From Leucoraja erinacea (Eukaryota): a stretch of DNA of 64,000 nucleotides. The notes beneath the pieces are model-generated. The model was not told the DNA's origin. It saw only the letters and a list, made by a program, of their open reading frames with translations, and ran no database searches. The position numbers and the translations under genes are program-made. Positions 1 to 64,000 of this stretch are shown here, piece after piece. The stretch covers positions 16,926,001-16,990,000 of the forward strand of contig NC_073379.1 of assembly GCF_028641065.1 (NCBI RefSeq), given 5' to 3'. The stretch's first letter is position 1. Every line of letters begins with the position of its first letter.

Positions 1-1048
1 AATACCAATTTTGAATGTTTTGTTGTATTTTTAGTCAAGAGGGAGAAATTAAACTAAAAGTGCAGGGATCACGATTGAATTGTGCATGGAAAGATTGACT
101 AAATTAATCAGACAGATTAGGAAGTGGAAACATTGAAACAGACAGCTGTACTGGACCAAGATTTTCATCTTTGTAAACTGGGTTTATCACAATCTCTTCA
201 CATTGCCCTTTCTAATAATCTCTATTTCCGTATTACCATGGATTTAGACAAACACGATGAGTGAAATACAAGTGTTGCTATTATAAAATCTAACTGGAAT
301 GATTATACCGTTAAGATGATCTCAATTCCTGTACTCTTGAGTTTTCTAATTTATTTTAAGATATATCACTCTAAAAGTATTTTTACAAATAAAAATATAA
401 CTTGAAAATGGAAAATATATGTCTATAGCTCTCTAGCTTTCCAACAGAAAGATAATGACATCATTAACTGTATACTTAAGCCAAGTGCTGTTTGTCAAAA
501 TTACATCAAAGCCCTTCTTACAGTCTTTCTTGCAAACACATATTGAAACACTTACCACTATTCCATAGGACCTCAGCCAAAATGTATAGCCATGTGTTTT
601 CTCAGTCATAATCAAGATATGCACAGCAGAGTTTTTGCTGGTTTGTATTAGCGATGGAACTGTTCAGTACTCTAAATCAGGAAGCTGGCCAACATTTTAC
701 CAGTTTACTGATCCAGCGTACTGGCCAATTATAAACAGACTAATTGTTCAGTACGCTAGATCAGTAAGTTGGTGACATGTTAAAAACCGCAAACACAATG
801 GACTATTAGTAGCACTTTAGCCATAAACCACGCTATATTAACAGTCCTATTGACAACTGCTACCAGATATCACTTTTAGCTTATTGGATGTCAACAGGAG
901 TTTATCGAAACTATAAAGTGATAAATAGGATTTCTCACAATGTTTTTGCCACAATATTCAAAATGAAGAAAGTGCATACATCTTAATAAACACCCAGTGT
1001 ACAATAAAGTTGCATTAATTTAACACGTATTTTCAAAATTGGAGTTAC

Positions 1049-1451
1049 CTGATGCATCAGTTCCAGATCTTGTGGCTGACTCTCCATCGGAAAATGAGAC
1101 AGACTCAGAGTCAGAGTCACTGGCTTCGCTCCTTGTATCATAATCCTGTTCATGGCCCTCCTCCTTGTTTTCTCTGGGATCTCGCTCTCTGAAATCATCT
1201 TGCTCAGACATATCCCGTTCATATTCTTCCTCCTCTACTTCCTCCTCCTCTCCCTCCTTCTCTTCCTCAGGATCATCTTCATCGGGCCTAATCTCGTCTG
1301 CAGCCTCATCCTGATTGTCATGGTCTTCAGAAGAGGTGTTTCCCTCAGAATCAATTTCAACCTCTGATTGATAATCGGAATGAGTTTCCTCTTTGGATGA
1401 ATGGCCTGATCGATGCATTTTAACACCGTCTTCGATATTCCTCAAAGTCTT
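1049..1451 (-). CDS. YTHDC1: YTH domain-containing protein 1, coding exon 4 (acidic/Glu-rich region)
   Basis: Acceptor ttaatgcag| (AG at 1452-1453), donor TCAG|gtaact. Translates KTLRNIED...EEEKEGEEEEVEEEEYE...DYDTRSEASDSDSESVSFSDG, matching the vertebrate YTHDC1 motif DYDTRSEASDSGSESVSF. Phase 0 in, phase 1 out. The gene continues beyond the left edge. Confidence 0.93.
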
Positions 1452-1879
1452 CTGCATTAAAAAGTACAACTTTGGTAAAACAGGCATGCTCAAATTAAAA
1501 GACAAACACAGACAATGTAAACAAAAATATTTTTTTTATTAAATCTAGTTGATTAAAACGGTAATTGATTACAAATGTTGTAGAATTGGGGAAATTGTTT
1601 GTAAGAAAAAAAACACAAATCATTCTTCCACTTTTCACCTAAATCATACATTATTCGGGTCCTTTAAATACGTCCAAATCGCAGATTATTTAAAAAAAAC
1701 AAATCATGGGGCAATATTTTGTTGTGCAAAACTAAGCAGGGAAAATAAAGCTGGGAAAGAAAGCAGGTTAAAGAAAAGCACCTAACCATAATATATTTAA
1801 TGTAGCCATCCATCAGTGGCTTTTTAAGGTCCTAAACTGGAACAAGGCTGATTTTGGATCACAACTACACCTTTAGCAA

Positions 1880-2160
1880 AAGTATGAGGAATCAAAAGTA
1901 AAGGGAGAGGACAGAGTAGAGTGTTATTTGAGGGAAACTGATTGTGTCTCATTCATGGAATAAACAGGTGGCCCAGAAGTCTTCCTGATGGGGAATGCAG
2001 GAGTAAAAGGACTGGACGTCCATTGTAAATGTCAGGCCGCTAGGTGGTCCAACCAACCATTCAGCTAGACAGAAACTGAAAGCATACGGCCTAATTAAAT
2101 TTGGGCAGAAGGAGACAAGGGAATTGACCATTGAACAAAAGCCTCCCAAATAGATCTACT
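1880..2160 (-). mobile_element. Degenerate Penelope-like RT fragment
   Basis: Minus-strand translation FTMDVQSFYSCIPHQ resembles the PLE RT motif TMDVxSLYTxIPH. Confidence 0.55.
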
Positions 2161-2689
2161 TGAAACAAATGATTTCACAATCGAACACAGTGCATGAAAG
2201 TGCAGTAAACACTATTTACTCAAATTTTATATATAACAAAAGCTCCTTTCATAAAACCATTCTGTCAAATAAAGGACAATTTAACTAGCCATATTTAAAA
2301 GTACAAATGAGTGAATCACCACGAAAAATTGCCACATTCATCCTCGGACCAGTCTGTTTAAAAATAGATAATTCAATTTAAAGATTACAGGTAAATAATT
2401 TAAATTTCCATACTATTATTTATATATAAGAAATTGCGGCCTCCGAACTGCAAGAAAATGCAAATAATGGAAAGCAAGGAGATGACAGATGAATGCAAGA
2501 GCTATTGACCCTCACTATAGAGCATAATTAAAGTTGGGAAGAAGTTAGGCAATAACTATCATAGGATACAAAAAGATGGCTAGAGACATATATGACGCGA
2601 GTGTTAATCCTGGAAAGAATCCTAAAAAAACTTTGCACGTTTCCTTTGAGGATATGCCTTCTGATATGCTACCCTTGGAAAACGACCGT

Positions 2690-3400
2690 CTACCTTATCT
2701 ATCCCTCCCAGAATCTAGGCAACATCCTGGTGAACCTCTTCTGCACCCTCTCCTCAAAAGCCCCCACATCCTTCTTGTAATGGAGCAACAGGATCTGCAC
2801 AATACTCCAAATGCGTCCTCCAAATACACAGATGACGTCTTGAGTTTGTTCAAGAATCCAGAATCTGCAGTCTCGTGTCCACACAGTCTCATAGCCACAA
2901 TATAAGTTTTATACAGCCCCAATATGACTACCTGACTATTGTTGGCCTGATCAATGAGGGCAGACATGCCACCCTCTCCATTTCTGTTGACGCTTTCAGC
3001 TACGGACTTGAACCCAGAAATATCAATGGTCCAGAGGGTCGTGCTACTTTCTGCACAATTTCTCCGAGCCAAAGTGCAAAACTGCAACTTGCCCGGATTA
3101 AACTCCTGCCAAATATTTTGCTATTTCCTTTGACAATCTTTTTCATTACCCACATCTCCAACTTTTGTTTCATCTGCACACTTACTATTACTAATCAGCA
3201 TGTCCTGCACACATGCATGCACACGGAACTTGGCGGAATACTACTGGTCACAGACCAGGGAAAGATTCCTCCATCAATCTCCTCTGTCTTCACTGGCCAA
3301 ACCAATTTTTAATGCATTTTAATCTTCTAGTTCAGCCCACCATAAGGGATTTTGCTAAATGCCTTACTAAAAAAAAAATCCATGTCAACAATATCCACTG
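2690..3400 (-). mobile_element. Old CR1-type LINE fragments (degenerate)
   Basis: Minus-strand remnants such as LYKTY..., LEDAFGVLCRSCCS, DVGAFEERVQKRFTRMLP and VDIVDMDF..SKAF are CR1 ORF2 C-terminal and RT motifs. Confidence 0.6.
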
Positions 3401-3912
3401 GCCTACGTGCAATTATTTTAGTCAAAAAATATAACAAATGAAATTTTGACAAGGTCTTGATAGGTGCAGAAAGAATGCTATCTCTTGTGGGAGAAGCTAC
3501 TTCTTTGAAACGCTCTCGCTCAAAAAGGCAATGGAAGCAGACTTTTAAGGTAGAAGTGGAATGATAGATTCTTGACCTGACAAACGTTACCAAGTGTATT
3601 AGAAAATACAGAGCTAACCAAATGACCAGGACAGACTTGAGTTTATCAAGTAGAGGTTCAGACTCGAGGGACCAAGTGACAGACACATAAATGATAGGTT
3701 GGAATGTAGAATCCAAGAACTGCAAATGCTGATTTATACCAAAGATAGACACAAAGTGTTGGAGTAACTCAGCAGGTCAGACAGCATCTCTGGAGGGGAG
3801 GATAGATGATGTTTCAGTTCAGGACCCTTCTTCAGATTAGATATGGGTACAAATAATATTTCAGAAAACGGCCACTGCAAACATTATCTAGTTTATATTT
3901 GTTTTGTCTTAC

Positions 3913-4256
3913 CATGCCGTATGTTTCGGACTGATCAGGAGTGGCTGATTTCATTTTTCTGAGAGACTCTCTTCTTCTACTCCCAACTTTATCAGTTCGA
4001 TCTTTCTGCGATTCCCGAGAACCTGGCGCATGGTTCTTTCTCTCACTGCTGGCAGTTTTGCTTCGTTCGTATCGCTGGTATTCATCCTTCTTAAAGGCTG
4101 GCAGATGTCTACCTTTTGAAAGGGAGGCCTTTATGTTATCTCCTGCAGAAGGGCAGGAAGATCGTTTGCTAACTTGCCGTGCCGAATGGCTGGAAGATTT
4201 CTGCCTTTTCCCATCACCACTGTCAGCCCTCTCCTTTTCATTTTTTCTTTTTGATG
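3913..4256 (-). CDS. YTHDC1: YTHDC1 coding exon 3
   Basis: Acceptor ttattgaacag|, donor ATG|gtaaga; 344 nt. Reads (A)SKRKNEKERADSGDGKRQK...SATPDQSETYGM and keeps frame with exons 1-2 (28+102+344=474 nt). Confidence 0.88.
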
Positions 4257-4991
4257 CTGTTCAATAAAGGTTGATATTCTTTATGGCTCAAAGTCAAATA
4301 CGCAAATAAAATGAAAATACAACAATTCCTATAAGTAATTAGCTGATTCATAACTATATAAAGCAATATTGATTAAATACATTTGCTTTCATGGATTTAA
4401 ATGTCATAAGAATACCCTCTCGAAAGAAGTTATCGCTGGTGCTATTGAGTACCTATTGAAATTGACTTTTATTACTGGAATTGTGGCAATGTAAATCAGA
4501 TTAAACAATTCTTTAAAACATCCCTTAATGTTACTGTGTAATGAATGTAATCAAGTACTGACCATTCAAATAGACATTGTAACTGGACTCCAGTTTGCCT
4601 TCAGCAGAGGAGCACCCTAGACTGCTGGAGCAACATGTGCTGAGTAATCCAAAGCACAAAACCCAGTAATCCTAAAACAGGTGATTCATTGAAAATCTAA
4701 AAAACTAGACCAATTTCCTTTTTAATAAATTAGATAAATCACAATCATTGAAAGAAGCCAACGTTCCGACAATTCTTAAAAACAAATGAACACTTTCCAA
4801 AGCAAGTAAAGGTGAATAAAGTTACGTCACAGACAAAAATAGTATTTTGGGTTAATTTTCGGGTACAAAACCATACTACACCTACGAACCAATTGCACCT
4901 CAGCCACGATAATGCCAAAGGCTCTTTGAGTGGCATTGCTGAATATACTGTCAATCCAAACACCAAACACACTATCACTATTACATCATAC

Positions 4992-5093
4992 CTTTCTTCT
5001 CACTAATGTCTTGTTCACTTTCAGGATTATAAAGCTCATCATCTTGATCAGGCGCTTCTGTCAAGATATCATCCAAAACATTGACTTCACCAT
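4992..5093 (-). CDS. YTHDC1: YTHDC1 coding exon 2
   Basis: tttttag| acceptor, AAAG|gtatga donor; 102 nt encoding [34 protein letters not shown], nearly identical to the human YTHDC1 N-terminus. Confidence 0.95.
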
Positions 5094-5839
5094 CTAAAAA
5101 ACAAGAAATTCATCCGTTACCTTATATGTCTCATTTGTTACATGTCTACTTGTACAGCCAATCTAATGTAGTGAAACAAATGGATGTTACATTTTTATAA
5201 AAGCTTAGAAAATGTTAAAGTTTCACTGGATTTGCTGTGAAAAGATGACTGTAGATGAAACAGTATTGCTGATTTGATCCGGGTCTGGTTTTGCTGCTGA
5301 TGACCTGATCCATAATCCATATCAGGTTTTCTACACCATCACCTGGTGGCATGCGGGCAGCCATGCTGGTTAGTTCAACATGATTCGGAGCCTGTAGTAC
5401 GCATTTCAATGGTTTCTGTATGTATCCAAATTAAAGTACTTGTTATGATATATAATGACTGTATCATTAGTACTTTGAGCATGGTGTCGGAGGTGGGACT
5501 TTGGTTTGACTTTGGCTGTTATTTATAAGGCTTCACCATTCACTATTTTGTCATCTCAAATTATTAAATGTTAAAGCATAAAATGTGTCATCAAATCTTA
5601 GGCAATCTTTCTCCTTGAATGTGATGCCATATGTAATAATCCAACTTCATCGCACATTCCTTACATTCTTTGTTACAGAGGACAGAAGGCAGAACTTGGG
5701 AGTACAATTTATGAAAAATATAGCCAGGCTTTGGCATTCCAGATCATGAGGCACAAAATAAACGAGCAAACTGTAGTAGCAAAATCCGAGAAAAGTGTTT
5801 TTTTCAACAAGCACTCGAAGGTTGACACATTCTAGGATA

Positions 5840-6945
5840 TTCACTCCATCCGAGGGGACAGACTTCTGACCGACATACACTACAAACCCACTGACTCACA
5901 TGGCTATCTGGACTACACGTCTTCCCACCCTGCCCCCTGTAAAGACTCCATCCCCTACTCCCAATTCCTCCGCCTACGCCGCATCTGTTCCCAGGATGAG
6001 ACGTTCCATACCAGGGCATCGGAAATGTCCTCGCTCTTCAGGGAACGGGCATTCCCCTCCTCCACCATAGATGAGGCTCGCACCAGGGTCTCATCCATAC
6101 CCCGCAACACTGCTCTCTCTCCCCATCCCCGCACTCGCAACAAGGGCAGTCCCCTTAGTCCTCACCTTTCACCCCACCAGCCGGCAAATACAACAAATAA
6201 TCCTCCGCCATTTCCGCCACCTCCAACGTGACCCCACCACTCGCCACATCTTCCCATCTCCCCCCATGTCTGCCTTCCGCAAAGACCGCTCCCTCCGCAA
6301 CTCCCTTGTCAATTCTTCCCTTCCCTCCCGTACCAGCCCCTCCCCGGGCACTTTCCGTTGCAACCGCAAGAAATACAACACCTGTCCCTTCACCTCCCCC
6401 CTCGACTCCATTCAAGGACCCATGGTTCACCTGTATCTCCTCCAACCTCATCTACTGCATCCGCTGCTCTAGATGTCAGCTGATTTACATTGGTGAGACT
6501 AAGCGGAGGTTGGGCGATCGTTTCGCCGAACACCTCCGCTCAGTCCGCAATAACCTACCTGAACTCCCGGTGGCTCAGCACTTCAACTCCCCCTCCCATT
6601 CCCAATCCGACCTCTCTGTCCTCGGTCTCCTCCATTGCCAGAGTGAGCAACACCGGAAATTGGAGGAACAGCACCTCATATTCCGCCTGGGTTGCTTGCG
6701 TCCGGATGGCATGAACATTGAATTCTCCCAATTTTGCTAGCCCTTGCTGTCTCCTCCCCTTCCTTAACCCTCGAGCTGTCTCCTCCCATCCCCCCCCCCG
6801 CCCTCGGGCTCCTCCTCCTCCCTTTTTCCTTCCTTCTCCCCCCCCATCAGTCTGAAGAAGGGTTTCGGCCCGAAAACTTCACCTATTTCCTTCGCTCCAT
6901 AGATGCTGCTGCACCCGCTGAGTTTCTCCAGCATTTTTGTGTACC
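5840..6945 (+). mobile_element. Penelope-like retroelement, 5'-truncated (RT C-terminus, GIY-YIG endonuclease, pLTR)
   Basis: YKPTDSHGYLDYTSSHP...IPYSQFLRLRRICS; GIY-YIG motif LIYCIRCSRCQLIYIGETKRRLGDRFAEH; pLTR at 6849-6945; flanked by a perfect 14-bp TSD cacattctaggata (5826-5839 and 6946-6959). Confidence 0.92.
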
Positions 6946-7241
6946 CACATTCTAGGATAGTCTGCTGTACACTGAGAATGTCAAGAAAATATCACCAAAG
7001 AGACTGATGATGACTTAATTGAGCAAGTGAATCCCATGATTGAAGGCCTGGAGGATAGTCTTATGATTAAGGGGTGACAGCAATGTGTTGGTGATATGGG
7101 CTGAGAAAGAGAATGTGACCAAAAAGGTCGATGAAGGCAGGGCTGTAGACATTGCATACATGGATTTTAGTAAGGCATTTGATAAGGTTCCATATGGTAG
7201 GCTGCTCTGGAAGGTTAGATCCCATGGGATCCAAGGGGAGA

Positions 7242-8647
7242 TAGTGCCCTCCATAATGTTTGGGACAAAGACCCATCATTTATTTATTTGCCTCTGTACT
7301 CCACAATTTAAGATTTGTAATAAGAAAAACATCACAATGGTTAAAGTGCACATTGTCAGGTTTTATTAAAGGCCATTCTTATACATTTTGGTTTCACCAT
7401 GTAGAAATTACAACTGTGTTTATACATAGTCCCCCCCCCCCCCCCAATTCAGGGCACCATAATGTTTGGGACGCATGGCTTCACAGATGATTGTAATTGC
7501 TCAGGTGTGTTTAATTGTCTCCTTACTGCAGGTATAAGAGAGCTCTCAGCATCTAGTCTTTCCTCCAGTCTTTCCATCACCTTTAGAGACTTTTATTGCT
7601 GTTTATCAACACGAGGACCAAAGTTGTGCCAATGAAAGTAAAATAAGCCATAATGAGACCGAGAAACAAGAATAAAACTGTTAGAGACATCAGCCAAACC
7701 TTAGGCTTACCAAAATCAGCTATTTGGAACATCATTAAGAATATAGAGAGCACTGGTAAGCTTACTAATCTCAAAGGGATTGGCAGGCCAATGAAGACCT
7801 CTACAACTGATGACAGAAGAATTATTTCTATAATATAGAAGAATTCTTTCTATAATAAAGAAAAATCCCCAAACACCTGTCCGACAGATCAGAAACATTC
7901 GGAAGTCAGGTGCAGATTTGTCAATGTCCACTGTCCGCAGAAGACTTCATGAACAGAAATACAGAAGCTACACCGCAAGATGCATACCACTGGTTAGCCC
8001 CAAAGACGGTTTGCCAGAACCACAGTTCTGGAAAAGGGTCTTGTGGACAGATGAGACGAAGATTTACTTGTATCAGAGTGACAGCAAGAGCAAAGTATGA
8101 AGGAGAAAAGGAATTGCCCAAGATCCAAAACATACCACTTCATCTGTTAAACACGGTGGTGGGGGTGTTATGGCCTGGGCATGTATGGCTGCTGAAGATA
8201 CTGGCTCACTTAACTTCATTTATGATACATCTGCTGATGGTAGTAGCATATTGAATTCTGAAGTGTATAGACCCATCTGCTAAAGTTCTAACAAATGCCT
8301 CAAAACTCATTGACCGGCAGTTAATTCTATGGCAAAGCATCATCAGAGAAGATACCCAGCAACTGGTGATGTCCATGAATCGCAGACTTCAAGCAGTCAA
8401 TACTCAACATGACTACTTTCATTTACATGACATTCCGGTGTCCCAAACATTATGGTGCCCTGAAATGGGGGGGGGACTATGAGTAAACACTGCTGTAATT
8501 TCTACACGGTGAAAACAAAATGTATAAAAATGGCCTTTATTAAAATCCGATAATGTGCACGTGATTTTTTTCTATTACAAATCTCAAATTATGGAGTACA
8601 GATTAATAAATAATTAGTTTCTATCCCAAACATTATGGAGGGCACTA
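7242..8647 (+). mobile_element. Tc1/mariner transposon, IR/DR type, internally deleted and defective
   Basis: About 210-230 bp TIRs (7242-7472 and 8440-8647), each with the direct repeat ccataatgtttgggac at both ends; TA flanks. Transposase remnants: HTH TVRDISQTLGLPKSAIWNII, WKRVLWTDETK, SVKHGGGGVMAWAC. Confidence 0.92.
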
Positions 8648-8654
8648 GCTGACA

Positions 8655-8915
8655 TAATAATAATAATAATAATAATAATTTTATTTATAGAGCACTTTAA
8701 AAACAAACATAGCTGCAACAAAGTGCTGTACATCACTAATCATTGACAAAAAAGTTAATACACACCAAAAATAACAATCAAAAGAAATAGTAGGAAAAGA
8801 CATGTAAAATAAAGAAACATCAAAAACACCACAAACAGAAGCAAAGCCTCAGGCATGGTCAAAAGCCAGGGAGTACAAATGCGTTTTAACACTGGATTTG
8901 AAGATGGACAGTGAG
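8655..8915 (-). mobile_element. L2-type LINE 3' end with (TTA)n tail
   Basis: Minus strand reads tgtacagcactttg...tttttaaagtgctctataaataaaattattattatt, a typical fish L2 3' terminus. Confidence 0.6.
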
Positions 8916-10229
8916 GGGTTAGAAAAGTGGCTTCATGGAAGAAAGCAGAGGGTGATGCTAGAAGGTTGCTTCTTGGACTAGAAGCCTGTAACTGGAAGTA
9001 CATGGCATGTTTGCAGATGACACAAAAGTTGGTGGTATTGTAGATAATGAAGATCGTTGTCAAAAATTGCAGCAGGATCTTAAATAGTTGGACAGGTGGA
9101 CCAAGGAATGGTTGAAGAAATTTAATACAGAAAAATGTGAGACGTTGCATTTTGGGAGCATTAACATGGGCAGAACCTACACACTAAACATTGGGACTCT
9201 GGGGTGTGTTGTAGAGGAGCGGGATCGAGGAGTACAGGTACATAGTCCGTTGAAAGAGTACAAAATCATGAGAGGAATAGATTGGTTAGACGATCTGTCT
9301 CTTGCTCATAGTAGGACAATCAAAAATAGGTTAACGGTGAGGGGGGATAGATTTAATAGGAACCTGAGGTAAAACATTTTCATGGTAAGGATGGTAGGTG
9401 TATGGAACGAGCGGTCGGAAATGATGGTTGAGGCAAGTACTATCGCAGTTTAAGAAACATTTACACAGGAACATGGATAGAACAGGTTTAGAGGGATAAG
9501 CACCCTTAGCAGGTTTAGAGGGATAAGCAGGTAGGACAGTATAGATGGGTAATGTTGGCCAGTGTTGGCAAGTTGGGCCATTTTCAACGCTATATGACTG
9601 CGTCTAATTCAGACTAATTAATGCGAGGTGATGTGTTTTAGGCGTATCGATGAGGCTAAGATAAATACTATGCAAGGTAAGGTATAAGGGAGTACTGAGG
9701 AACAGAGGAACTTTAAATCTAATGATCCTCGAACGTGGCATGCAGCTTGATAAAATGGTTACGACGACATGGAATACTGGCCTTCAATAATCAAGGTATT
9801 GATGCAAAGGTAGGTAGGTAATGAGCAATTTTATGAAATATTGGTCAAATTCTCAGGCAGAGTACGGTGTGCGGTTCTGTTCACCACACTATAGGAAAGG
9901 TACCATAGAGCTAGAGAGGATGCAGAGGAGAGACACCGTGGTGTTTCCTGTGCTGGAGGGTTTCCATTATAAGGAGAAAGGATGTGAGCGAGCTGTATAA
10001 AATTATGAGAAGCATAGGCAGGGTAGACTAGAGGAATCTAATTCCCAGATCAAACGTAGATAAAACTAGAGGGCACAGATTTAGGGTAAAGGGTATTGGA
10101 CAATATACTATTGTCTCGTGTAAAAGTTCCAAGAGATTTAGAGATGTTTTTACCCGGAGAATAGCAAGTATGTGAAATACACTGCCTGAGAGAATGGTGG
10201 ATGCAAAGTCATAGAAGGAATGTCTAGAT

Positions 10230-11102
10230 CAGGGGTCTCCAAATGATGGCTCACGGGTCACATCCGGCCCGCAACGAGATTTTATTTGGCCCGCAGCAAG
10301 CTCTAAACACGTTCCGTGCAGCGGGCTATTTAGCGGGTTCTGTGGTTGCGCAGCTTTAGAGATACAGCGCGGAAATAGGGCCTTTGGCCCATCAAAGCAA
10401 TGCCCGTAGCACTATTCTACACACATTCGGAACAAATTCAATTAAACTACTAACGTGAAGTGTGGGAGGAATCCAGAGCACCCGGAGAAAATCCACACAT
10501 GTACAAACTCCGTACAGACAGCACCGTAGACAGGATGGAATCCGGGTCTCTGGCGCTGTGAGGGGGGGGGGGAGCTAGTTGGCGGCAGGGTCGGCCAGGG
10601 TGGGTGTGTAGCGGTCTCTCCCTGTGAGGGTGACCCGTGAGCAGCTCACGCTCCAGGGCGACACACTGACCTGGACCCTTTGACCAGGCCTCCGCCGTCG
10701 CTTGCCGGGGGAATCCTCCCCTGCCCTTTAATTTTTTTTCTCTCTCTCTCCCCTTTCTCACACCCCCTCTCCCCCCCCCCCCCCTCCCCATCTCTCTCCC
10801 CCCTCCCACTCCTTCCCCCTCTCTATCTCCCCCCCTTCTCTCTCTCTCTCGGCAGCCCTGTGGAGATCGGCGGATCGGTAGTCGGCTGCGTGTGATAAGT
10901 GTGTGTGTGTGTGCGTGCGGATCTATGTGTCTGTGTATGTGAGAGTCCACATGTGATAAGTATAAGTGGCTATGTCTGTGTGTGTGTATGCGCGAGTGTG
11001 TGTGTGTGTGTGTGTGACATTTCTTTATTTTTTTGCTGCAGCCCACAAAAATGTGCCAAGTATATAATGTGGCGCTCATGCTGAAAAGTTTGGAAGCCCC
11101 TG
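10230..11102. mobile_element. Non-autonomous hAT (Charlie-like) element with nested SINE and microsatellites
   Basis: TIRs caggggtctccaaa / tttggaagcccctg; perfect 8-bp TSD gtctagat (10222-10229 and 11103-11110); inserted in a CR1 remnant. Confidence 0.85.
10355..10563 (-). mobile_element. HE1-like tRNA-derived V-SINE (nested in hAT element)
   Basis: Reverse complement has the tRNA-like head cagcgccagagacccggattccatcc, V-domain gtttgtac...ccgggtgctc and CR1-like tail. Confidence 0.75.
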
Positions 11103-14100
11103 GTCTAGATGAACATTTGGATAATTTTAACACAGAGATTGCTGCATATGTACAGCAGTAGCGACAGAGATAGAAAGAGTGAATAATTTGGGTCAATGAC
11201 AATATTCATCAGTACAAATTATTGAGGTTATTAACATAAAATGTGATTTCAGATTCTCTCTTCTGATGCTGCCTCACCGAAATACATTCAGCATTTTATG
11301 CTTTTATTCCATGTTCCATTTGTCGATGACTACACTAAAACCAATAGCATCAAGGGGCACAGCTTACACTGCAGCAAAGAGCAAAGGATGGATGATTGTT
11401 AAAATGACAGTCAAAGGCACTTTTCACTGCATCTAGATAAAATTATATTCAGCCTATTGCACATGACACAAAAAATATCCGGTCATTATCACAAAACTCT
11501 TTATGGGAGTACATAGTGATGCCACGGAAACCATTTGGATCTACAATGTTTTGGAATATCATGAAAGAATTTTTAAAATGGTAGAAATTGTGTTTTCATA
11601 TTGCTCTGAGGCAGCATTCCATAACAAAATGCCTTCCACCGCCATCCGTTTGACCAGTCTTTTTGTATTATGGAGACGTTTTAATTTTTCATGGTTGGTC
11701 CGTGAATGAAACCTAACTCCATAGATAAAAAACACAAGAGATGGCAGATAGTGGAATCTGAAGCAAAATACAAACTCGAGCAGCTTCATGGGGGGGGGCG
11801 GGGGGGGAGTTTCTCCAGCACTTTTGTCTACCATATATTTCACCCAATGTGCTGTTTTCCTCCCATATCCCATGAAGTAAATTGTGAAATGGACCTGGTG
11901 GGCTACTCTAAGACCCAGCAATGAACTGAAGGGTTGACAGGTCTGCTATATCATTGGAAATTAGAAATATGGAAATGATAATTGCACAAAACTTTCAACT
12001 GGCATCAAATACTTTTTAGCTACTTACAATTTATTCATACTGAATAGGCTAAACAAAGGTTAAATTACAATTATGGACTAACAGAAATGAGAGAACTAAT
12101 TTGGTTTATTTGATAGATTATTACCTCAATTATCTATCAATTTTACTTAATAGGAGAAACTGTTCACAGAAGGCAAAAGTGCAGGAGGACCTCAGCGGAT
12201 CAGGCAGCATCCGGGGAAGGAATGGACCAGAGATGTTTTGGGTCACACCTTGTAACTTCCCATTTGCTCTATCTACTGTACTGTGTGAACTGATTGTATC
12301 TATCTACCATAGACAAAAATGCTGGAGAAACTCAGCGGGTGAGGCAGCATCTATGGAGCGAAGGAAATAGGCGACGTTTCGGGTCGAGACCCTTCCATAT
12401 CACTGATCTATTTAAATAGCATGCAACACAAAGCTTTTCACTGTACCATGGTACATGTGACAATAATAAACAGAAACCTAAAATTGAGACACAGGAAATT
12501 ACAGATGTTGGAATCTTCAGCAAAACACAAAGTGCTGGAGAAACTCTGTGGGACAGGCAGCATCTGTGGAGGAGAATGTTGCATGCAACATTTCACTTCG
12601 ATTTTAGGGTAGCAAATCTGACCAAATTGATTGCCACAGATGGATGTGGTAGCCAAATCACTAGGTATGTTTAAGGCAGAGATTGACAGGTTCTTCATTG
12701 GTTCGGGTATCAGGGGTTATGGGAAGAAGGCAGGAGAATGGGGTTAAGAGGGAAAGACAGATCAGACATGAGGTGAATGGCGGAATAGGCTTGATTCTTG
12801 TCTTAATTCTGCTTGTTGAACTTATAAAGAGTAAAAAGAGTCAAGTGTTTTGTCATATGTCCCAGATAGAGCAATGAAATTCTTACTTGCAGCAGCACAA
12901 CAGATGTAAACAAACAATATTATAAACAAGAAAATAAAAAGTTTAGTTTAAGAAAATAAAAAGTTTAGTATGTGTGACAATTTCAAGAGCATAGGAGCAG
13001 AAACAGATGCTCCATTCGAGGATGGACTTCTAGATGGGACAGTGCATTGTCTGACAGGCAGCCCTTGAATGAATGAACTCAATATGTATGAAGGAACTGC
13101 AGATACTGGTTTACACCGCGGACACAAAATGGTGGGGGAGCAAAGCGGACAGGCAGCACGTCTGGATAGATGGAATGGGTGACGTCTCAGGTCGAGACAC
13201 TTCTTCAGACGGTTGAGAAGTCGCTGCAGCGTTGATCTGTTTAGATGCGGACCACAGGGGGGAGATAGATTCTTGATTAGTACTGGTGTCAGAGGGTATG
13301 GGGAGAAGGCTGGAGAATGGGGTTGGGAGGGAGTGATAGATCAGCCATGATTTGGGACTTGGGAAGGGGTTATGGTTTCAAAGGTCTTTTATTCTCACAT
13401 GTACCAATTAAGGTACAGTGATGTGCAAATCACCATACAGCCATGTTTTAAAAGCAACAAGACGAACAGCTACATAAATGTTAACATAAACATCCACCAC
13501 AGCGGATTCCTCACATTCCTCACTGTGATGGAAGGCAAAAAAGTCCAATCTTCTTCCTCTTTAAGCGGACAGCAACATGAAATGTTTGTCTACCATGGTA
13601 ATATATCTTTGTTTTTTTGTTGTATTCTTGATGTTTCCACTGGTGGTAGAGTCTAGGACTAGAGGTCATAGCCTCAGAATTAAAGGACGTTCTTTTAGGA
13701 AGGAGATAAGGAGAAATTTATTCAGAATTAAAGGGCATTCTTTTAGGAAGGAGATGAGGAGGAATGTATTCAGTCAGAGGGTGGTGAATCTGTGGATTTT
13801 GTTGCCACAGAAGGATGAATTGGCAACAGTCAGTGGATTTTTTTAACGCAAAGATAGAAAGATTCTTGAATAGTACGGGTGTCAGAGGTGATGGGGAGAA
13901 GGCAGGAAAATGTGGTTAGATTGATCAGCCATGACTGAATGGCGGAGTAGACTTGATGGGCCAAATGGCCTGATTCTGTCCCTTCAACTTATGAAGTGTT
14001 TTTTTTTTTGTCATGTGTCCCAGACAGAACAATGAAAGTCTTACTTGCAGCAGCACAACAAGAATATGTGAACTTGGGTTCACTGTAAACAATATATAGC

Positions 14101-14129
14101 AATCTAATTCTGCTGCTGTGCGTTTATGA

Positions 14130-14580
14130 AGAAGCGCAGGCCCAGGGATGAGTGGAACAAAAGCGGCCGCGGCCGCCAGCCACTGCGGCTCCTGCTGCCA
14201 GCGAGCCGAGCCGAGCCGTCCTTTACCTTTATCATCCCGGCTCTCCGCCGCCATGGGTCACGAGGGGGTTGTGGAAGGTGGATTGGAGCACGGCCAATCT
14301 ATCCGATGCGGTGCGATCCGCCCCGGGACCAGGGAGCTGCGTTAACGTTAACGTTAACGCCAACACGAACCCCAACCCCCCGCCGCCGCCGCCGCCGCCG
14401 CGCCGCACAGACCGAGCGTCCGCTCCTCGCAAAATGGCGCCGTCAAGACTAGGCCGCCGCCGCCGCCGCCGCAAGGCCTCTGCGTCACTGCGTCACAATA
14501 CGCGTCGTTGCGTCACAATGCGCGTCGTTGCGTCACAATGCACGCCGCCCGCCCGTCCGCCCCCTCCGCGTCACAAAGCA
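14130..14580 (-). promoter_or_regulatory. CpG island / YTHDC1 promoter and 5'UTR
   Basis: Very GC- and CpG-rich; (GCC)n runs; YY1-type AAAATGGCG at 14431-14439; repeated TGCGTCAC at 14481, 14489, 14509, 14529; GC boxes near 14545-14565. Confidence 0.85.
14227..14254 (-). CDS. YTHDC1: YTHDC1 coding exon 1 (start codon)
   Basis: ATG GCG GCG GAG AGC CGG GAT GAT AAA G|gtaaag gives MAAESRDDK (human MAADSREEK). Phase-1 donor fits exon 2; lies inside a CpG island. Confidence 0.92.
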
Positions 14581-14599
14581 CTTCCCCACCCACTCACAT

Positions 14600-14880
14600 G
14601 GGGGAGGGGAGGGAGGAGATGGAGAGTGGGAATGGGGATGGGGAGAGATAGAGGGGATGGAGAGAAAGAGGGTGAAGAGCGAGAGAGGGGGTGTAGAGAG
14701 AGGGGATGAAAAGAGAGAGAGAGGGGATGAAAAGAGAGAGAGGGGATGAAAAGAGAGAGAGAGGGGATGAAGAGAGAGGGGGGATGAAGAGAGAGAGGGG
14801 AGAGGGGGGATGGAGAGAGAGAGAGAAAGAAAGGGAGGGAGAGAGAGAGAGATGGGGTGGAGAGGTGGGTGAAAGGGGAG
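14600..14880. repeat. GA-rich low-complexity tract / minisatellite (gaggggatgaaaagagaga)n
   Basis: Several tandem 19-21 bp purine units directly upstream of the CpG island. Confidence 0.85.
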
Positions 14881-14899
14881 AGACATTTGGAGAGTTGAG

Positions 14900-17800
14900 A
14901 TTTATCAATTGCTTCATCAAATTTAGCAAGAATTGGTGAATGGGATGCAATGGATAGATATACATTGGGTAGTGATCATTATCCAATTTTATGTAGGTTT
15001 GGTAGGGATTTGAGGAGAGAAGTGGAAAAGAAAGTCCCTAGATATAACTTTTCTCAGGCCAAATGGGATACATTTCAAGAGAAGGCTCAAAGTTTAGTTG
15101 GAGAGGTTAATAGTGAGGGTTCTGTAGATAGTTGGAATACTTCCATTAGTCTCATGATTCATGAGGCAGCTTGTACTATTCCTGTGAAGCAGGAACCTAG
15201 GTCCCGTATGTCTGTTCCTTGGTGGAATAAATAATGCGATGAAGCTGTAAGGAATAGGATTATAGCCTATCGAAAATTAAGAAAGTATCCAATTTTGGTC
15301 AATGCAATGGAGTACAAGCGGTTAAGGGCAGTAGCAAGACTAGTTGTATAGGATGCAAAGAGGAATAGTTGGAGGAAGTTTTGTGGTACGCTAGGCCCAG
15401 AAATCCAGTAAGGCATTTGTGGTCAGCTGTGCGTAGAATGTCAGGAGTATATAAAAGAAGTTTGTTACCAGTGTTGCAGAAGGGTGAGGTGGTAGCAGTC
15501 TCCAATAAGGAAAAAGCAGACATGTGTGTTGACAGTTTTCAAGCAGTGCATAGATCAGAGTGCATGGGAGTGGAGAGGTGTAGAAAGAGAACTGAGCTGA
15601 TGGCAGTTAATCAGTGGAAGCTGGAGAGGAGTTTAGTAAATGATAACACCTTTAATCTGTTTTTTACTATAAAAGAGTTGAAGGATGCACTTATGCCTGG
15701 GGCAAATACCACCCCGGGGAGAGATAGGTTGTCGTATGAGTTATTTAAACATCTGGATGATACTGTACTTGATGAAATCTTAGCTTTGTTTAATACTGTG
15801 TGGGCAGAGGGTTATTTACCAAAGGAATGGAAACATGCAGTCGTGGTCCCTATTTTAAAACCGGGCAAAGAGGCATCTGACCCTAATTCATATCGCCCTA
15901 TAGCGTTCACAGCAGTGCTCTGTAAAATTATGGAGAGGATGGTAACCAACAGACTAGTTTATTTTTTAGAAACCAGAGGACTATTTGTTGATGTACAGAA
16001 TGGCTTTAGGAATGGAAGGTCTACGATGGAGTCTATCAGTTTTGGATCAGGAATATTAAAAGGGCATTTAGATGCAAGGAAACAGTAGTGAGTGTATTCC
16101 TTGATATTGAGAAGGCATATGATTCTTTGTGGAAGGAGGGATTAATGATTAAAATTTTTGACTTGGGAGTCAGGGGACGAATGTTCAACTGGATTAAGGA
16201 TTTTTTATTGAGTAGAACAATACAAGTAATGGTTGGGAGTGTCAGCTCAGAGACTGTAGAAATAGAGAATGGAACCCCGCAGGGAAGTGTTATCAATCCA
16301 GTTTTATTTAATATCATGATAAACGACATATTTTGTAAATTAGAGAGAGGATTTGGTCTGTCTTTGTTTGCAGATGAGGGGGCCATCTGGAAAAGAGGTC
16401 GTAATGTAGAGTTTGTTTTAAAACAGATTCAAGGAGTATTAGTGTCTGTAGAGGAATGGGGGAACACATGGGGCTTTAAAATCTCTGCCTCTAAGACTAA
16501 ATATATGGTATTTGGTTTTAAAAGAAAGTTACCTAAGTTAGGGCTGTATATGTATGGGTCTCTATTGGAGAAGGTAAAGGTTTTTAAGTTTTTGGGTGTT
16601 TGGTTTGAAGAGCGTATGACTTGGGCTGTGCATGTAGGTAAAATTGTGTTGAAGTGTGAAAAAGTTCTGAATGTTATGAGAAGTCTGGTTGGGTGTGAGT
16701 GGGGGGGCCAACAGGGAGACAATGCTGCTAATTTATCAGGCCATGATCAGATCTTCTCTTGACTATGGGTGTTTTGTGTATGGGTCTGCGTCTAAAACTG
16801 TTCTGGCTAGGCTAGATGTGTTGCAGGCAAAGGCTTTGAGGCTTTGCTGTGGAGCCTTCAGGACTTCCCCAGTCCCTGCCCTGATTGTTGAAATGGGAGA
16901 AATGCCCTTATGGTTAAGGCGCATTAAGCTAGGGTTACATTACTGGGCTAAACTTTGTGGGTGTAATGATACCTTCCCAGCAAGGTGTTTGTTGCAAGAG
17001 GTTGATGATGGTAACAAATATAACACATTTTTTGTCATTATAAATCAGTGGGCTAGGAAGCTGGGTTTGGAACAAGGGGGTATTATAGAGCATACAATAA
17101 GGCTACCTGTGCCCTATTGGGTTCTTCCTGAACTGTTTATTGAGCTTGCTTTTCTTCAGGAAAAAGATAAGCGCGAGGTGACTCCAAGAATAGTGGAATA
17201 TCTTAATTCAATCAGTGAGAGCACTTTGATTGTTTTTACAGATGGATCTAAAGATCCAGTTAGTGGGAGAGCTGGGTTTGGAGTGTATGTGGAGCAGCTT
17301 GGGTTGAAGATTGGCCGGCGCATTTCTGATGGAAGCTCTGTTCTCACGACTGAATTAATGGCAATTCAATGGGCTCTATGGTGGATTGAGGAAGCCAGTT
17401 TTAGAGAAGTCATTATCTGTTCTGATTCTGCAGCTGCTCTTGAAACTTTAAGAGTAGGGAAATCTAAAGCTCGTCCTGACATTCTAAATGAAATCTTGAG
17501 TGTGTTTTCTAGAATTGGGTTTGCGTGTAACATCACTTTTTGCTGGGTTCCCGGGCATGCTGGGGTGAGGGGGAATGAGCAGGTGGACCTCATAGCAAAG
17601 GAGAGTTTAAGAAGAGAAATAGATATCCATGTATCATTGGGGAGAGTGGAACTGAGAGAAATAATTAAAGAGGGCTTAACAAAAGAATGGCAGAGAGGAT
17701 GGGAAATGGAAGTCAGGGGTAGACACTACTTTTCTATACAATCTGAAGTTAGGAAAATATGTTTCTGTACATCTCTGTCCCGTAGGGACTCAGTTAAACT

Positions 17801-18158
17801 GTGTAGATTGAGGTTGGGACACTGGGTTAAATTATTATTTGTGCATTGTAGGGAAACATGTTTCTGGCTTGTGTGAATGTGGGAGTAATGAGACAGTTAA
17901 GCATGTTTTCCTAGAATGTAAAAAGTACAGGGTAGAAAGAAAAGTATTGTTTGTTAGACTGACAGGACTTGGAGTTGAGGCTTTTTCTGTTTCATCTTTG
18001 TTTGGACACAGTGAGAAACCAACTGATATCCAGGGCTGTTCTTCAATTCCTGCAAGTTACAGGACTGTATGTAAGAATTTAGTTCAAACTTTGACCTGTG
18101 GAGGGCAGTAATACGCTTAGCAGCGTCTACACTGCCGGAATCCTATAAGAAGAAGAAG
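14900..18158 (+). mobile_element. I-group (Nimb/I-like) non-LTR retrotransposon, 5'-truncated: EN tail, RT, RNase H, CCHC-like end
   Basis: GSDHYPI (APE C-terminus); PGRD, KPGK..SYRPI, QNGFRNGRST, FLDIEKAYD, GTPQGSVINP, LFADEG (RT); VFTDGSK, TELMAI, ICSDS, WVPGHAGVRGNEQVD (RNase H); RLRLGH...CECG..ETVKHVFLEC. 3' hairpin and (AAG)4 tail; 11-bp TSD with 1 mismatch (14889-14899 and 18159-18169). A few stops and frameshifts. Confidence 0.92.
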
Positions 18159-18949
18159 GGAGTGTTGAGTGGATGGGAACTTTACTGAGTGGGCTCTTGC
18201 ATTGGGTCATAAGAAACATGAAGCTGATCTTGTGCAAAATCCTGAGTGGAATAGATTTGGTAACTATGCATCTAGTACATAAGGTATTCAGAAATCAGGG
18301 GACATAGTTTTAAGGTGAGGGGGTAAGGATTTAATGGGAACCTGAGGGGTAACTTTATCACACAAAGTGTGGTGGTTTTAGCCACATGTATGGAACAATA
18401 TACAACGAGATTGCACCGCAGGTAGTTACACTGAGGGGCTAAAATTTTGTAGCACAGCATTCATCACTTGGTGGAAGGCACAAATTTAGCCATTCCTACA
18501 TTTTCCCCCGTGGTCGGGGTCATGGATAGGACATCGCTGCGGGCGTCCAGGGTAAGGACAAGTTTTAAGCCACATCCCCCGGCCGCAGGTGGTATACTTT
18601 AGTTCCCTCCACGTCGCAGCCATAAGGAAGCTGGGTTTTAGGAACAAGGGGTAGAAGTAAGGTCTGTGACGGTTCCCGTGTAGACGGAAGGAAGGGGGGC
18701 TGCCGTCTGGGGGGGGGAGCGCTTATGTGCCCCAGCTCCGTGCTGACAGTCCATACCCATGGTAAGAGCGCCGACAGGAATGGGGGAGGCGACCTAAAAA
18801 GTCGCTTCTCCTTGAGGAGGCGACCGAAACGGTTTCCCCCACACCACCCCCCACACACAAACACATTTAAAAACATACTTGTAAAACATACCATAAAAAT
18901 AGTTTATTGCGCGTGCTGACAGGGCTGCCGCCAGTGCAGCGCCCCCACC

Positions 18950-21900
18950 GGACTGTGTATGGAAATGGGTTTTAGGAACAAGGGGTACACTAAGGTCTGT
19001 GAGGTTGAGGTTGGGAAGGAAGGGGGGGGATTTTTTATGTGCGGTCATACCCATGTAAGAGTACAGGAATGTATAACTTGTTTATTGTGTATTTATAATA
19101 TAGTTTATTGTGTATTATATGTCATACCTGCTTTCTTGCATCTCTCTCTCTCTGTTTACATTACAAAATGTTCCATAATGGTATATAATCATCATTTTTT
19201 TCTGTCACCTCGTTCTTTCTGCATGCCGTTTCTTCAGCACACCTTCTGCCACTAAGAAGCCATGTCCTCACATATTCTTCGGGGTTGAATTCTGACAGAG
19301 GAGGTCCCACCAACTTAATAAGTAGAATAGTTGAGAGATGATCAGTTTGAAGTCTTGCACGTTGTGGTGACATGCAGAAATTCATGCCACTTTCACATTC
19401 TGCTGTTAATACCGGAATTGTATTCACAGCCGTTAGCAGCTGCTGAAAATCTGCAGAAACAACCTCCCTTTAGATTCCTTGAATTTTCTGAAGGCTCTGA
19501 TACTAAGCCGACCATTTAAGCCAAATTGTTCTGCCATTTCTTCTACATCATTATCCCCAAAGGTAAAAAGTGAATCTTCTGGAATATTGTTAATATCTAA
19601 ATATTATGACTTGTTAATTAACTTTTTACATTTATCATTGGAAGCTGTTGTAGATTCAAGTAGCCTGGATTTCATATTATTGACCAAACTCCTCAAAAAC
19701 TGTTGTCTATGTATAGTAGGTACTTTACCAGCTCTCAAATTTAGTCCATTAAATATAATCTGGCTTGTTGCTTTCTCCACTTGAGTATAACAAATTTCCT
19801 GGCTTCTCTATTTGACATCCAAGAACCTTGATAGTTTGTTTAATTTGCTCATGTGCTTTACTAAGTGTACAATTTTGGTTCTGCAGTTCAATGACAGTTC
19901 AGCCAACTCTAGCAAACTGTCCATCAACAAGCCCAAATTATTTACAAAAGCTGATGATTCTAATACTGTTCTCAGCCCCTCGTACTTTGCTCTCACTGCA
20001 CCAGATCTTGAAGCATCACAGCTTGCTTTTCCAAAATGCTCCCTAATAGCTTTATAAGACTGCCCCATTGCCTTTACAGTTCGGTAAGAGGAAGCAACCC
20101 ATCTCACACTAAAAACACAACCAATTTTCAACAGTTGACAGTGAAGAGCCTCAGCACATGCAGTTAACTCATCCTGATTCTTAGGAGACCTATGATATAA
20201 GGAATACAATTTATCACAAAATATCTGAAAATGATTCAAACCTGCAACTTCATTTATAGCATCACCTACACTGAGTTCAAGCCTGTGACTGGCACAGTGC
20301 CAAACAGTTGCATTAGGGAAATCATCAAGAAATAGTTTTGCAACCCCTGCATTTCGGCTTAACATTACTGATGCACCATCAGATACGTGATATCACATTT
20401 TCTTTTAGGTACTGTATTGAAAAAAACACCTCTTTGTTAGCACCTTAGAAGCACATCATATATAGATTTTGCATTTGCACCAAGTTTCATTTGTTCTAAG
20501 TCAAAATAGAATGATATAGGTTGGGAAGATTCACCAACTGCTGCTCTCAAGCTAGAACAGTTTCCCCATTAATAGTAGTAGATTCATCAATCATAATAGA
20601 CATTTTAGATTGTTTTGAAATTATGTTCCACCACTGCCGTTCGCATCTGGTTCCCTATGTGGTGAGAAACATCTGCACATGACTTACGAGAGTGTAGAAC
20701 GTACTCTAAGCCAATGTCGTTTTTTTCTTGTAGTTCAATATCAGAAGACATATCTGTGTATGGCCTACCTTTGTGTACAATATTATATACAGTTCTAAAA
20801 ACTCGACCTGTTTTTGCTTTGTCCTTTTTCATTGACATATACACTACATTTTTGATTGCTTTTTTTTCAGCTTTCATTGATTTTTTGGCATCTGATATGA
20901 GCTTCACTATTTAAAAATCTTTTTTCTTAAACTCATTAACTGTTTTGCTTTGTCATCATTCACTCCTACTACATTAACACTGCACCACTCACGAGACAAA
21001 TGAATTCCTTGTGTTCGTTCAAGTCCAAGATGACCACACTTGCTGTATATATACTACATCCTAGTTTTCTGTTTTTAACAATTAGCCTGGGATATTCTTT
21101 CTTTCTGTCTAAGTACATTTCTTGTGTCCAACAGTCTGGAAGATCACATTTTTCAATATCTTTTGAAATGTCTTCACATACAGCATCAGGCGAAACAGCT
21201 GCATCAGTTACATTATCATTTTCAAGTAATTTTGCCTTATTTTCTGGCTGAGTGTTTTCATTATCATTTATTTCTTCATCGATCTGAAGACGCTGTCTTT
21301 TAAAGTATCTCAGTATGCTCATTTTCACAGGGTACACAAATCTGAAATTTATAGATATTTAATAGTGATTTGATAGTGATATATAATAACATTTGATAGT
21401 GATATTTAATAAAATATTTCTGCTTGCACTATTGTTTTGCTAAATAAAACCACCCACAATAAAATATTCACCACTCACGATTTAGGCTGGAAAAAACTAT
21501 TGGTACTACTTATTTAATTTTCTCCCCATCCATTCTAATTTAACTGAAACACTTAATCTGAAAATGCAGTTTCTTATTGGGGCAGGTAATAGGAAAAGTA
21601 ATGTCCTTGGAGACAGCGGCTGATTGGACGGGGGGAGAAAGATTTGTTGATTGGATGGGAATTTTAAGGGAAGCTCATCGGTGATTGGACGTAACCCCCT
21701 TAGAGACAGCAGTTGATTGGCTGCCAAATAATCGGGCACAAAAAATTGACAAATAGGAAAACGAAAAAATTGGAATTCCGATTTAAATCTGGTATAAGGT
21801 ACATAGGGTGGGTATTGATTAATTCTAGACAACAGATTAAAAAAATCTAACCCCATTAAATCACTCAGGGTGTATTATGAGATGTTCTATGTTCAGTGTA

Positions 21901-22934
21901 CAGCAGAACTGGCACTTCCAGAGTGGTCTATCGTGTTGTTTCTTCAGTGGACCACAGATTTATTTTAAGAGCAAAACATAAAGTGCTGGAGAACTCAGCA
22001 GGTCAGGCTGGAGGGTCCGAAGAAGGGTCTCAACCCAAAACGTCACCTATTCCTTCTCTCCAGAGATGCTGCCTCACCCGCTGAGTTACTCCAATGAAAG
22101 ACAGAGAGACACAGGGAGAGAGGGAGGGAAGGAGAGAGCGAAAGACAGACAGACACAGCGAGAGAGGGAGAGAGCGAAAGACAGAGAGACACAGCGAGAG
22201 GAGGATAGAGGACGAGGGAGAGAGGGCGAAGGAGAGAGAGTGAGAGAATAATAATATAATAATAAAATAACGCGACTACCTGCACTACCTGCACACCACG
22301 TGGCTTTAATGGCCGCGCGACAATCGCCATCGCCAGCCGGGGGCTTTGACTTTGACTCTGTCATCGGGGGGGGGGGAGAGTGCAGTGGAGAGATACGTTT
22401 TTTTTGGCCTTCCATCACAGCAATGTGATGGATGTTTATGTAAAATGTAAATTATGTTGTGTCTGGGGTCTATTTGTTTGTAATGTATGGCTGCAGAAAC
22501 GGCATTTCGTTTGGACCTCAAGTGGTCCAAATGACAATTAAATTGACTATTGACTATTGACCAGAAGCAGCCCGTGCTCGCGGTCCGGAGCAATGACGGT
22601 GAGTTTATTAAATTCGCTCATTAATTTTATTCAGAGGAAAGCGGTGTCATTAATACATGGTCAAAACACAATTACATTTACTGAGGAATGTGGATCGATG
22701 TATTGATGACACATTGTTTAACTATGTGTGAACTACTGGCTGTTAACAATTTCGAACAGTGGTAGTTAACAAATCATTTTCATCTCATGGCCGATGCAAC
22801 GTGACTCGTAACAAAATCACAGTATTTAACAACTCTGACTCGCTTCTTGTACAGAAATTGGACATAAACTGGAAACTGAAAAGTAGGGGAACGCCATCCC
22901 CCTGTGTCCCCCCCCCCCCACATTTCCATCCCTG
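18950..22934 (-). mobile_element. Probable extent of the hAT transposon carrying the decayed transposase
   Basis: The right end reads cagggatggaaatgtggggggg on the minus strand (hAT-like CAG terminus, ending at 22934). Only a partial match (tgtatggaaatggg, about 18956) is seen on the left, so boundaries are uncertain. Confidence 0.45.
19161..21322 (-). pseudogene. Decayed hAT-family transposase (KIAA1586/ZNF862-like)
   Basis: Fragments MSILRYFKRQR, RVFRTVYNIVHKGRPYTD, DGASVM, WHCASHRLELSVGDA, SVRWVASSYR and the hAT dimerization motif TIPVLTAECES..MN..R; multiple frameshifts. Confidence 0.85.
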
Positions 22935-23195
22935 AGTGTAGATGGGACATGTTGGGCCATAGGCCCTGTTTCCACACAATGACCCTATGTTGCCTAATAA
23001 ATGGTCCTTTATAATTGTAGCAAGCTGCCCTTGCTCCAGTAGTCAAAATCTTTAATGTCAGAGTCGAGATGTGCATCATAGATCTTGATGTGACATCATT
23101 GTGTGCATATGTGACACCAGAAACTTTCATGGCAGTGAATTATTTCAGGAGAAGCGCAAACCCATAATGCACAGGGCAGGATGCTAAAAGGATAT

Positions 23196-23420
23196 AGACA
23201 CGAAATGCTGGTGTAACTCAGTGGGATAGGCAACATCTTTGGAGAGAAGGAATGGGTGATGGTTTGGGGCGAGACCCTTCTTCAGACTGTAGTCTTCGAC
23301 CCGAAACGTCACCCATCCCTTCTCTCTGGAGTTGCTGCCTGTTCCGCTGAGTTACTCCAGCATTTTGTGTCTATCTTCGATTTAATCCAGCATCTGCAGT
23401 TCTTTCCTGCACATTTTGCC
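23196..23420. mobile_element. Inverted Penelope pLTR pair (hairpin element)
   Basis: About 85-bp arms are reverse complements around 23285-23295; flanked by a 14-bp direct repeat tgctaaaaggatat / tgctaaagggatat (23182-23195 and 23421-23434). Confidence 0.8.
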
Positions 23421-24540
23421 TGCTAAAGGGATATGGTTGCTGTCATGTCAAACTGCCTTACTGTGCAATTTGCAATATTAAACAACAGCAGCCAATTATT
23501 AATGGCGAGGAGAGGCATTATTCCTCATTGTTCCATTCTCCAACTGATATCGCCCAACATGCAAACGACAATATGTACGAAAAGGAAAAAAAACGATTAA
23601 CTTTAATTTGGAAGAATCATCCATTTTATTAGTTGTTTATTCAAGAAAAATTAGCAGTGCTAAATATATATATATATATAATATAGGGAGAGTGAACGCT
23701 GGCGCGATTACCTGCCGCTGCTCTCTCTTTGAATTGTGTATTGATGTCCTTACTTTTTTTTTGTTTTGTTTCATTCCACTTATATGTTTTGTAATCTGCT
23801 TACTAAATTTAGTAAGGCGTCCTTGAGAGTCATTTGAAAGGCGCCCATAAATATAATGTATTATAATAATAATAATAATAATAATGTATTGTTGGATCTC
23901 ATATAAATTCACTTCGGGTATTGATCATGATTAGTAGTTCGATTTGATGGCAGAAACCAGTTTCCTAACCTGCCCAACTTACTTTCGTGGCATTTAAAAA
24001 CAGACTTCAAGTCAGAGATATATTACATAGCTAGAAACAGATTTATTTGCAGTGAATATTTTCTGCCCCTGTTTCTTGAAATAAATCAGGGAACTGTATG
24101 CAAAAATAGAATGACACTGTATGTCTCTGTCTGCACATGTCATCATTTAAAAAACATTGGACCATTAGTGCAGCCTATAAAGAATATTTTTGGTGATAGA
24201 TTCAGACTCCAGTCCTCGTGTGAATATGTTGAATTTTTCAGTTGGTCATAACTATTTCTCAGATGTTCAAAATCATGATAATTTTTTTTCTCTTGTAATC
24301 AATTACCATGCCAGTTTGACGTTCAATACAGTGACAAACAGAAAAGCATTCAATTTATAACAACCCATGTTTAACCTACAGAAATCATAATGTTCCTATA
24401 TAAATTATACATCAACCACACATTTTTTTTCAAATATAGTATCTCTGATATTAATAAATTACCAGTTCTCTTGACTCTATCAAACTTAAATTGCTTTAAA
24501 ATCTGACCACGGATGATATCTCTGATCAGTAGTTGACAGA

Positions 24541-24909
24541 TACGGGCAGATGGGGATTGTCAGCCTGGGAAGGCAGTCCATCTAGGGGAGGGAAAACTCC
24601 CAGCTAAAACCTCCACTGCCTTGTGGCCATATCCAGTCATGGAAAAGGCTCCAGGAGTAAACGTCAAGAAAAATCTGGAGTCGGAGTCCCTAAGGCAGTT
24701 CGGCGTTGTCTGCAACCTTGCTCTGGCAGCTCCTGCGATGGCGCTGGTGCCAAACTGTAATGGCCCTGCTGTTCCTTCGGATTGATCAGCGACGTGGAGA
24801 GGGGGGACGTGCTGCATGGGCAGCAGCCTGTCCTCCATATGACATCGCCCAGGCTTGCATCCGAGGATGCATCACCCATGGTCAGCCATGACCGAGGGGG
24901 GCCTACTAC
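24541..24909 (+). mobile_element. Short non-autonomous retroposon (RTE-related SINE-like)
   Basis: Perfect 10-bp TSD agttgacaga (24531-24540 and 24910-24919); ggcagtccatctaggggagggaaaactc resembles RTE 5'UTRs; ends in a (CTA)n tail. Confidence 0.65.
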
Positions 24910-24939
24910 AGTTGACAGAGCTCCATAATGACATGTTAA

Positions 24940-25265
24940 GGGTGGCGCTGTGACACTGGCGCAGGTGGTAGAGCTGCTGCCTCGCAGTGCCAGAGACCCG
25001 AGTTCCATCCTGACCTCGGGTGCTGCCTGTGTGCAGTTTCTGCACATTCTCCCCGTGACCGTGAGGGTATCCTCCGGATGCTCCGATTTCGTCTGACATC
25101 CCAAAGACGTGCAAGTTTGTAGGTTCATTGGGATCTGTTGCCAATTGCCCCTGGTGTGCAGGGAGTGGACGAGAAAGCAGGATAACATCGAATGTGAATG
25201 GGTGAGCGATGGTCGGCATGGACTCAGTGGGCTGAAGGGCCTGTTTCTATGCTCTATCTCTAAAC
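24940..25265 (+). mobile_element. HE1-like V-SINE
   Basis: tRNA-like head ggcgcaggtggtagagctgctgcctc...ccgagttccatcc, V-domain, tail gggctgaagggcctgtttct...ctctaaac. Confidence 0.8.
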
Positions 25266-25472
25266 CAAGGGTTCCCAACCTGGGTTACCCTCAGAGGGTA
25301 AATTTGTTGATTCTGGATTTGTACATAATTTCTCTCATTGACTGACTGTGTTTGGTTCTGGTATTCTGGTATTTGTTCATCACTAATTGTTCATAAATAA
25401 GTGAAATAACATTGTTATGTGCTATTAAAGTTGCCAGGGGGTAAACGGGACGGAAAAGGTTGGGAACCCCTG
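25266..25472. mobile_element. hAT MITE
   Basis: TIRs caagggttcccaacct / aggttgggaacccctg; 8-bp TSD ctctaaac / gtctaaac. Confidence 0.8.
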
Positions 25473-26753
25473 GTCTAAACAAACCTTTTGTGCCAACTCA
25501 GATTAGTGTAAGAGATGCTATGACATTATTCATGGAGTAATAAATGTTAGTAAAACATTACATGGTGATTATTTTTTTCTTTGTGAGATGCTGCTGTGTT
25601 AAAAATGGCTGCCCCTGTTTCCCTCTGTGTGGAACTGACAATAAGATCCTGCCCGGGTTAGGAACGCCCAACATTCACGCCCAACTCCAGCACTTTGTGT
25701 CTCTTCAGTGACAATATTCATATTTGTAGTTAAGTTGATTATTTTGTTTTACAGCAGGATTCCCATACGCCAAAGTATCGCCGATGGATTCTGTACACAA
25801 TCTGATCACCTTCACAAAGGTGATGGAATGACATCAACAATGTTGTAACATCCGGAGAGAAGAGTGAGAGCGAGAGAACGTGGGAGAGTGATGAGTGAGA
25901 GAAAGAGTGAGAGAGGGAGAGTGAGAGACAGAGAGAGAGAGAGAGTGAAACGGAGAGAGAGAGAAAGCGAGAGAGGGAGGGTAAAGGTGAGAAAGAGGGG
26001 AGTGAAAGAGAGGGAAATGGAAAGTGAGAGAGGTGGTAAGAGAAAGAGGGAGATAATTCGGTTTCAGTTTTAGTTTATTGTCACGTGTACCGAGGTACAG
26101 TAAAAAGCTGTAAAGGGAGGAGAGAGAGAAGAGGAGAGCGAGAGAAAAAGGAGAGAAGGGAGAGAAAGGAAGGAGTGTTGAAAATGGTCAACAATTTATT
26201 TAATCCGGCCTGTATTTCTGTACTTTTTGCACATTTCTGTACAGTAATGAATGCCAAGGTGTTTTGCCTAACTTTGGAGCTTGGGTAAATATACTTCTGC
26301 CTGAACCAATGAAGGAAACTGGGCCCTTCCTGTATGATTCACCTCACCACTGCCACCATTTGCCTTGGGGGTTTTGCAGACGGCCATGCCATCAGGACTT
26401 GCAGCTCATTTTGATTATTCAACAAGAGAAATTGAATCAAAAGGTCGTGCCGTACAAACCTCATCAACAATTTACGACAAAGCCAGGAGATGAAGTGGTG
26501 AGACACGCACGAATTAAAGTGCCGCGAAGGTGTCCTCGGGGTGCTCCAATTTCTTTTGACATCCCACAGACGTGCATGTTTGTCGGTTCATTGGCCTCTG
26601 TTGAAATTGCCCCTGGTGTGCAGGGAGTGGATGAGGAAGCGGGATAACATTGAATTAGTGTGATCGATGGTCGGCATGGACTCAGCACACTAAGGGCCTG
26701 TTTCTACGCTCTATCTCTAAGCAAACTTTATGTGCCAGCTCAGATTAATGTAA

Positions 26754-27144
26754 AGCCCCTGTCCCACTTAGGAGACCTAAACAGCAACCTCTGGTAACCT
26801 TGCCCGCCACCCAAGGTTTCCATGAGGTCACCGGAGGTTTTGGTCACTCTCCCTAATGGTCGAAAGTGGTTTCCGCGTGGTTGAAGCTTCATCTAGGTTG
26901 CTGCTATTTTTTCATCATGATTAAAACTGGCCTCAACTAAAAATTGGTTGCCGTTTTAAAAATTGATAATTTTTTTGTCGCAGGTCTAGTCGAAGCCGGT
27001 TTTCTTCATAGACGAGGAAGGTTTTCAACATATGCGTGGGAGGTGGTAGGAGGTTGCAAGTCACCTCCACCTTGATTTTTTTTTTGGGTGGCGGGCAAGG
27101 TCACCAGAGGTGGCTGTTTAGGTCTCCTAAGTGGGACAGGGGCT
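26754..27144. mobile_element. PIF/Harbinger-like MITE
   Basis: About 60-bp TIRs agcccctgtcccacttaggagacctaaacagc... / ...gctgtttaggtctcctaagtgggacaggggct; TAA TSD on both sides. Confidence 0.85.
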
Positions 27145-27494
27145 TAAGAGTTCCTATGACATTATTCAGGGAGTAATAAATGTTAGTAAAATGTTATTTA
27201 CACGTAAAAATGATATCCGGGGAGATCATTTTTACATATAAATAAAAGCGTCTCCTGTAACTTTTATATAAATCAGTGACGGCAGATCACTGTGCTTTGT
27301 GGTCCCAAAGCTGCCTGAAGCCAGGATGGGTGAAGTCATTGTTCCATAGGGGAAAGCAGTTTACTGTACATGGTCTGTACATGGATGTTTATAAAGGAAG
27401 TACTGTCAGATTGAGGACTCTGTGCTCCCTGTGTTGCAACCACTCTTTAATCTGTGGTAAGACACTCACTCCCATGCCTCTTGTCCTGTTTAGT

Positions 27495-27810
27495 TTTGTT
27501 TAGAGATAGAATGTGGAAACAGACCCTTCGGCCCACCTAGTCCGCACTGACCATCGATCACCCGTTCCTTATTCTACGTTACCCCACTTTCGCATCCTAC
27601 ACACTAGGGACAATTTACAGAAGCCAGTTAACCCGCAAACCTGCACGTCTTCGGAATGTGGGAGGAAACTAAATCACCCGGAGAAAACCCACGTGGTCAC
27701 ATGGAGAACGTGCAAACTCCATACAGACAGCAAGCACCGTTGACAGGATCGAACCCGGGTCTCTGGCGCTGTAAGGCAGCAACTCTACCGTTGCACTGCT
27801 GTGCCACCCT
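27495..27810 (-). mobile_element. HE1-like V-SINE
   Basis: Reverse complement of the full SINE: gggtggcacagcagtgcaacggtagagttgctgccttacagcgccagagacccgggttcgatcc. Confidence 0.82.
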
Positions 27811-28039
27811 CATGGCTTCAACTTGTTCACAAGCTCGCGTTTGGCAACCTGTTAAAAAGCTTCTGGAAATCCAAAAACATTTTTTCTCCAGGTCTCCCTT
27901 TATTGATTCTGATTGTTACTACATGAGTGGTCAAACATGATTTACCTTTCATAAAACCACGTTGACGGTTTGAAAATGCTCTAAATTCTAGGCGTTACTT
28001 GATTAACATCACCCCAACAACAGATAATAGGAAGCCAGA

Positions 28040-29230
28040 AGAGACGGCATATGCTGTAATCCTGGGTAAAAAACAAGGTGCAGGATGAACGGGACAGGCA
28101 GCATCTGTGGAGCAAAAAGGACTGGCAACGTTTCGGGTTGGGAGTTTTCTTCAGGCGACCCTGACATCAGAAAGTCCAAGCGTAGAGTAAGGCCTGCTGG
28201 ATCTCCTGGTTGCTAACAATTTTAACTCACCTTCCCATTCCCATACTGACCTTATAGACACAAAATGCTGGAGTAACTCAGTGGGACAGGCAGCATCTCT
28301 GGAGTGAAGGAATGGAATGCGTGACATTTCGGATTGCGACCCTTCATCTGACCCAATCCTTTTCTCCAGAGGTGCTGCCTGTCCTGCTGATTTACACTAG
28401 CATTTTGTGTCTATCTTCGATTTAAACCAGCATCTGCAGTTCTTTCCCACCCACACTGACCTTTCTGCCCTGGTTCTCCTCCATTGTCAGAGTAAGGTTG
28501 CATGCAAACTCAAAGAAGAGGACTTCATATTCATCTTGGGTAGCTTACAACCCAAGGGCATGATCATTGAATTCTCCAATTTCAGGCAAGCCAACACCTT
28601 CTCTTCTCTTTCACCCTATCTGGTCTTCCTCCCAATGCCTCCTCCCATCCGTGTGTGTACTATATTTAATATCTAATTCATTTCCCCTCCTTCCGCTCAT
28701 CTCCCTTCCTCTCTATTCTGAGTCCCCTATTTTCCTTTCCTTTTATTCCACCCCCATTCCCCCATCCCTCCTGCTGCCCTTTCCAACCCATATTCCTCCC
28801 TCCAGCTTTATCTTCACTCCTCCCTTCCCATCCAACACCTTTTGTCTCCAGCCTTTATCACTATCTCCACCCATCTACTAATTGCCCATCCACACATATC
28901 ACAAGCTGTAGGAGTAGAATGAGGCCATTTGGCCCATCGAGTCCACCCCGCCATTCAATCATGGCTGATCTCCGCCTCCGAATCCCATTTTCCTGCCTTC
29001 TACCCAAAACCCTAACCCCCCCCCCCCCCCGTTCCAATCCAGAAATACTCTACCTCTGCCTTAAAAATATCCACTGACCTGGCCTCCACCTGCCAACTCT
29101 TGCCCACTTTCCCCTCTTCTCTCTTTACTCTTTACCAGCTTTCTCGCCTCCAATCCAACAGTCTGACCAAAAATCGCTTGTCCATTTCCCTCCACAGATG
29201 CTGCTGAGTTCCTCCAGCACTTTGTTAGTT
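28040..29230. mobile_element. Composite of Penelope GIY-YIG/pLTR fragments and a CR1 tail
   Basis: HTDLSALVLLHCQS...LKEEDFIFILGSLQPKGMIIEFS (PLE C-terminus), several pLTR pieces, and a minus-strand CR1 3' end at 28900-29090. Confidence 0.65.
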
Positions 29231-29505
29231 GAGCTTAGTGACATCCCAGATTGCAAGAATGATTATCAATGAGATTCATCGTGAGTCACCTTGACATATC
29301 ACTCTTTAAGCACAGTTTGAAATCGCCAATTATAAAATGAGATCAAACCATTGGCAACATACATGATCACGAAATGCAATTAACTTTCTCCATAGCCTTT
29401 CGTGGCAGCGGCATAAAGCACTGTGCAATTTACAGGCATGATCATAGAAATTACAATGCAATTACAATGCTATAAACTCAAAGTGGTCCAGTGTATTTTA
29501 AGCCA

Positions 29506-29788
29506 TCATTGAGTTTTTTCCTTCTCTACCTTCGTGCCCCTGCATATTCTGCAGCAGGACAAGCAACATTTTGTGAGGAGATAGAGGAAAACTGCCACAC
29601 ATGCTCCAATGAACGCCACTACATCCAGGCAATGATATTGGTACCAAGACAGAGAGTGTGCTGCAGGTCGCAAATGTTTGGCTCCTCCATGTCGCATAAC
29701 AAACTCAATCCAGTACACAGATCTTTCCAAAGGACTCATCGGTTGGTCTCGCTGAATTATAGATAACTTCATTGCATTTTCTTTATAC
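29506..29788 (-). CDS. UGT2A: UGT2A-like UDP-glucuronosyltransferase, constant exon 6 (TM helix and ER-retrieval tail)
   Basis: ccctcag| acceptor. [58 protein letters not shown] segment, then KEKTQ* (KxKxx). Confidence 0.95.
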
Positions 29789-29917
29789 CTGAGGGAATAA
29801 AAATAGTCATAGTTTTGCTTGATTTCACTTTATTCTGTCCCACATATCCATGTATCAACTTCCATCTGAATGCTAAGTTTTATTTAGTCAAACTGCTCAT
29901 TACAGATCACAAGAGGT

Positions 29918-30215
29918 CGGCAGGATGGCGCAGCGGTAGAGTTGCTACCTTACAGCGCCAGAGACCCGGGTTCGATCCTGACTTACGGGTGCTTTCTGTA
30001 AAGAGTTTTATGTTCACCCTGGGACCGCATGGGTTTTCTCCAGTTGCTTAGGTTTCCTCCCACAATCCCAAGATGTACAGGTTTGCGGGTTAATTGGCTT
30101 CAGTAAAATTGTAAATCGTCCCTAGTGTGGATTAGTTTTAGTGTGCGGGTCGGTGCGGGTTTTTGGGTCGAAGGGCCAGTTTCCACACTGTATCTCGAAA
30201 GTCTGAAGACTAAAG
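29918..30215 (+). mobile_element. HE1-like V-SINE
   Basis: ggcgcagcggtagagttgctaccttacagcgccagagacccgggttcgatcc head, V-domain, CR1-like tail. Confidence 0.82.
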
Positions 30216-30249
30216 ACTAAAATTACATAAAGAAAGACAAAAGTGTTTT

Positions 30250-30610
30250 CAAGGTTTTTTGACTGAACTAGACTGGGGGGCAAGCTTGAGAAGAGCGTAT
30301 TTACAACAGGTACTGGCGACTGAATTGTCTTCAGTTGTCACCGACAGGGTCATAGCTTGTCGTAGCTTGTCGCGGGTGGACAGAGGTTGACTTCGGTTGT
30401 CGTAGGTTGTCACCTGTGCGGTCGTAGATTGTCATAGTTGTGGTCGTAGGTGGGTCACCGGTTGTCAGTAGCTTGCCGTATCTTGACGTTGACTAGGTGG
30501 TAGGTTGGCGTAGACATTGTCGTGGGGGGGCCCAGTCACCATTTTTTCGGCGACCTGCTACGACTATGACAGTCGCCGGCAGTCGCCTAAAAAATCGCCT
30601 ATGTGGGATT
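30250..30610. mobile_element. Partial Harbinger-like MITE with (gtcgtag)-rich internal repeats
   Basis: Repeated ttgtcgtag/gtcgcc motifs ending in cgcctatgtggga, similar to the ...aagtgggacagg TIR family. Confidence 0.5.
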
Positions 30611-30691
30611 TTTATGTGAGGGAGATTAAAGCAATACACCCTGCAATAAATTGAACATTAATTCCGCCTCCCCTTAATGCTGTACTCTTAC

Positions 30692-30911
30692 CTCGTGTCA
30701 TTAATCACAGTGTTGAGGGCAACAACCAACTCCTGTGTACTCAATGTAGCAAAATTAACAACCACAGCAACTCCCTTTGCTTTCATGTGAGCCATGTTAT
30801 CAGGCTGATCAGCAAACAGAGGAATGCCGAGCATAGGCACCCCGTGATAGATGGCTTCATATATCCCATTGGTACCACCATGAGTGATGAATACTTTTGT
30901 TTTGGGATGCC
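30692..30911 (-). CDS. UGT2A: UGT2A-like constant exon 5 (UDPGT signature)
   Basis: 220 nt, AG/GT bounded; [38 protein letters not shown]. Confidence 0.96.
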
Positions 30912-32260
30912 CTGAAATTAAAGTCACAGAAAATTACTCGAGTATAGAAGCTGGGAGGTCATGTTACAGTTATATAAGGCAATGGTGAGGCCGCACTTAG
31001 AGTTTTGTGTTCCGTTCTGGGCACAATGTTATAGGAAAGATGTTCTCAACCTGGAGAGGGTGCAGAGAAAATCTATGAGCATGTTGCTCGATTCTAGGGT
31101 CTGAGCTATAGGGAGAGGTTGAGTAGGCTGGGACTCTATTCCCTGGATCTTATAGAGGATGTAAAATCATGAGAGGAATAGATCGGATAGACGCACAGAT
31201 TCTCTTGCCCAGAGTGAGGGATTGAGAACCAGAGGGCATAGGTTTAAGGTGAAGGGGGAAAGATTTTATAGGAATCTGAGGGGTAACCTTTTCATGCAAA
31301 GGGTGGTTGGTGTATGGAATGAGCTGCCGGAGGAGGCAGTTGAGGCTGGGACTATTAAACATTTAATAAGCAAATAGACAGGTACATGGATAGGACAGGT
31401 TTGGAGGGATATGGGTCTAATGCAGGCAAGTGGGATGTGCAGATGGGACATGCTGGTTGGTGTGGGCAAGTTGGGCCGAAGGGCCTGTTTCCACACTGTC
31501 TAAAATAAATTATGACTTAAGCCTGACGTCAACTAAACTAATAGACTGTTGCATGGATAAATGTTCAAATTATTGTAAAACACATGGTTTATTCATTTGT
31601 TCGTGGGTGTGGACATTGACAGCAAAGCCAGCATTTATTGACCTTCCCCATTTGTTCTTGAGCTGTGGAGGTAGTTAAACAGCAACCATGTTTGTTGTAG
31701 AAACAAGAAACTGTAGATGCTGGATTACACAAAAGGACACAAAGTGCTGGAGAAACTCAACGGGTCAAGTAGCACCTCTGGAGAACATGGATGGGTGACA
31801 TTTTGGGCGGAATGATTCCGTCTTAAGAAGGGCCCTAACCTTAAACCAAAATTCAGTGTCTATGCCTATGGAATGAGCTGCCAGTGGAGGTAAATGAGGC
31901 AGGTAATATAACAGCATTTCAAAGACATTTGGATAGTGACATGGTTAGGAAAGGTTTAGAGGGATATGGGCCAAACGTGTGTAAAGGGGACTAGCTTAGA
32001 TGGGGCATCTTGGTTGGCATGGCAGAAGGGTCTGTTTCCGTACTGTAGGACTCTAGAGGGCATAGGCTTAGGTGAGAGGGGCCATATTTAAGAGAGACCT
32101 CAGGGCAACTTTTTCCACTCAGTGGTTCATCCTTATTTGGAATGAACTGCCAGAGCAGAGGAAGCTTCAAGAAACCCCAGCCCACAAGGAATCAACAATT
32201 TCCTTTCAAACCTTCAGCAAAGGAGGAAAGATAAAGATAAATACAAATACTGTCCCTTAC

Positions 32261-32348
32261 CAAGCAAGTCATTCTGAGGCAGCCATTTGTACAGCTTTGT
32301 GTTTGGTGCCAATGTTTTTGGCTTCTCACCAGCGTATCTCCAAAGAAC
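32261..32348 (-). CDS. UGT2A: UGT2A-like constant exon 4
   Basis: 88 nt, AG/GT bounded; [29 protein letters not shown]. Confidence 0.95.
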
Positions 32349-32800
32349 CTGAGAATGGTAGCAATCATGACAATGAATACAAAAACGGGATATAACGTGT
32401 TACTTAAGTCTTTGGGAATTGGGTCTGAAAATGTACTTATTATTCTGCAGCCCATGCTGGGGGGGGGGGGGGGGAGCACACAGAGGTCCAGTAATGGTTT
32501 CCAGAGACCTGGGTTCGATCCTGACTATGGGTGCTCTCTGTACAGAGTTTGTACATTCTCCCTGTGACCGGCGTGGGTAAAAGACAGTAAAGACAGGATC
32601 TCAGGATTTATCCACCCCCACCATATATCAGGCACCCCCTGTCCTCTCTGTGAAAGGCCCCACTTTGACCTCGTCACTTCGGATCCCACAAAATTAGAGT
32701 GGAAGCGAGTCATCCTCAACAACAAGAAAAACAATGTTTTTGTCAGGCAGTATCTGTGGAGGGATAGGACAGGTGATGTTGCAGGTCAGAATCCTTCTAC

Positions 32801-33100
32801 AGGGTGGCACGGTGGCACAGCGGTAGAGTTGCTGCCTTACAGCACCAGAGACCTGGGTTTGATCCAGACTATGGGTGCTTGCTGCACGGAGTTTGTACGT
32901 TCTCCCCATGACCTGCGTGGGTATTCCCCAGGTCTCCAGTTTCTTCCCACACTCCAAAGACTTACAGCTGTGTAGGTTAATCAATTATGATAAAAATTGT
33001 AAATTGTCCCTAGTATGTGCTCGTGTATGCGGATCACTGGTCAGCGTGGCCACAGATGACTGAAGGGCCTGTTTCCGCACTGTATTGCTAAACTAAACTT
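32801..33100 (+). mobile_element. HE1-like V-SINE
   Basis: gggtggcacggtggcacagcggtagagttgctgccttacagc... to gggcctgtttccgcactgtattgctaaactaaac. Confidence 0.82.
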
Positions 33101-33858
33101 GTCTCCACACGAAAATATATGCAGCATTTTCAAACATGTTCTGGCTTTATGTCAGATTTCCGGCATCCGTAATATTGTCCCATTTTTAATGATTGAGGAA
33201 GTTGGGAAACGGTGAAAAAAAAATCTTCTCCTTCTCCGCGTAGTTTTAGGTTGGGGCTGCACGTGGAGAAATCATGGTAGCAAACTTGGGTTACCTTCCC
33301 CAATGACAAAGGACTGTGGTTTTTGACCTCGTTTTCCCAATCTTGGACGATCCCAGCTCCAAAACCACAAACAAATTTAATTGTGAACTATCCCTGGTGT
33401 GTGTGGGGTGGTGTTGGTGTGCGGGGATCGCTGGTCGGTGTGGACTCAGTGCGTCGAGGGGCCTGTTTCTGCGATGTATCTTTAAACTAAACTAAACAGA
33501 TCGGGTAGAGGCACGGAGTCTCTTGCCCGAAAGTAGGGGAATCGAGAACCAGAGGACATAGGTTTAAGATGAGAGGAAAATATTTAATAGGAATCTGAGT
33601 GGGTAACTTTTTCACACAAAGAGTAGTGGGGGTATGGAATGAACTGACAGAGGAGATAGATGAGGCAGGTACTATCGCAATGAAACATTTAGACAGGTAC
33701 ATCAATAGGACAGGTTTAGAGGGATATGGGCCAAATGCAGGCAGGTGGGACACTTGTAGCTGGGACATGTTGGCCATTGTGAAGAACCTGGGCCAAAGGG
33801 CCTGTTTCCACACTGTAAGACTCTATGTCTCTAATCAGAACATGATAAAGAAACAAAC

Positions 33859-33990
33859 CTTTTGCGGAATCTTCCCCAGTGCTTCAGCGACCAAATCGGC
33901 CTTCTCAGTGGTGAGGTTCTTTATCATTGAGCCCAGGGAAAACACCACAATGCCATGCTCTCCAGAGCTCTGAACAAATTCCTCCATCTC
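33859..33990 (-). CDS. UGT2A: UGT2A-like constant exon 3
   Basis: 132 nt, AG/GT bounded; [44 protein letters not shown]. Confidence 0.96.
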
Positions 33991-34105
33991 CTGCAGAGCA
34001 AACGTGTATCCAGTCACACAGAGGTGTCTCAGATTGAGAGCGATGTTTGGACAGACTTTCGAATTGAGCACAAGGCTGTTTCTTAAATGGGCTTGTGCTC
34101 CCTTA

Positions 34106-34329
34106 AGGGCCTGTCCCACTTGGGCGTCATTTGCGTGTCAAGCAGATGGCGCGCGAAGATTTTGTATATACTAAAATCCTGGGGCGCCACGCAGGACCGC
34201 GCGTCACTGCCTACGTCACTACGTACCATGCGAGCATCACGTGTGCGGCACAACGCGCGCGTCGTGCGTCGTGACTCGTAAATGATAATGCATAAATTAC
34301 TCACAAAACGCCCAAGTGGGACAGGCCCT
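34106..34329. mobile_element. PIF/Harbinger-like MITE
   Basis: TIRs agggcctgtcccacttgggcgt / acgcccaagtgggacaggccct; 3-bp TNA flanks. Confidence 0.8.
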
Positions 34330-36399
34330 TCAGCTTTCAGCGAGGACAGCAGTTGCCAAGTCGGAAGGTCAAAGAGGGGAAACACATTCTGCTGGTTCTC
34401 TGGGCTTTAGAGTACATCAACATCCCATTACTGACATCGGTCTATCAATTAGTCATACGGCATGTAAAGAGGCCCTTCAGCCAAACTTGTCCATGCTGAC
34501 CAAGATGTCCCATCTACACTAGTCCCAGAGACACCAAGTGCTGGTGTAACTCAGTGGGTCAGGCAGCATCTCCGGGGAAAGAGGTCCTTTTTGTTCAAAG
34601 ATGCTGCCTGACCCGCTGAGTTACACCCGCACTTTGTGTCCATCTTGGGTATAAACCAGCATCTGTAATTCCTTTTTATTAGTATTCTCCACACTGATTA
34701 TACTGTCCTCACATCCTTTCCCTTGGTGAATACAGTTGAATACTCGTTTAGTACCTTGCCTACGAGATTTGCCCATGTCCCCATGTAACTGTCCCAAGAT
34801 TTAACAGGAACATGAGGGGCAACTTTTTCTACATAAAGTGTGATAGGCATATGGAACGAGCTTCCAGCTGAGATTGGAGTGGCAAGTAATATCACAACAT
34901 TTAAAAAACATTTGGACAGGCACGTGGATAGGACAGTATTGGAAGGATATACGGGCCAAACGCAAGCTAGTGTAGTGGGACGTGTAGATGGGGCATGTTG
35001 GTCGGCATGGACAAGTTGGCCGAGGGGTCTGTTTCCACGTTGTATGACTGTATAACCTTGCCTATCCATGTCTGTCCAAACGTCTTTCTATTACTAAATC
35101 AATCCTTTCACTTTTTAGTAAACTTCATCGTTTAAGGTTTTGCCAATATTCTTTCATGCTGCTGTTTTAATAGAATTTCTTCAAAATGAGTTGAAACAAA
35201 GCGCATTCAGTAAACTTTCCTTTGATGCTTGACCAAAACTTCAATGGTTAGATAATTAATATATTGTTCCATGTACCTAGATACTGTGAAATGCTTTGTT
35301 TTGCAGACAGTCTTGTGAAATCATACTGCACACAAACAGAAGTGAAAGAATGCAATGGTTATTGTGTTAAATAAATAGTAAAACAGACACAAAGTGCTGG
35401 AGTAACTCAGCTGCTTTATGTCTTTTTTAGTTGAGCAGCATCTGCAGTTCCTTGTGTCTCCATTTCTCCCTGAAAACAAGAGTAGACTTCTTTTGAAGAA
35501 GTATATGTTTCCGGTATCATGTTACAGCTGGTTGTCACATCAGTAATATGCATTCAATAGAATATCCTCCATGTCATAAATTGAGGATATTTCCACTAGT
35601 GGGAGAGTGGAGGACCAGGGGTCACAGCCTCAGAATTAAAGGATGTTCCTTTAGGAAGGAGATGAGAAGGAATTTCTTTAGTCAGAGGGTGGTGAATCTG
35701 TGGAATTCAATGGATATTTTTAAGGCAGAGATAGATATATTCTTGATTAGAATGGGTGTCAGTGGTTATGGGGAGAAGGCAGGTGAATGGGGTTAAGAGG
35801 GAGAGATAGATCAGCCATCATTGAATGGCAGATTAGACAATGGGCCAAATTGCCTAATTCTGCTCCTGTTACTTATGACCTTATGACAATTCAGGTCACC
35901 TGGGTCTGTCAGGGGAACAGCTCAATGCGTAGATGGTTTTAGCTATCAAAAGAAACCTGAACTAAAATCCAAATAAATCTTGAAATTTGATAATTAGAGT
36001 GAAGATACAGTAGCCAGACAACATTATGGTAGTGTGGTGGTTTAGTTACTAGTGGGCCAGAAACCAAGAAGACTGATTAATTTAAATTCAGTGAATAATC
36101 TGGAAATATAAATAGATATGTTTCGCAATGATGACGCTGAAACTAGCAGATGTTTGTAACTTTCAGGCTGACTCAATGGTGATGACAGGACTGCAGCAAT
36201 TAATCTGACTTTTAACAGCCTATAAATGGCCTAACGAACCACACTGTTTCACTGCAGCCTCGCTAAAACATAAATGCATTATGGCGCATGGAGTGACACA
36301 AAGTGCTGAAGTAACTCAGTGGGTCAGGCAGCATCTCTTTTCAAAAATGGATAGGTGATGTTTAGGGTTGACTGAAGAAGGGTTTCGACCCAAACCAGT

Positions 36400-36980
36400 G
36401 AAGAAAGCATGTTGGCCTTCATAACAAGAGCAGTTGAGTATAGGAGCAAGGAGGACCTTCTGCAATTGTACAGGGCCCTGGTGAGACCAGACCTGGAGTA
36501 TTGTGTGCAGTTTTGGTCTCCAAATTTGAGGAAGGACATTCTTGCTATTAAGGAAGTGCAGCATAGGTTCACTAGGTTAATTCCAGGGATGGCTGGACTG
36601 TCATATATTGAAAGAATGATGCGGCTGGGCTTGTATACACTGGAATTTAGGATGAGAGGCGATCTTATTGAAACGTATGATTATTGTGGGATTGGACACG
36701 CTAGAGGCAGGAAACATGTTCCCGATGTTGGGGAGTCCAGAACCAGGGACCACAGTTTAAGAATAAGGGGTAGGCCATTTAGAGCGGAGATGAGGAAAAA
36801 CTTTTTCACCCAGAGAGTTGTGAGTCTGTGGAATTCTCTGCCTCAGAAGGCAATCGAGGCCAATTCTCTGGATGCTTTCGAGAGAGAGCTAGATAGGGCT
36901 CTTAAAGATAGGCAGGAACAGATTACTGATTGTGGATGATCAGCCATGATCACAGCTGGCTCGAAGGGCCGAATGGCGGG
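36400..36980 (+). mobile_element. CR1/HER1 LINE 3' portion
   Basis: LLQLYRALVRPDLEYCVQFWSP...RGDLIETY...RKNFFTQRVVSLWNSLP, then 3'UTR tggctcgaagggccgaatggc. Confidence 0.88.
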
Positions 36981-36984
36981 GAGG

Positions 36985-37260
36985 TGGGGGGAGAAGGAGA
37001 ATCAGTCTATCCCACGACAGAAGGGGGAGGAGTTGTACAGTTTGATAGCCACAGGGAAGAAGGATCTCCTGTGGTGTTCTGTGCTGCATCTTGGTGGAAC
37101 CAGTCTGTTGTTGAAGGTGCTCCTCAGGTTGACCAGTGTGTCGTGGAGGGGGTGAGCTACAGTATTGTCCAGGATGCTCCACAGTTTGAGAAGCATCCTC
37201 CCCTCCAAGACCACCTCCAATGCATCAAACTCCGCCCCCAGGATGGAGCCAGTCTGATGG
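36985..37260 (-). mobile_element. Rex1/Babar- or L2-like LINE 3' fragment
   Basis: ILDNTVAHPLHDTL...RLVPPRCSTEHHRRSFFPVAIKLYN; a second copy lies at about 42150-42440. Confidence 0.65.
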
Positions 37261-37559
37261 GCAGAGCAGTGGTGGATTAATACAATCCTAGTAGGTGTAA
37301 GTGCATCTGGAGTGTACTTTGGGAGGACAAGTGAGAATGACACATACAAAGATATGAGTATACAAAGAGATACAACCTGAGCAGGTTCTTTGAGATATAA
37401 AGAAAGGACACATACACGGCAGCACTGAGAAACATATGGACCACAGTGTAAAATCACAAGGTTCGCTGGAATGTGGGAGCAGAGATAGATTAAGTGGCAA
37501 AGGGGGCACTTTATCCTTCATTAACTTCAGCCTGGAATAAAAGAAGAATAAGATTATGG

Positions 37560-38070
37560 TACAACAATAGACAATAGGTTCAGGAATAGGCCACTCGGCC
37601 CAACAAGCAAGCCGCCATTCAATTGATCACGGCTGATCATCCACAATCAGTACCCTGTTCCTGTCTTGTCCTATATCCCCTGACTCTGCTATCTTTAAGA
37701 GCCCTATCTAACTCTCTCTTGAAAGTACTCAGAGAACCGGCCTCCACCGCCCTCTGAGAATTCCACACTCACAACTCTCTGGGTGAAGAAGTGTTTCCTC
37801 ATTTCCGTTCTAAATTCCTTACCCCTTATTCTTAAACTGTGGCCCCTGGTTCTGGACTCCCCCAACATCGGGAACATTTCCTGCCTCTAGCTTATCCAAA
37901 CCCTTAATAATCTTATAATGTTTCAATAAGATTCCCTCTCATCCTTCTAAACTCCAGAGTGTACAAGCCCAGCCGCTCCATTCTCTCAACAGTCCCGCCA
38001 TCCCGGGAATTAACCTTGTGAACTACGCTGCATTTCCTCAATAGCAAGAATGTCCGTCCTCAAATTTGGA
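37560..38070 (-). mobile_element. CR1/HER1 LINE 3' portion (antisense to the 36400 copy)
   Basis: Reverse complement closely matches 36500-36980 (ggggagtccagaaccagggg, gagagagttagatagggctcttaaagatag). Confidence 0.85.
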
Positions 38071-38256
38071 AATTTTATAAACGGTATCAAACATTGGCGA
38101 GGCCACGCGTCCAGTCTAGTCTTCACGTTGTAGGATGCAATTACATTGGAGAGGGTGCAGAGGAAATTGACGGGATTTTATCTGGGATGGGTTATTTCAG
38201 TTGTGAGGAGAGACTGGATAGGTTAGGTTTGCTTTCCATAGAACAGGGAGGATTAC

Positions 38257-38405
38257 CTGAGGCAGCGGGTTTGCTGGTTGACAGTGTAGTCCTCCTACAA
38301 ATACGAAATTGGGCAGAAATGGGCGAGGAAATTCAAAGTCCCAATATGTTCGAATCAGCCAAATGTCCGCCTTGCCCATTGTCTCACAGAGCGTTGTTGG
38401 TTCAC
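38257..38405 (-). CDS. UGT2A: UGT2A-like constant exon 2
   Basis: 149 nt (the UGT2-specific exon, absent as a separate exon in UGT1); (G)[49 protein letters not shown]; phase-1 acceptor. Confidence 0.96.
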
Positions 38406-38909
38406 CTAATGTAAACAGTAATAGAACAAGCAGGATTAATTTGAACTCATTAATATGTGTACTATAGATTACTTCCAAGATTCCAAATATGAGTAGCATT
38501 GGTTGCAGAAAAACTTAATAATTATTACAATTTTCTCCACAGCTCAGGGTTCCCATTGAAACACCTTACTATGAAGACTCAACCAAGGAAGCCAAACGAC
38601 ACATTGGCTCCATGCCTGCTCCAAAGATGAATCCTGCCCACTTGTTGCCTCCTGCTGCGGGTCATATCTCTATTTCTAATTCTCCTTTTAAATGTGACTA
38701 TCACATCTGTCACGATCACAGTCTTTTTCAAAGCACTCGTTTATCAATCCTCCCAAGTTATTCTTAGTGGTTAAGAAGGAACTGCAGATGCTGGAAAATC
38801 GAAGGTAGACAAAAATGCTGGAGGAACTCCGCGGGTGAGGCAGCATCTCTGAAGAACATGGATAGATGAGATGACGTTTCACAGAGTGCTGGAGTAACTC
38901 AGCGGGTCA

Positions 38910-39085
38910 GGTCAAGCCTGTTGCACCGTTGAGGTCTTGGTTGGATTGCTCTTTGTCAGAGTCCTCCCCCTCGACCTTACCGCCATGGGTGGCCCTATCA
39001 GGAGCGTAGCTCCAGACGACATCGCTCTCAGGATCCCAGCTTCACTCAAGCTTCTCCACCACGACAAGGTGACTATCCACGGAGA
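38910..39085 (-). mobile_element. RTE-type retroelement 5' end with HDV-like ribozyme motif
   Basis: Minus strand reads tctccgtggatagtcaccttgtcgtggtggagaagc...gagcgatgtcgtctggagc...agggccacccatggc, typical of RTE 5' termini. Confidence 0.55.
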
Positions 39086-39783
39086 TCTCTGAACTAAACT
39101 TCACACAGTATCTCAAAACTGAACTAAACTTGAAGATTATTCAAAGTTACTGCTAAAAGTTATCTTCAATTGTGAATATTAACTCTCCTTCTCTGTTGCA
39201 TTCCTCATTGCCATTCTACCACAGTGTGATTTCGCTTGTCAATGCATTTTGTTTTTGCTTTAGGCAAATTGGATTTCCCTTGAAATTGAAGCCAGCTTTA
39301 ACTTTGTTTACTGGAGCCACCTTGTGGCATTTCTTTCATAGAAACATAGAAAATATGTGCAGGAGTAGGCCATTCGGCCCTTCGAGCCCGAACCGCCATT
39401 CAATATGATCATGGCTGATCATCCAAGTGACCAAATCTAAAAAGTAAAGGAGAGATGTAAATAGCAGGGGGGGGAAAGGAGAAATGGCTAGAGATGGAGA
39501 TCGAATGTGTAGCAAGGAACTGCAGATGCTGGTTCAAACCGAAGATAGACACAAAAAGCTGGAGTAACTCAGTGGGACAGGCAGCATCTCTGGAGAAAAG
39601 GAATGGGCGATGTTTCGGGTCAAGACCCTTCTTCAGACCGAAAAGTCTTTCAGTCCGACCCGCTGAGTTCCTCCAGCATTTTGTTTCTCTCTTCTATGAG
39701 AATCATTAACAATGAATATTTTGTGATTTTGCTGGAACTCATTGAGGGAACTTGGTATGAAGGAGCGACAGTGTACAATTCAC

Positions 39784-41196
39784 CTAAAGCTTTGATGTAG
39801 TACAAGTCCCAGTCACACCAGAACTGTTTACGAATCCAACTATAGGGGAAGGTGTAAAGAACGTTTCGCATTCTCTCAGTAAAATACATCTTATCAGAAA
39901 ACGCAGACAGTGCGGTGGGGAGATAGGGGAGAGGGGCTGGGATCTGTCCACAGAGTCGTTCCACTGCTAATCCCGGGGGAATGTCAGAGAGAAGACAAAG
40001 GGAATTTCCAGCTCCAGAGCCAGGAGATACCTGCAGCGAAGCATGGGGCCAGAGAGCATGACTTTGAGCTCCGATTCCCGCAAATTCTGCACCAGTTTGT
40101 CGTTCTTAACGATCCGGTCACAGACCCCTCGGGTCAATAGTTCCATTTGTCACGATCGATGAGAACCTCCTGTAAGCATCCCAATAACACAGGTGAGACT
40201 TCCCATGCATCCAGAATGAGAAGCCTCCCTCTTGAATTCAACGTATGCCACGCTGGCAAAAGGCACTTGAAACACTTGGAAGTTTACCGGTGAAAGCTCA
40301 AGGGCCTGTCCCACTTTGGGCGTCATTTGCGTGCCATTTACGCGCCATCCTAAAAATTGGTTGTCACGTTGTGATGCCCGCATGGCGGTGGTGAGGCGTA
40401 GTGGCGTATGAAGTGACGCGCGGTAATGTGCGGCTCACCACGAGTTTGGAATGCTCAAAATCCTTGCGCACCACCTGCGTGACGTGTCCCTTGCACACGC
40501 TGATGTACTGACACCGTATGCGTAGCGTGTGGTGATGCATGGTTACGCACAGTGACGCACAAACATTGCCTATGCTAATTTCTTAAGCGTCACCGTGCAT
40601 CAACGTCAGTAACCATGCGCCGACTGTACGTCGTCAACACGCCATTTGCTAGTCATTTGAGCGCCGCACCACGTGACCACCCGGGTATAAAGTGCGCGTA
40701 GTTTTGAAATTTTTTCACAGTATCTTTGATTTTCACTGGGAAAATCCTTGCCATGGAGATCAGACTAAGTACGAACGACATCACAAATGACTCTCAAAAG
40801 AAGCAGGGCCCTCAAGAGCACTTGACGGCAGTCACTAACGGTCTGTCGCATAAATGACGCGCAAATGACGCCCATGTGGCAAGGCCTTTCAGTGTGGTTG
40901 ATGTCAAGTGCAGTTTAATGAACCACAGCAGTGATACTGGAGAGAAGGAATGGGTGACGTTCCGGGTCGAGAGCGGGGAAGGCTTCAAGAAGACCCAATC
41001 TGAAGGAGGGTCGCAGCCCGAAACGTCACCCATGCCTTCTCTCCAGAGATGCTGCCTGTCCGGCTGAGTTACTCCAGCATTTTGTGTCCATCTTTGGTTT
41101 AAGCCAGCATCTGCAGTTCCTTCTTACAGTAACACTGTGGCCCCTCGCCAGCAGAGTGTTAATGATGGGTTTCAAGTTAATCCAGTGGCTGCCCTC
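39784..41196 (-). pseudogene. UGT2A-like variable exon 1 pseudo-exon disrupted by TE insertions
   Basis: EGSHWINLKPIINTLLARGHSVTV (41125-41196), SPVNFQVFQVPF (about 40260-40297), ERLCGQIPAPLPYLP...YYIKALG|gtgaat (donor intact at 39784). Contains stops and frameshifts, a MITE at 40301-40888 and Penelope pLTRs at about 40937-41125; a CR1 abuts the 5' end. Confidence 0.88.
40301..40888. mobile_element. PIF/Harbinger-like MITE inserted in the UGT pseudo-exon
   Basis: agggcctgtcccactttgggcgtcatttgcg ... cgcaaatgacgcccatgtggcaaggcctt; TCA TSD at 40298-40300 and 40889-40891. Confidence 0.8.
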
Positions 41197-41650
41197 CCCT
41201 TTAAGACCTCTATCTAACTCTCTCTTGAAAGTATCCAGAGAACCGGCCTCCACTGCCCTCTGAGGCAGAGAATTCCACTGACTCACAACTCTCTGTGAAA
41301 AAAAGTGTTTCCTCGTCTCCGTTCTAAATAGCTTACCCCTTATTCTTAAACTGTGGCCGCTGGTTCTGGACTCCCCCAACATCGGGAACATGTTTCCTGC
41401 CTCTAGCGTGTCCAAACCTTTAATAATCTTATTTGTTTCAATAAGATCCCATCCCATCCTTCTAAACTCCAGAATATACAAGCCCAGCCGCTCCATTCTT
41501 TCATCATATGACAGTCCCGCCATCCCGGGAATTAACCTCGTAAACCTACGCTGTACTCCCTCAGTCCCTCAATAGCAAGAATTTCCTTCCTCAAATTAGG
41601 GGACCAAAACTGCACACCAGGTGTGGTCTCACTAGGGCTCTGTACAACTG
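41197..41650 (-). mobile_element. CR1/HER1 LINE fragment
   Basis: MAGLSYDERMERLGLYILEFRRM..DLIETNKIIKGLDTLEAGNMFP...WNSLPQRAVEAGSLDTFKRELD. Confidence 0.88.
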
Positions 41651-43214
41651 CAGAAGGAGTTTCCGAGTGATCCAGTTTCTTCCCACTCTCCTAACACGTA
41701 CAGATTTGTAGGTTAATTGGCTTCTGTGTAGGATACTGTACTGTGCTAGTGTGCGGGTTGATCGCTGGTCAGCGTGCACTCGTGGGACAAAGGGCATGTT
41801 CCCACACTGTATCTTTATGAAGTCTGAAGCTCACAAACTTCAATGGTCAGCATAAAAAAGAGAAAGCAAATGAAAAATCCTGGACTGGATTACGAAATAT
41901 AAGGACGAGGGGAGAAAAAAATGAAAACACCGGAGTGGAAAAGCACTGGGCTAGAACGGGTTTAGGGTTATAGTTGTCAAGTGTACCAGGGTATAGTGAA
42001 AAGCTATGTCTTGCATGCTCCCCACTCAAATCAGATCATACTGCACATAAATGCAATCACGCCAAACTCAAGGACAATACGTCGAGGATACAAAATGCTG
42101 GAGTAACTCAACAGGTCAGGCAGCATCTCTGGAGAACGATACAATACGATACGATAGAACTTTATTTATTCCAGGAGGCAAATTAATCTGCCAACAGTCA
42201 TAAAAACACAAAATTCCTGAAACATGAAATTAAAGTGAAGAGTGGAAAGTCCAGGATTCGGGATGTGCAAAGATTGGGGAGGAGGAGGGGGGGGGTGTCA
42301 GTCTATCCCACGACACAAGGGTGAGGAGTTGTACAGTTTGATAGCCACCGAGAAGAAGGATCTCCTGTTGCGTTCTGTGCTACATCTTGGTGGAACCCGT
42401 CTGTTGCTGAAAGTGCTCCTCAGGCTGACCAGTGTGGCATGAATGGAATAAGGATGGGTGACATTCCTGGTCGGGATCCTCTTCAGTCTGAAGATTTTTA
42501 TTCAGCATAAAACACCCGAAAATTTGACACCAATTCAACCACTAGCTTTTTCCAGTTATAGATTTAAGCCACACACTGGTTCCACACTCAAAACGGCTAC
42601 GTTTGACTTCGATCATGACATGACACTGCTGAAGAATGTCACAGCTAATCGGTACAACAGCATCTGCAGTTCCTTCCCACACATTTCGTCTGCTCCACCG
42701 TGAAATCTCCTCAAGATGTGTCTACTTTGAAGAGGTTCTCCTCCTCTCTCCGATGAGAGTTCTGCACCATCCTCGCTCGCTGCTGCCCCTCTGTGATTCC
42801 TCCTGCTCCCCGACTCTACCACCCCTTTATCATCATTACTTTTTTGCATATCTTTCATTCAGTGTTCTTTGTTTCTCAGCATCACCTATATCTCTTGTTT
42901 CCCTTATCCCTAACCAGTCTGAGGAAGGGTCTTGACCCGAAACGTCACCCATTCCTTCTCACCAAAGATGCTGCCTGTCCCGCTGAGTTACTCCAGCTTT
43001 TTGTGACTACCTTCAGATAAACTTAACTCAGGTAGTAGTTTTACGAATTCCCATTCAGAATGTCCCCATTAAAGAAAATGTTGAGAAGAGTTAATCGCTG
43101 TTCTATATCATGGCTTTGGATGTATTTTAAATCTGAGATATGGTTTTTAAAAACTTTATTTCATTTGCTCTCTTATTTCCAGGATTCACTTCATATATTG
43201 TAAGATTTTCTGTT

Positions 43215-43517
43215 GGAGATACAGCACGGAAACAGGCCCTTTGGCCCACCGAGACCACGCAGACCATTGATTACCTGCACACTAGTCCCATGCTATCCCA
43301 CTTTTGCATCCTACGCACAAGGGACAATTTACAGAAGCCAATTAACCGACAATCCTGCACCTCTCCCTGGAATATGGGAAGAAACCGGAGCAACCGGAGA
43401 AAAACGCATGCGGTCACAGGGAGAACGTACACACAGACAGCACCCGTGGTCAGGATTGAACCCAGGTCACTGGTGATGTGAGGCAGCCACTCTACCGCTG
43501 CGCCACTGTGCTGCCCG
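43215..43517 (-). mobile_element. HE1-like V-SINE
   Basis: Reverse complement begins gggcagcacagtggcgcagcggtagagtggctgcctcac...gggttcaatcctgacc. Confidence 0.8.
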
Positions 43518-45260
43518 ATCTCTTGTCAATACGACAGGCAAATAAAGATATAGATCAAAGATGTTGCATGTTGAGTCATACAGCACAGAAACAGCTCCTT
43601 CGGCCCAACCCGTCCATGCCAACTAAGATGCCTATGTAAGCTAGTCCCATTTGCCAACATTTGTCCCATATCCCGCTAAACCTTTCCTATCCATGTACTG
43701 TACCAGTCCAAATGTCTTTTAAATGCTATTATAGTACCTGGCTTAACTAATTCCTCTGACAGCTCATATCATGCACCCACCAGTCTCTGTGCAAAAGTGC
43801 CACTCAGGTTCCCGTTAAATCTTGCCCCTCCCACCTCAAAGCCTCTGGTTTTTGATTTTCCTACCTCGGGTAAAGACCGGTCAAGTTGCTGCAGTGTCTT
43901 CTTCGATTTATTAACTCTGTGACCAAAATAATTGTCAAAATGCAGGGGCCATCTTGGCACATGGGCACGCTGGGCAGTTGCTCTTTGCCCGGGGCCTATA
44001 ATGAATGCTGTTAAGACGGCACTGAGACTCTGTGCATTCACCTCATCAATTCCGCTCAGGATTGGCGCGAATAATTCAAAGCCATTCAACGAGTGATAAA
44101 GCGGAAAATATATGGGACTAAAATATTGTTAATAAGTAACGGCAACCAATAATATGACTTTAGCTTGAAATTCCTGGGCGTGCCTATCTCTGAAGATCTG
44201 TCATGGACTCAGCACAATGGTAAAATCCATAAAGAAAGCTCATTACTGCCTCTATTTCCTCAGAAGATTGCGGAGATTTAATTATGTCATTGAATGCTTT
44301 CTTGAACTTCTACAGGTGTGCAGTAGAGAACATATTGACTTGTTGCTCCAGGCCATTCAGATTTAGCAACTCGAATGCCCAAGAATGAAGAAGATTGCAA
44401 AAAGTGGTGAACACCAACCGGTCAATCACATGTGCTGACTTCCCCACCATGGAAGGGACCTACAAGAGTCACAGAGTCACAGAGTGATACAGTGTGAAAA
44501 CAGGCCCTTCAGCCCAACATATCCCAGATAGACTAGTCACACCTCATAAGTTTCATGAGGTTCATTTATTGTCACATACACCAATTGGTGTAGTGAAATT
44601 TCACTGGCCAGGTCAGTCATACAATTTTAAAAAGCAACAGGCTCAAAAAACCCATTTTAACATAAACATCCATCATCAAGGACCCGCACAGCTCTGGCAA
44701 CGCTCTACTTCAACCCTGCCATCATGTAGAAGTCTGAAAACTTTAACGTCCAGGTTCAGGAACAGCTTCTTCTCTACCACCATCAGAACATTAAACACTA
44801 CAACCTCCAAATACATATTGCATACACTGGGGGCTATTGCTTGTTTCTCTGCACTATTATTGTTTGCTTTTTCTACTGAACTTTTTTTGTTGTTTATTAT
44901 GGGTGCTTACAGAGTACTATTTTTACACATCTGTTGTGCTGCTGCAGGTAAGAATTTAACTGTTCCGTTAAAGAGCATATGACAATAAATGGATCTTGAC
45001 TCTTATAAATGATTGAGAATTAACAGATGGGCTCACTGTTAAAGACCATGTTAAGTGCATCTTCCAAAGACGACTGTGACTTGAAGAGACAATCTGAACA
45101 AGTTTGTTCAAAGAATGGAACTAAAAGCATGTAAAACAAAAACAAACTTCAAGTGGGGAACAACTCTGACAAACGAGATTGGACTGATTCCAGAACCCCT
45201 GTATCCAAAGAGTGCATGCAATCTTCCACACCAAGGAAGATACTGAAACATTTCCAACAT

Positions 45261-45565
45261 GGGCAGCACGGTGGCGCACTGGTAGAGTTGCTGCCTTACA
45301 GTGCTTTCAGAGCCAAAGACCAAAGTTCGATCCTGACTATGGATGTTGTCTGTACAGAGTTTGTACGTTCTCCCCGTGACCTGCATGGGTTTGCTCCAAG
45401 ACTCCAAAGATGTACTGCTTTGTAGGTTAATTGGCTTTCTATCAATGTAAATTGTCCCTAGTGTGTGTAAGATAGTGCTAATATGCAGGGATCGCTGGTG
45501 GGCGTGGGCTCAGTGGGCCGAAGGGCCTGTTTCCTCACTGTATCTCTAAACTAAACTCAACTAAA
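45261..45565 (+). mobile_element. HE1-like V-SINE
   Basis: gggcagcacggtggcgcactggtagagttgctgcc ... gggccgaagggcctgtttcc...ctctaaactaaac. Confidence 0.8.
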
Positions 45566-46908
45566 TTCTGAGATACACAAAAATGCTGGAGCAGCAGCAT
45601 CTATGGAGTGAAGGAAATAGGCAACGTTTCAGGCCTAAACCTGGCCACTAAATTCTGCACTGATGAACAACAAAATCAAGTATTTGCATTTCTGCAGTGC
45701 CATTCGTAAGTTCTTGAGTTCTAGGAGCAGAATTAGGCCATTCGGCCCATTCAATTATGGCTGATCCAGCTATTAATGACGGAAAAGATCTCAATGCCTT
45801 CAAGTAAATGGTAATTATTTGGCATTGATGTTGAACGCACACATCTTTCCCTCCACGATGGAATCAAGAACAAGAGAGCACAGGTTTAAGGCGAGAGGGA
45901 AACCATTTAATAGGAGTCTGCAAAACTATCGGACTTTGCGGCTTTGCCTTGCACTAAAAACGTTATTCCTTTAACGTGTAAACTGCAAATGGATTGATTG
46001 TAATCATGTATTAGGGATAGACACAACATGTCGGAGTAACTCCGCGGGTGAGGCAGCATCTATGGAGAGAAGGAATTGGCGACGTTTCGGGTCGAGACTC
46101 TTCTTCAGACTTTCTGTTGTCTGGTTAGCATGCGACAAAAAGCTTTTCGAGGTACACGTGACATTAAACTAAAATGAAATGTCACCTAACTATCCAGAGA
46201 TACTAAAGTTTGAAAACTTTTTTATTGCATGCATACGTGTGTCTATTATTTCAATTGAAATATAAACAAGCAGGTTAGTGCACCTTGTGCATTCATATCA
46301 TTAAAAATAGTGTCAGTCCTTTAATACTTTTACTACTGTATTCTACTTTCTAGTAGAGATGGCTGTCATTATTTAGGTTAAAATAACTCATGCCAAAAAT
46401 TCAATCACATGCCACCTTTTTAAGCAACTCCATCACCTACATACCCACAAGAATGCAGCCAGCTAATCAAATATTTAATAAATAAATTAGTATAAATGTA
46501 TCCCTCCATTTCAGGCAACATCTCCTTTTGCACTCGTGCGGGAAGGAACTGCAGATGCTGGGTTACACCGAAGATAGACGCAAAATGCTGGAGTAACTCA
46601 GCGGGACAGGCAACATCTCTGGAGAGAAGGAACAGGTGACGTTCCGGGTCGAGACCTTTCTTTGGACTGAGAGTCGGGCGCGAGGGAGTTACAGAGATAT
46701 GGAAGTGTAAGAGATGAAAAGAGATGCAGATGAAGGAAAATGTGGAAAGCAGTCTTCTGCATTCTTTCTATGTCCACCACGTCCGACCTGTGGTTCGGTG
46801 AGCAGTGGGCGCAATACACCGGGTGCAATCTGAGCAATGTTTTGACCAACTGCAACATGACAATCCACTCTTATACTCAATATCGCAGCCGACAAAGGCA
46901 GCATTCTT

Positions 46909-47428
46909 ACACAGAAAAGCTGGAGAAACTCAGCGGGTGCAGCAGCATCTATGGAGCGAAGGAAATAGGCAACGTTTCGGGCCGAAACCCTTCTTCAGAC
47001 TGATCGGGGGTGGGGGTGGGTGGGGACAAGAAAGGGAAAAGGAGGAGTAGCCAGAAGGCTGGAGGGTGGGAGGAGACAGCAGGGGAGCTGAGGAAGGGGA
47101 GGAGACAGCAAGGACTAACAGAATTGGGAGAATTCGATGTTCATGCCCCGGGGGTGTAGACTCCCCAAACGGAATATGAGGTGCTGTTCCTCCAATTTCC
47201 GGTGCTGCTCGCTGTGGCCATGGAGGAGACCCAGGACAGAGAGGTCGGAGGCGGAGTGGGAGGGGGAGTTGAAGTGCTGAGCCACCGGGACCCCGATCAG
47301 TCTGAAGAAGGGTTTCGGCCCGAAACGTTGCCTATTTCCTTCGCTCCATAGATGCTGCTGCACCCGCTGAGTTTCTCCAGCTTTTCTGTGTAACCTTCGA
47401 TTCTCCAGCATCTGCAGTTCCCTCTTAA
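46909..47428 (-). mobile_element. Young Penelope-like insertion with inverted pLTRs
   Basis: About 100-bp essentially perfect inverted repeat (46907-47009 vs 47291-47393); GIY-YIG tail PVAQHFNSPSHSASDLSVLGLL...FRLGSLHPRGMNIEFSQFC; perfect 17-bp TSD acaaaggcagcattctt (46892-46908 and 47429-47445). Confidence 0.9.
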
Positions 47429-48303
47429 ACAAAGGCAGCATTCTTCTTCACTATGCCCAATCCGCTTGTGCTTTTCAAGGAGCGACTGCGTGAACTTGAC
47501 CCTCGGGGTCCCTGTCTGGGCGGCACAGTGGTGCAGTGGTAATGCTGCTTGCTGCCCCACAGCTCCCAGAGACCCAGGTTCGATCCCGACCTCGGGTGCT
47601 GTCTGTACGGCGTTTGTACGTTCTCCCCGTGACGTGTAGGAAGGAAATGCAGCTGCTGGTGGTCTACACCGTAGACACAAAATGCTGGAGTAACTAGGCG
47701 GGGCAGGCAACATCTCTGGAGAGAAGGAATGGTTGACGTTTCAGGTCGAGATCCTTCTTCAGTCTGTGAAGTATCTCGACCCGAAACGTCGCCCATTCCT
47801 TCTCTCCAGTAATGCTGCCTCACCCGTTGAGTTACTCTTGGTTTGTTTTTGTCTATTTCCTTGTGACCTGCGTGGGTTTTCTTCGAGTGCTCCGGTTTCC
47901 TCCCACATTGCAAAGACGTGTAGGTTTGTCGGCTGTAGAACTGCAGGAGTAGCCCAGCAGGTCAGGTCTCTGGAAGACATGGATAGGTGACGCTTCGGGT
48001 CGAGACCTTTCTTCAGACCTACCCATGTTCTCCCGAGATGCTGCCTGACCTGCTGAGTTTCTCCAGCACTTTACGTCCTTACAGGCTTGAAGATTAATTG
48101 GCGTCTACAAGTTGCCTCGAACGTGCAAGGGGCGGAGTGGGTGAGAAAGTGCGGGGACGGAGAACTAGTGCGAACTGTTGATCGCTGGACGGCGTAGACT
48201 CGGTGGGGCGAAGGGCCTGTTTCCACGCTGTATCTCTAAACTAAATTAAAAATGAAAACCAAACGTGTGCTGCCCACACAGTGGAATGAGCCAAACCACC
48301 TAC

Positions 48304-49012
48304 CTGAAGCCTCGCTGTAATAAGCATCCCAATCTCCCCAGGACCGCAGGAACACCCAGTCGTACATGAAGGAGTAGAGCAGATTCTGAGACCTCTCGAC
48401 GAAGGACATCTTGTCGGACAACTCTGACAGAATGACTGGGACATAGGAGGGCGGGGTTGGCATCTGTCCACAGTGTCTCTCCAACGTAAAGCCCGGGGAG
48501 AACCGCAGGGTGAAGACGAGGGGGACCCCAAGCTTCAAAGCCAGGAGATCCCCGCACACCTGCACTGGGTCAGAGAGCAGGACCTTGAACTTGGCCTCCC
48601 GTAGTCTCTGCACCAGCTCCTCGTTCTTCAGTATCCCGTCGCACACCTGCATGCCCAGCTCCCTCCCCTTGGCCATCAGCGCCGAAAACACCCTGTACCT
48701 GCCCCAAAAGGACAAGTCCGGTGCCTGGTAAAGGGAGACGTCCAGCCAGTTGTTCAAAAAGGCCTCCGTGGTCTCGTGTGTAAACGGCACTTGGAACACT
48801 TCCAACTTCATGGCCGAGGACTCGGAGTTGTTTACAAACAGCGAGGCTGAATTCACGACCACTGTGACATCGTGGCCCCTCGCCATCAACCCGGCAATTA
48901 TGTACTTCAAGTTAATCCAGTGGCTTCCTTCTGTCGGCCAGATCAACACGTTCTCCCCAGCGACCCCGGGCAGGGTGAGATACATCACCAACAGCAGATG
49001 CCTGGCATGCAT
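48304..49012 (-). CDS. UGT2A: UGT2A-like variable exon 1, type A copy 1 (intact)
   Basis: ATG at 49012 (MHARHLLLVMYLTLPGVAG signal peptide), ENVLIWPTEGSHW (catalytic His), KVLLSDPV (catalytic Asp), YYSEASG|gtaggt. 709 nt, phase 1, matches exon 2. Confidence 0.92.
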
Positions 49013-50326
49013 GGTGTTCGCCAGCAATCCAACCTCAGTGCCCGATCAGCCGCCCTGCACTCTGATCAGAATAAAAACCTCCCCTTTGAAACTTCCTGGT
49101 GGACACAGTTTCCACTCCGGCATGAACAGGAACAAGGAAATAGAAATCCTGGACTGGATTGAGAATGCTGATCTAACTTCAGTGCAGAGGAACAGCAGGG
49201 AAACTGGCCCCACTCACTGCCCACAAAGTCTACGCCCGTCCGCACCAGTCACTTCAGTTGAGTTTATTGTCACATGTACCGAGGTACAGTGAAAAACTTT
49301 TGTTGAGCGTTAACCAGCCAGCGGAAACACAATGCACCAGCCATAGTTCTATGTTTAAGAAGGAACTGCAAATGCTGAAGAAGGGTCTCGACCCGAAACG
49401 CCACCCATTCTTTCTCTCCAGAAATGCTGCCTGTCCCGCTGAGTTACTCCAGCTTCTAAAACAAATCTATTTTCGGTTTGAACCAGCATCTGCAATTCCT
49501 TTCCCACACATTATTCCAGCTTGGGTTCTAATTGAGTGCCTTACCAATGTTCAGATTCGTGCCAGAGAAGCAGAGAAGTGGTGGCGCAGTGAGCACCAAA
49601 GACCTTGGTTCCATCCTGGCTATGGGTGTTTGTGGAGTTTGTACGTTCTCCCCGTGACAGTCTGAGTAATAGAGTGAAAGAGTGTGGAAACAGGCCCATA
49701 GGCACAACTTGCCCACACCGCCCAACATGTCCAAGCTACACTAGTCCCACCTGTCTGCATTTGGTCCATATCCCTCCAAACCAACCACGCATTCCTATTA
49801 AATCTTTTCCCCTTCACCTTAAACCAATGTCCTCTGGTCCTTGATTCACCTAGGCTGGGCAAGAGATTCTGATAGGATACAGCGTTAGTCTTCTTAGATG
49901 GCACCTTCCAAAGTCATGACTTCCACCTGCTGCAAGGACAATGACAGCAAGAACATGGGAACACCACCAACCAAGCCTCACAACATCCCGACTTGGAAAT
50001 ACATCACAGTTCTTTCATTGTTGCTGGGTCAAAAACCTACAACTCTCTTTCTGAAACAATCATGAGTGTGCCCGCAGTAGCAGTTCAAGAAGGCAGCTCA
50101 CCACCACCCTCTCAATGGCAATTATGGATGGACCATTAAATGCTGGCTCAGTTTACGAACCGTACGTACCTTCAATTAATACATTGACAAAATGGTGAAG
50201 AGTATACTTTAAAATAACATAGCTGACATTGTTACATCAGTAGGTATAACGCTTAATTTCTACATGTTAATTGGTAATTTTGTAATCGATTCACTTAACA
50301 AAAGGAAAAGAGACAGACAACCTCAC

Positions 50327-51032
50327 CTAAAGCTTCACTATAATAGGAGTTCCATTCATCCCACATCTGTTTGCACATCCAGTCGTACATGAAGGTGTAA
50401 AGAACGTTCTGAACTCTCGCAATGAAAGACATCTCATTAGAAAACTCGGAGAGGGTCGCCGGTACATAGGAGGGAGGGGCTGGGATCTGTCCGCAGAGTC
50501 TCTCTATTGCAAATGCTGGGGAGAATCTCAGAGAGAAGATGAAGGGAATTCCCAGCTTCAGAGCCAGGAGATCCCCACAGTTATGCACGGGGTCAGAGAG
50601 CAGAACTTTAAACTTCGAATCTCGCAGTTTTTGCACAAGCCTTTCATTCTTTATCACCCCGTCACAGATGCCTTTAGTAAGTTTGATTCCAGGTTCCATG
50701 GCCGCTGAGAATCTTCTGTATGCTTGCCAGTGGGTTAATTGTGATTTCTCGTAGATAAAGAATTCCATGACTCTATTCATGTAAGCCTGAAATTTGTCAC
50801 TTGTAAACGGCACTTGAAACACTTCAAATTTCACTGGTGAGGGTTCAGAATAGTTGATGTAAACTGCAGCGGAATTCACAGCCACAGTAACACTGTGACC
50901 TCTTGCGATCAGCTCATTGATGATGGGTTTCAAGTTAATCCAGTGACTTCCTTCTGCAGGCCAGATCAATATGTTCTCACTAGTTGCCCACTGGAGAAGG
51001 AGAAATCCCAGAAACAGAAGCCTGATCTTCAT
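50327..51032 (-). CDS. UGT2A: UGT2A-like variable exon 1, type B copy 1 (intact)
   Basis: MKIRLLFLGFLLLQWATSENILIWPAEGSHW...KVLLSDPVHNCG...YYSEALG|gtgagg; 706 nt, phase 1. Confidence 0.93.
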
Positions 51033-51963
51033 GATGTCCGTCAGGAACAGTTCTGAGCCCAGGATTCACTAACCTATTAACTAGCTGACAGGACATTGAG
51101 CCTTTTGAGGCACAAGGTGAACTTCCACAAGCAAATAAAGCGTCAGCAAATTCAAAATACCACACTGCACTCAAATGTCCAAGAATGTATCCAGTGATTT
51201 TCGATTCAGTTGTTTGAGCTGATCCCATCTGCATGCGTTTAACCCATATTCCTTTGAAAAGTTAGATTAGTCCAAAAACATTTCCTAAGGTAGAAATGTC
51301 AAAGACTAGAGGGCATAGCTTTAAGGTGGAAGGGTGAGAGTTAAAAGGACACGTGCGGGGCAAGTTTTGTTTCCACAGAGTGGTGGGTGAGTGGAACATG
51401 CTGCCAGGGGTGATGCTGGAGGCAGATATGATAGTGGTATTGAAGGGGCTTTTCAATAGCCACATGGAAATGCAATGAATGGAGGGGAATAGATCAATAG
51501 GTTTTTTTTTGTCTATTTCCCTGTGACTTGCGTGGGTTTTCTTCGAGTGCTCCGGTTTCCTCCCACATTGCAAAGACGTGTAGGTTTGTCGGCTGTAGAA
51601 CTGCAGGAGTAGCCCAGCAGATCAGGTCTCTGGAAGACATGGATAGGTGACGCTTCGGATCGAGACCCTTCTTCGGACCTACCCATGTTCTCCTGAGATG
51701 CTGCCTGACCTGCTGAGTTTCTCCAGCACTTTACGTCCTTCAGGCTTGAAGATTAATTGGCGTCTACAAGTTGCCTCGAACGTGCAAGGGGTGGAGTGGG
51801 TGAGAAAGTGCGGGGACGGAGAACTAGTGCGAACTGTTGATCGCTGGACGGCGTAGACTCGGTGGGGCGAAGGGCCTGTTTCCACGCTGTATCTCTAAAC
51901 TAAATTAAAAATGAAAAACCAAACGTGTGCTGCCCGCACAGCGGAATGAGCCAAACCACCTAC

Positions 51964-52695
51964 CTGAAGCCTCGCTGTAATAAGCATCCCAATCTCCCCA
52001 GGACCGCAGGAACACCCAGTCGTACATGAAGGAGTAGAGCACATTCTGAGACCTCTCGACGAAGGACATCTTGTCGGACAACTCTGACAGAATGACTGGG
52101 ACATAGGAGGGCGGGGTTGGGGCATCGTCATGTCTGAAGGATAGATGCTTCTGTCCACAGTGTCTCTCCAACGTAAAGCCCGGGAGAACCGCAGGGTGAA
52201 GACGAGGGGAACCCCAAGCTTCAAAGCCAGGAGATCCCCGCACACCTGCACTGGGTCAGAGAGCAGGACCTTGAACTTGGCCTCCCGTAGTCTCTGCACC
52301 AGCTCCTCGTTCTTCAGTATCCCGTCGCACACCTGCATGCCCAGCTCCCTCCCCTTGGCCATCAGCGCCGAAAACACCCTGTACCTGCCCCAAAAGGACA
52401 AGTCCGGTGCCTGGTAAAGGGAGACGTCCAGCCAGTTGTTCAAAAAGGCTTCCGTGGTCTCGTGTGTAAACGGCACTTGGAACACTTCCAACTTCATGGC
52501 CGAGGACTCGGAGTTGTTTACAAACCACTGTGACATCGTGGCCACTGTGACATCGTGGCCCCTCGCCATCAACCCGGCAATTATGTACTTCAAGTTAATC
52601 CAGTGGCTTCCTTCTGTCGGCCAGATCAACACGTTCTCCCCAGCGACCCCGGCCAGGGTGAGATACATCACCAACAGCAGATGCCTGGCATGCAT
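51964..52695 (-). pseudogene. Variable exon 1, type A copy 2 (frameshifted as assembled)
   Basis: Versus A1: 1-bp loss in a G-run at about 52180, net +27-nt insertion at 52121-52149, and an in-frame -3 rearrangement. Donor intact. Confidence 0.75.
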
Positions 52696-54022
52696 GGTGT
52701 TCGCCAGCAATCCAACCTCAGTGCCCGATCAGCCGCCCTGCACTCTGATCAGAATAAAAACCTCCCCTTTGAAACTTCCTGGTGGACACAGTTTCCACTC
52801 CGGCATGAACAGGAACAAGGAAATAGAAATCCTGGACTGGATTGAGAATGCTGATCTAACTTCAGTGCAGAGGAACAGCAGGGAAACTGGCCCCACTCAC
52901 TGCCCACAAAGTCTACGCCCGTCCGCACCAGTCACTTCAGTTGAGTTTATTGTCACATGTACCGAGGTACAGTGAAAAAACTTTTGTTGAGCGTTAACCA
53001 GCCAGCGGAAACACAATGCACCAGCCATAGTTCTATGTTTAAGAAGGAACTGCAAATGCTGAAGAAGGGTCTCGACCCGAAACGCCACCCATTCTTTCTC
53101 TCCAGAAATGCTGCCTGTCCCGCTGAGTTACTCCAGCTTCTAAAACAAATCTATTTTCGGTTTGAACCAGCATCTGCAATTCCTTTCCCACACATTATTC
53201 CAGCTTGAGTTCTAATTGAGTGCCTTACCAATGTTCAGATTCGTGCCAGAGAAGCAGAGAAGTGGTGGCGCAGTGGCGCAACAGTAGAGCACCAAAGACC
53301 TTGGTTCCATCCTGGCTATGGGTGTTTGTGGAGTTTGTACGTTCTCCCCGTGACAGTCTGAGTAATAGAGTGAAAGAGTGTGGAAACAGGCCCATAGGCA
53401 CAACTTGCCCACACCGCCCAACATGTCCAAGCTACACTAGTCCCACCTGTCTGCATTTGGTCCATATCCCTCCAAACCAACCACGCATTCCTATTAAATC
53501 TTTTCCCCTTCACCTTAAACCAATGTCCTCTGGTCCTTGATTCACCTAGGCTGGGCAAGAGATTCTGATAGGATACAGCGTTAGTCTTCTTAGATGGCAC
53601 CTTCCAAAGTCATGACTTCCACCTGCTGCAAGGACAATGACAGCAAGAACATGGGAACACCACCAACCAAGCCTCACAACATCCCGACTTGGAAATACAT
53701 CACAGTTCTTTCATTGTTGCTGGGTCAAAAACCTACAACTCTCTTTCTGAAACAATCATGAGTGTGCCCGCAGTAGCAGTTCAAGAAGGCAGCTCACCAC
53801 CACCCTCTCAATGGCAATTATGGATGGACCATTAAATGCTGGCTCAGTTTAAGAACCGTACATACCTTCAATTAATACATTGACAAAATGGTGAAGAGTA
53901 TACTTTAAAATAACATAGCTGACATTGTTACATCAGTAGGTATAACGCTTAATTTCTACATGTTAATTGGTAATTTTGTAATCGATTCACTTAACAAAAG
54001 GAAAAGAGACAGACAACCTCAC

Positions 54023-54728
54023 CTAAAGCTTCACTATAATAGGAGTTCCATTCATCCCACATCTGTTTGCACATCCAGTCGTACATGAAGGTGTAAAGAA
54101 CGTTCTGAACTCTCGCAATGAAAGACATCTCATTAGAAAACTCGGAGAGGGTCGCCGGTACATAGGAGGGAGGGGCTGGGATCTGTCCGCAGAGTCTCTC
54201 TATTGCAAATGCTGGGGAGAATCTCAGAGAGAAGATGAAGGGAATTCCCAGCTTCAGAGCCAGGAGATCCCCACAGTTATGCACGGGGTCAGAGAGCAGA
54301 ACTTTAAACTTCGAATCTCGCAGTTTTTGCACAAGCCTTTCATTCTTTATCACCCCGTCACAGATGCCTTTAGTAAGTTTGATTCCAGGTTCCATGGCCG
54401 CTGAGAATCTTCTGTATGCTTGCCAGTGGGTTAATTGTGCTTTCTCGTAGATAAAGAATTCCATGACTCTATTCGTGTAAGCCTGAAATTTGTCACTTGT
54501 AAACGGCACTTGAAACACTTCAAATTTCACTGGTGAGGGTTCAGAATAGTTGATGTAAACTGCAGCGGAATTCACAGCCACAGTAACACTGTGACCTCTT
54601 GCGATCAGCTCATTGATGATGGGTTTCAAGTTAATCCAGTGACTTCCTTCTGCAGGCCAGATCAATATGTTCTCACTAGTTGCCCACTGGAGAAGGAGAA
54701 ATCCCAGAAACAGAAGACTGATCTTCAT
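54023..54728 (-). CDS. UGT2A: UGT2A-like variable exon 1, type B copy 2 (intact)
   Basis: 706 nt, phase-1 donor gtgagg. Differs from B1 at 3 residues (R4S, M to T, S to A). Confidence 0.92.
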
Positions 54729-55272
54729 GATGTCCGTCAGGAACAGCTCTGAGCCCAGGATTCACTAACCTATTAACTAGCTGACAGGGCATTGAGCCTT
54801 TTGAGGCACAAGGTGTACTTCCACAAGCAAATAAAGCGTCAGCAAATTCAAAATACCACACTGCACTCAAATGTCCAAGAATGTATCCAGTGATTTTCGA
54901 TTCAGTTGTTTGAGCTGATCCCATCTGCATGCGTTTAACCCATATTCCTTTGAAAAGTTAGATTAGTCCAAAAACATTTCCTAAGGTAGAAATGTCAAAG
55001 ACTAGAGGGCATAGCTTTAAGGTGGAAGGGTGAGAGTTTAAAGGACACGTGCGGGGCAAGTTTTGTTTCCACAGAGTGGTGGGTGAGTGGAACATGCTGC
55101 CAGGGGTGATGCTGGAGGCAGATATGATAGTGGTATTGAAGGGGCTTTTCAATAGCCACATGGAAATGCAATGAATGGAGGGGAATAGATCACTGAAGCA
55201 GATTACTTTAACGCGTCTTCATGTTCAGCTGTGGGCAGAATTCCAGGGGTGTATGAAGGGGGTGAGGGGGTA

Positions 55273-55934
55273 CCGCAGGAACACCCAGTCGTACATGAAG
55301 GAGTAGATGCACATTCTGAGACCTCTCGACGAAGGACATCTTGTCGGACAACTCTGACAGAATGACTGGGACATAGGAGGGCGGGGTTGGCATCTGTCCA
55401 CAGTGTCTCTCCAACGTAAAGCCCGGGAGAACCGCAGGGTGAAGACGAGGGGAACCCCAAGCTTCAAAGCCAGGAGATCCCCGCACACCTGCACTGGGTC
55501 AGAGAGCAGGACCTTGAACTTGGCCTCCCGTAGTCTCTGCACCAGCTCCTCTGCTTCAGTATCCCGTCGCACACCTGCATGCCCAGCTCCCTCCCCTTGG
55601 CCATCAGCGCCGAAAACACCCTGTACCTGCCCCAAAAGGACAAGTCCGGTGCCTGGTAAAGGGAGACGTCCAGCCAGTTGTTCAAAAAGGCTTCCGTGGT
55701 CTCGTGTGTAAACGGCACTTGGAACACTTCACCTTCATGGCCGAGTCTACTCGGAGTTGTTTGGAAACCACTGTGACATCGTGGCCACTGTGACATCGTG
55801 GCCCCTCGCCATCAACCGGCAATTATGTACTTCAAGTTAATCTCTGGCTTCCTTCTGTCGGCCAGATCAACACGTTCTCCCCCAACCCCGGGCAGGGTGA
55901 GATACATCACCAACAGCAGATGCCTGGCATGCAT
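55273..55934 (-). pseudogene. Variable exon 1, type A copy 3 (frameshifts, 3'-truncated, no donor)
   Basis: Homology to A1 stops after WVFLR at about 55273; several indels. Confidence 0.8.
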
Positions 55935-57269
55935 GGTGTTCGCCAGCAATCCAAAAATCAGTGCCCGATCAGCCGCCCTGCACTCTGATCAGAATAAAAA
56001 CCTCCCCTTTGAAACTTCCTGGTGGACACAGTTTCCACTCCGGCATGAACAGGAACAAGGAAATAGAAATCCTGGACTGGATTGAGAATGCTGATCTAAC
56101 TTCAGTGCAGAGGAACAGCAGGGAAACTGGCCCCACTCACTGCCCACAAAGTCTACGCCCGTCCGCACCAGTCACTTCAGTTGAGTTTATTGTCACATGT
56201 ACCGCGGTACAGTGAAAAACTTTTGTTGAGCGTTAACCAGCCAGCGGAAACACAATGCACCAGCCATAGTTCTATGTTTAAGAAGGAACTGCAAATGCTG
56301 AAGAAGGGTCTCGACCCGAAACGCCACCCATTCTTTCTCTCCAGAAATGCTGCCTGTCCCGCTGAGTTACTCCAGCTTCTAAAACAAATCTATTTTCGGT
56401 TTGAACCAGCATCTGCAATTCCTTTCCCACACATTATTCCAGCTTGAGTTCTAATTGAGTGCCTTACCAATGTTCAGATTCGTGCCAGAGAAGCAGAGAA
56501 GTGGCGGCGCAGTGGCGCAACAGTAGAGCACCAAAGACCCAGGTTCCATCCTGGCTATGGGTGTTTGTGGAGTTTGTACGTTCTCACCCGTGACAGTCTG
56601 AGTAATAGAGTGAAAGAGTGTGGAAACAGGCCCATAGACACAACTTGCCCCCACCGCCCAACATGTCCAAGCTACACTAGTCCCACCTGTCTGCATTTGG
56701 TCCATATCCCTCCAAACCAACCACGCATTCCTATTAAATCTCTTTTCCCCTTCACCTTAAACCTATGTCCTCTGGTCCTTGATTCACCTAGGCTGGGCAA
56801 GAGATTCTGATAGGATACAGCGTTAGTCTTCTTAGATGGCACCTTCCAAAGTCATGACTTCCACCTGCTGCAAGGACAATGACAGCAAGAACATGGGAAC
56901 ACCACCAACCAAGCCTCACAACATCCCCGACTTGGAAATACATCACAGTTCTTTCATTGTTGCTGGGTCAAAAACCTACAACTCTCTTTCTGAAAAAATC
57001 ATGAGTGTGCCCGCCCGCAGTAGCAGTTCAAGAAGGCAGCTCACCACCACCCTCTCAATGGCAATTATGGATGGACCATTAAATGCTGGCTCAGTTTACG
57101 AACCGTACGTACCTTCAATTAATACATTGACAAAATGGTGAAGAGTATACTTTAAAATAACATAGCTGACATTGTTACATCAGTAGGTAAAACGCTTAAT
57201 TTCTACATGTTAATTGGAAATTTTGCATTCAAGTCATTTAACAAAAGGAAAGGAAAATGTCAACCTCAC

Positions 57270-57975
57270 CTAAAGCTTCACTATAATAGGAGTCCCAACC
57301 ACGCCATATCCGTTTGCACATCCAGTCGTACATGAATGTGTAAAGAACGTTCTGAACTCTCGCAATGAAAGACATCTCATTAGAAAACTCGGAGAGGGTC
57401 GCCGGTACATAGGAGGGAGGGGCTGGGATCTGTCCGCAGAGTCTCTCCACTGTAAATCCCGGGGAGAATCTCAGAGAGAAGATGAAGGGAATTCCCAGCT
57501 TCAGAGCCAGGAGTTCCCCACAGCGATGCACGGGGTCAGAGAGCACGACTTTAAACTTCGAATCTCGCAGTTTTTGCACAAGTTTTTCATTCTTCATCAC
57601 CCCGTCACAGATGCCTTTGCTAAATTTCTTTCCACGTTCTATCATTGCTGAAAAACTTCTGACTGCTTGCCAGTGGGATACTTCTGGTTTTTCTTAAATC
57701 CAGAATTCCTAAAGGAAATCAATGAAATCTCTGAACCTGTCTGTGGTAGACGGCACTTGAAACACTTCAAAATTCACTGGTGAGGGTTCAGAATTGTCGA
57801 TGTAAAGCGTAGCTGAATTCATAGCCACAGTAACACTGTGACCTCTTGCGATCAGCTCATTGATGATGACTTTCAAGTTAATCCAGTGGCTTCCTTCAGC
57901 AGGCCAGATCAATATGTTCTCACTAGTTGCCCTCTGGAGAAGGAGAAATTCCAGAAACAGAAGCCTGATCGTCAT
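57270..57975 (-). pseudogene. Variable exon 1, type B copy 3 (in-frame stops)
   Basis: 706 nt with intact donor, but TAG at 57709-57711 and TAA at about 57694 (FIDFL*EFWI*EK). Confidence 0.78.
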
Positions 57976-58655
57976 GATGTCCGTCAGGAACAGTTCTGAG
58001 CCCAGGATTCACTAACCTATTAACTAGCCGACAGGACATTGAGCCTTTTGAGGCACAAAGTTCACTTCCACAAGCAATAAAAGTGTCAGCAAATTCAAAA
58101 TCCCGCACTGCACTTAGATTACCAAGAATGGATCCAGGGTTTTCCGATTCAGTTGTTTGAGCTGATCCCATCTGCATGCGTTTCACCCATATTCCTTTTA
58201 AAAATTAGATTAGTCCAAAAACGTTTCCTAAGGTAGAAATGTCAAAGACTAGAGGGCATAGCTTTAAGGTGGAAGGGTGAGAGTTTAAAGGACACGTGCG
58301 GGGCAAGTTTTGTTTCCACAGAGAGTGGTGGGTGCGTGGAACATGCTGCCAGGGGTGATGCTGGAGGCAGATATGATAGTGGTATTGAAGGGGCTTCTCA
58401 ATAGGCACATGGAAATGCAATGAATGGAGGGGAATGGATCATATGAAGCAGATTAGTTTAACTCGCTTCATATTCAGCCATGGGCGGAATTCCCTGGGTG
58501 TATGAGGGGGGGTCACATTCCTCCCATGTTTTGAGAGGTGGGGGACAATCGAACCCCCCCATTTTGTAATCCAATTTTGCTTTTGGGCTGGAGACAGTGG
58601 GGGTGGGCCTGTTAAGTGCTGTTTCTAAACTAAATTGTTGAGCCAAACCACCTAC

Positions 58656-59364
58656 CTGAAGCCTCGCTGTAATAAGCATGACATTGTCCTTCAAGTACCG
58701 CAGGAACACCCAGTCGTACATGAAGGAGTAGAGCACATTCTGAGACCTCTCGACGAAGGACATCTTGTCGGACAACTCTGACAGAATGACTGGGACATAG
58801 GAGGGCGGGGTTGGCATCTGTCCACAGTGTCTCTCCAACGTAAAGCCCGGGGAGAACCGCAGGGTGAAGACGAGGGGAACCCCAAGCTTCAAGCCAAGGA
58901 GATCCCCGCACACCTGCACTGGGTCAGAGAGCAGGACCTTGAACTTGGCCTCCCGTAGTCTCTTTGCTTGCTCCTCGTTCTTCAGTATCCCGTCGCACCT
59001 GCATGCATGCCCAGCTCCCTCCCCTTGGCCATCAGCGGGTAAAACACCCTGTACCTGCCCCAAAAGGACAAGTCCGGGTCCTGGTAAAGGGAGACGTCCA
59101 GCCAGTTGTTCAAAAAGGCTTCCGTGGTCTCGTGTGTAAACGGCACTTGGAACACTTCCAACTTCATGGCCGAGGACTCGGAGTTGTTTACAAACCACTG
59201 TGACATCGTGGCCACTGTGACATCGTGGCCCCTCGCCATCAACCCGGCAATTATGTACTTCAAGTTAATCCAGTGGCTTCCTTCTGTCGGCCAGATCAAC
59301 ACGTTCTCCCCAGCGACCCCGGCAGGGTGAGATACATCACCAACAGCAGATGCCTGGCATGCAT
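58656..59364 (-). pseudogene. Variable exon 1, type A copy 4 (frameshifted; noisy sequence)
   Basis: Split into ORFs 58982-59302 and 58458-59198; donor gtaggt retained; scattered indels. Confidence 0.7.
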
Positions 59365-60765
59365 GGTGTTCGCCAGCAATCCAACCTCAGTGCCCGATCA
59401 GCCGCCCTGCACTCTGATCAGAATAAAAACCCCCCCCTTGAAACTTCCTGGTGGACACAGTTTCCACTCCGGCATGAACAGGTCTAAGGAAATAGAAATC
59501 CTGGACTGGATTGAGAATGCTGATCTAACTTCAGTGCAGAGGATTTACAGGAAACTGGCCCCACTCACAAAATCAAGCCCACAAAGTCTACGCCCCCGTC
59601 CGCACCAGTCCATGTGGTCAGTTTATAGTTTATGGTCACATGTACCGAGGTACAGTGAAAAACTTTTGTTGAGCGTTAACCAGCCAGCAGAAACACAATG
59701 CACCAGCCATAGTTCTATGTTTAAGAAGGAACTGCAAATGCTGAAGAAGGGTCTCGACCCGAAACGCCACCCATTCTTTCTCTCCAGAAATGCTGGGTAG
59801 TGTCCCGCTGAGTTACTCCAGCTTCTAAAACAAATCTATTTTCGGTTTGAACCAGCATCAGCAATGGGCAATCCCACACATTATTCCAGCTTGAGTTCTA
59901 ATTGAGTGCCTTACCAATGTTCAGATTCGTGCCAGAGAAGCAGAGAAATGGCTATCGCAGTGGCGACAACAGTAGAGCACCAAAGACCTTGGTTCCATCC
60001 TGGCTATGGGATGTTTGTGGAACCTGTACGGAATCCCCGTGACACATATGACTACAAGAGTAATAGAGTGAAAGAGTGTGGAAACTTACCCATAGATCCT
60101 CAACTTGCCCACACCCCCAACATCAGGTCAGGAGGGTACACTTTCTCCACCTGTCTGCATTTGGGCAGCCTATCCCTGCAAACCAAGCTCGACGCATTCC
60201 TATTAAATGGCTTTTCCCCTTCACAGGTAAATTCCAACCATCCTCTGGTCCTTGATTCACCTAGGCTGGGCAGTTAGATTCTGATAGGATACAGCGTTAG
60301 TCTTCTTAGATGGCACCTTCCAAAGTCATGACTTCCACCTGCTGCAAGGACAAAGACAGCAAGAACATGGGAACACCACCAACCTGAGAGCTGCCCTCCC
60401 ATCCTCACAACATCCCAACTTGGAAATACATTACCGTTCTTTCATTGTTGCTGGGTCAAAATCCATGAACTTTCTTTCTAAAACCATCATGAGTGTGCCC
60501 ACACCTCAAGGGCTGCAGCAGTTCAAGAAGGCAGCTCACCACCACCTTCTCAAGGGCAACTAAGGATGGGCCATTAAATGCTGGCTCAGTTTACGAACCG
60601 TACGTACCTTCAATGAATACCTTGTCAAAATGGTGAAGAGTATACTTTAAAATAATATAGCTGACATTGTTACGTCAGTAGTTAAAAGGTGTTAATTTCT
60701 ACATGTTAATTGGAAATTTTGCATTCAAGTCATTTAACAAAAGGAAAGGAAAATGTCAACCTCAC

Positions 60766-61471
60766 CTAAAGCTTCACTGTAATAGGAGTCCCATTCACGC
60801 CACATCCGTTTACACATCCAGTCGTACATGAATGTGTAAAGAACGTTCTGAACTCTCTCAGTAAAAGACATCTTATCGGTAAACTCTGAGAGGATCGCCG
60901 GTACATAGGAGGGAGGGGCTGGGATCTGTCCGCAGAGTCTCTCCACTGTAAATCCCGGGGAGAATCTCAGAGAGAAGATGAAGGGAATTCCCAGCTTCAG
61001 AGCCAGGAGCTCCCCACAGCGATGCACGGGGTCAGAGAGCAGAACTTTAAACTTCGAATCTCGCAGTTTTTGCACAAGTTTTTCATTCTTCATCACCCCG
61101 TCACAGATGCCTTTGGTAAATTTCTTTCCATGTTCTATGATTGCTGAAAATTTTCTGTATGCTTGCCAGTGGGATAATTGTGATTTTTCGTAGATCCAGA
61201 ATTCCAAAAGGACATCCATGAAATCTCTGAAACTGTCAGTGGTAAACGGCACTTGAAATACTTCAAAATTCACTGGTGAGGGTTCAGAATAGTCGATGTC
61301 AAGTGTAGCTGAATTCACAGCCACAGTAACACTGTGACCTCTTGCGATCAGCTCATTGATGATGACTTTCAAGTTAATCCAGTGGCTTCCTTCAGCAGGC
61401 CAGATCAATATGTTCTCACTAGTTGCCCTCTGGAGAAGGAGAAATTCCAGAAACAGAAGCCTGATCTTCAT
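60766..61471 (-). CDS. UGT2A: UGT2A-like variable exon 1, type B copy 4 (intact, diverged subtype)
   Basis: MKIRLLFLEFLLLQRATSENILIWPAEGSHW...SDPVHRCGE...YYSEALG|gtgagg; 706 nt, phase 1. Confidence 0.92.
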
Positions 61472-61967
61472 GATGTCCGTCAGGAACAGTTCTGAGCCCA
61501 GGATTCACTAACCTATTAACTAGCCGACAGGACATTGAGCCTTTTGAAGCACAAAGTTCACTTCCACAAGCAAATAAAGTGTTAGCAAATTCAAAAAACC
61601 ACACTGCACTTTAATGTCCAAGAATGTATCCAAGGTTTTCTGATTCATTTGTTTGAGCTGATCCCATCTGCATGCGTTTAACCCATATTCCTTTGAAAAG
61701 TTAGATTAGTCCAAAAACATTTCCTAAGGTAGAAATGTCAAAGACTAGAGGGCATAGCTTTAAGGTGGAAGGGTGAGAGTTTAAAGGACACGTGCGGGGC
61801 AAGTTTTGTTTCCACAGAGTGGTGGGTGAGTGGAACATGCTGCCAGGGGTGATGCTGGAGGCAGATATGATAGTGGTATTGAAGGGGCTTTTCAATAGCC
61901 ACATGGAAATGCAATGAATGGAGGGGAATAGATCACTGAAGCAGATTACTTTAACGCGTCTTCATGT

Positions 61968-62684
61968 TCAGCTGTGGGCAGAATTCCAGGGGTGTATGAA
62001 GGGGGTGAGGGGGCACCGCAGGAACACCCAGTCGTACATGAAGGAGTAGAGCACATTCTGAGACCTCTCGACGAAGGACATCTTGTCGGACAACTCTGAC
62101 AGAATGACTGGGACATAGGAGGGCGGGGTTGGCATCTGTCCACAGTGTCTCTCCAACGTAAAGCCCGGGGAGAACCGCAGGGTGAAGACGAGGGGAACCC
62201 CAAGCTTCAAAGCCAGGAGATCCCCGCACACCTGCACTGGGTCAGAGAGCAGGACCTTGAACTTGGCCTCCCGTAGTCTCTGCACCAGCTCCTCGTTCTT
62301 CAGTATCCCGTCGCACACCTGCATGCCCAGCTCCCTCCCCTTGGCCATCAGCGCCGAAAACACCCTGTACCTGCCCCAAAAGGACAAGTCCGGTGCCTGG
62401 TAAAGGGAGACGTCCAGCCAGTTGTTCAAAAAGGCTTCCGTGGTCTCGTGTGTAAACGGCACTTGGAACACTTCCAACTTCATGGCCGAGGACTCGGAGT
62501 TGTTTACAAACCACTGTGACATCGTGGCCACTGTGACATCGTGGCCCCTCGCCATCAAGCCGGCAATTATGTACTTCAAGTTAATCCAGTGGCTTCCTTC
62601 TGTCAACGGCCAGATCAACACGTTCTCCCCAGCGACCCCGGGCAGGGTGAGATACATCACCAACAGCAGATGCCTGGCATGCAT
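61968..62684 (-). pseudogene. Variable exon 1, type A copy 5 (open ORF but 3'-truncated, canonical donor lost)
   Basis: ATG at 62684; homology ends at WVFLR (about 62016), then reads CPLTPFIHPWNSAHS* into the spacer. Confidence 0.72.
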
Positions 62685-64000
62685 GGTGTTCGCCAGCAAT
62701 CCAACCTCAGTGCCCGATCAGCCGCCCTGCACTCTGATCAGAATAAAAACCTCCCCTTTGAAACTTCCTGGTGGACACAGTTTCCACTCCGGCATGAACA
62801 GGAACAAGGAAATAGAAATCCTGGACTGGATTGAGAATGCTGATCTAACTTCAGTGCAGAGGAACAGCAGGGAAACTGGCCCCACTCACTGCCCACAAAG
62901 TCTACGCCCGTCCGCACCAGTCACTTCAGTTGAGTTTATTGTCACATGTACCGAGGTACAGTGAAAAACTTTTGTTGAGCGTTAACCAGCCAGCAGAAAA
63001 ACAATGCACCAGCCGTAGTTCTATGCTTAAGAAGGAACTGCAAATGCTGAAGAAGGGTCACGACCCGAAACGCCACCCATTCTTTCTCTCCAGAAATGCT
63101 GCCTGTCCCGCTGAGTTACTCCAGCTTCTAAAACAAATCTATTTTCGGTTTGAACCAGCATCTGCAATTCCTTTCCCACACATTATTCCAGCTTGAGTTC
63201 TAATTGAGTGCCTTACCAATGTTCAGATTCGTGCCAGAGAAGCAGAGAAGTGGTGGCGCAGTGGCGCAACAGTAGAGCACCAAAGACCTTGGTTCCATCC
63301 TGGCTATGGGTGTTTGTGGAGTTTGTACGTTCTCCCCGTGACAGTCTGAGTAATAGAGTGAAAGAGTGTGGAAACAGGCCCATAGGCACAACTTGCCCAC
63401 ACCGCCCAACATGTCCAAGCTACACTAGTCCCACCTGTCTGCATTTGGTCCATATCCCTCCAAACCAACCACGCATTCCTATTAAATCTTTTCCCCTTCA
63501 CCTTAAACCAATGTCCTCTGGTCCTTGATTCACCTAGGCTGGGCAAGAGATTCTGATAGGATACAGCGTTAGTCTTCTTAGATGGCACCTTCCAAAGTCA
63601 TGACTTCCACCTGCTGCAAGGACAATGACAGCAAGAACATGGGAACACCACCAACCAAGCCTCACAACATCCCGACTTGGAAATACATCACAGTTCTTTC
63701 ATTGTTGCTGGGTCAAAAACCTACAACTCTCTTTCTGAAACAATCATGAGTGTGCCCGCAGTAGCAGTTCAAGAAGGCAGCTCACCACCACCCTCTCAAT
63801 GGCAATTATGGATGGACCATTAAATGCTGGCTCAGTTTACGAACCGTACGTACCTTCAATTAATACATTGACAAAATGGTGAAGAGTATACTTTAAAATA
63901 ACATAGCTGACATTGTTACATCAGTAGGTATAACGCTTAATTTCTACATGTTAATTGGTAATTTTGTAATCGATTCACTTAACAAAAGGAAAAGAGACAG

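Follow-up and report, generated by a model that had tools for sequence, protein, structure and literature searches.

A single constant region of UGT2A type

Within the window, by which we mean the whole 64,000-nucleotide stretch of Leucoraja erinacea DNA analyzed here, the minus strand carries one set of UDP-glycosyltransferase (UGT) constant exons preceded by a row of alternative first exons. Splice ends and reading frame place constant exon 2 at 38257..38405 (149 nt), with an acceptor that is common to all first exons, exon 3 at 33859..33990 (132 nt) and exon 4 at 32261..32348 (88 nt). They are followed by exon 5 at 30692..30911 (220 nt), which holds the UDP-sugar signature region, and by the coding part of exon 6 at 29506..29788 (283 nt), which contains a transmembrane segment, a KxKxx end and the stop codon. 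All splice ends are canonical, with AG acceptors on exons 2 to 6 and GT donors on exons 2 to 5. The Pfam profile PF00201 (UDPGT) scores above its cut-off on exon 5, on exon 6 (profile positions 411-496) and on the first exons A1 and B1. The hallmarks of UGTs are present, namely the catalytic His30/31, Asp147/148 and the C-terminal membrane anchor that ends in KxKxx, and the exons follow a six-exon layout of 706-709, 149, 132, 88, 220 and 283 nt, which we take to be the exon sizes of mammalian UGT2 genes.

The best named relatives are UGT2A1-like models from sharks and rays, followed by tetrapod UGT2A1/2A2; the family call was made on these top matches, the trees described below holding no UGT1, UGT2B or UGT5 rows. 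All 289 aa of the constant region are shared with the three RefSeq L. erinacea UGT2A1-like isoforms (X1-X3), whose first exons correspond to B1, B4 and B7 at 235/235 aa each, and the region is 98.6% and 94.8% identical to its counterparts in Amblyraja and Rhinoraja, respectively. An earlier note on this DNA, made from the letters alone, had proposed a UGT2 backbone in a cartilaginous fish, and these matches bear that out. In addition, a YTH-domain exon lies on the same strand 6.3 kb outside the start of the window, matching the YTHDC1 side of the synteny of mammalian UGT2 genes, which are located between SULT1B1 and YTHDC1 according to the part of the source at hand (bioRxiv 10.1101/2021.08.20.457063).

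We found no second copy of the constant exons in 164 kb, comprising the window and 100 kb of adjoining DNA. Exon 5 has 31 matches genome-wide, one at 100% identity and the remaining 30 at no more than 62%, making it single copy. The locus is thus not a cluster of whole genes of the UGT2B type, in which exons 2-6 are repeated for every gene, and the claim that only one such set lies below at least ten copies of exon 1 holds: ten copies are present in the window itself.

Sixteen first exons

In total, 16 first-exon copies could be recognized, ten inside the window and six more over the next 15 kb, with the variable region ending at G000:C3:17005233. Outward from the constant region, their order is X0, A1, B1, A2, B2, A3, B3, A4, B4, A5, B5, A6, A7, B6, B7 and B8. 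Nearest to exon 2, X0 (39776..41199) is a decayed, B-like exon that has lost its start and is frameshifted, its two pieces (41199-41116 and 40299-39776) being split by repeat insertions; it is also found in a DNA contig of organism C. The tandem A+B cassette array proper, units 1-5, spans 47840..64000, likewise on the minus strand. Here, A1 (48304..49012, 709 nt) is intact and alone among the A copies retains the ancestral loop after beta-2, while B1 (50327..51032, 706 nt) is intact and matches the N-terminus of RefSeq model P0262 exactly. A2 (51964..52695) carries a rewritten loop, a 1-nt deletion and a 27-nt insertion, and its partner B2 (54023..54728) is intact and shares 232/235 aa with B1. 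A3 (55272..55934) has lost its donor and 3′ end and shows scattered indels that are probably consensus errors; B3 (57270..57975), of a B4-like subtype, has two in-frame stops. A4 (58656..59364) is frameshifted as assembled, within an error-like segment, and B4 (60766..61471) is intact and equals the N-terminus of RefSeq model P0254. In A5 (62015..62684) the frame is open, with the donor and 3′ end deleted at the same breakpoint as in A3. Beyond the window follow B5 (one stop), A6 and A7 (both open), B6 (frameshift), B7 (intact) and B8 (frameshift).

The intact copies inside the window (A1, B1, B2 and B4) each have an ATG, the catalytic His30/31 and Asp147/148 and a phase-1 GT donor, as had been claimed for them, together with a hydrophobic N-terminus that we read as a signal peptide from hydropathy alone. 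The first exons are compatible in frame with exon 2: seven of the 16 (A1, B1, B2, B4, A6, A7 and B7) yield open frames of 525-526 aa when joined to exons 2-6.

The earlier note had further described an A,B,A,B alternation with near-identical spacers. This stands for the five units, with an A-to-A spacing of 3239-3702 nt, but past the window two A and three B exons stand alone, and near-identity (at least 99%) across the whole A+B unit is limited to units 1, 2 and 5. The A segments of A2 and A5-A7 belong to this young near-identical layer as well. In units 3 and 4, by comparison, the B exons are just 88-90% like B1, against 94-99% identity of their A partners and upstream flanks to unit 1.

Probable joining of A and B exons to exon 2

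The indication that more than one first exon is in use came from X19, a run that we guess to be RNA, from organism D. It contains a 1312-nt contig that matches exon 2 alone and ends two letters (AG) above it, as well as one A contig and one B contig, each of which extends exactly 28 letters beyond the end of its exon. This is the pattern that a branch in a 31-mer graph predicts when exons ending in AG are joined to one and the same exon 2. The depths of the A contig (14.4) and the B contig (37.6) add up to 52, compared with 54.3 for the exon-2 contig, and an intron contig has a depth of 2.2. The geometry of these contigs strongly indicates that, in this relative, A and B exons are both spliced to a single exon 2. 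A raw RNA run, X23, of which about 5/100 was sampled, gave a depth of 0-0.1 over the exon bins, which is too thin to inform on junctions; reads across a junction were not seen for this species.

Read depth and assembly quality of the array

To judge the array itself, we used DNA run X1, consisting of short-read contigs from organism A, which has the same species label and may be the assembled individual; the comparison of its contigs extended up to position 51480. Two single-copy contigs have depths of 16.1 and 22.5, and the A body (130), the A-B spacer (133) and the B1-type 3′ end (123) all lie at roughly 6-8 times single copy, bearing in mind that contig depth is not equal to copy number. 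The A and B depths stand at 1:1, as a cassette predicts, which agrees with the earlier proposal that the amplified unit is a two-exon A+B cassette. In addition, the A-body contig ends at 48343, the truncation point of A3 and A5, and the contig on the donor side has a depth of 72, from which we conclude that the deletion in these two exons is real.

An assembly artefact that expanded one or two A+B units into an array would fit the identity of the A6 and A7 exons and the error-like segments of A3 and A4. These segments differ from A6 patchily, with perfect stretches in between, at a Ti/Tv of 0.44-0.5 and an indel-to-substitution ratio of 0.54-0.8, compared with 0.9-1.3 and 0.02-0.15, respectively, between B copies. 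Such an artefact is nevertheless extremely improbable, given the six- to eightfold depth over A, spacer and B1, the contig that stops at the A3/A5 breakpoint and the B subtypes, which lie 6-12% apart almost without indels. The depth test thus upholds the expansion, although the assembled order and number of units may be wrong, as the depth in X1 implies about six B1-type units against three in the assembly. In organism C (run X17), A has a depth of 112, against 35-60 for single-copy contigs, or about two copies.

The frameshifts of A3 and A4 look like consensus errors in these comparisons. The tally of four intact and six damaged copies in the window, taken earlier as birth-and-death evolution, is accurate for the sequence as assembled, but it overstates death because the A3 and A4 lesions are error-like; the 3′ deletion in A3 and A5 and the X0 relic appear real.

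Age of the first-exon types

At the amino acid level, A and B exons are 58-60% identical, and B1, B4 and B7 are 82-86% identical to one another. We observed counterparts of these types in other skates: A groups with A-type exons of Amblyraja and Rhinoraja (support 100), B7 groups with an Amblyraja exon (support 97), and an Amblyraja N-terminus is B1-like (134/146 aa), so that B1-, B4- and B7-like exons all occur in that genus. Since A, B1, B4 and B7 have counterparts in other skate genera, the split between A and B and the B subtypes are older than this species. These groupings come from a second tree, from which 11 rows were dropped (two chimeras, a model corrected for a frameshift, duplicates, a single long branch, B3, B5 and A7) and in which rows more than 98.5% alike were merged, leaving 71 of 98 rows; in this tree A forms a group of its own, without a resolved place among elasmobranch exons. 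A first quick tree had nested A inside B1, a placement that we rejected as an artefact of two chimeric Amblyraja models. Across sharks and rays, 14 of 17 species have at least two records with one identical constant region (a count outside which the constant regions of Mustelus, Pristiophorus and M. hypostoma fall), the second record being a two-domain model in four of the 14. Other species have 2-7 distinct first-exon domains among the retrieved records, and no chimaera proteins were found among the retrieved relatives.

The young copies, on the other hand, differ by 0-3 aa; no more than a few residues separate B1, B2 and B5, the last of which has a stop. Because these copies are 99% alike, they would add dosage rather than specificities, with almost no new acceptor domains. 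The idea that the array is a young, lineage-specific expansion of substrate specificities is therefore not supported: the types are found in other skates, and the young copies are 99% identical. We also considered an adaptive expansion, with each copy diverging toward different substrates. The differences among B1, B4 and B7 do concentrate in codons 51-125, where pN is 0.14-0.16 compared with 0.02-0.06 in codons 1-50 and 126-190, and the derived A loop described below alters predicted pocket positions. We nonetheless find this account improbable: in pairwise pN/pS comparisons of the three intact pairs, positive selection was not detected in codons 51-125, pN not rising above a pS of 0.19-0.26; the young copies are hardly diverged, with a stop in B5 and no donors in A3 and A5; and other skates possess counterparts of the divergent types.

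A different question is whether the A+B doublet is itself older than the near-identity of its copies suggests, units 3 and 4 having arisen by ancient duplication and their A halves having since been made alike by gene conversion (concerted evolution). The unequal similarity of the B exons (88-90%) and of their A partners and upstream flanks (94-99%) to unit 1 could be read in this way, as could Amblyraja model P0267, in which two A domains are identical to each other but depart from A1 at 16/236 aa, and the approximately twofold depth over A in organism C. The same mosaic is, however, produced by unequal crossing-over of a B1 unit with an isolated B exon, or by read polishing across copies, and Li and Wu describe little conversion in other Ugt clusters, as far as the excerpted text of their paper goes (PMC1885805). 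We consider an older doublet rather unlikely. Units 3 and 4 are mosaics of young-type flanks and older B exons, and unequal crossover, conversion or polishing could each have created them.

A rewritten loop in the A exons

Six of the seven A copies (A2-A7) share a 17-nt duplication and a 20-nt deletion, which together rewrite residues 52-58 in frame and shorten the loop by one residue. The rewritten loop is the predominant form of A in X1; A1, Amblyraja, Rhinoraja and organism D lack it. Among 75 domain rows in which the loop spacing was measurable, 73 have a spacing of 25, and only A6 and A7 have 24. In UGT1A1, A64, L66 and Y67 are acceptor-pocket residues, located 25, 27 and 28 positions past the catalytic His39 (PMC1885805, excerpted text). 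At these offsets, A1 has A, L and F, and A6 has Q, F and V. With these residues changed, the variant is predicted either to alter or to disable the acceptor pocket. The rewritten loop is the one new feature of the locus.

In this species the A exon may be carried along as a silent passenger, with the cassette having spread neutrally or for the dosage of B1 and the rewritten A copies dead. Six of seven A copies shorten a loop whose length is otherwise fixed, two A copies lack a donor, and the RefSeq records retrieved for this species included no full-length A-type isoform, the A class being represented by an exon-only model (P0302). Yet the loop change preserves the frame, A6 and A7 retain His, Asp and donor, A1 is undamaged, and organism D has an A-type exon that reaches exon 2. 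We regard the passenger scenario as possible but doubtful; it concerns the A copies only and is compatible with our preferred explanation. A bolder scenario would have a template switch, with the 17-nt duplication and the 20-nt deletion as its outcome, remodel the A pocket loop in frame in one skate lineage, after which the A+B cassette recently multiplied about sixfold adaptively and was homogenised by concerted evolution, copy number replacing inducible expression where PXR was lost. Although loss of this xenobiotic sensor has been reported for sharks and rays (PMC6539745, in the excerpt at hand), linking it to first-exon copy number is speculation, and we hold the scenario as a whole to be highly improbable.

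Model and comparison with known UGT loci

Taken together, we propose, with a probability of about 85%, that this is a single skate UGT2 locus of UGT2A type, in which alternative first exons are joined to common exons 2-6 and old exon types are overlaid by a recent amplification of an A+B1-type pair. Each first exon would encode a signal peptide and the acceptor-binding N-terminal domain and be joined through its phase-1 donor to the common exons, which would provide the UDP-sugar domain and the ER anchor. The products would form a set of glycosyltransferases of the ER (presumably glucuronosyltransferases) distinguished from one another by their acceptor pocket alone. The likeliest arrangement is a separate promoter for every first exon, with splicing to exon 2 that skips the downstream first exons; we infer both this promoter-per-exon choice and glucuronidation by analogy with known UGT1A and UGT2A loci. 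For zebrafish ugt2a and ugt2b, splicing of first exons to exon 2 is documented by cloning in the available text of PMC2819257. In the old layer, duplications would have given A, B1, B4 and B7 before the skate genera split. In the recent layer, unequal crossing-over would have multiplied an adjacent A+B1-type pair about 5-7 times; deletions and mosaics would have arisen among the units, and one derived A variant would have spread with rising copy number.

The variable/constant design of UGT2A loci is known across vertebrates. According to the portions of PMC1885805 and PMC2819257 at hand, Ugt2a clusters of this kind, with lineage-specific duplication and birth-and-death evolution, occur in mammals, birds, lizard, frog and zebrafish. 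The skate locus resembles these clusters (mammalian UGT2A1/2A2; zebrafish ugt2a1-4 and ugt2b1-4) in that first exons of about 710 nt stand in tandem with interspersed pseudo-exons, exon 1 carries the acceptor domain, there are five constant exons and YTH-domain sequence lies nearby; its constant region is 71% identical to platypus and elephant UGT2A2. It differs in having 16 first exons, compared with two in mammals, three in birds and four per zebrafish cluster in the same excerpts, and in its near-identical recent cassette array. The nearest likeness to the cassette is found in zebrafish Ugt1a, where unlike variable exons are paired and the two-exon unit was duplicated as one (a1-a2 and a3-a4; PMC1885805); that locus, however, is UGT1 rather than UGT2 and has two units instead of about five to seven, and 99% identity is not reported in the excerpted text. 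Shark and ray RefSeq sets named UGT2A1-like (for example XP_055488176-178, XP_032874326-334 and XP_038660352-359) represent the same type of locus, with neither a join of an A exon to the constant region for this species nor a cassette repeat described in the retrieved records; some RefSeq models are plainly chimeric (P0258 and P0264) or two-domain. Our literature searches, which mostly did not cover subscription journals and in which supplements were not opened, found no publication on an elasmobranch UGT2 locus.

The locus is, in sum, an unusually large example of the known variable/constant UGT2A design, whose shared exons were already partly annotated, and it leaves the general understanding of UGT loci unchanged. 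For the A class the annotation has gaps, and the number of copies is probably variable. The array has been caught mid-amplification, with more first exons than the consulted text of PMC1885805 and PMC2819257 gives for any Ugt2 cluster. The locus also extends the variable/constant UGT2A layout to cartilaginous fishes, beyond the coverage of those excerpts, and thereby supports this layout as ancestral for jawed vertebrates.

Internal AG sites and composite protein models

In both A1 and B1, two of the intact first exons in the window, an AG lies directly before the codons for Glu-Gly-Ser-His (at approximately window 48930 and 50953, respectively), and its phase matches that of the exon-1 donors. 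Two-domain RefSeq models of 693-738 aa, which are present in sharks, rays and mammals, are joined at such an AG. Exon 3 is missing from the 693/694-aa shark and ray models, just as it is from one mammalian model, which suggests that the shark and ray models are a projection and not independent RNA evidence. Two Amblyraja models (P0258 and P0264) are chimeric: their 5' portion is B1-like and their 3' portion A-type. They are annotation artefacts or, alternatively, genuine hybrid exons that arose through crossover.

Retroelements and flanking genes

Past the window end, a 292-aa frame on the minus strand (L001:8071-8946), presumably LINE endonuclease-like, sits between first exons A7 and B6, at the boundary between the young A+B cassette array and the older B-only block. 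By inspection, we also recognized a broken non-LTR retroelement whose frames resemble reverse transcriptase and RNase H (window 14899-17876, plus strand) and, from its P-loop motif, exon 1 of a gene resembling adenylate kinase (L010:609-1370, plus strand), some 75 kb past the UGT2 array. At the other end, an acidic exon (window 1020-1535, minus strand) is presumably YTHDC1-like; a Pfam search with this exon returned no match. A YTH-domain exon lies on the same strand 6.3 kb before the window start (G000:C3:16919693-16919821).

Other UGT genes in the skate and in an electric ray

Searching the genome sequence yielded approximately 20 further UGT matches (G000:C33:20.24-20.53 Mb, C17:20.72-20.74 Mb and C20:4.65-4.66 Mb), most of them single open frames of 534-583 aa, and therefore clustered intronless UGT genes. 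These resemble Ugt5 and are putatively Ugt5-like; Ugt5 is known from teleosts and amphibians (PMC2819257). On a further contig (G000:C7:44.00-44.08 Mb), each of 3 long first-exon-like matches is followed by an exon-5-like match of its own, indicating a cluster in which entire UGT genes were duplicated. The electric ray Narcine has 4 slightly differing UGT2 constant regions in one species (records P0121/P0143, P0122, P0146 and P0285), so that UGT2 was duplicated there as whole genes too. If the C7 cluster is UGT1, a putative assignment, then UGT1 in this skate would be without the shared-exon design.
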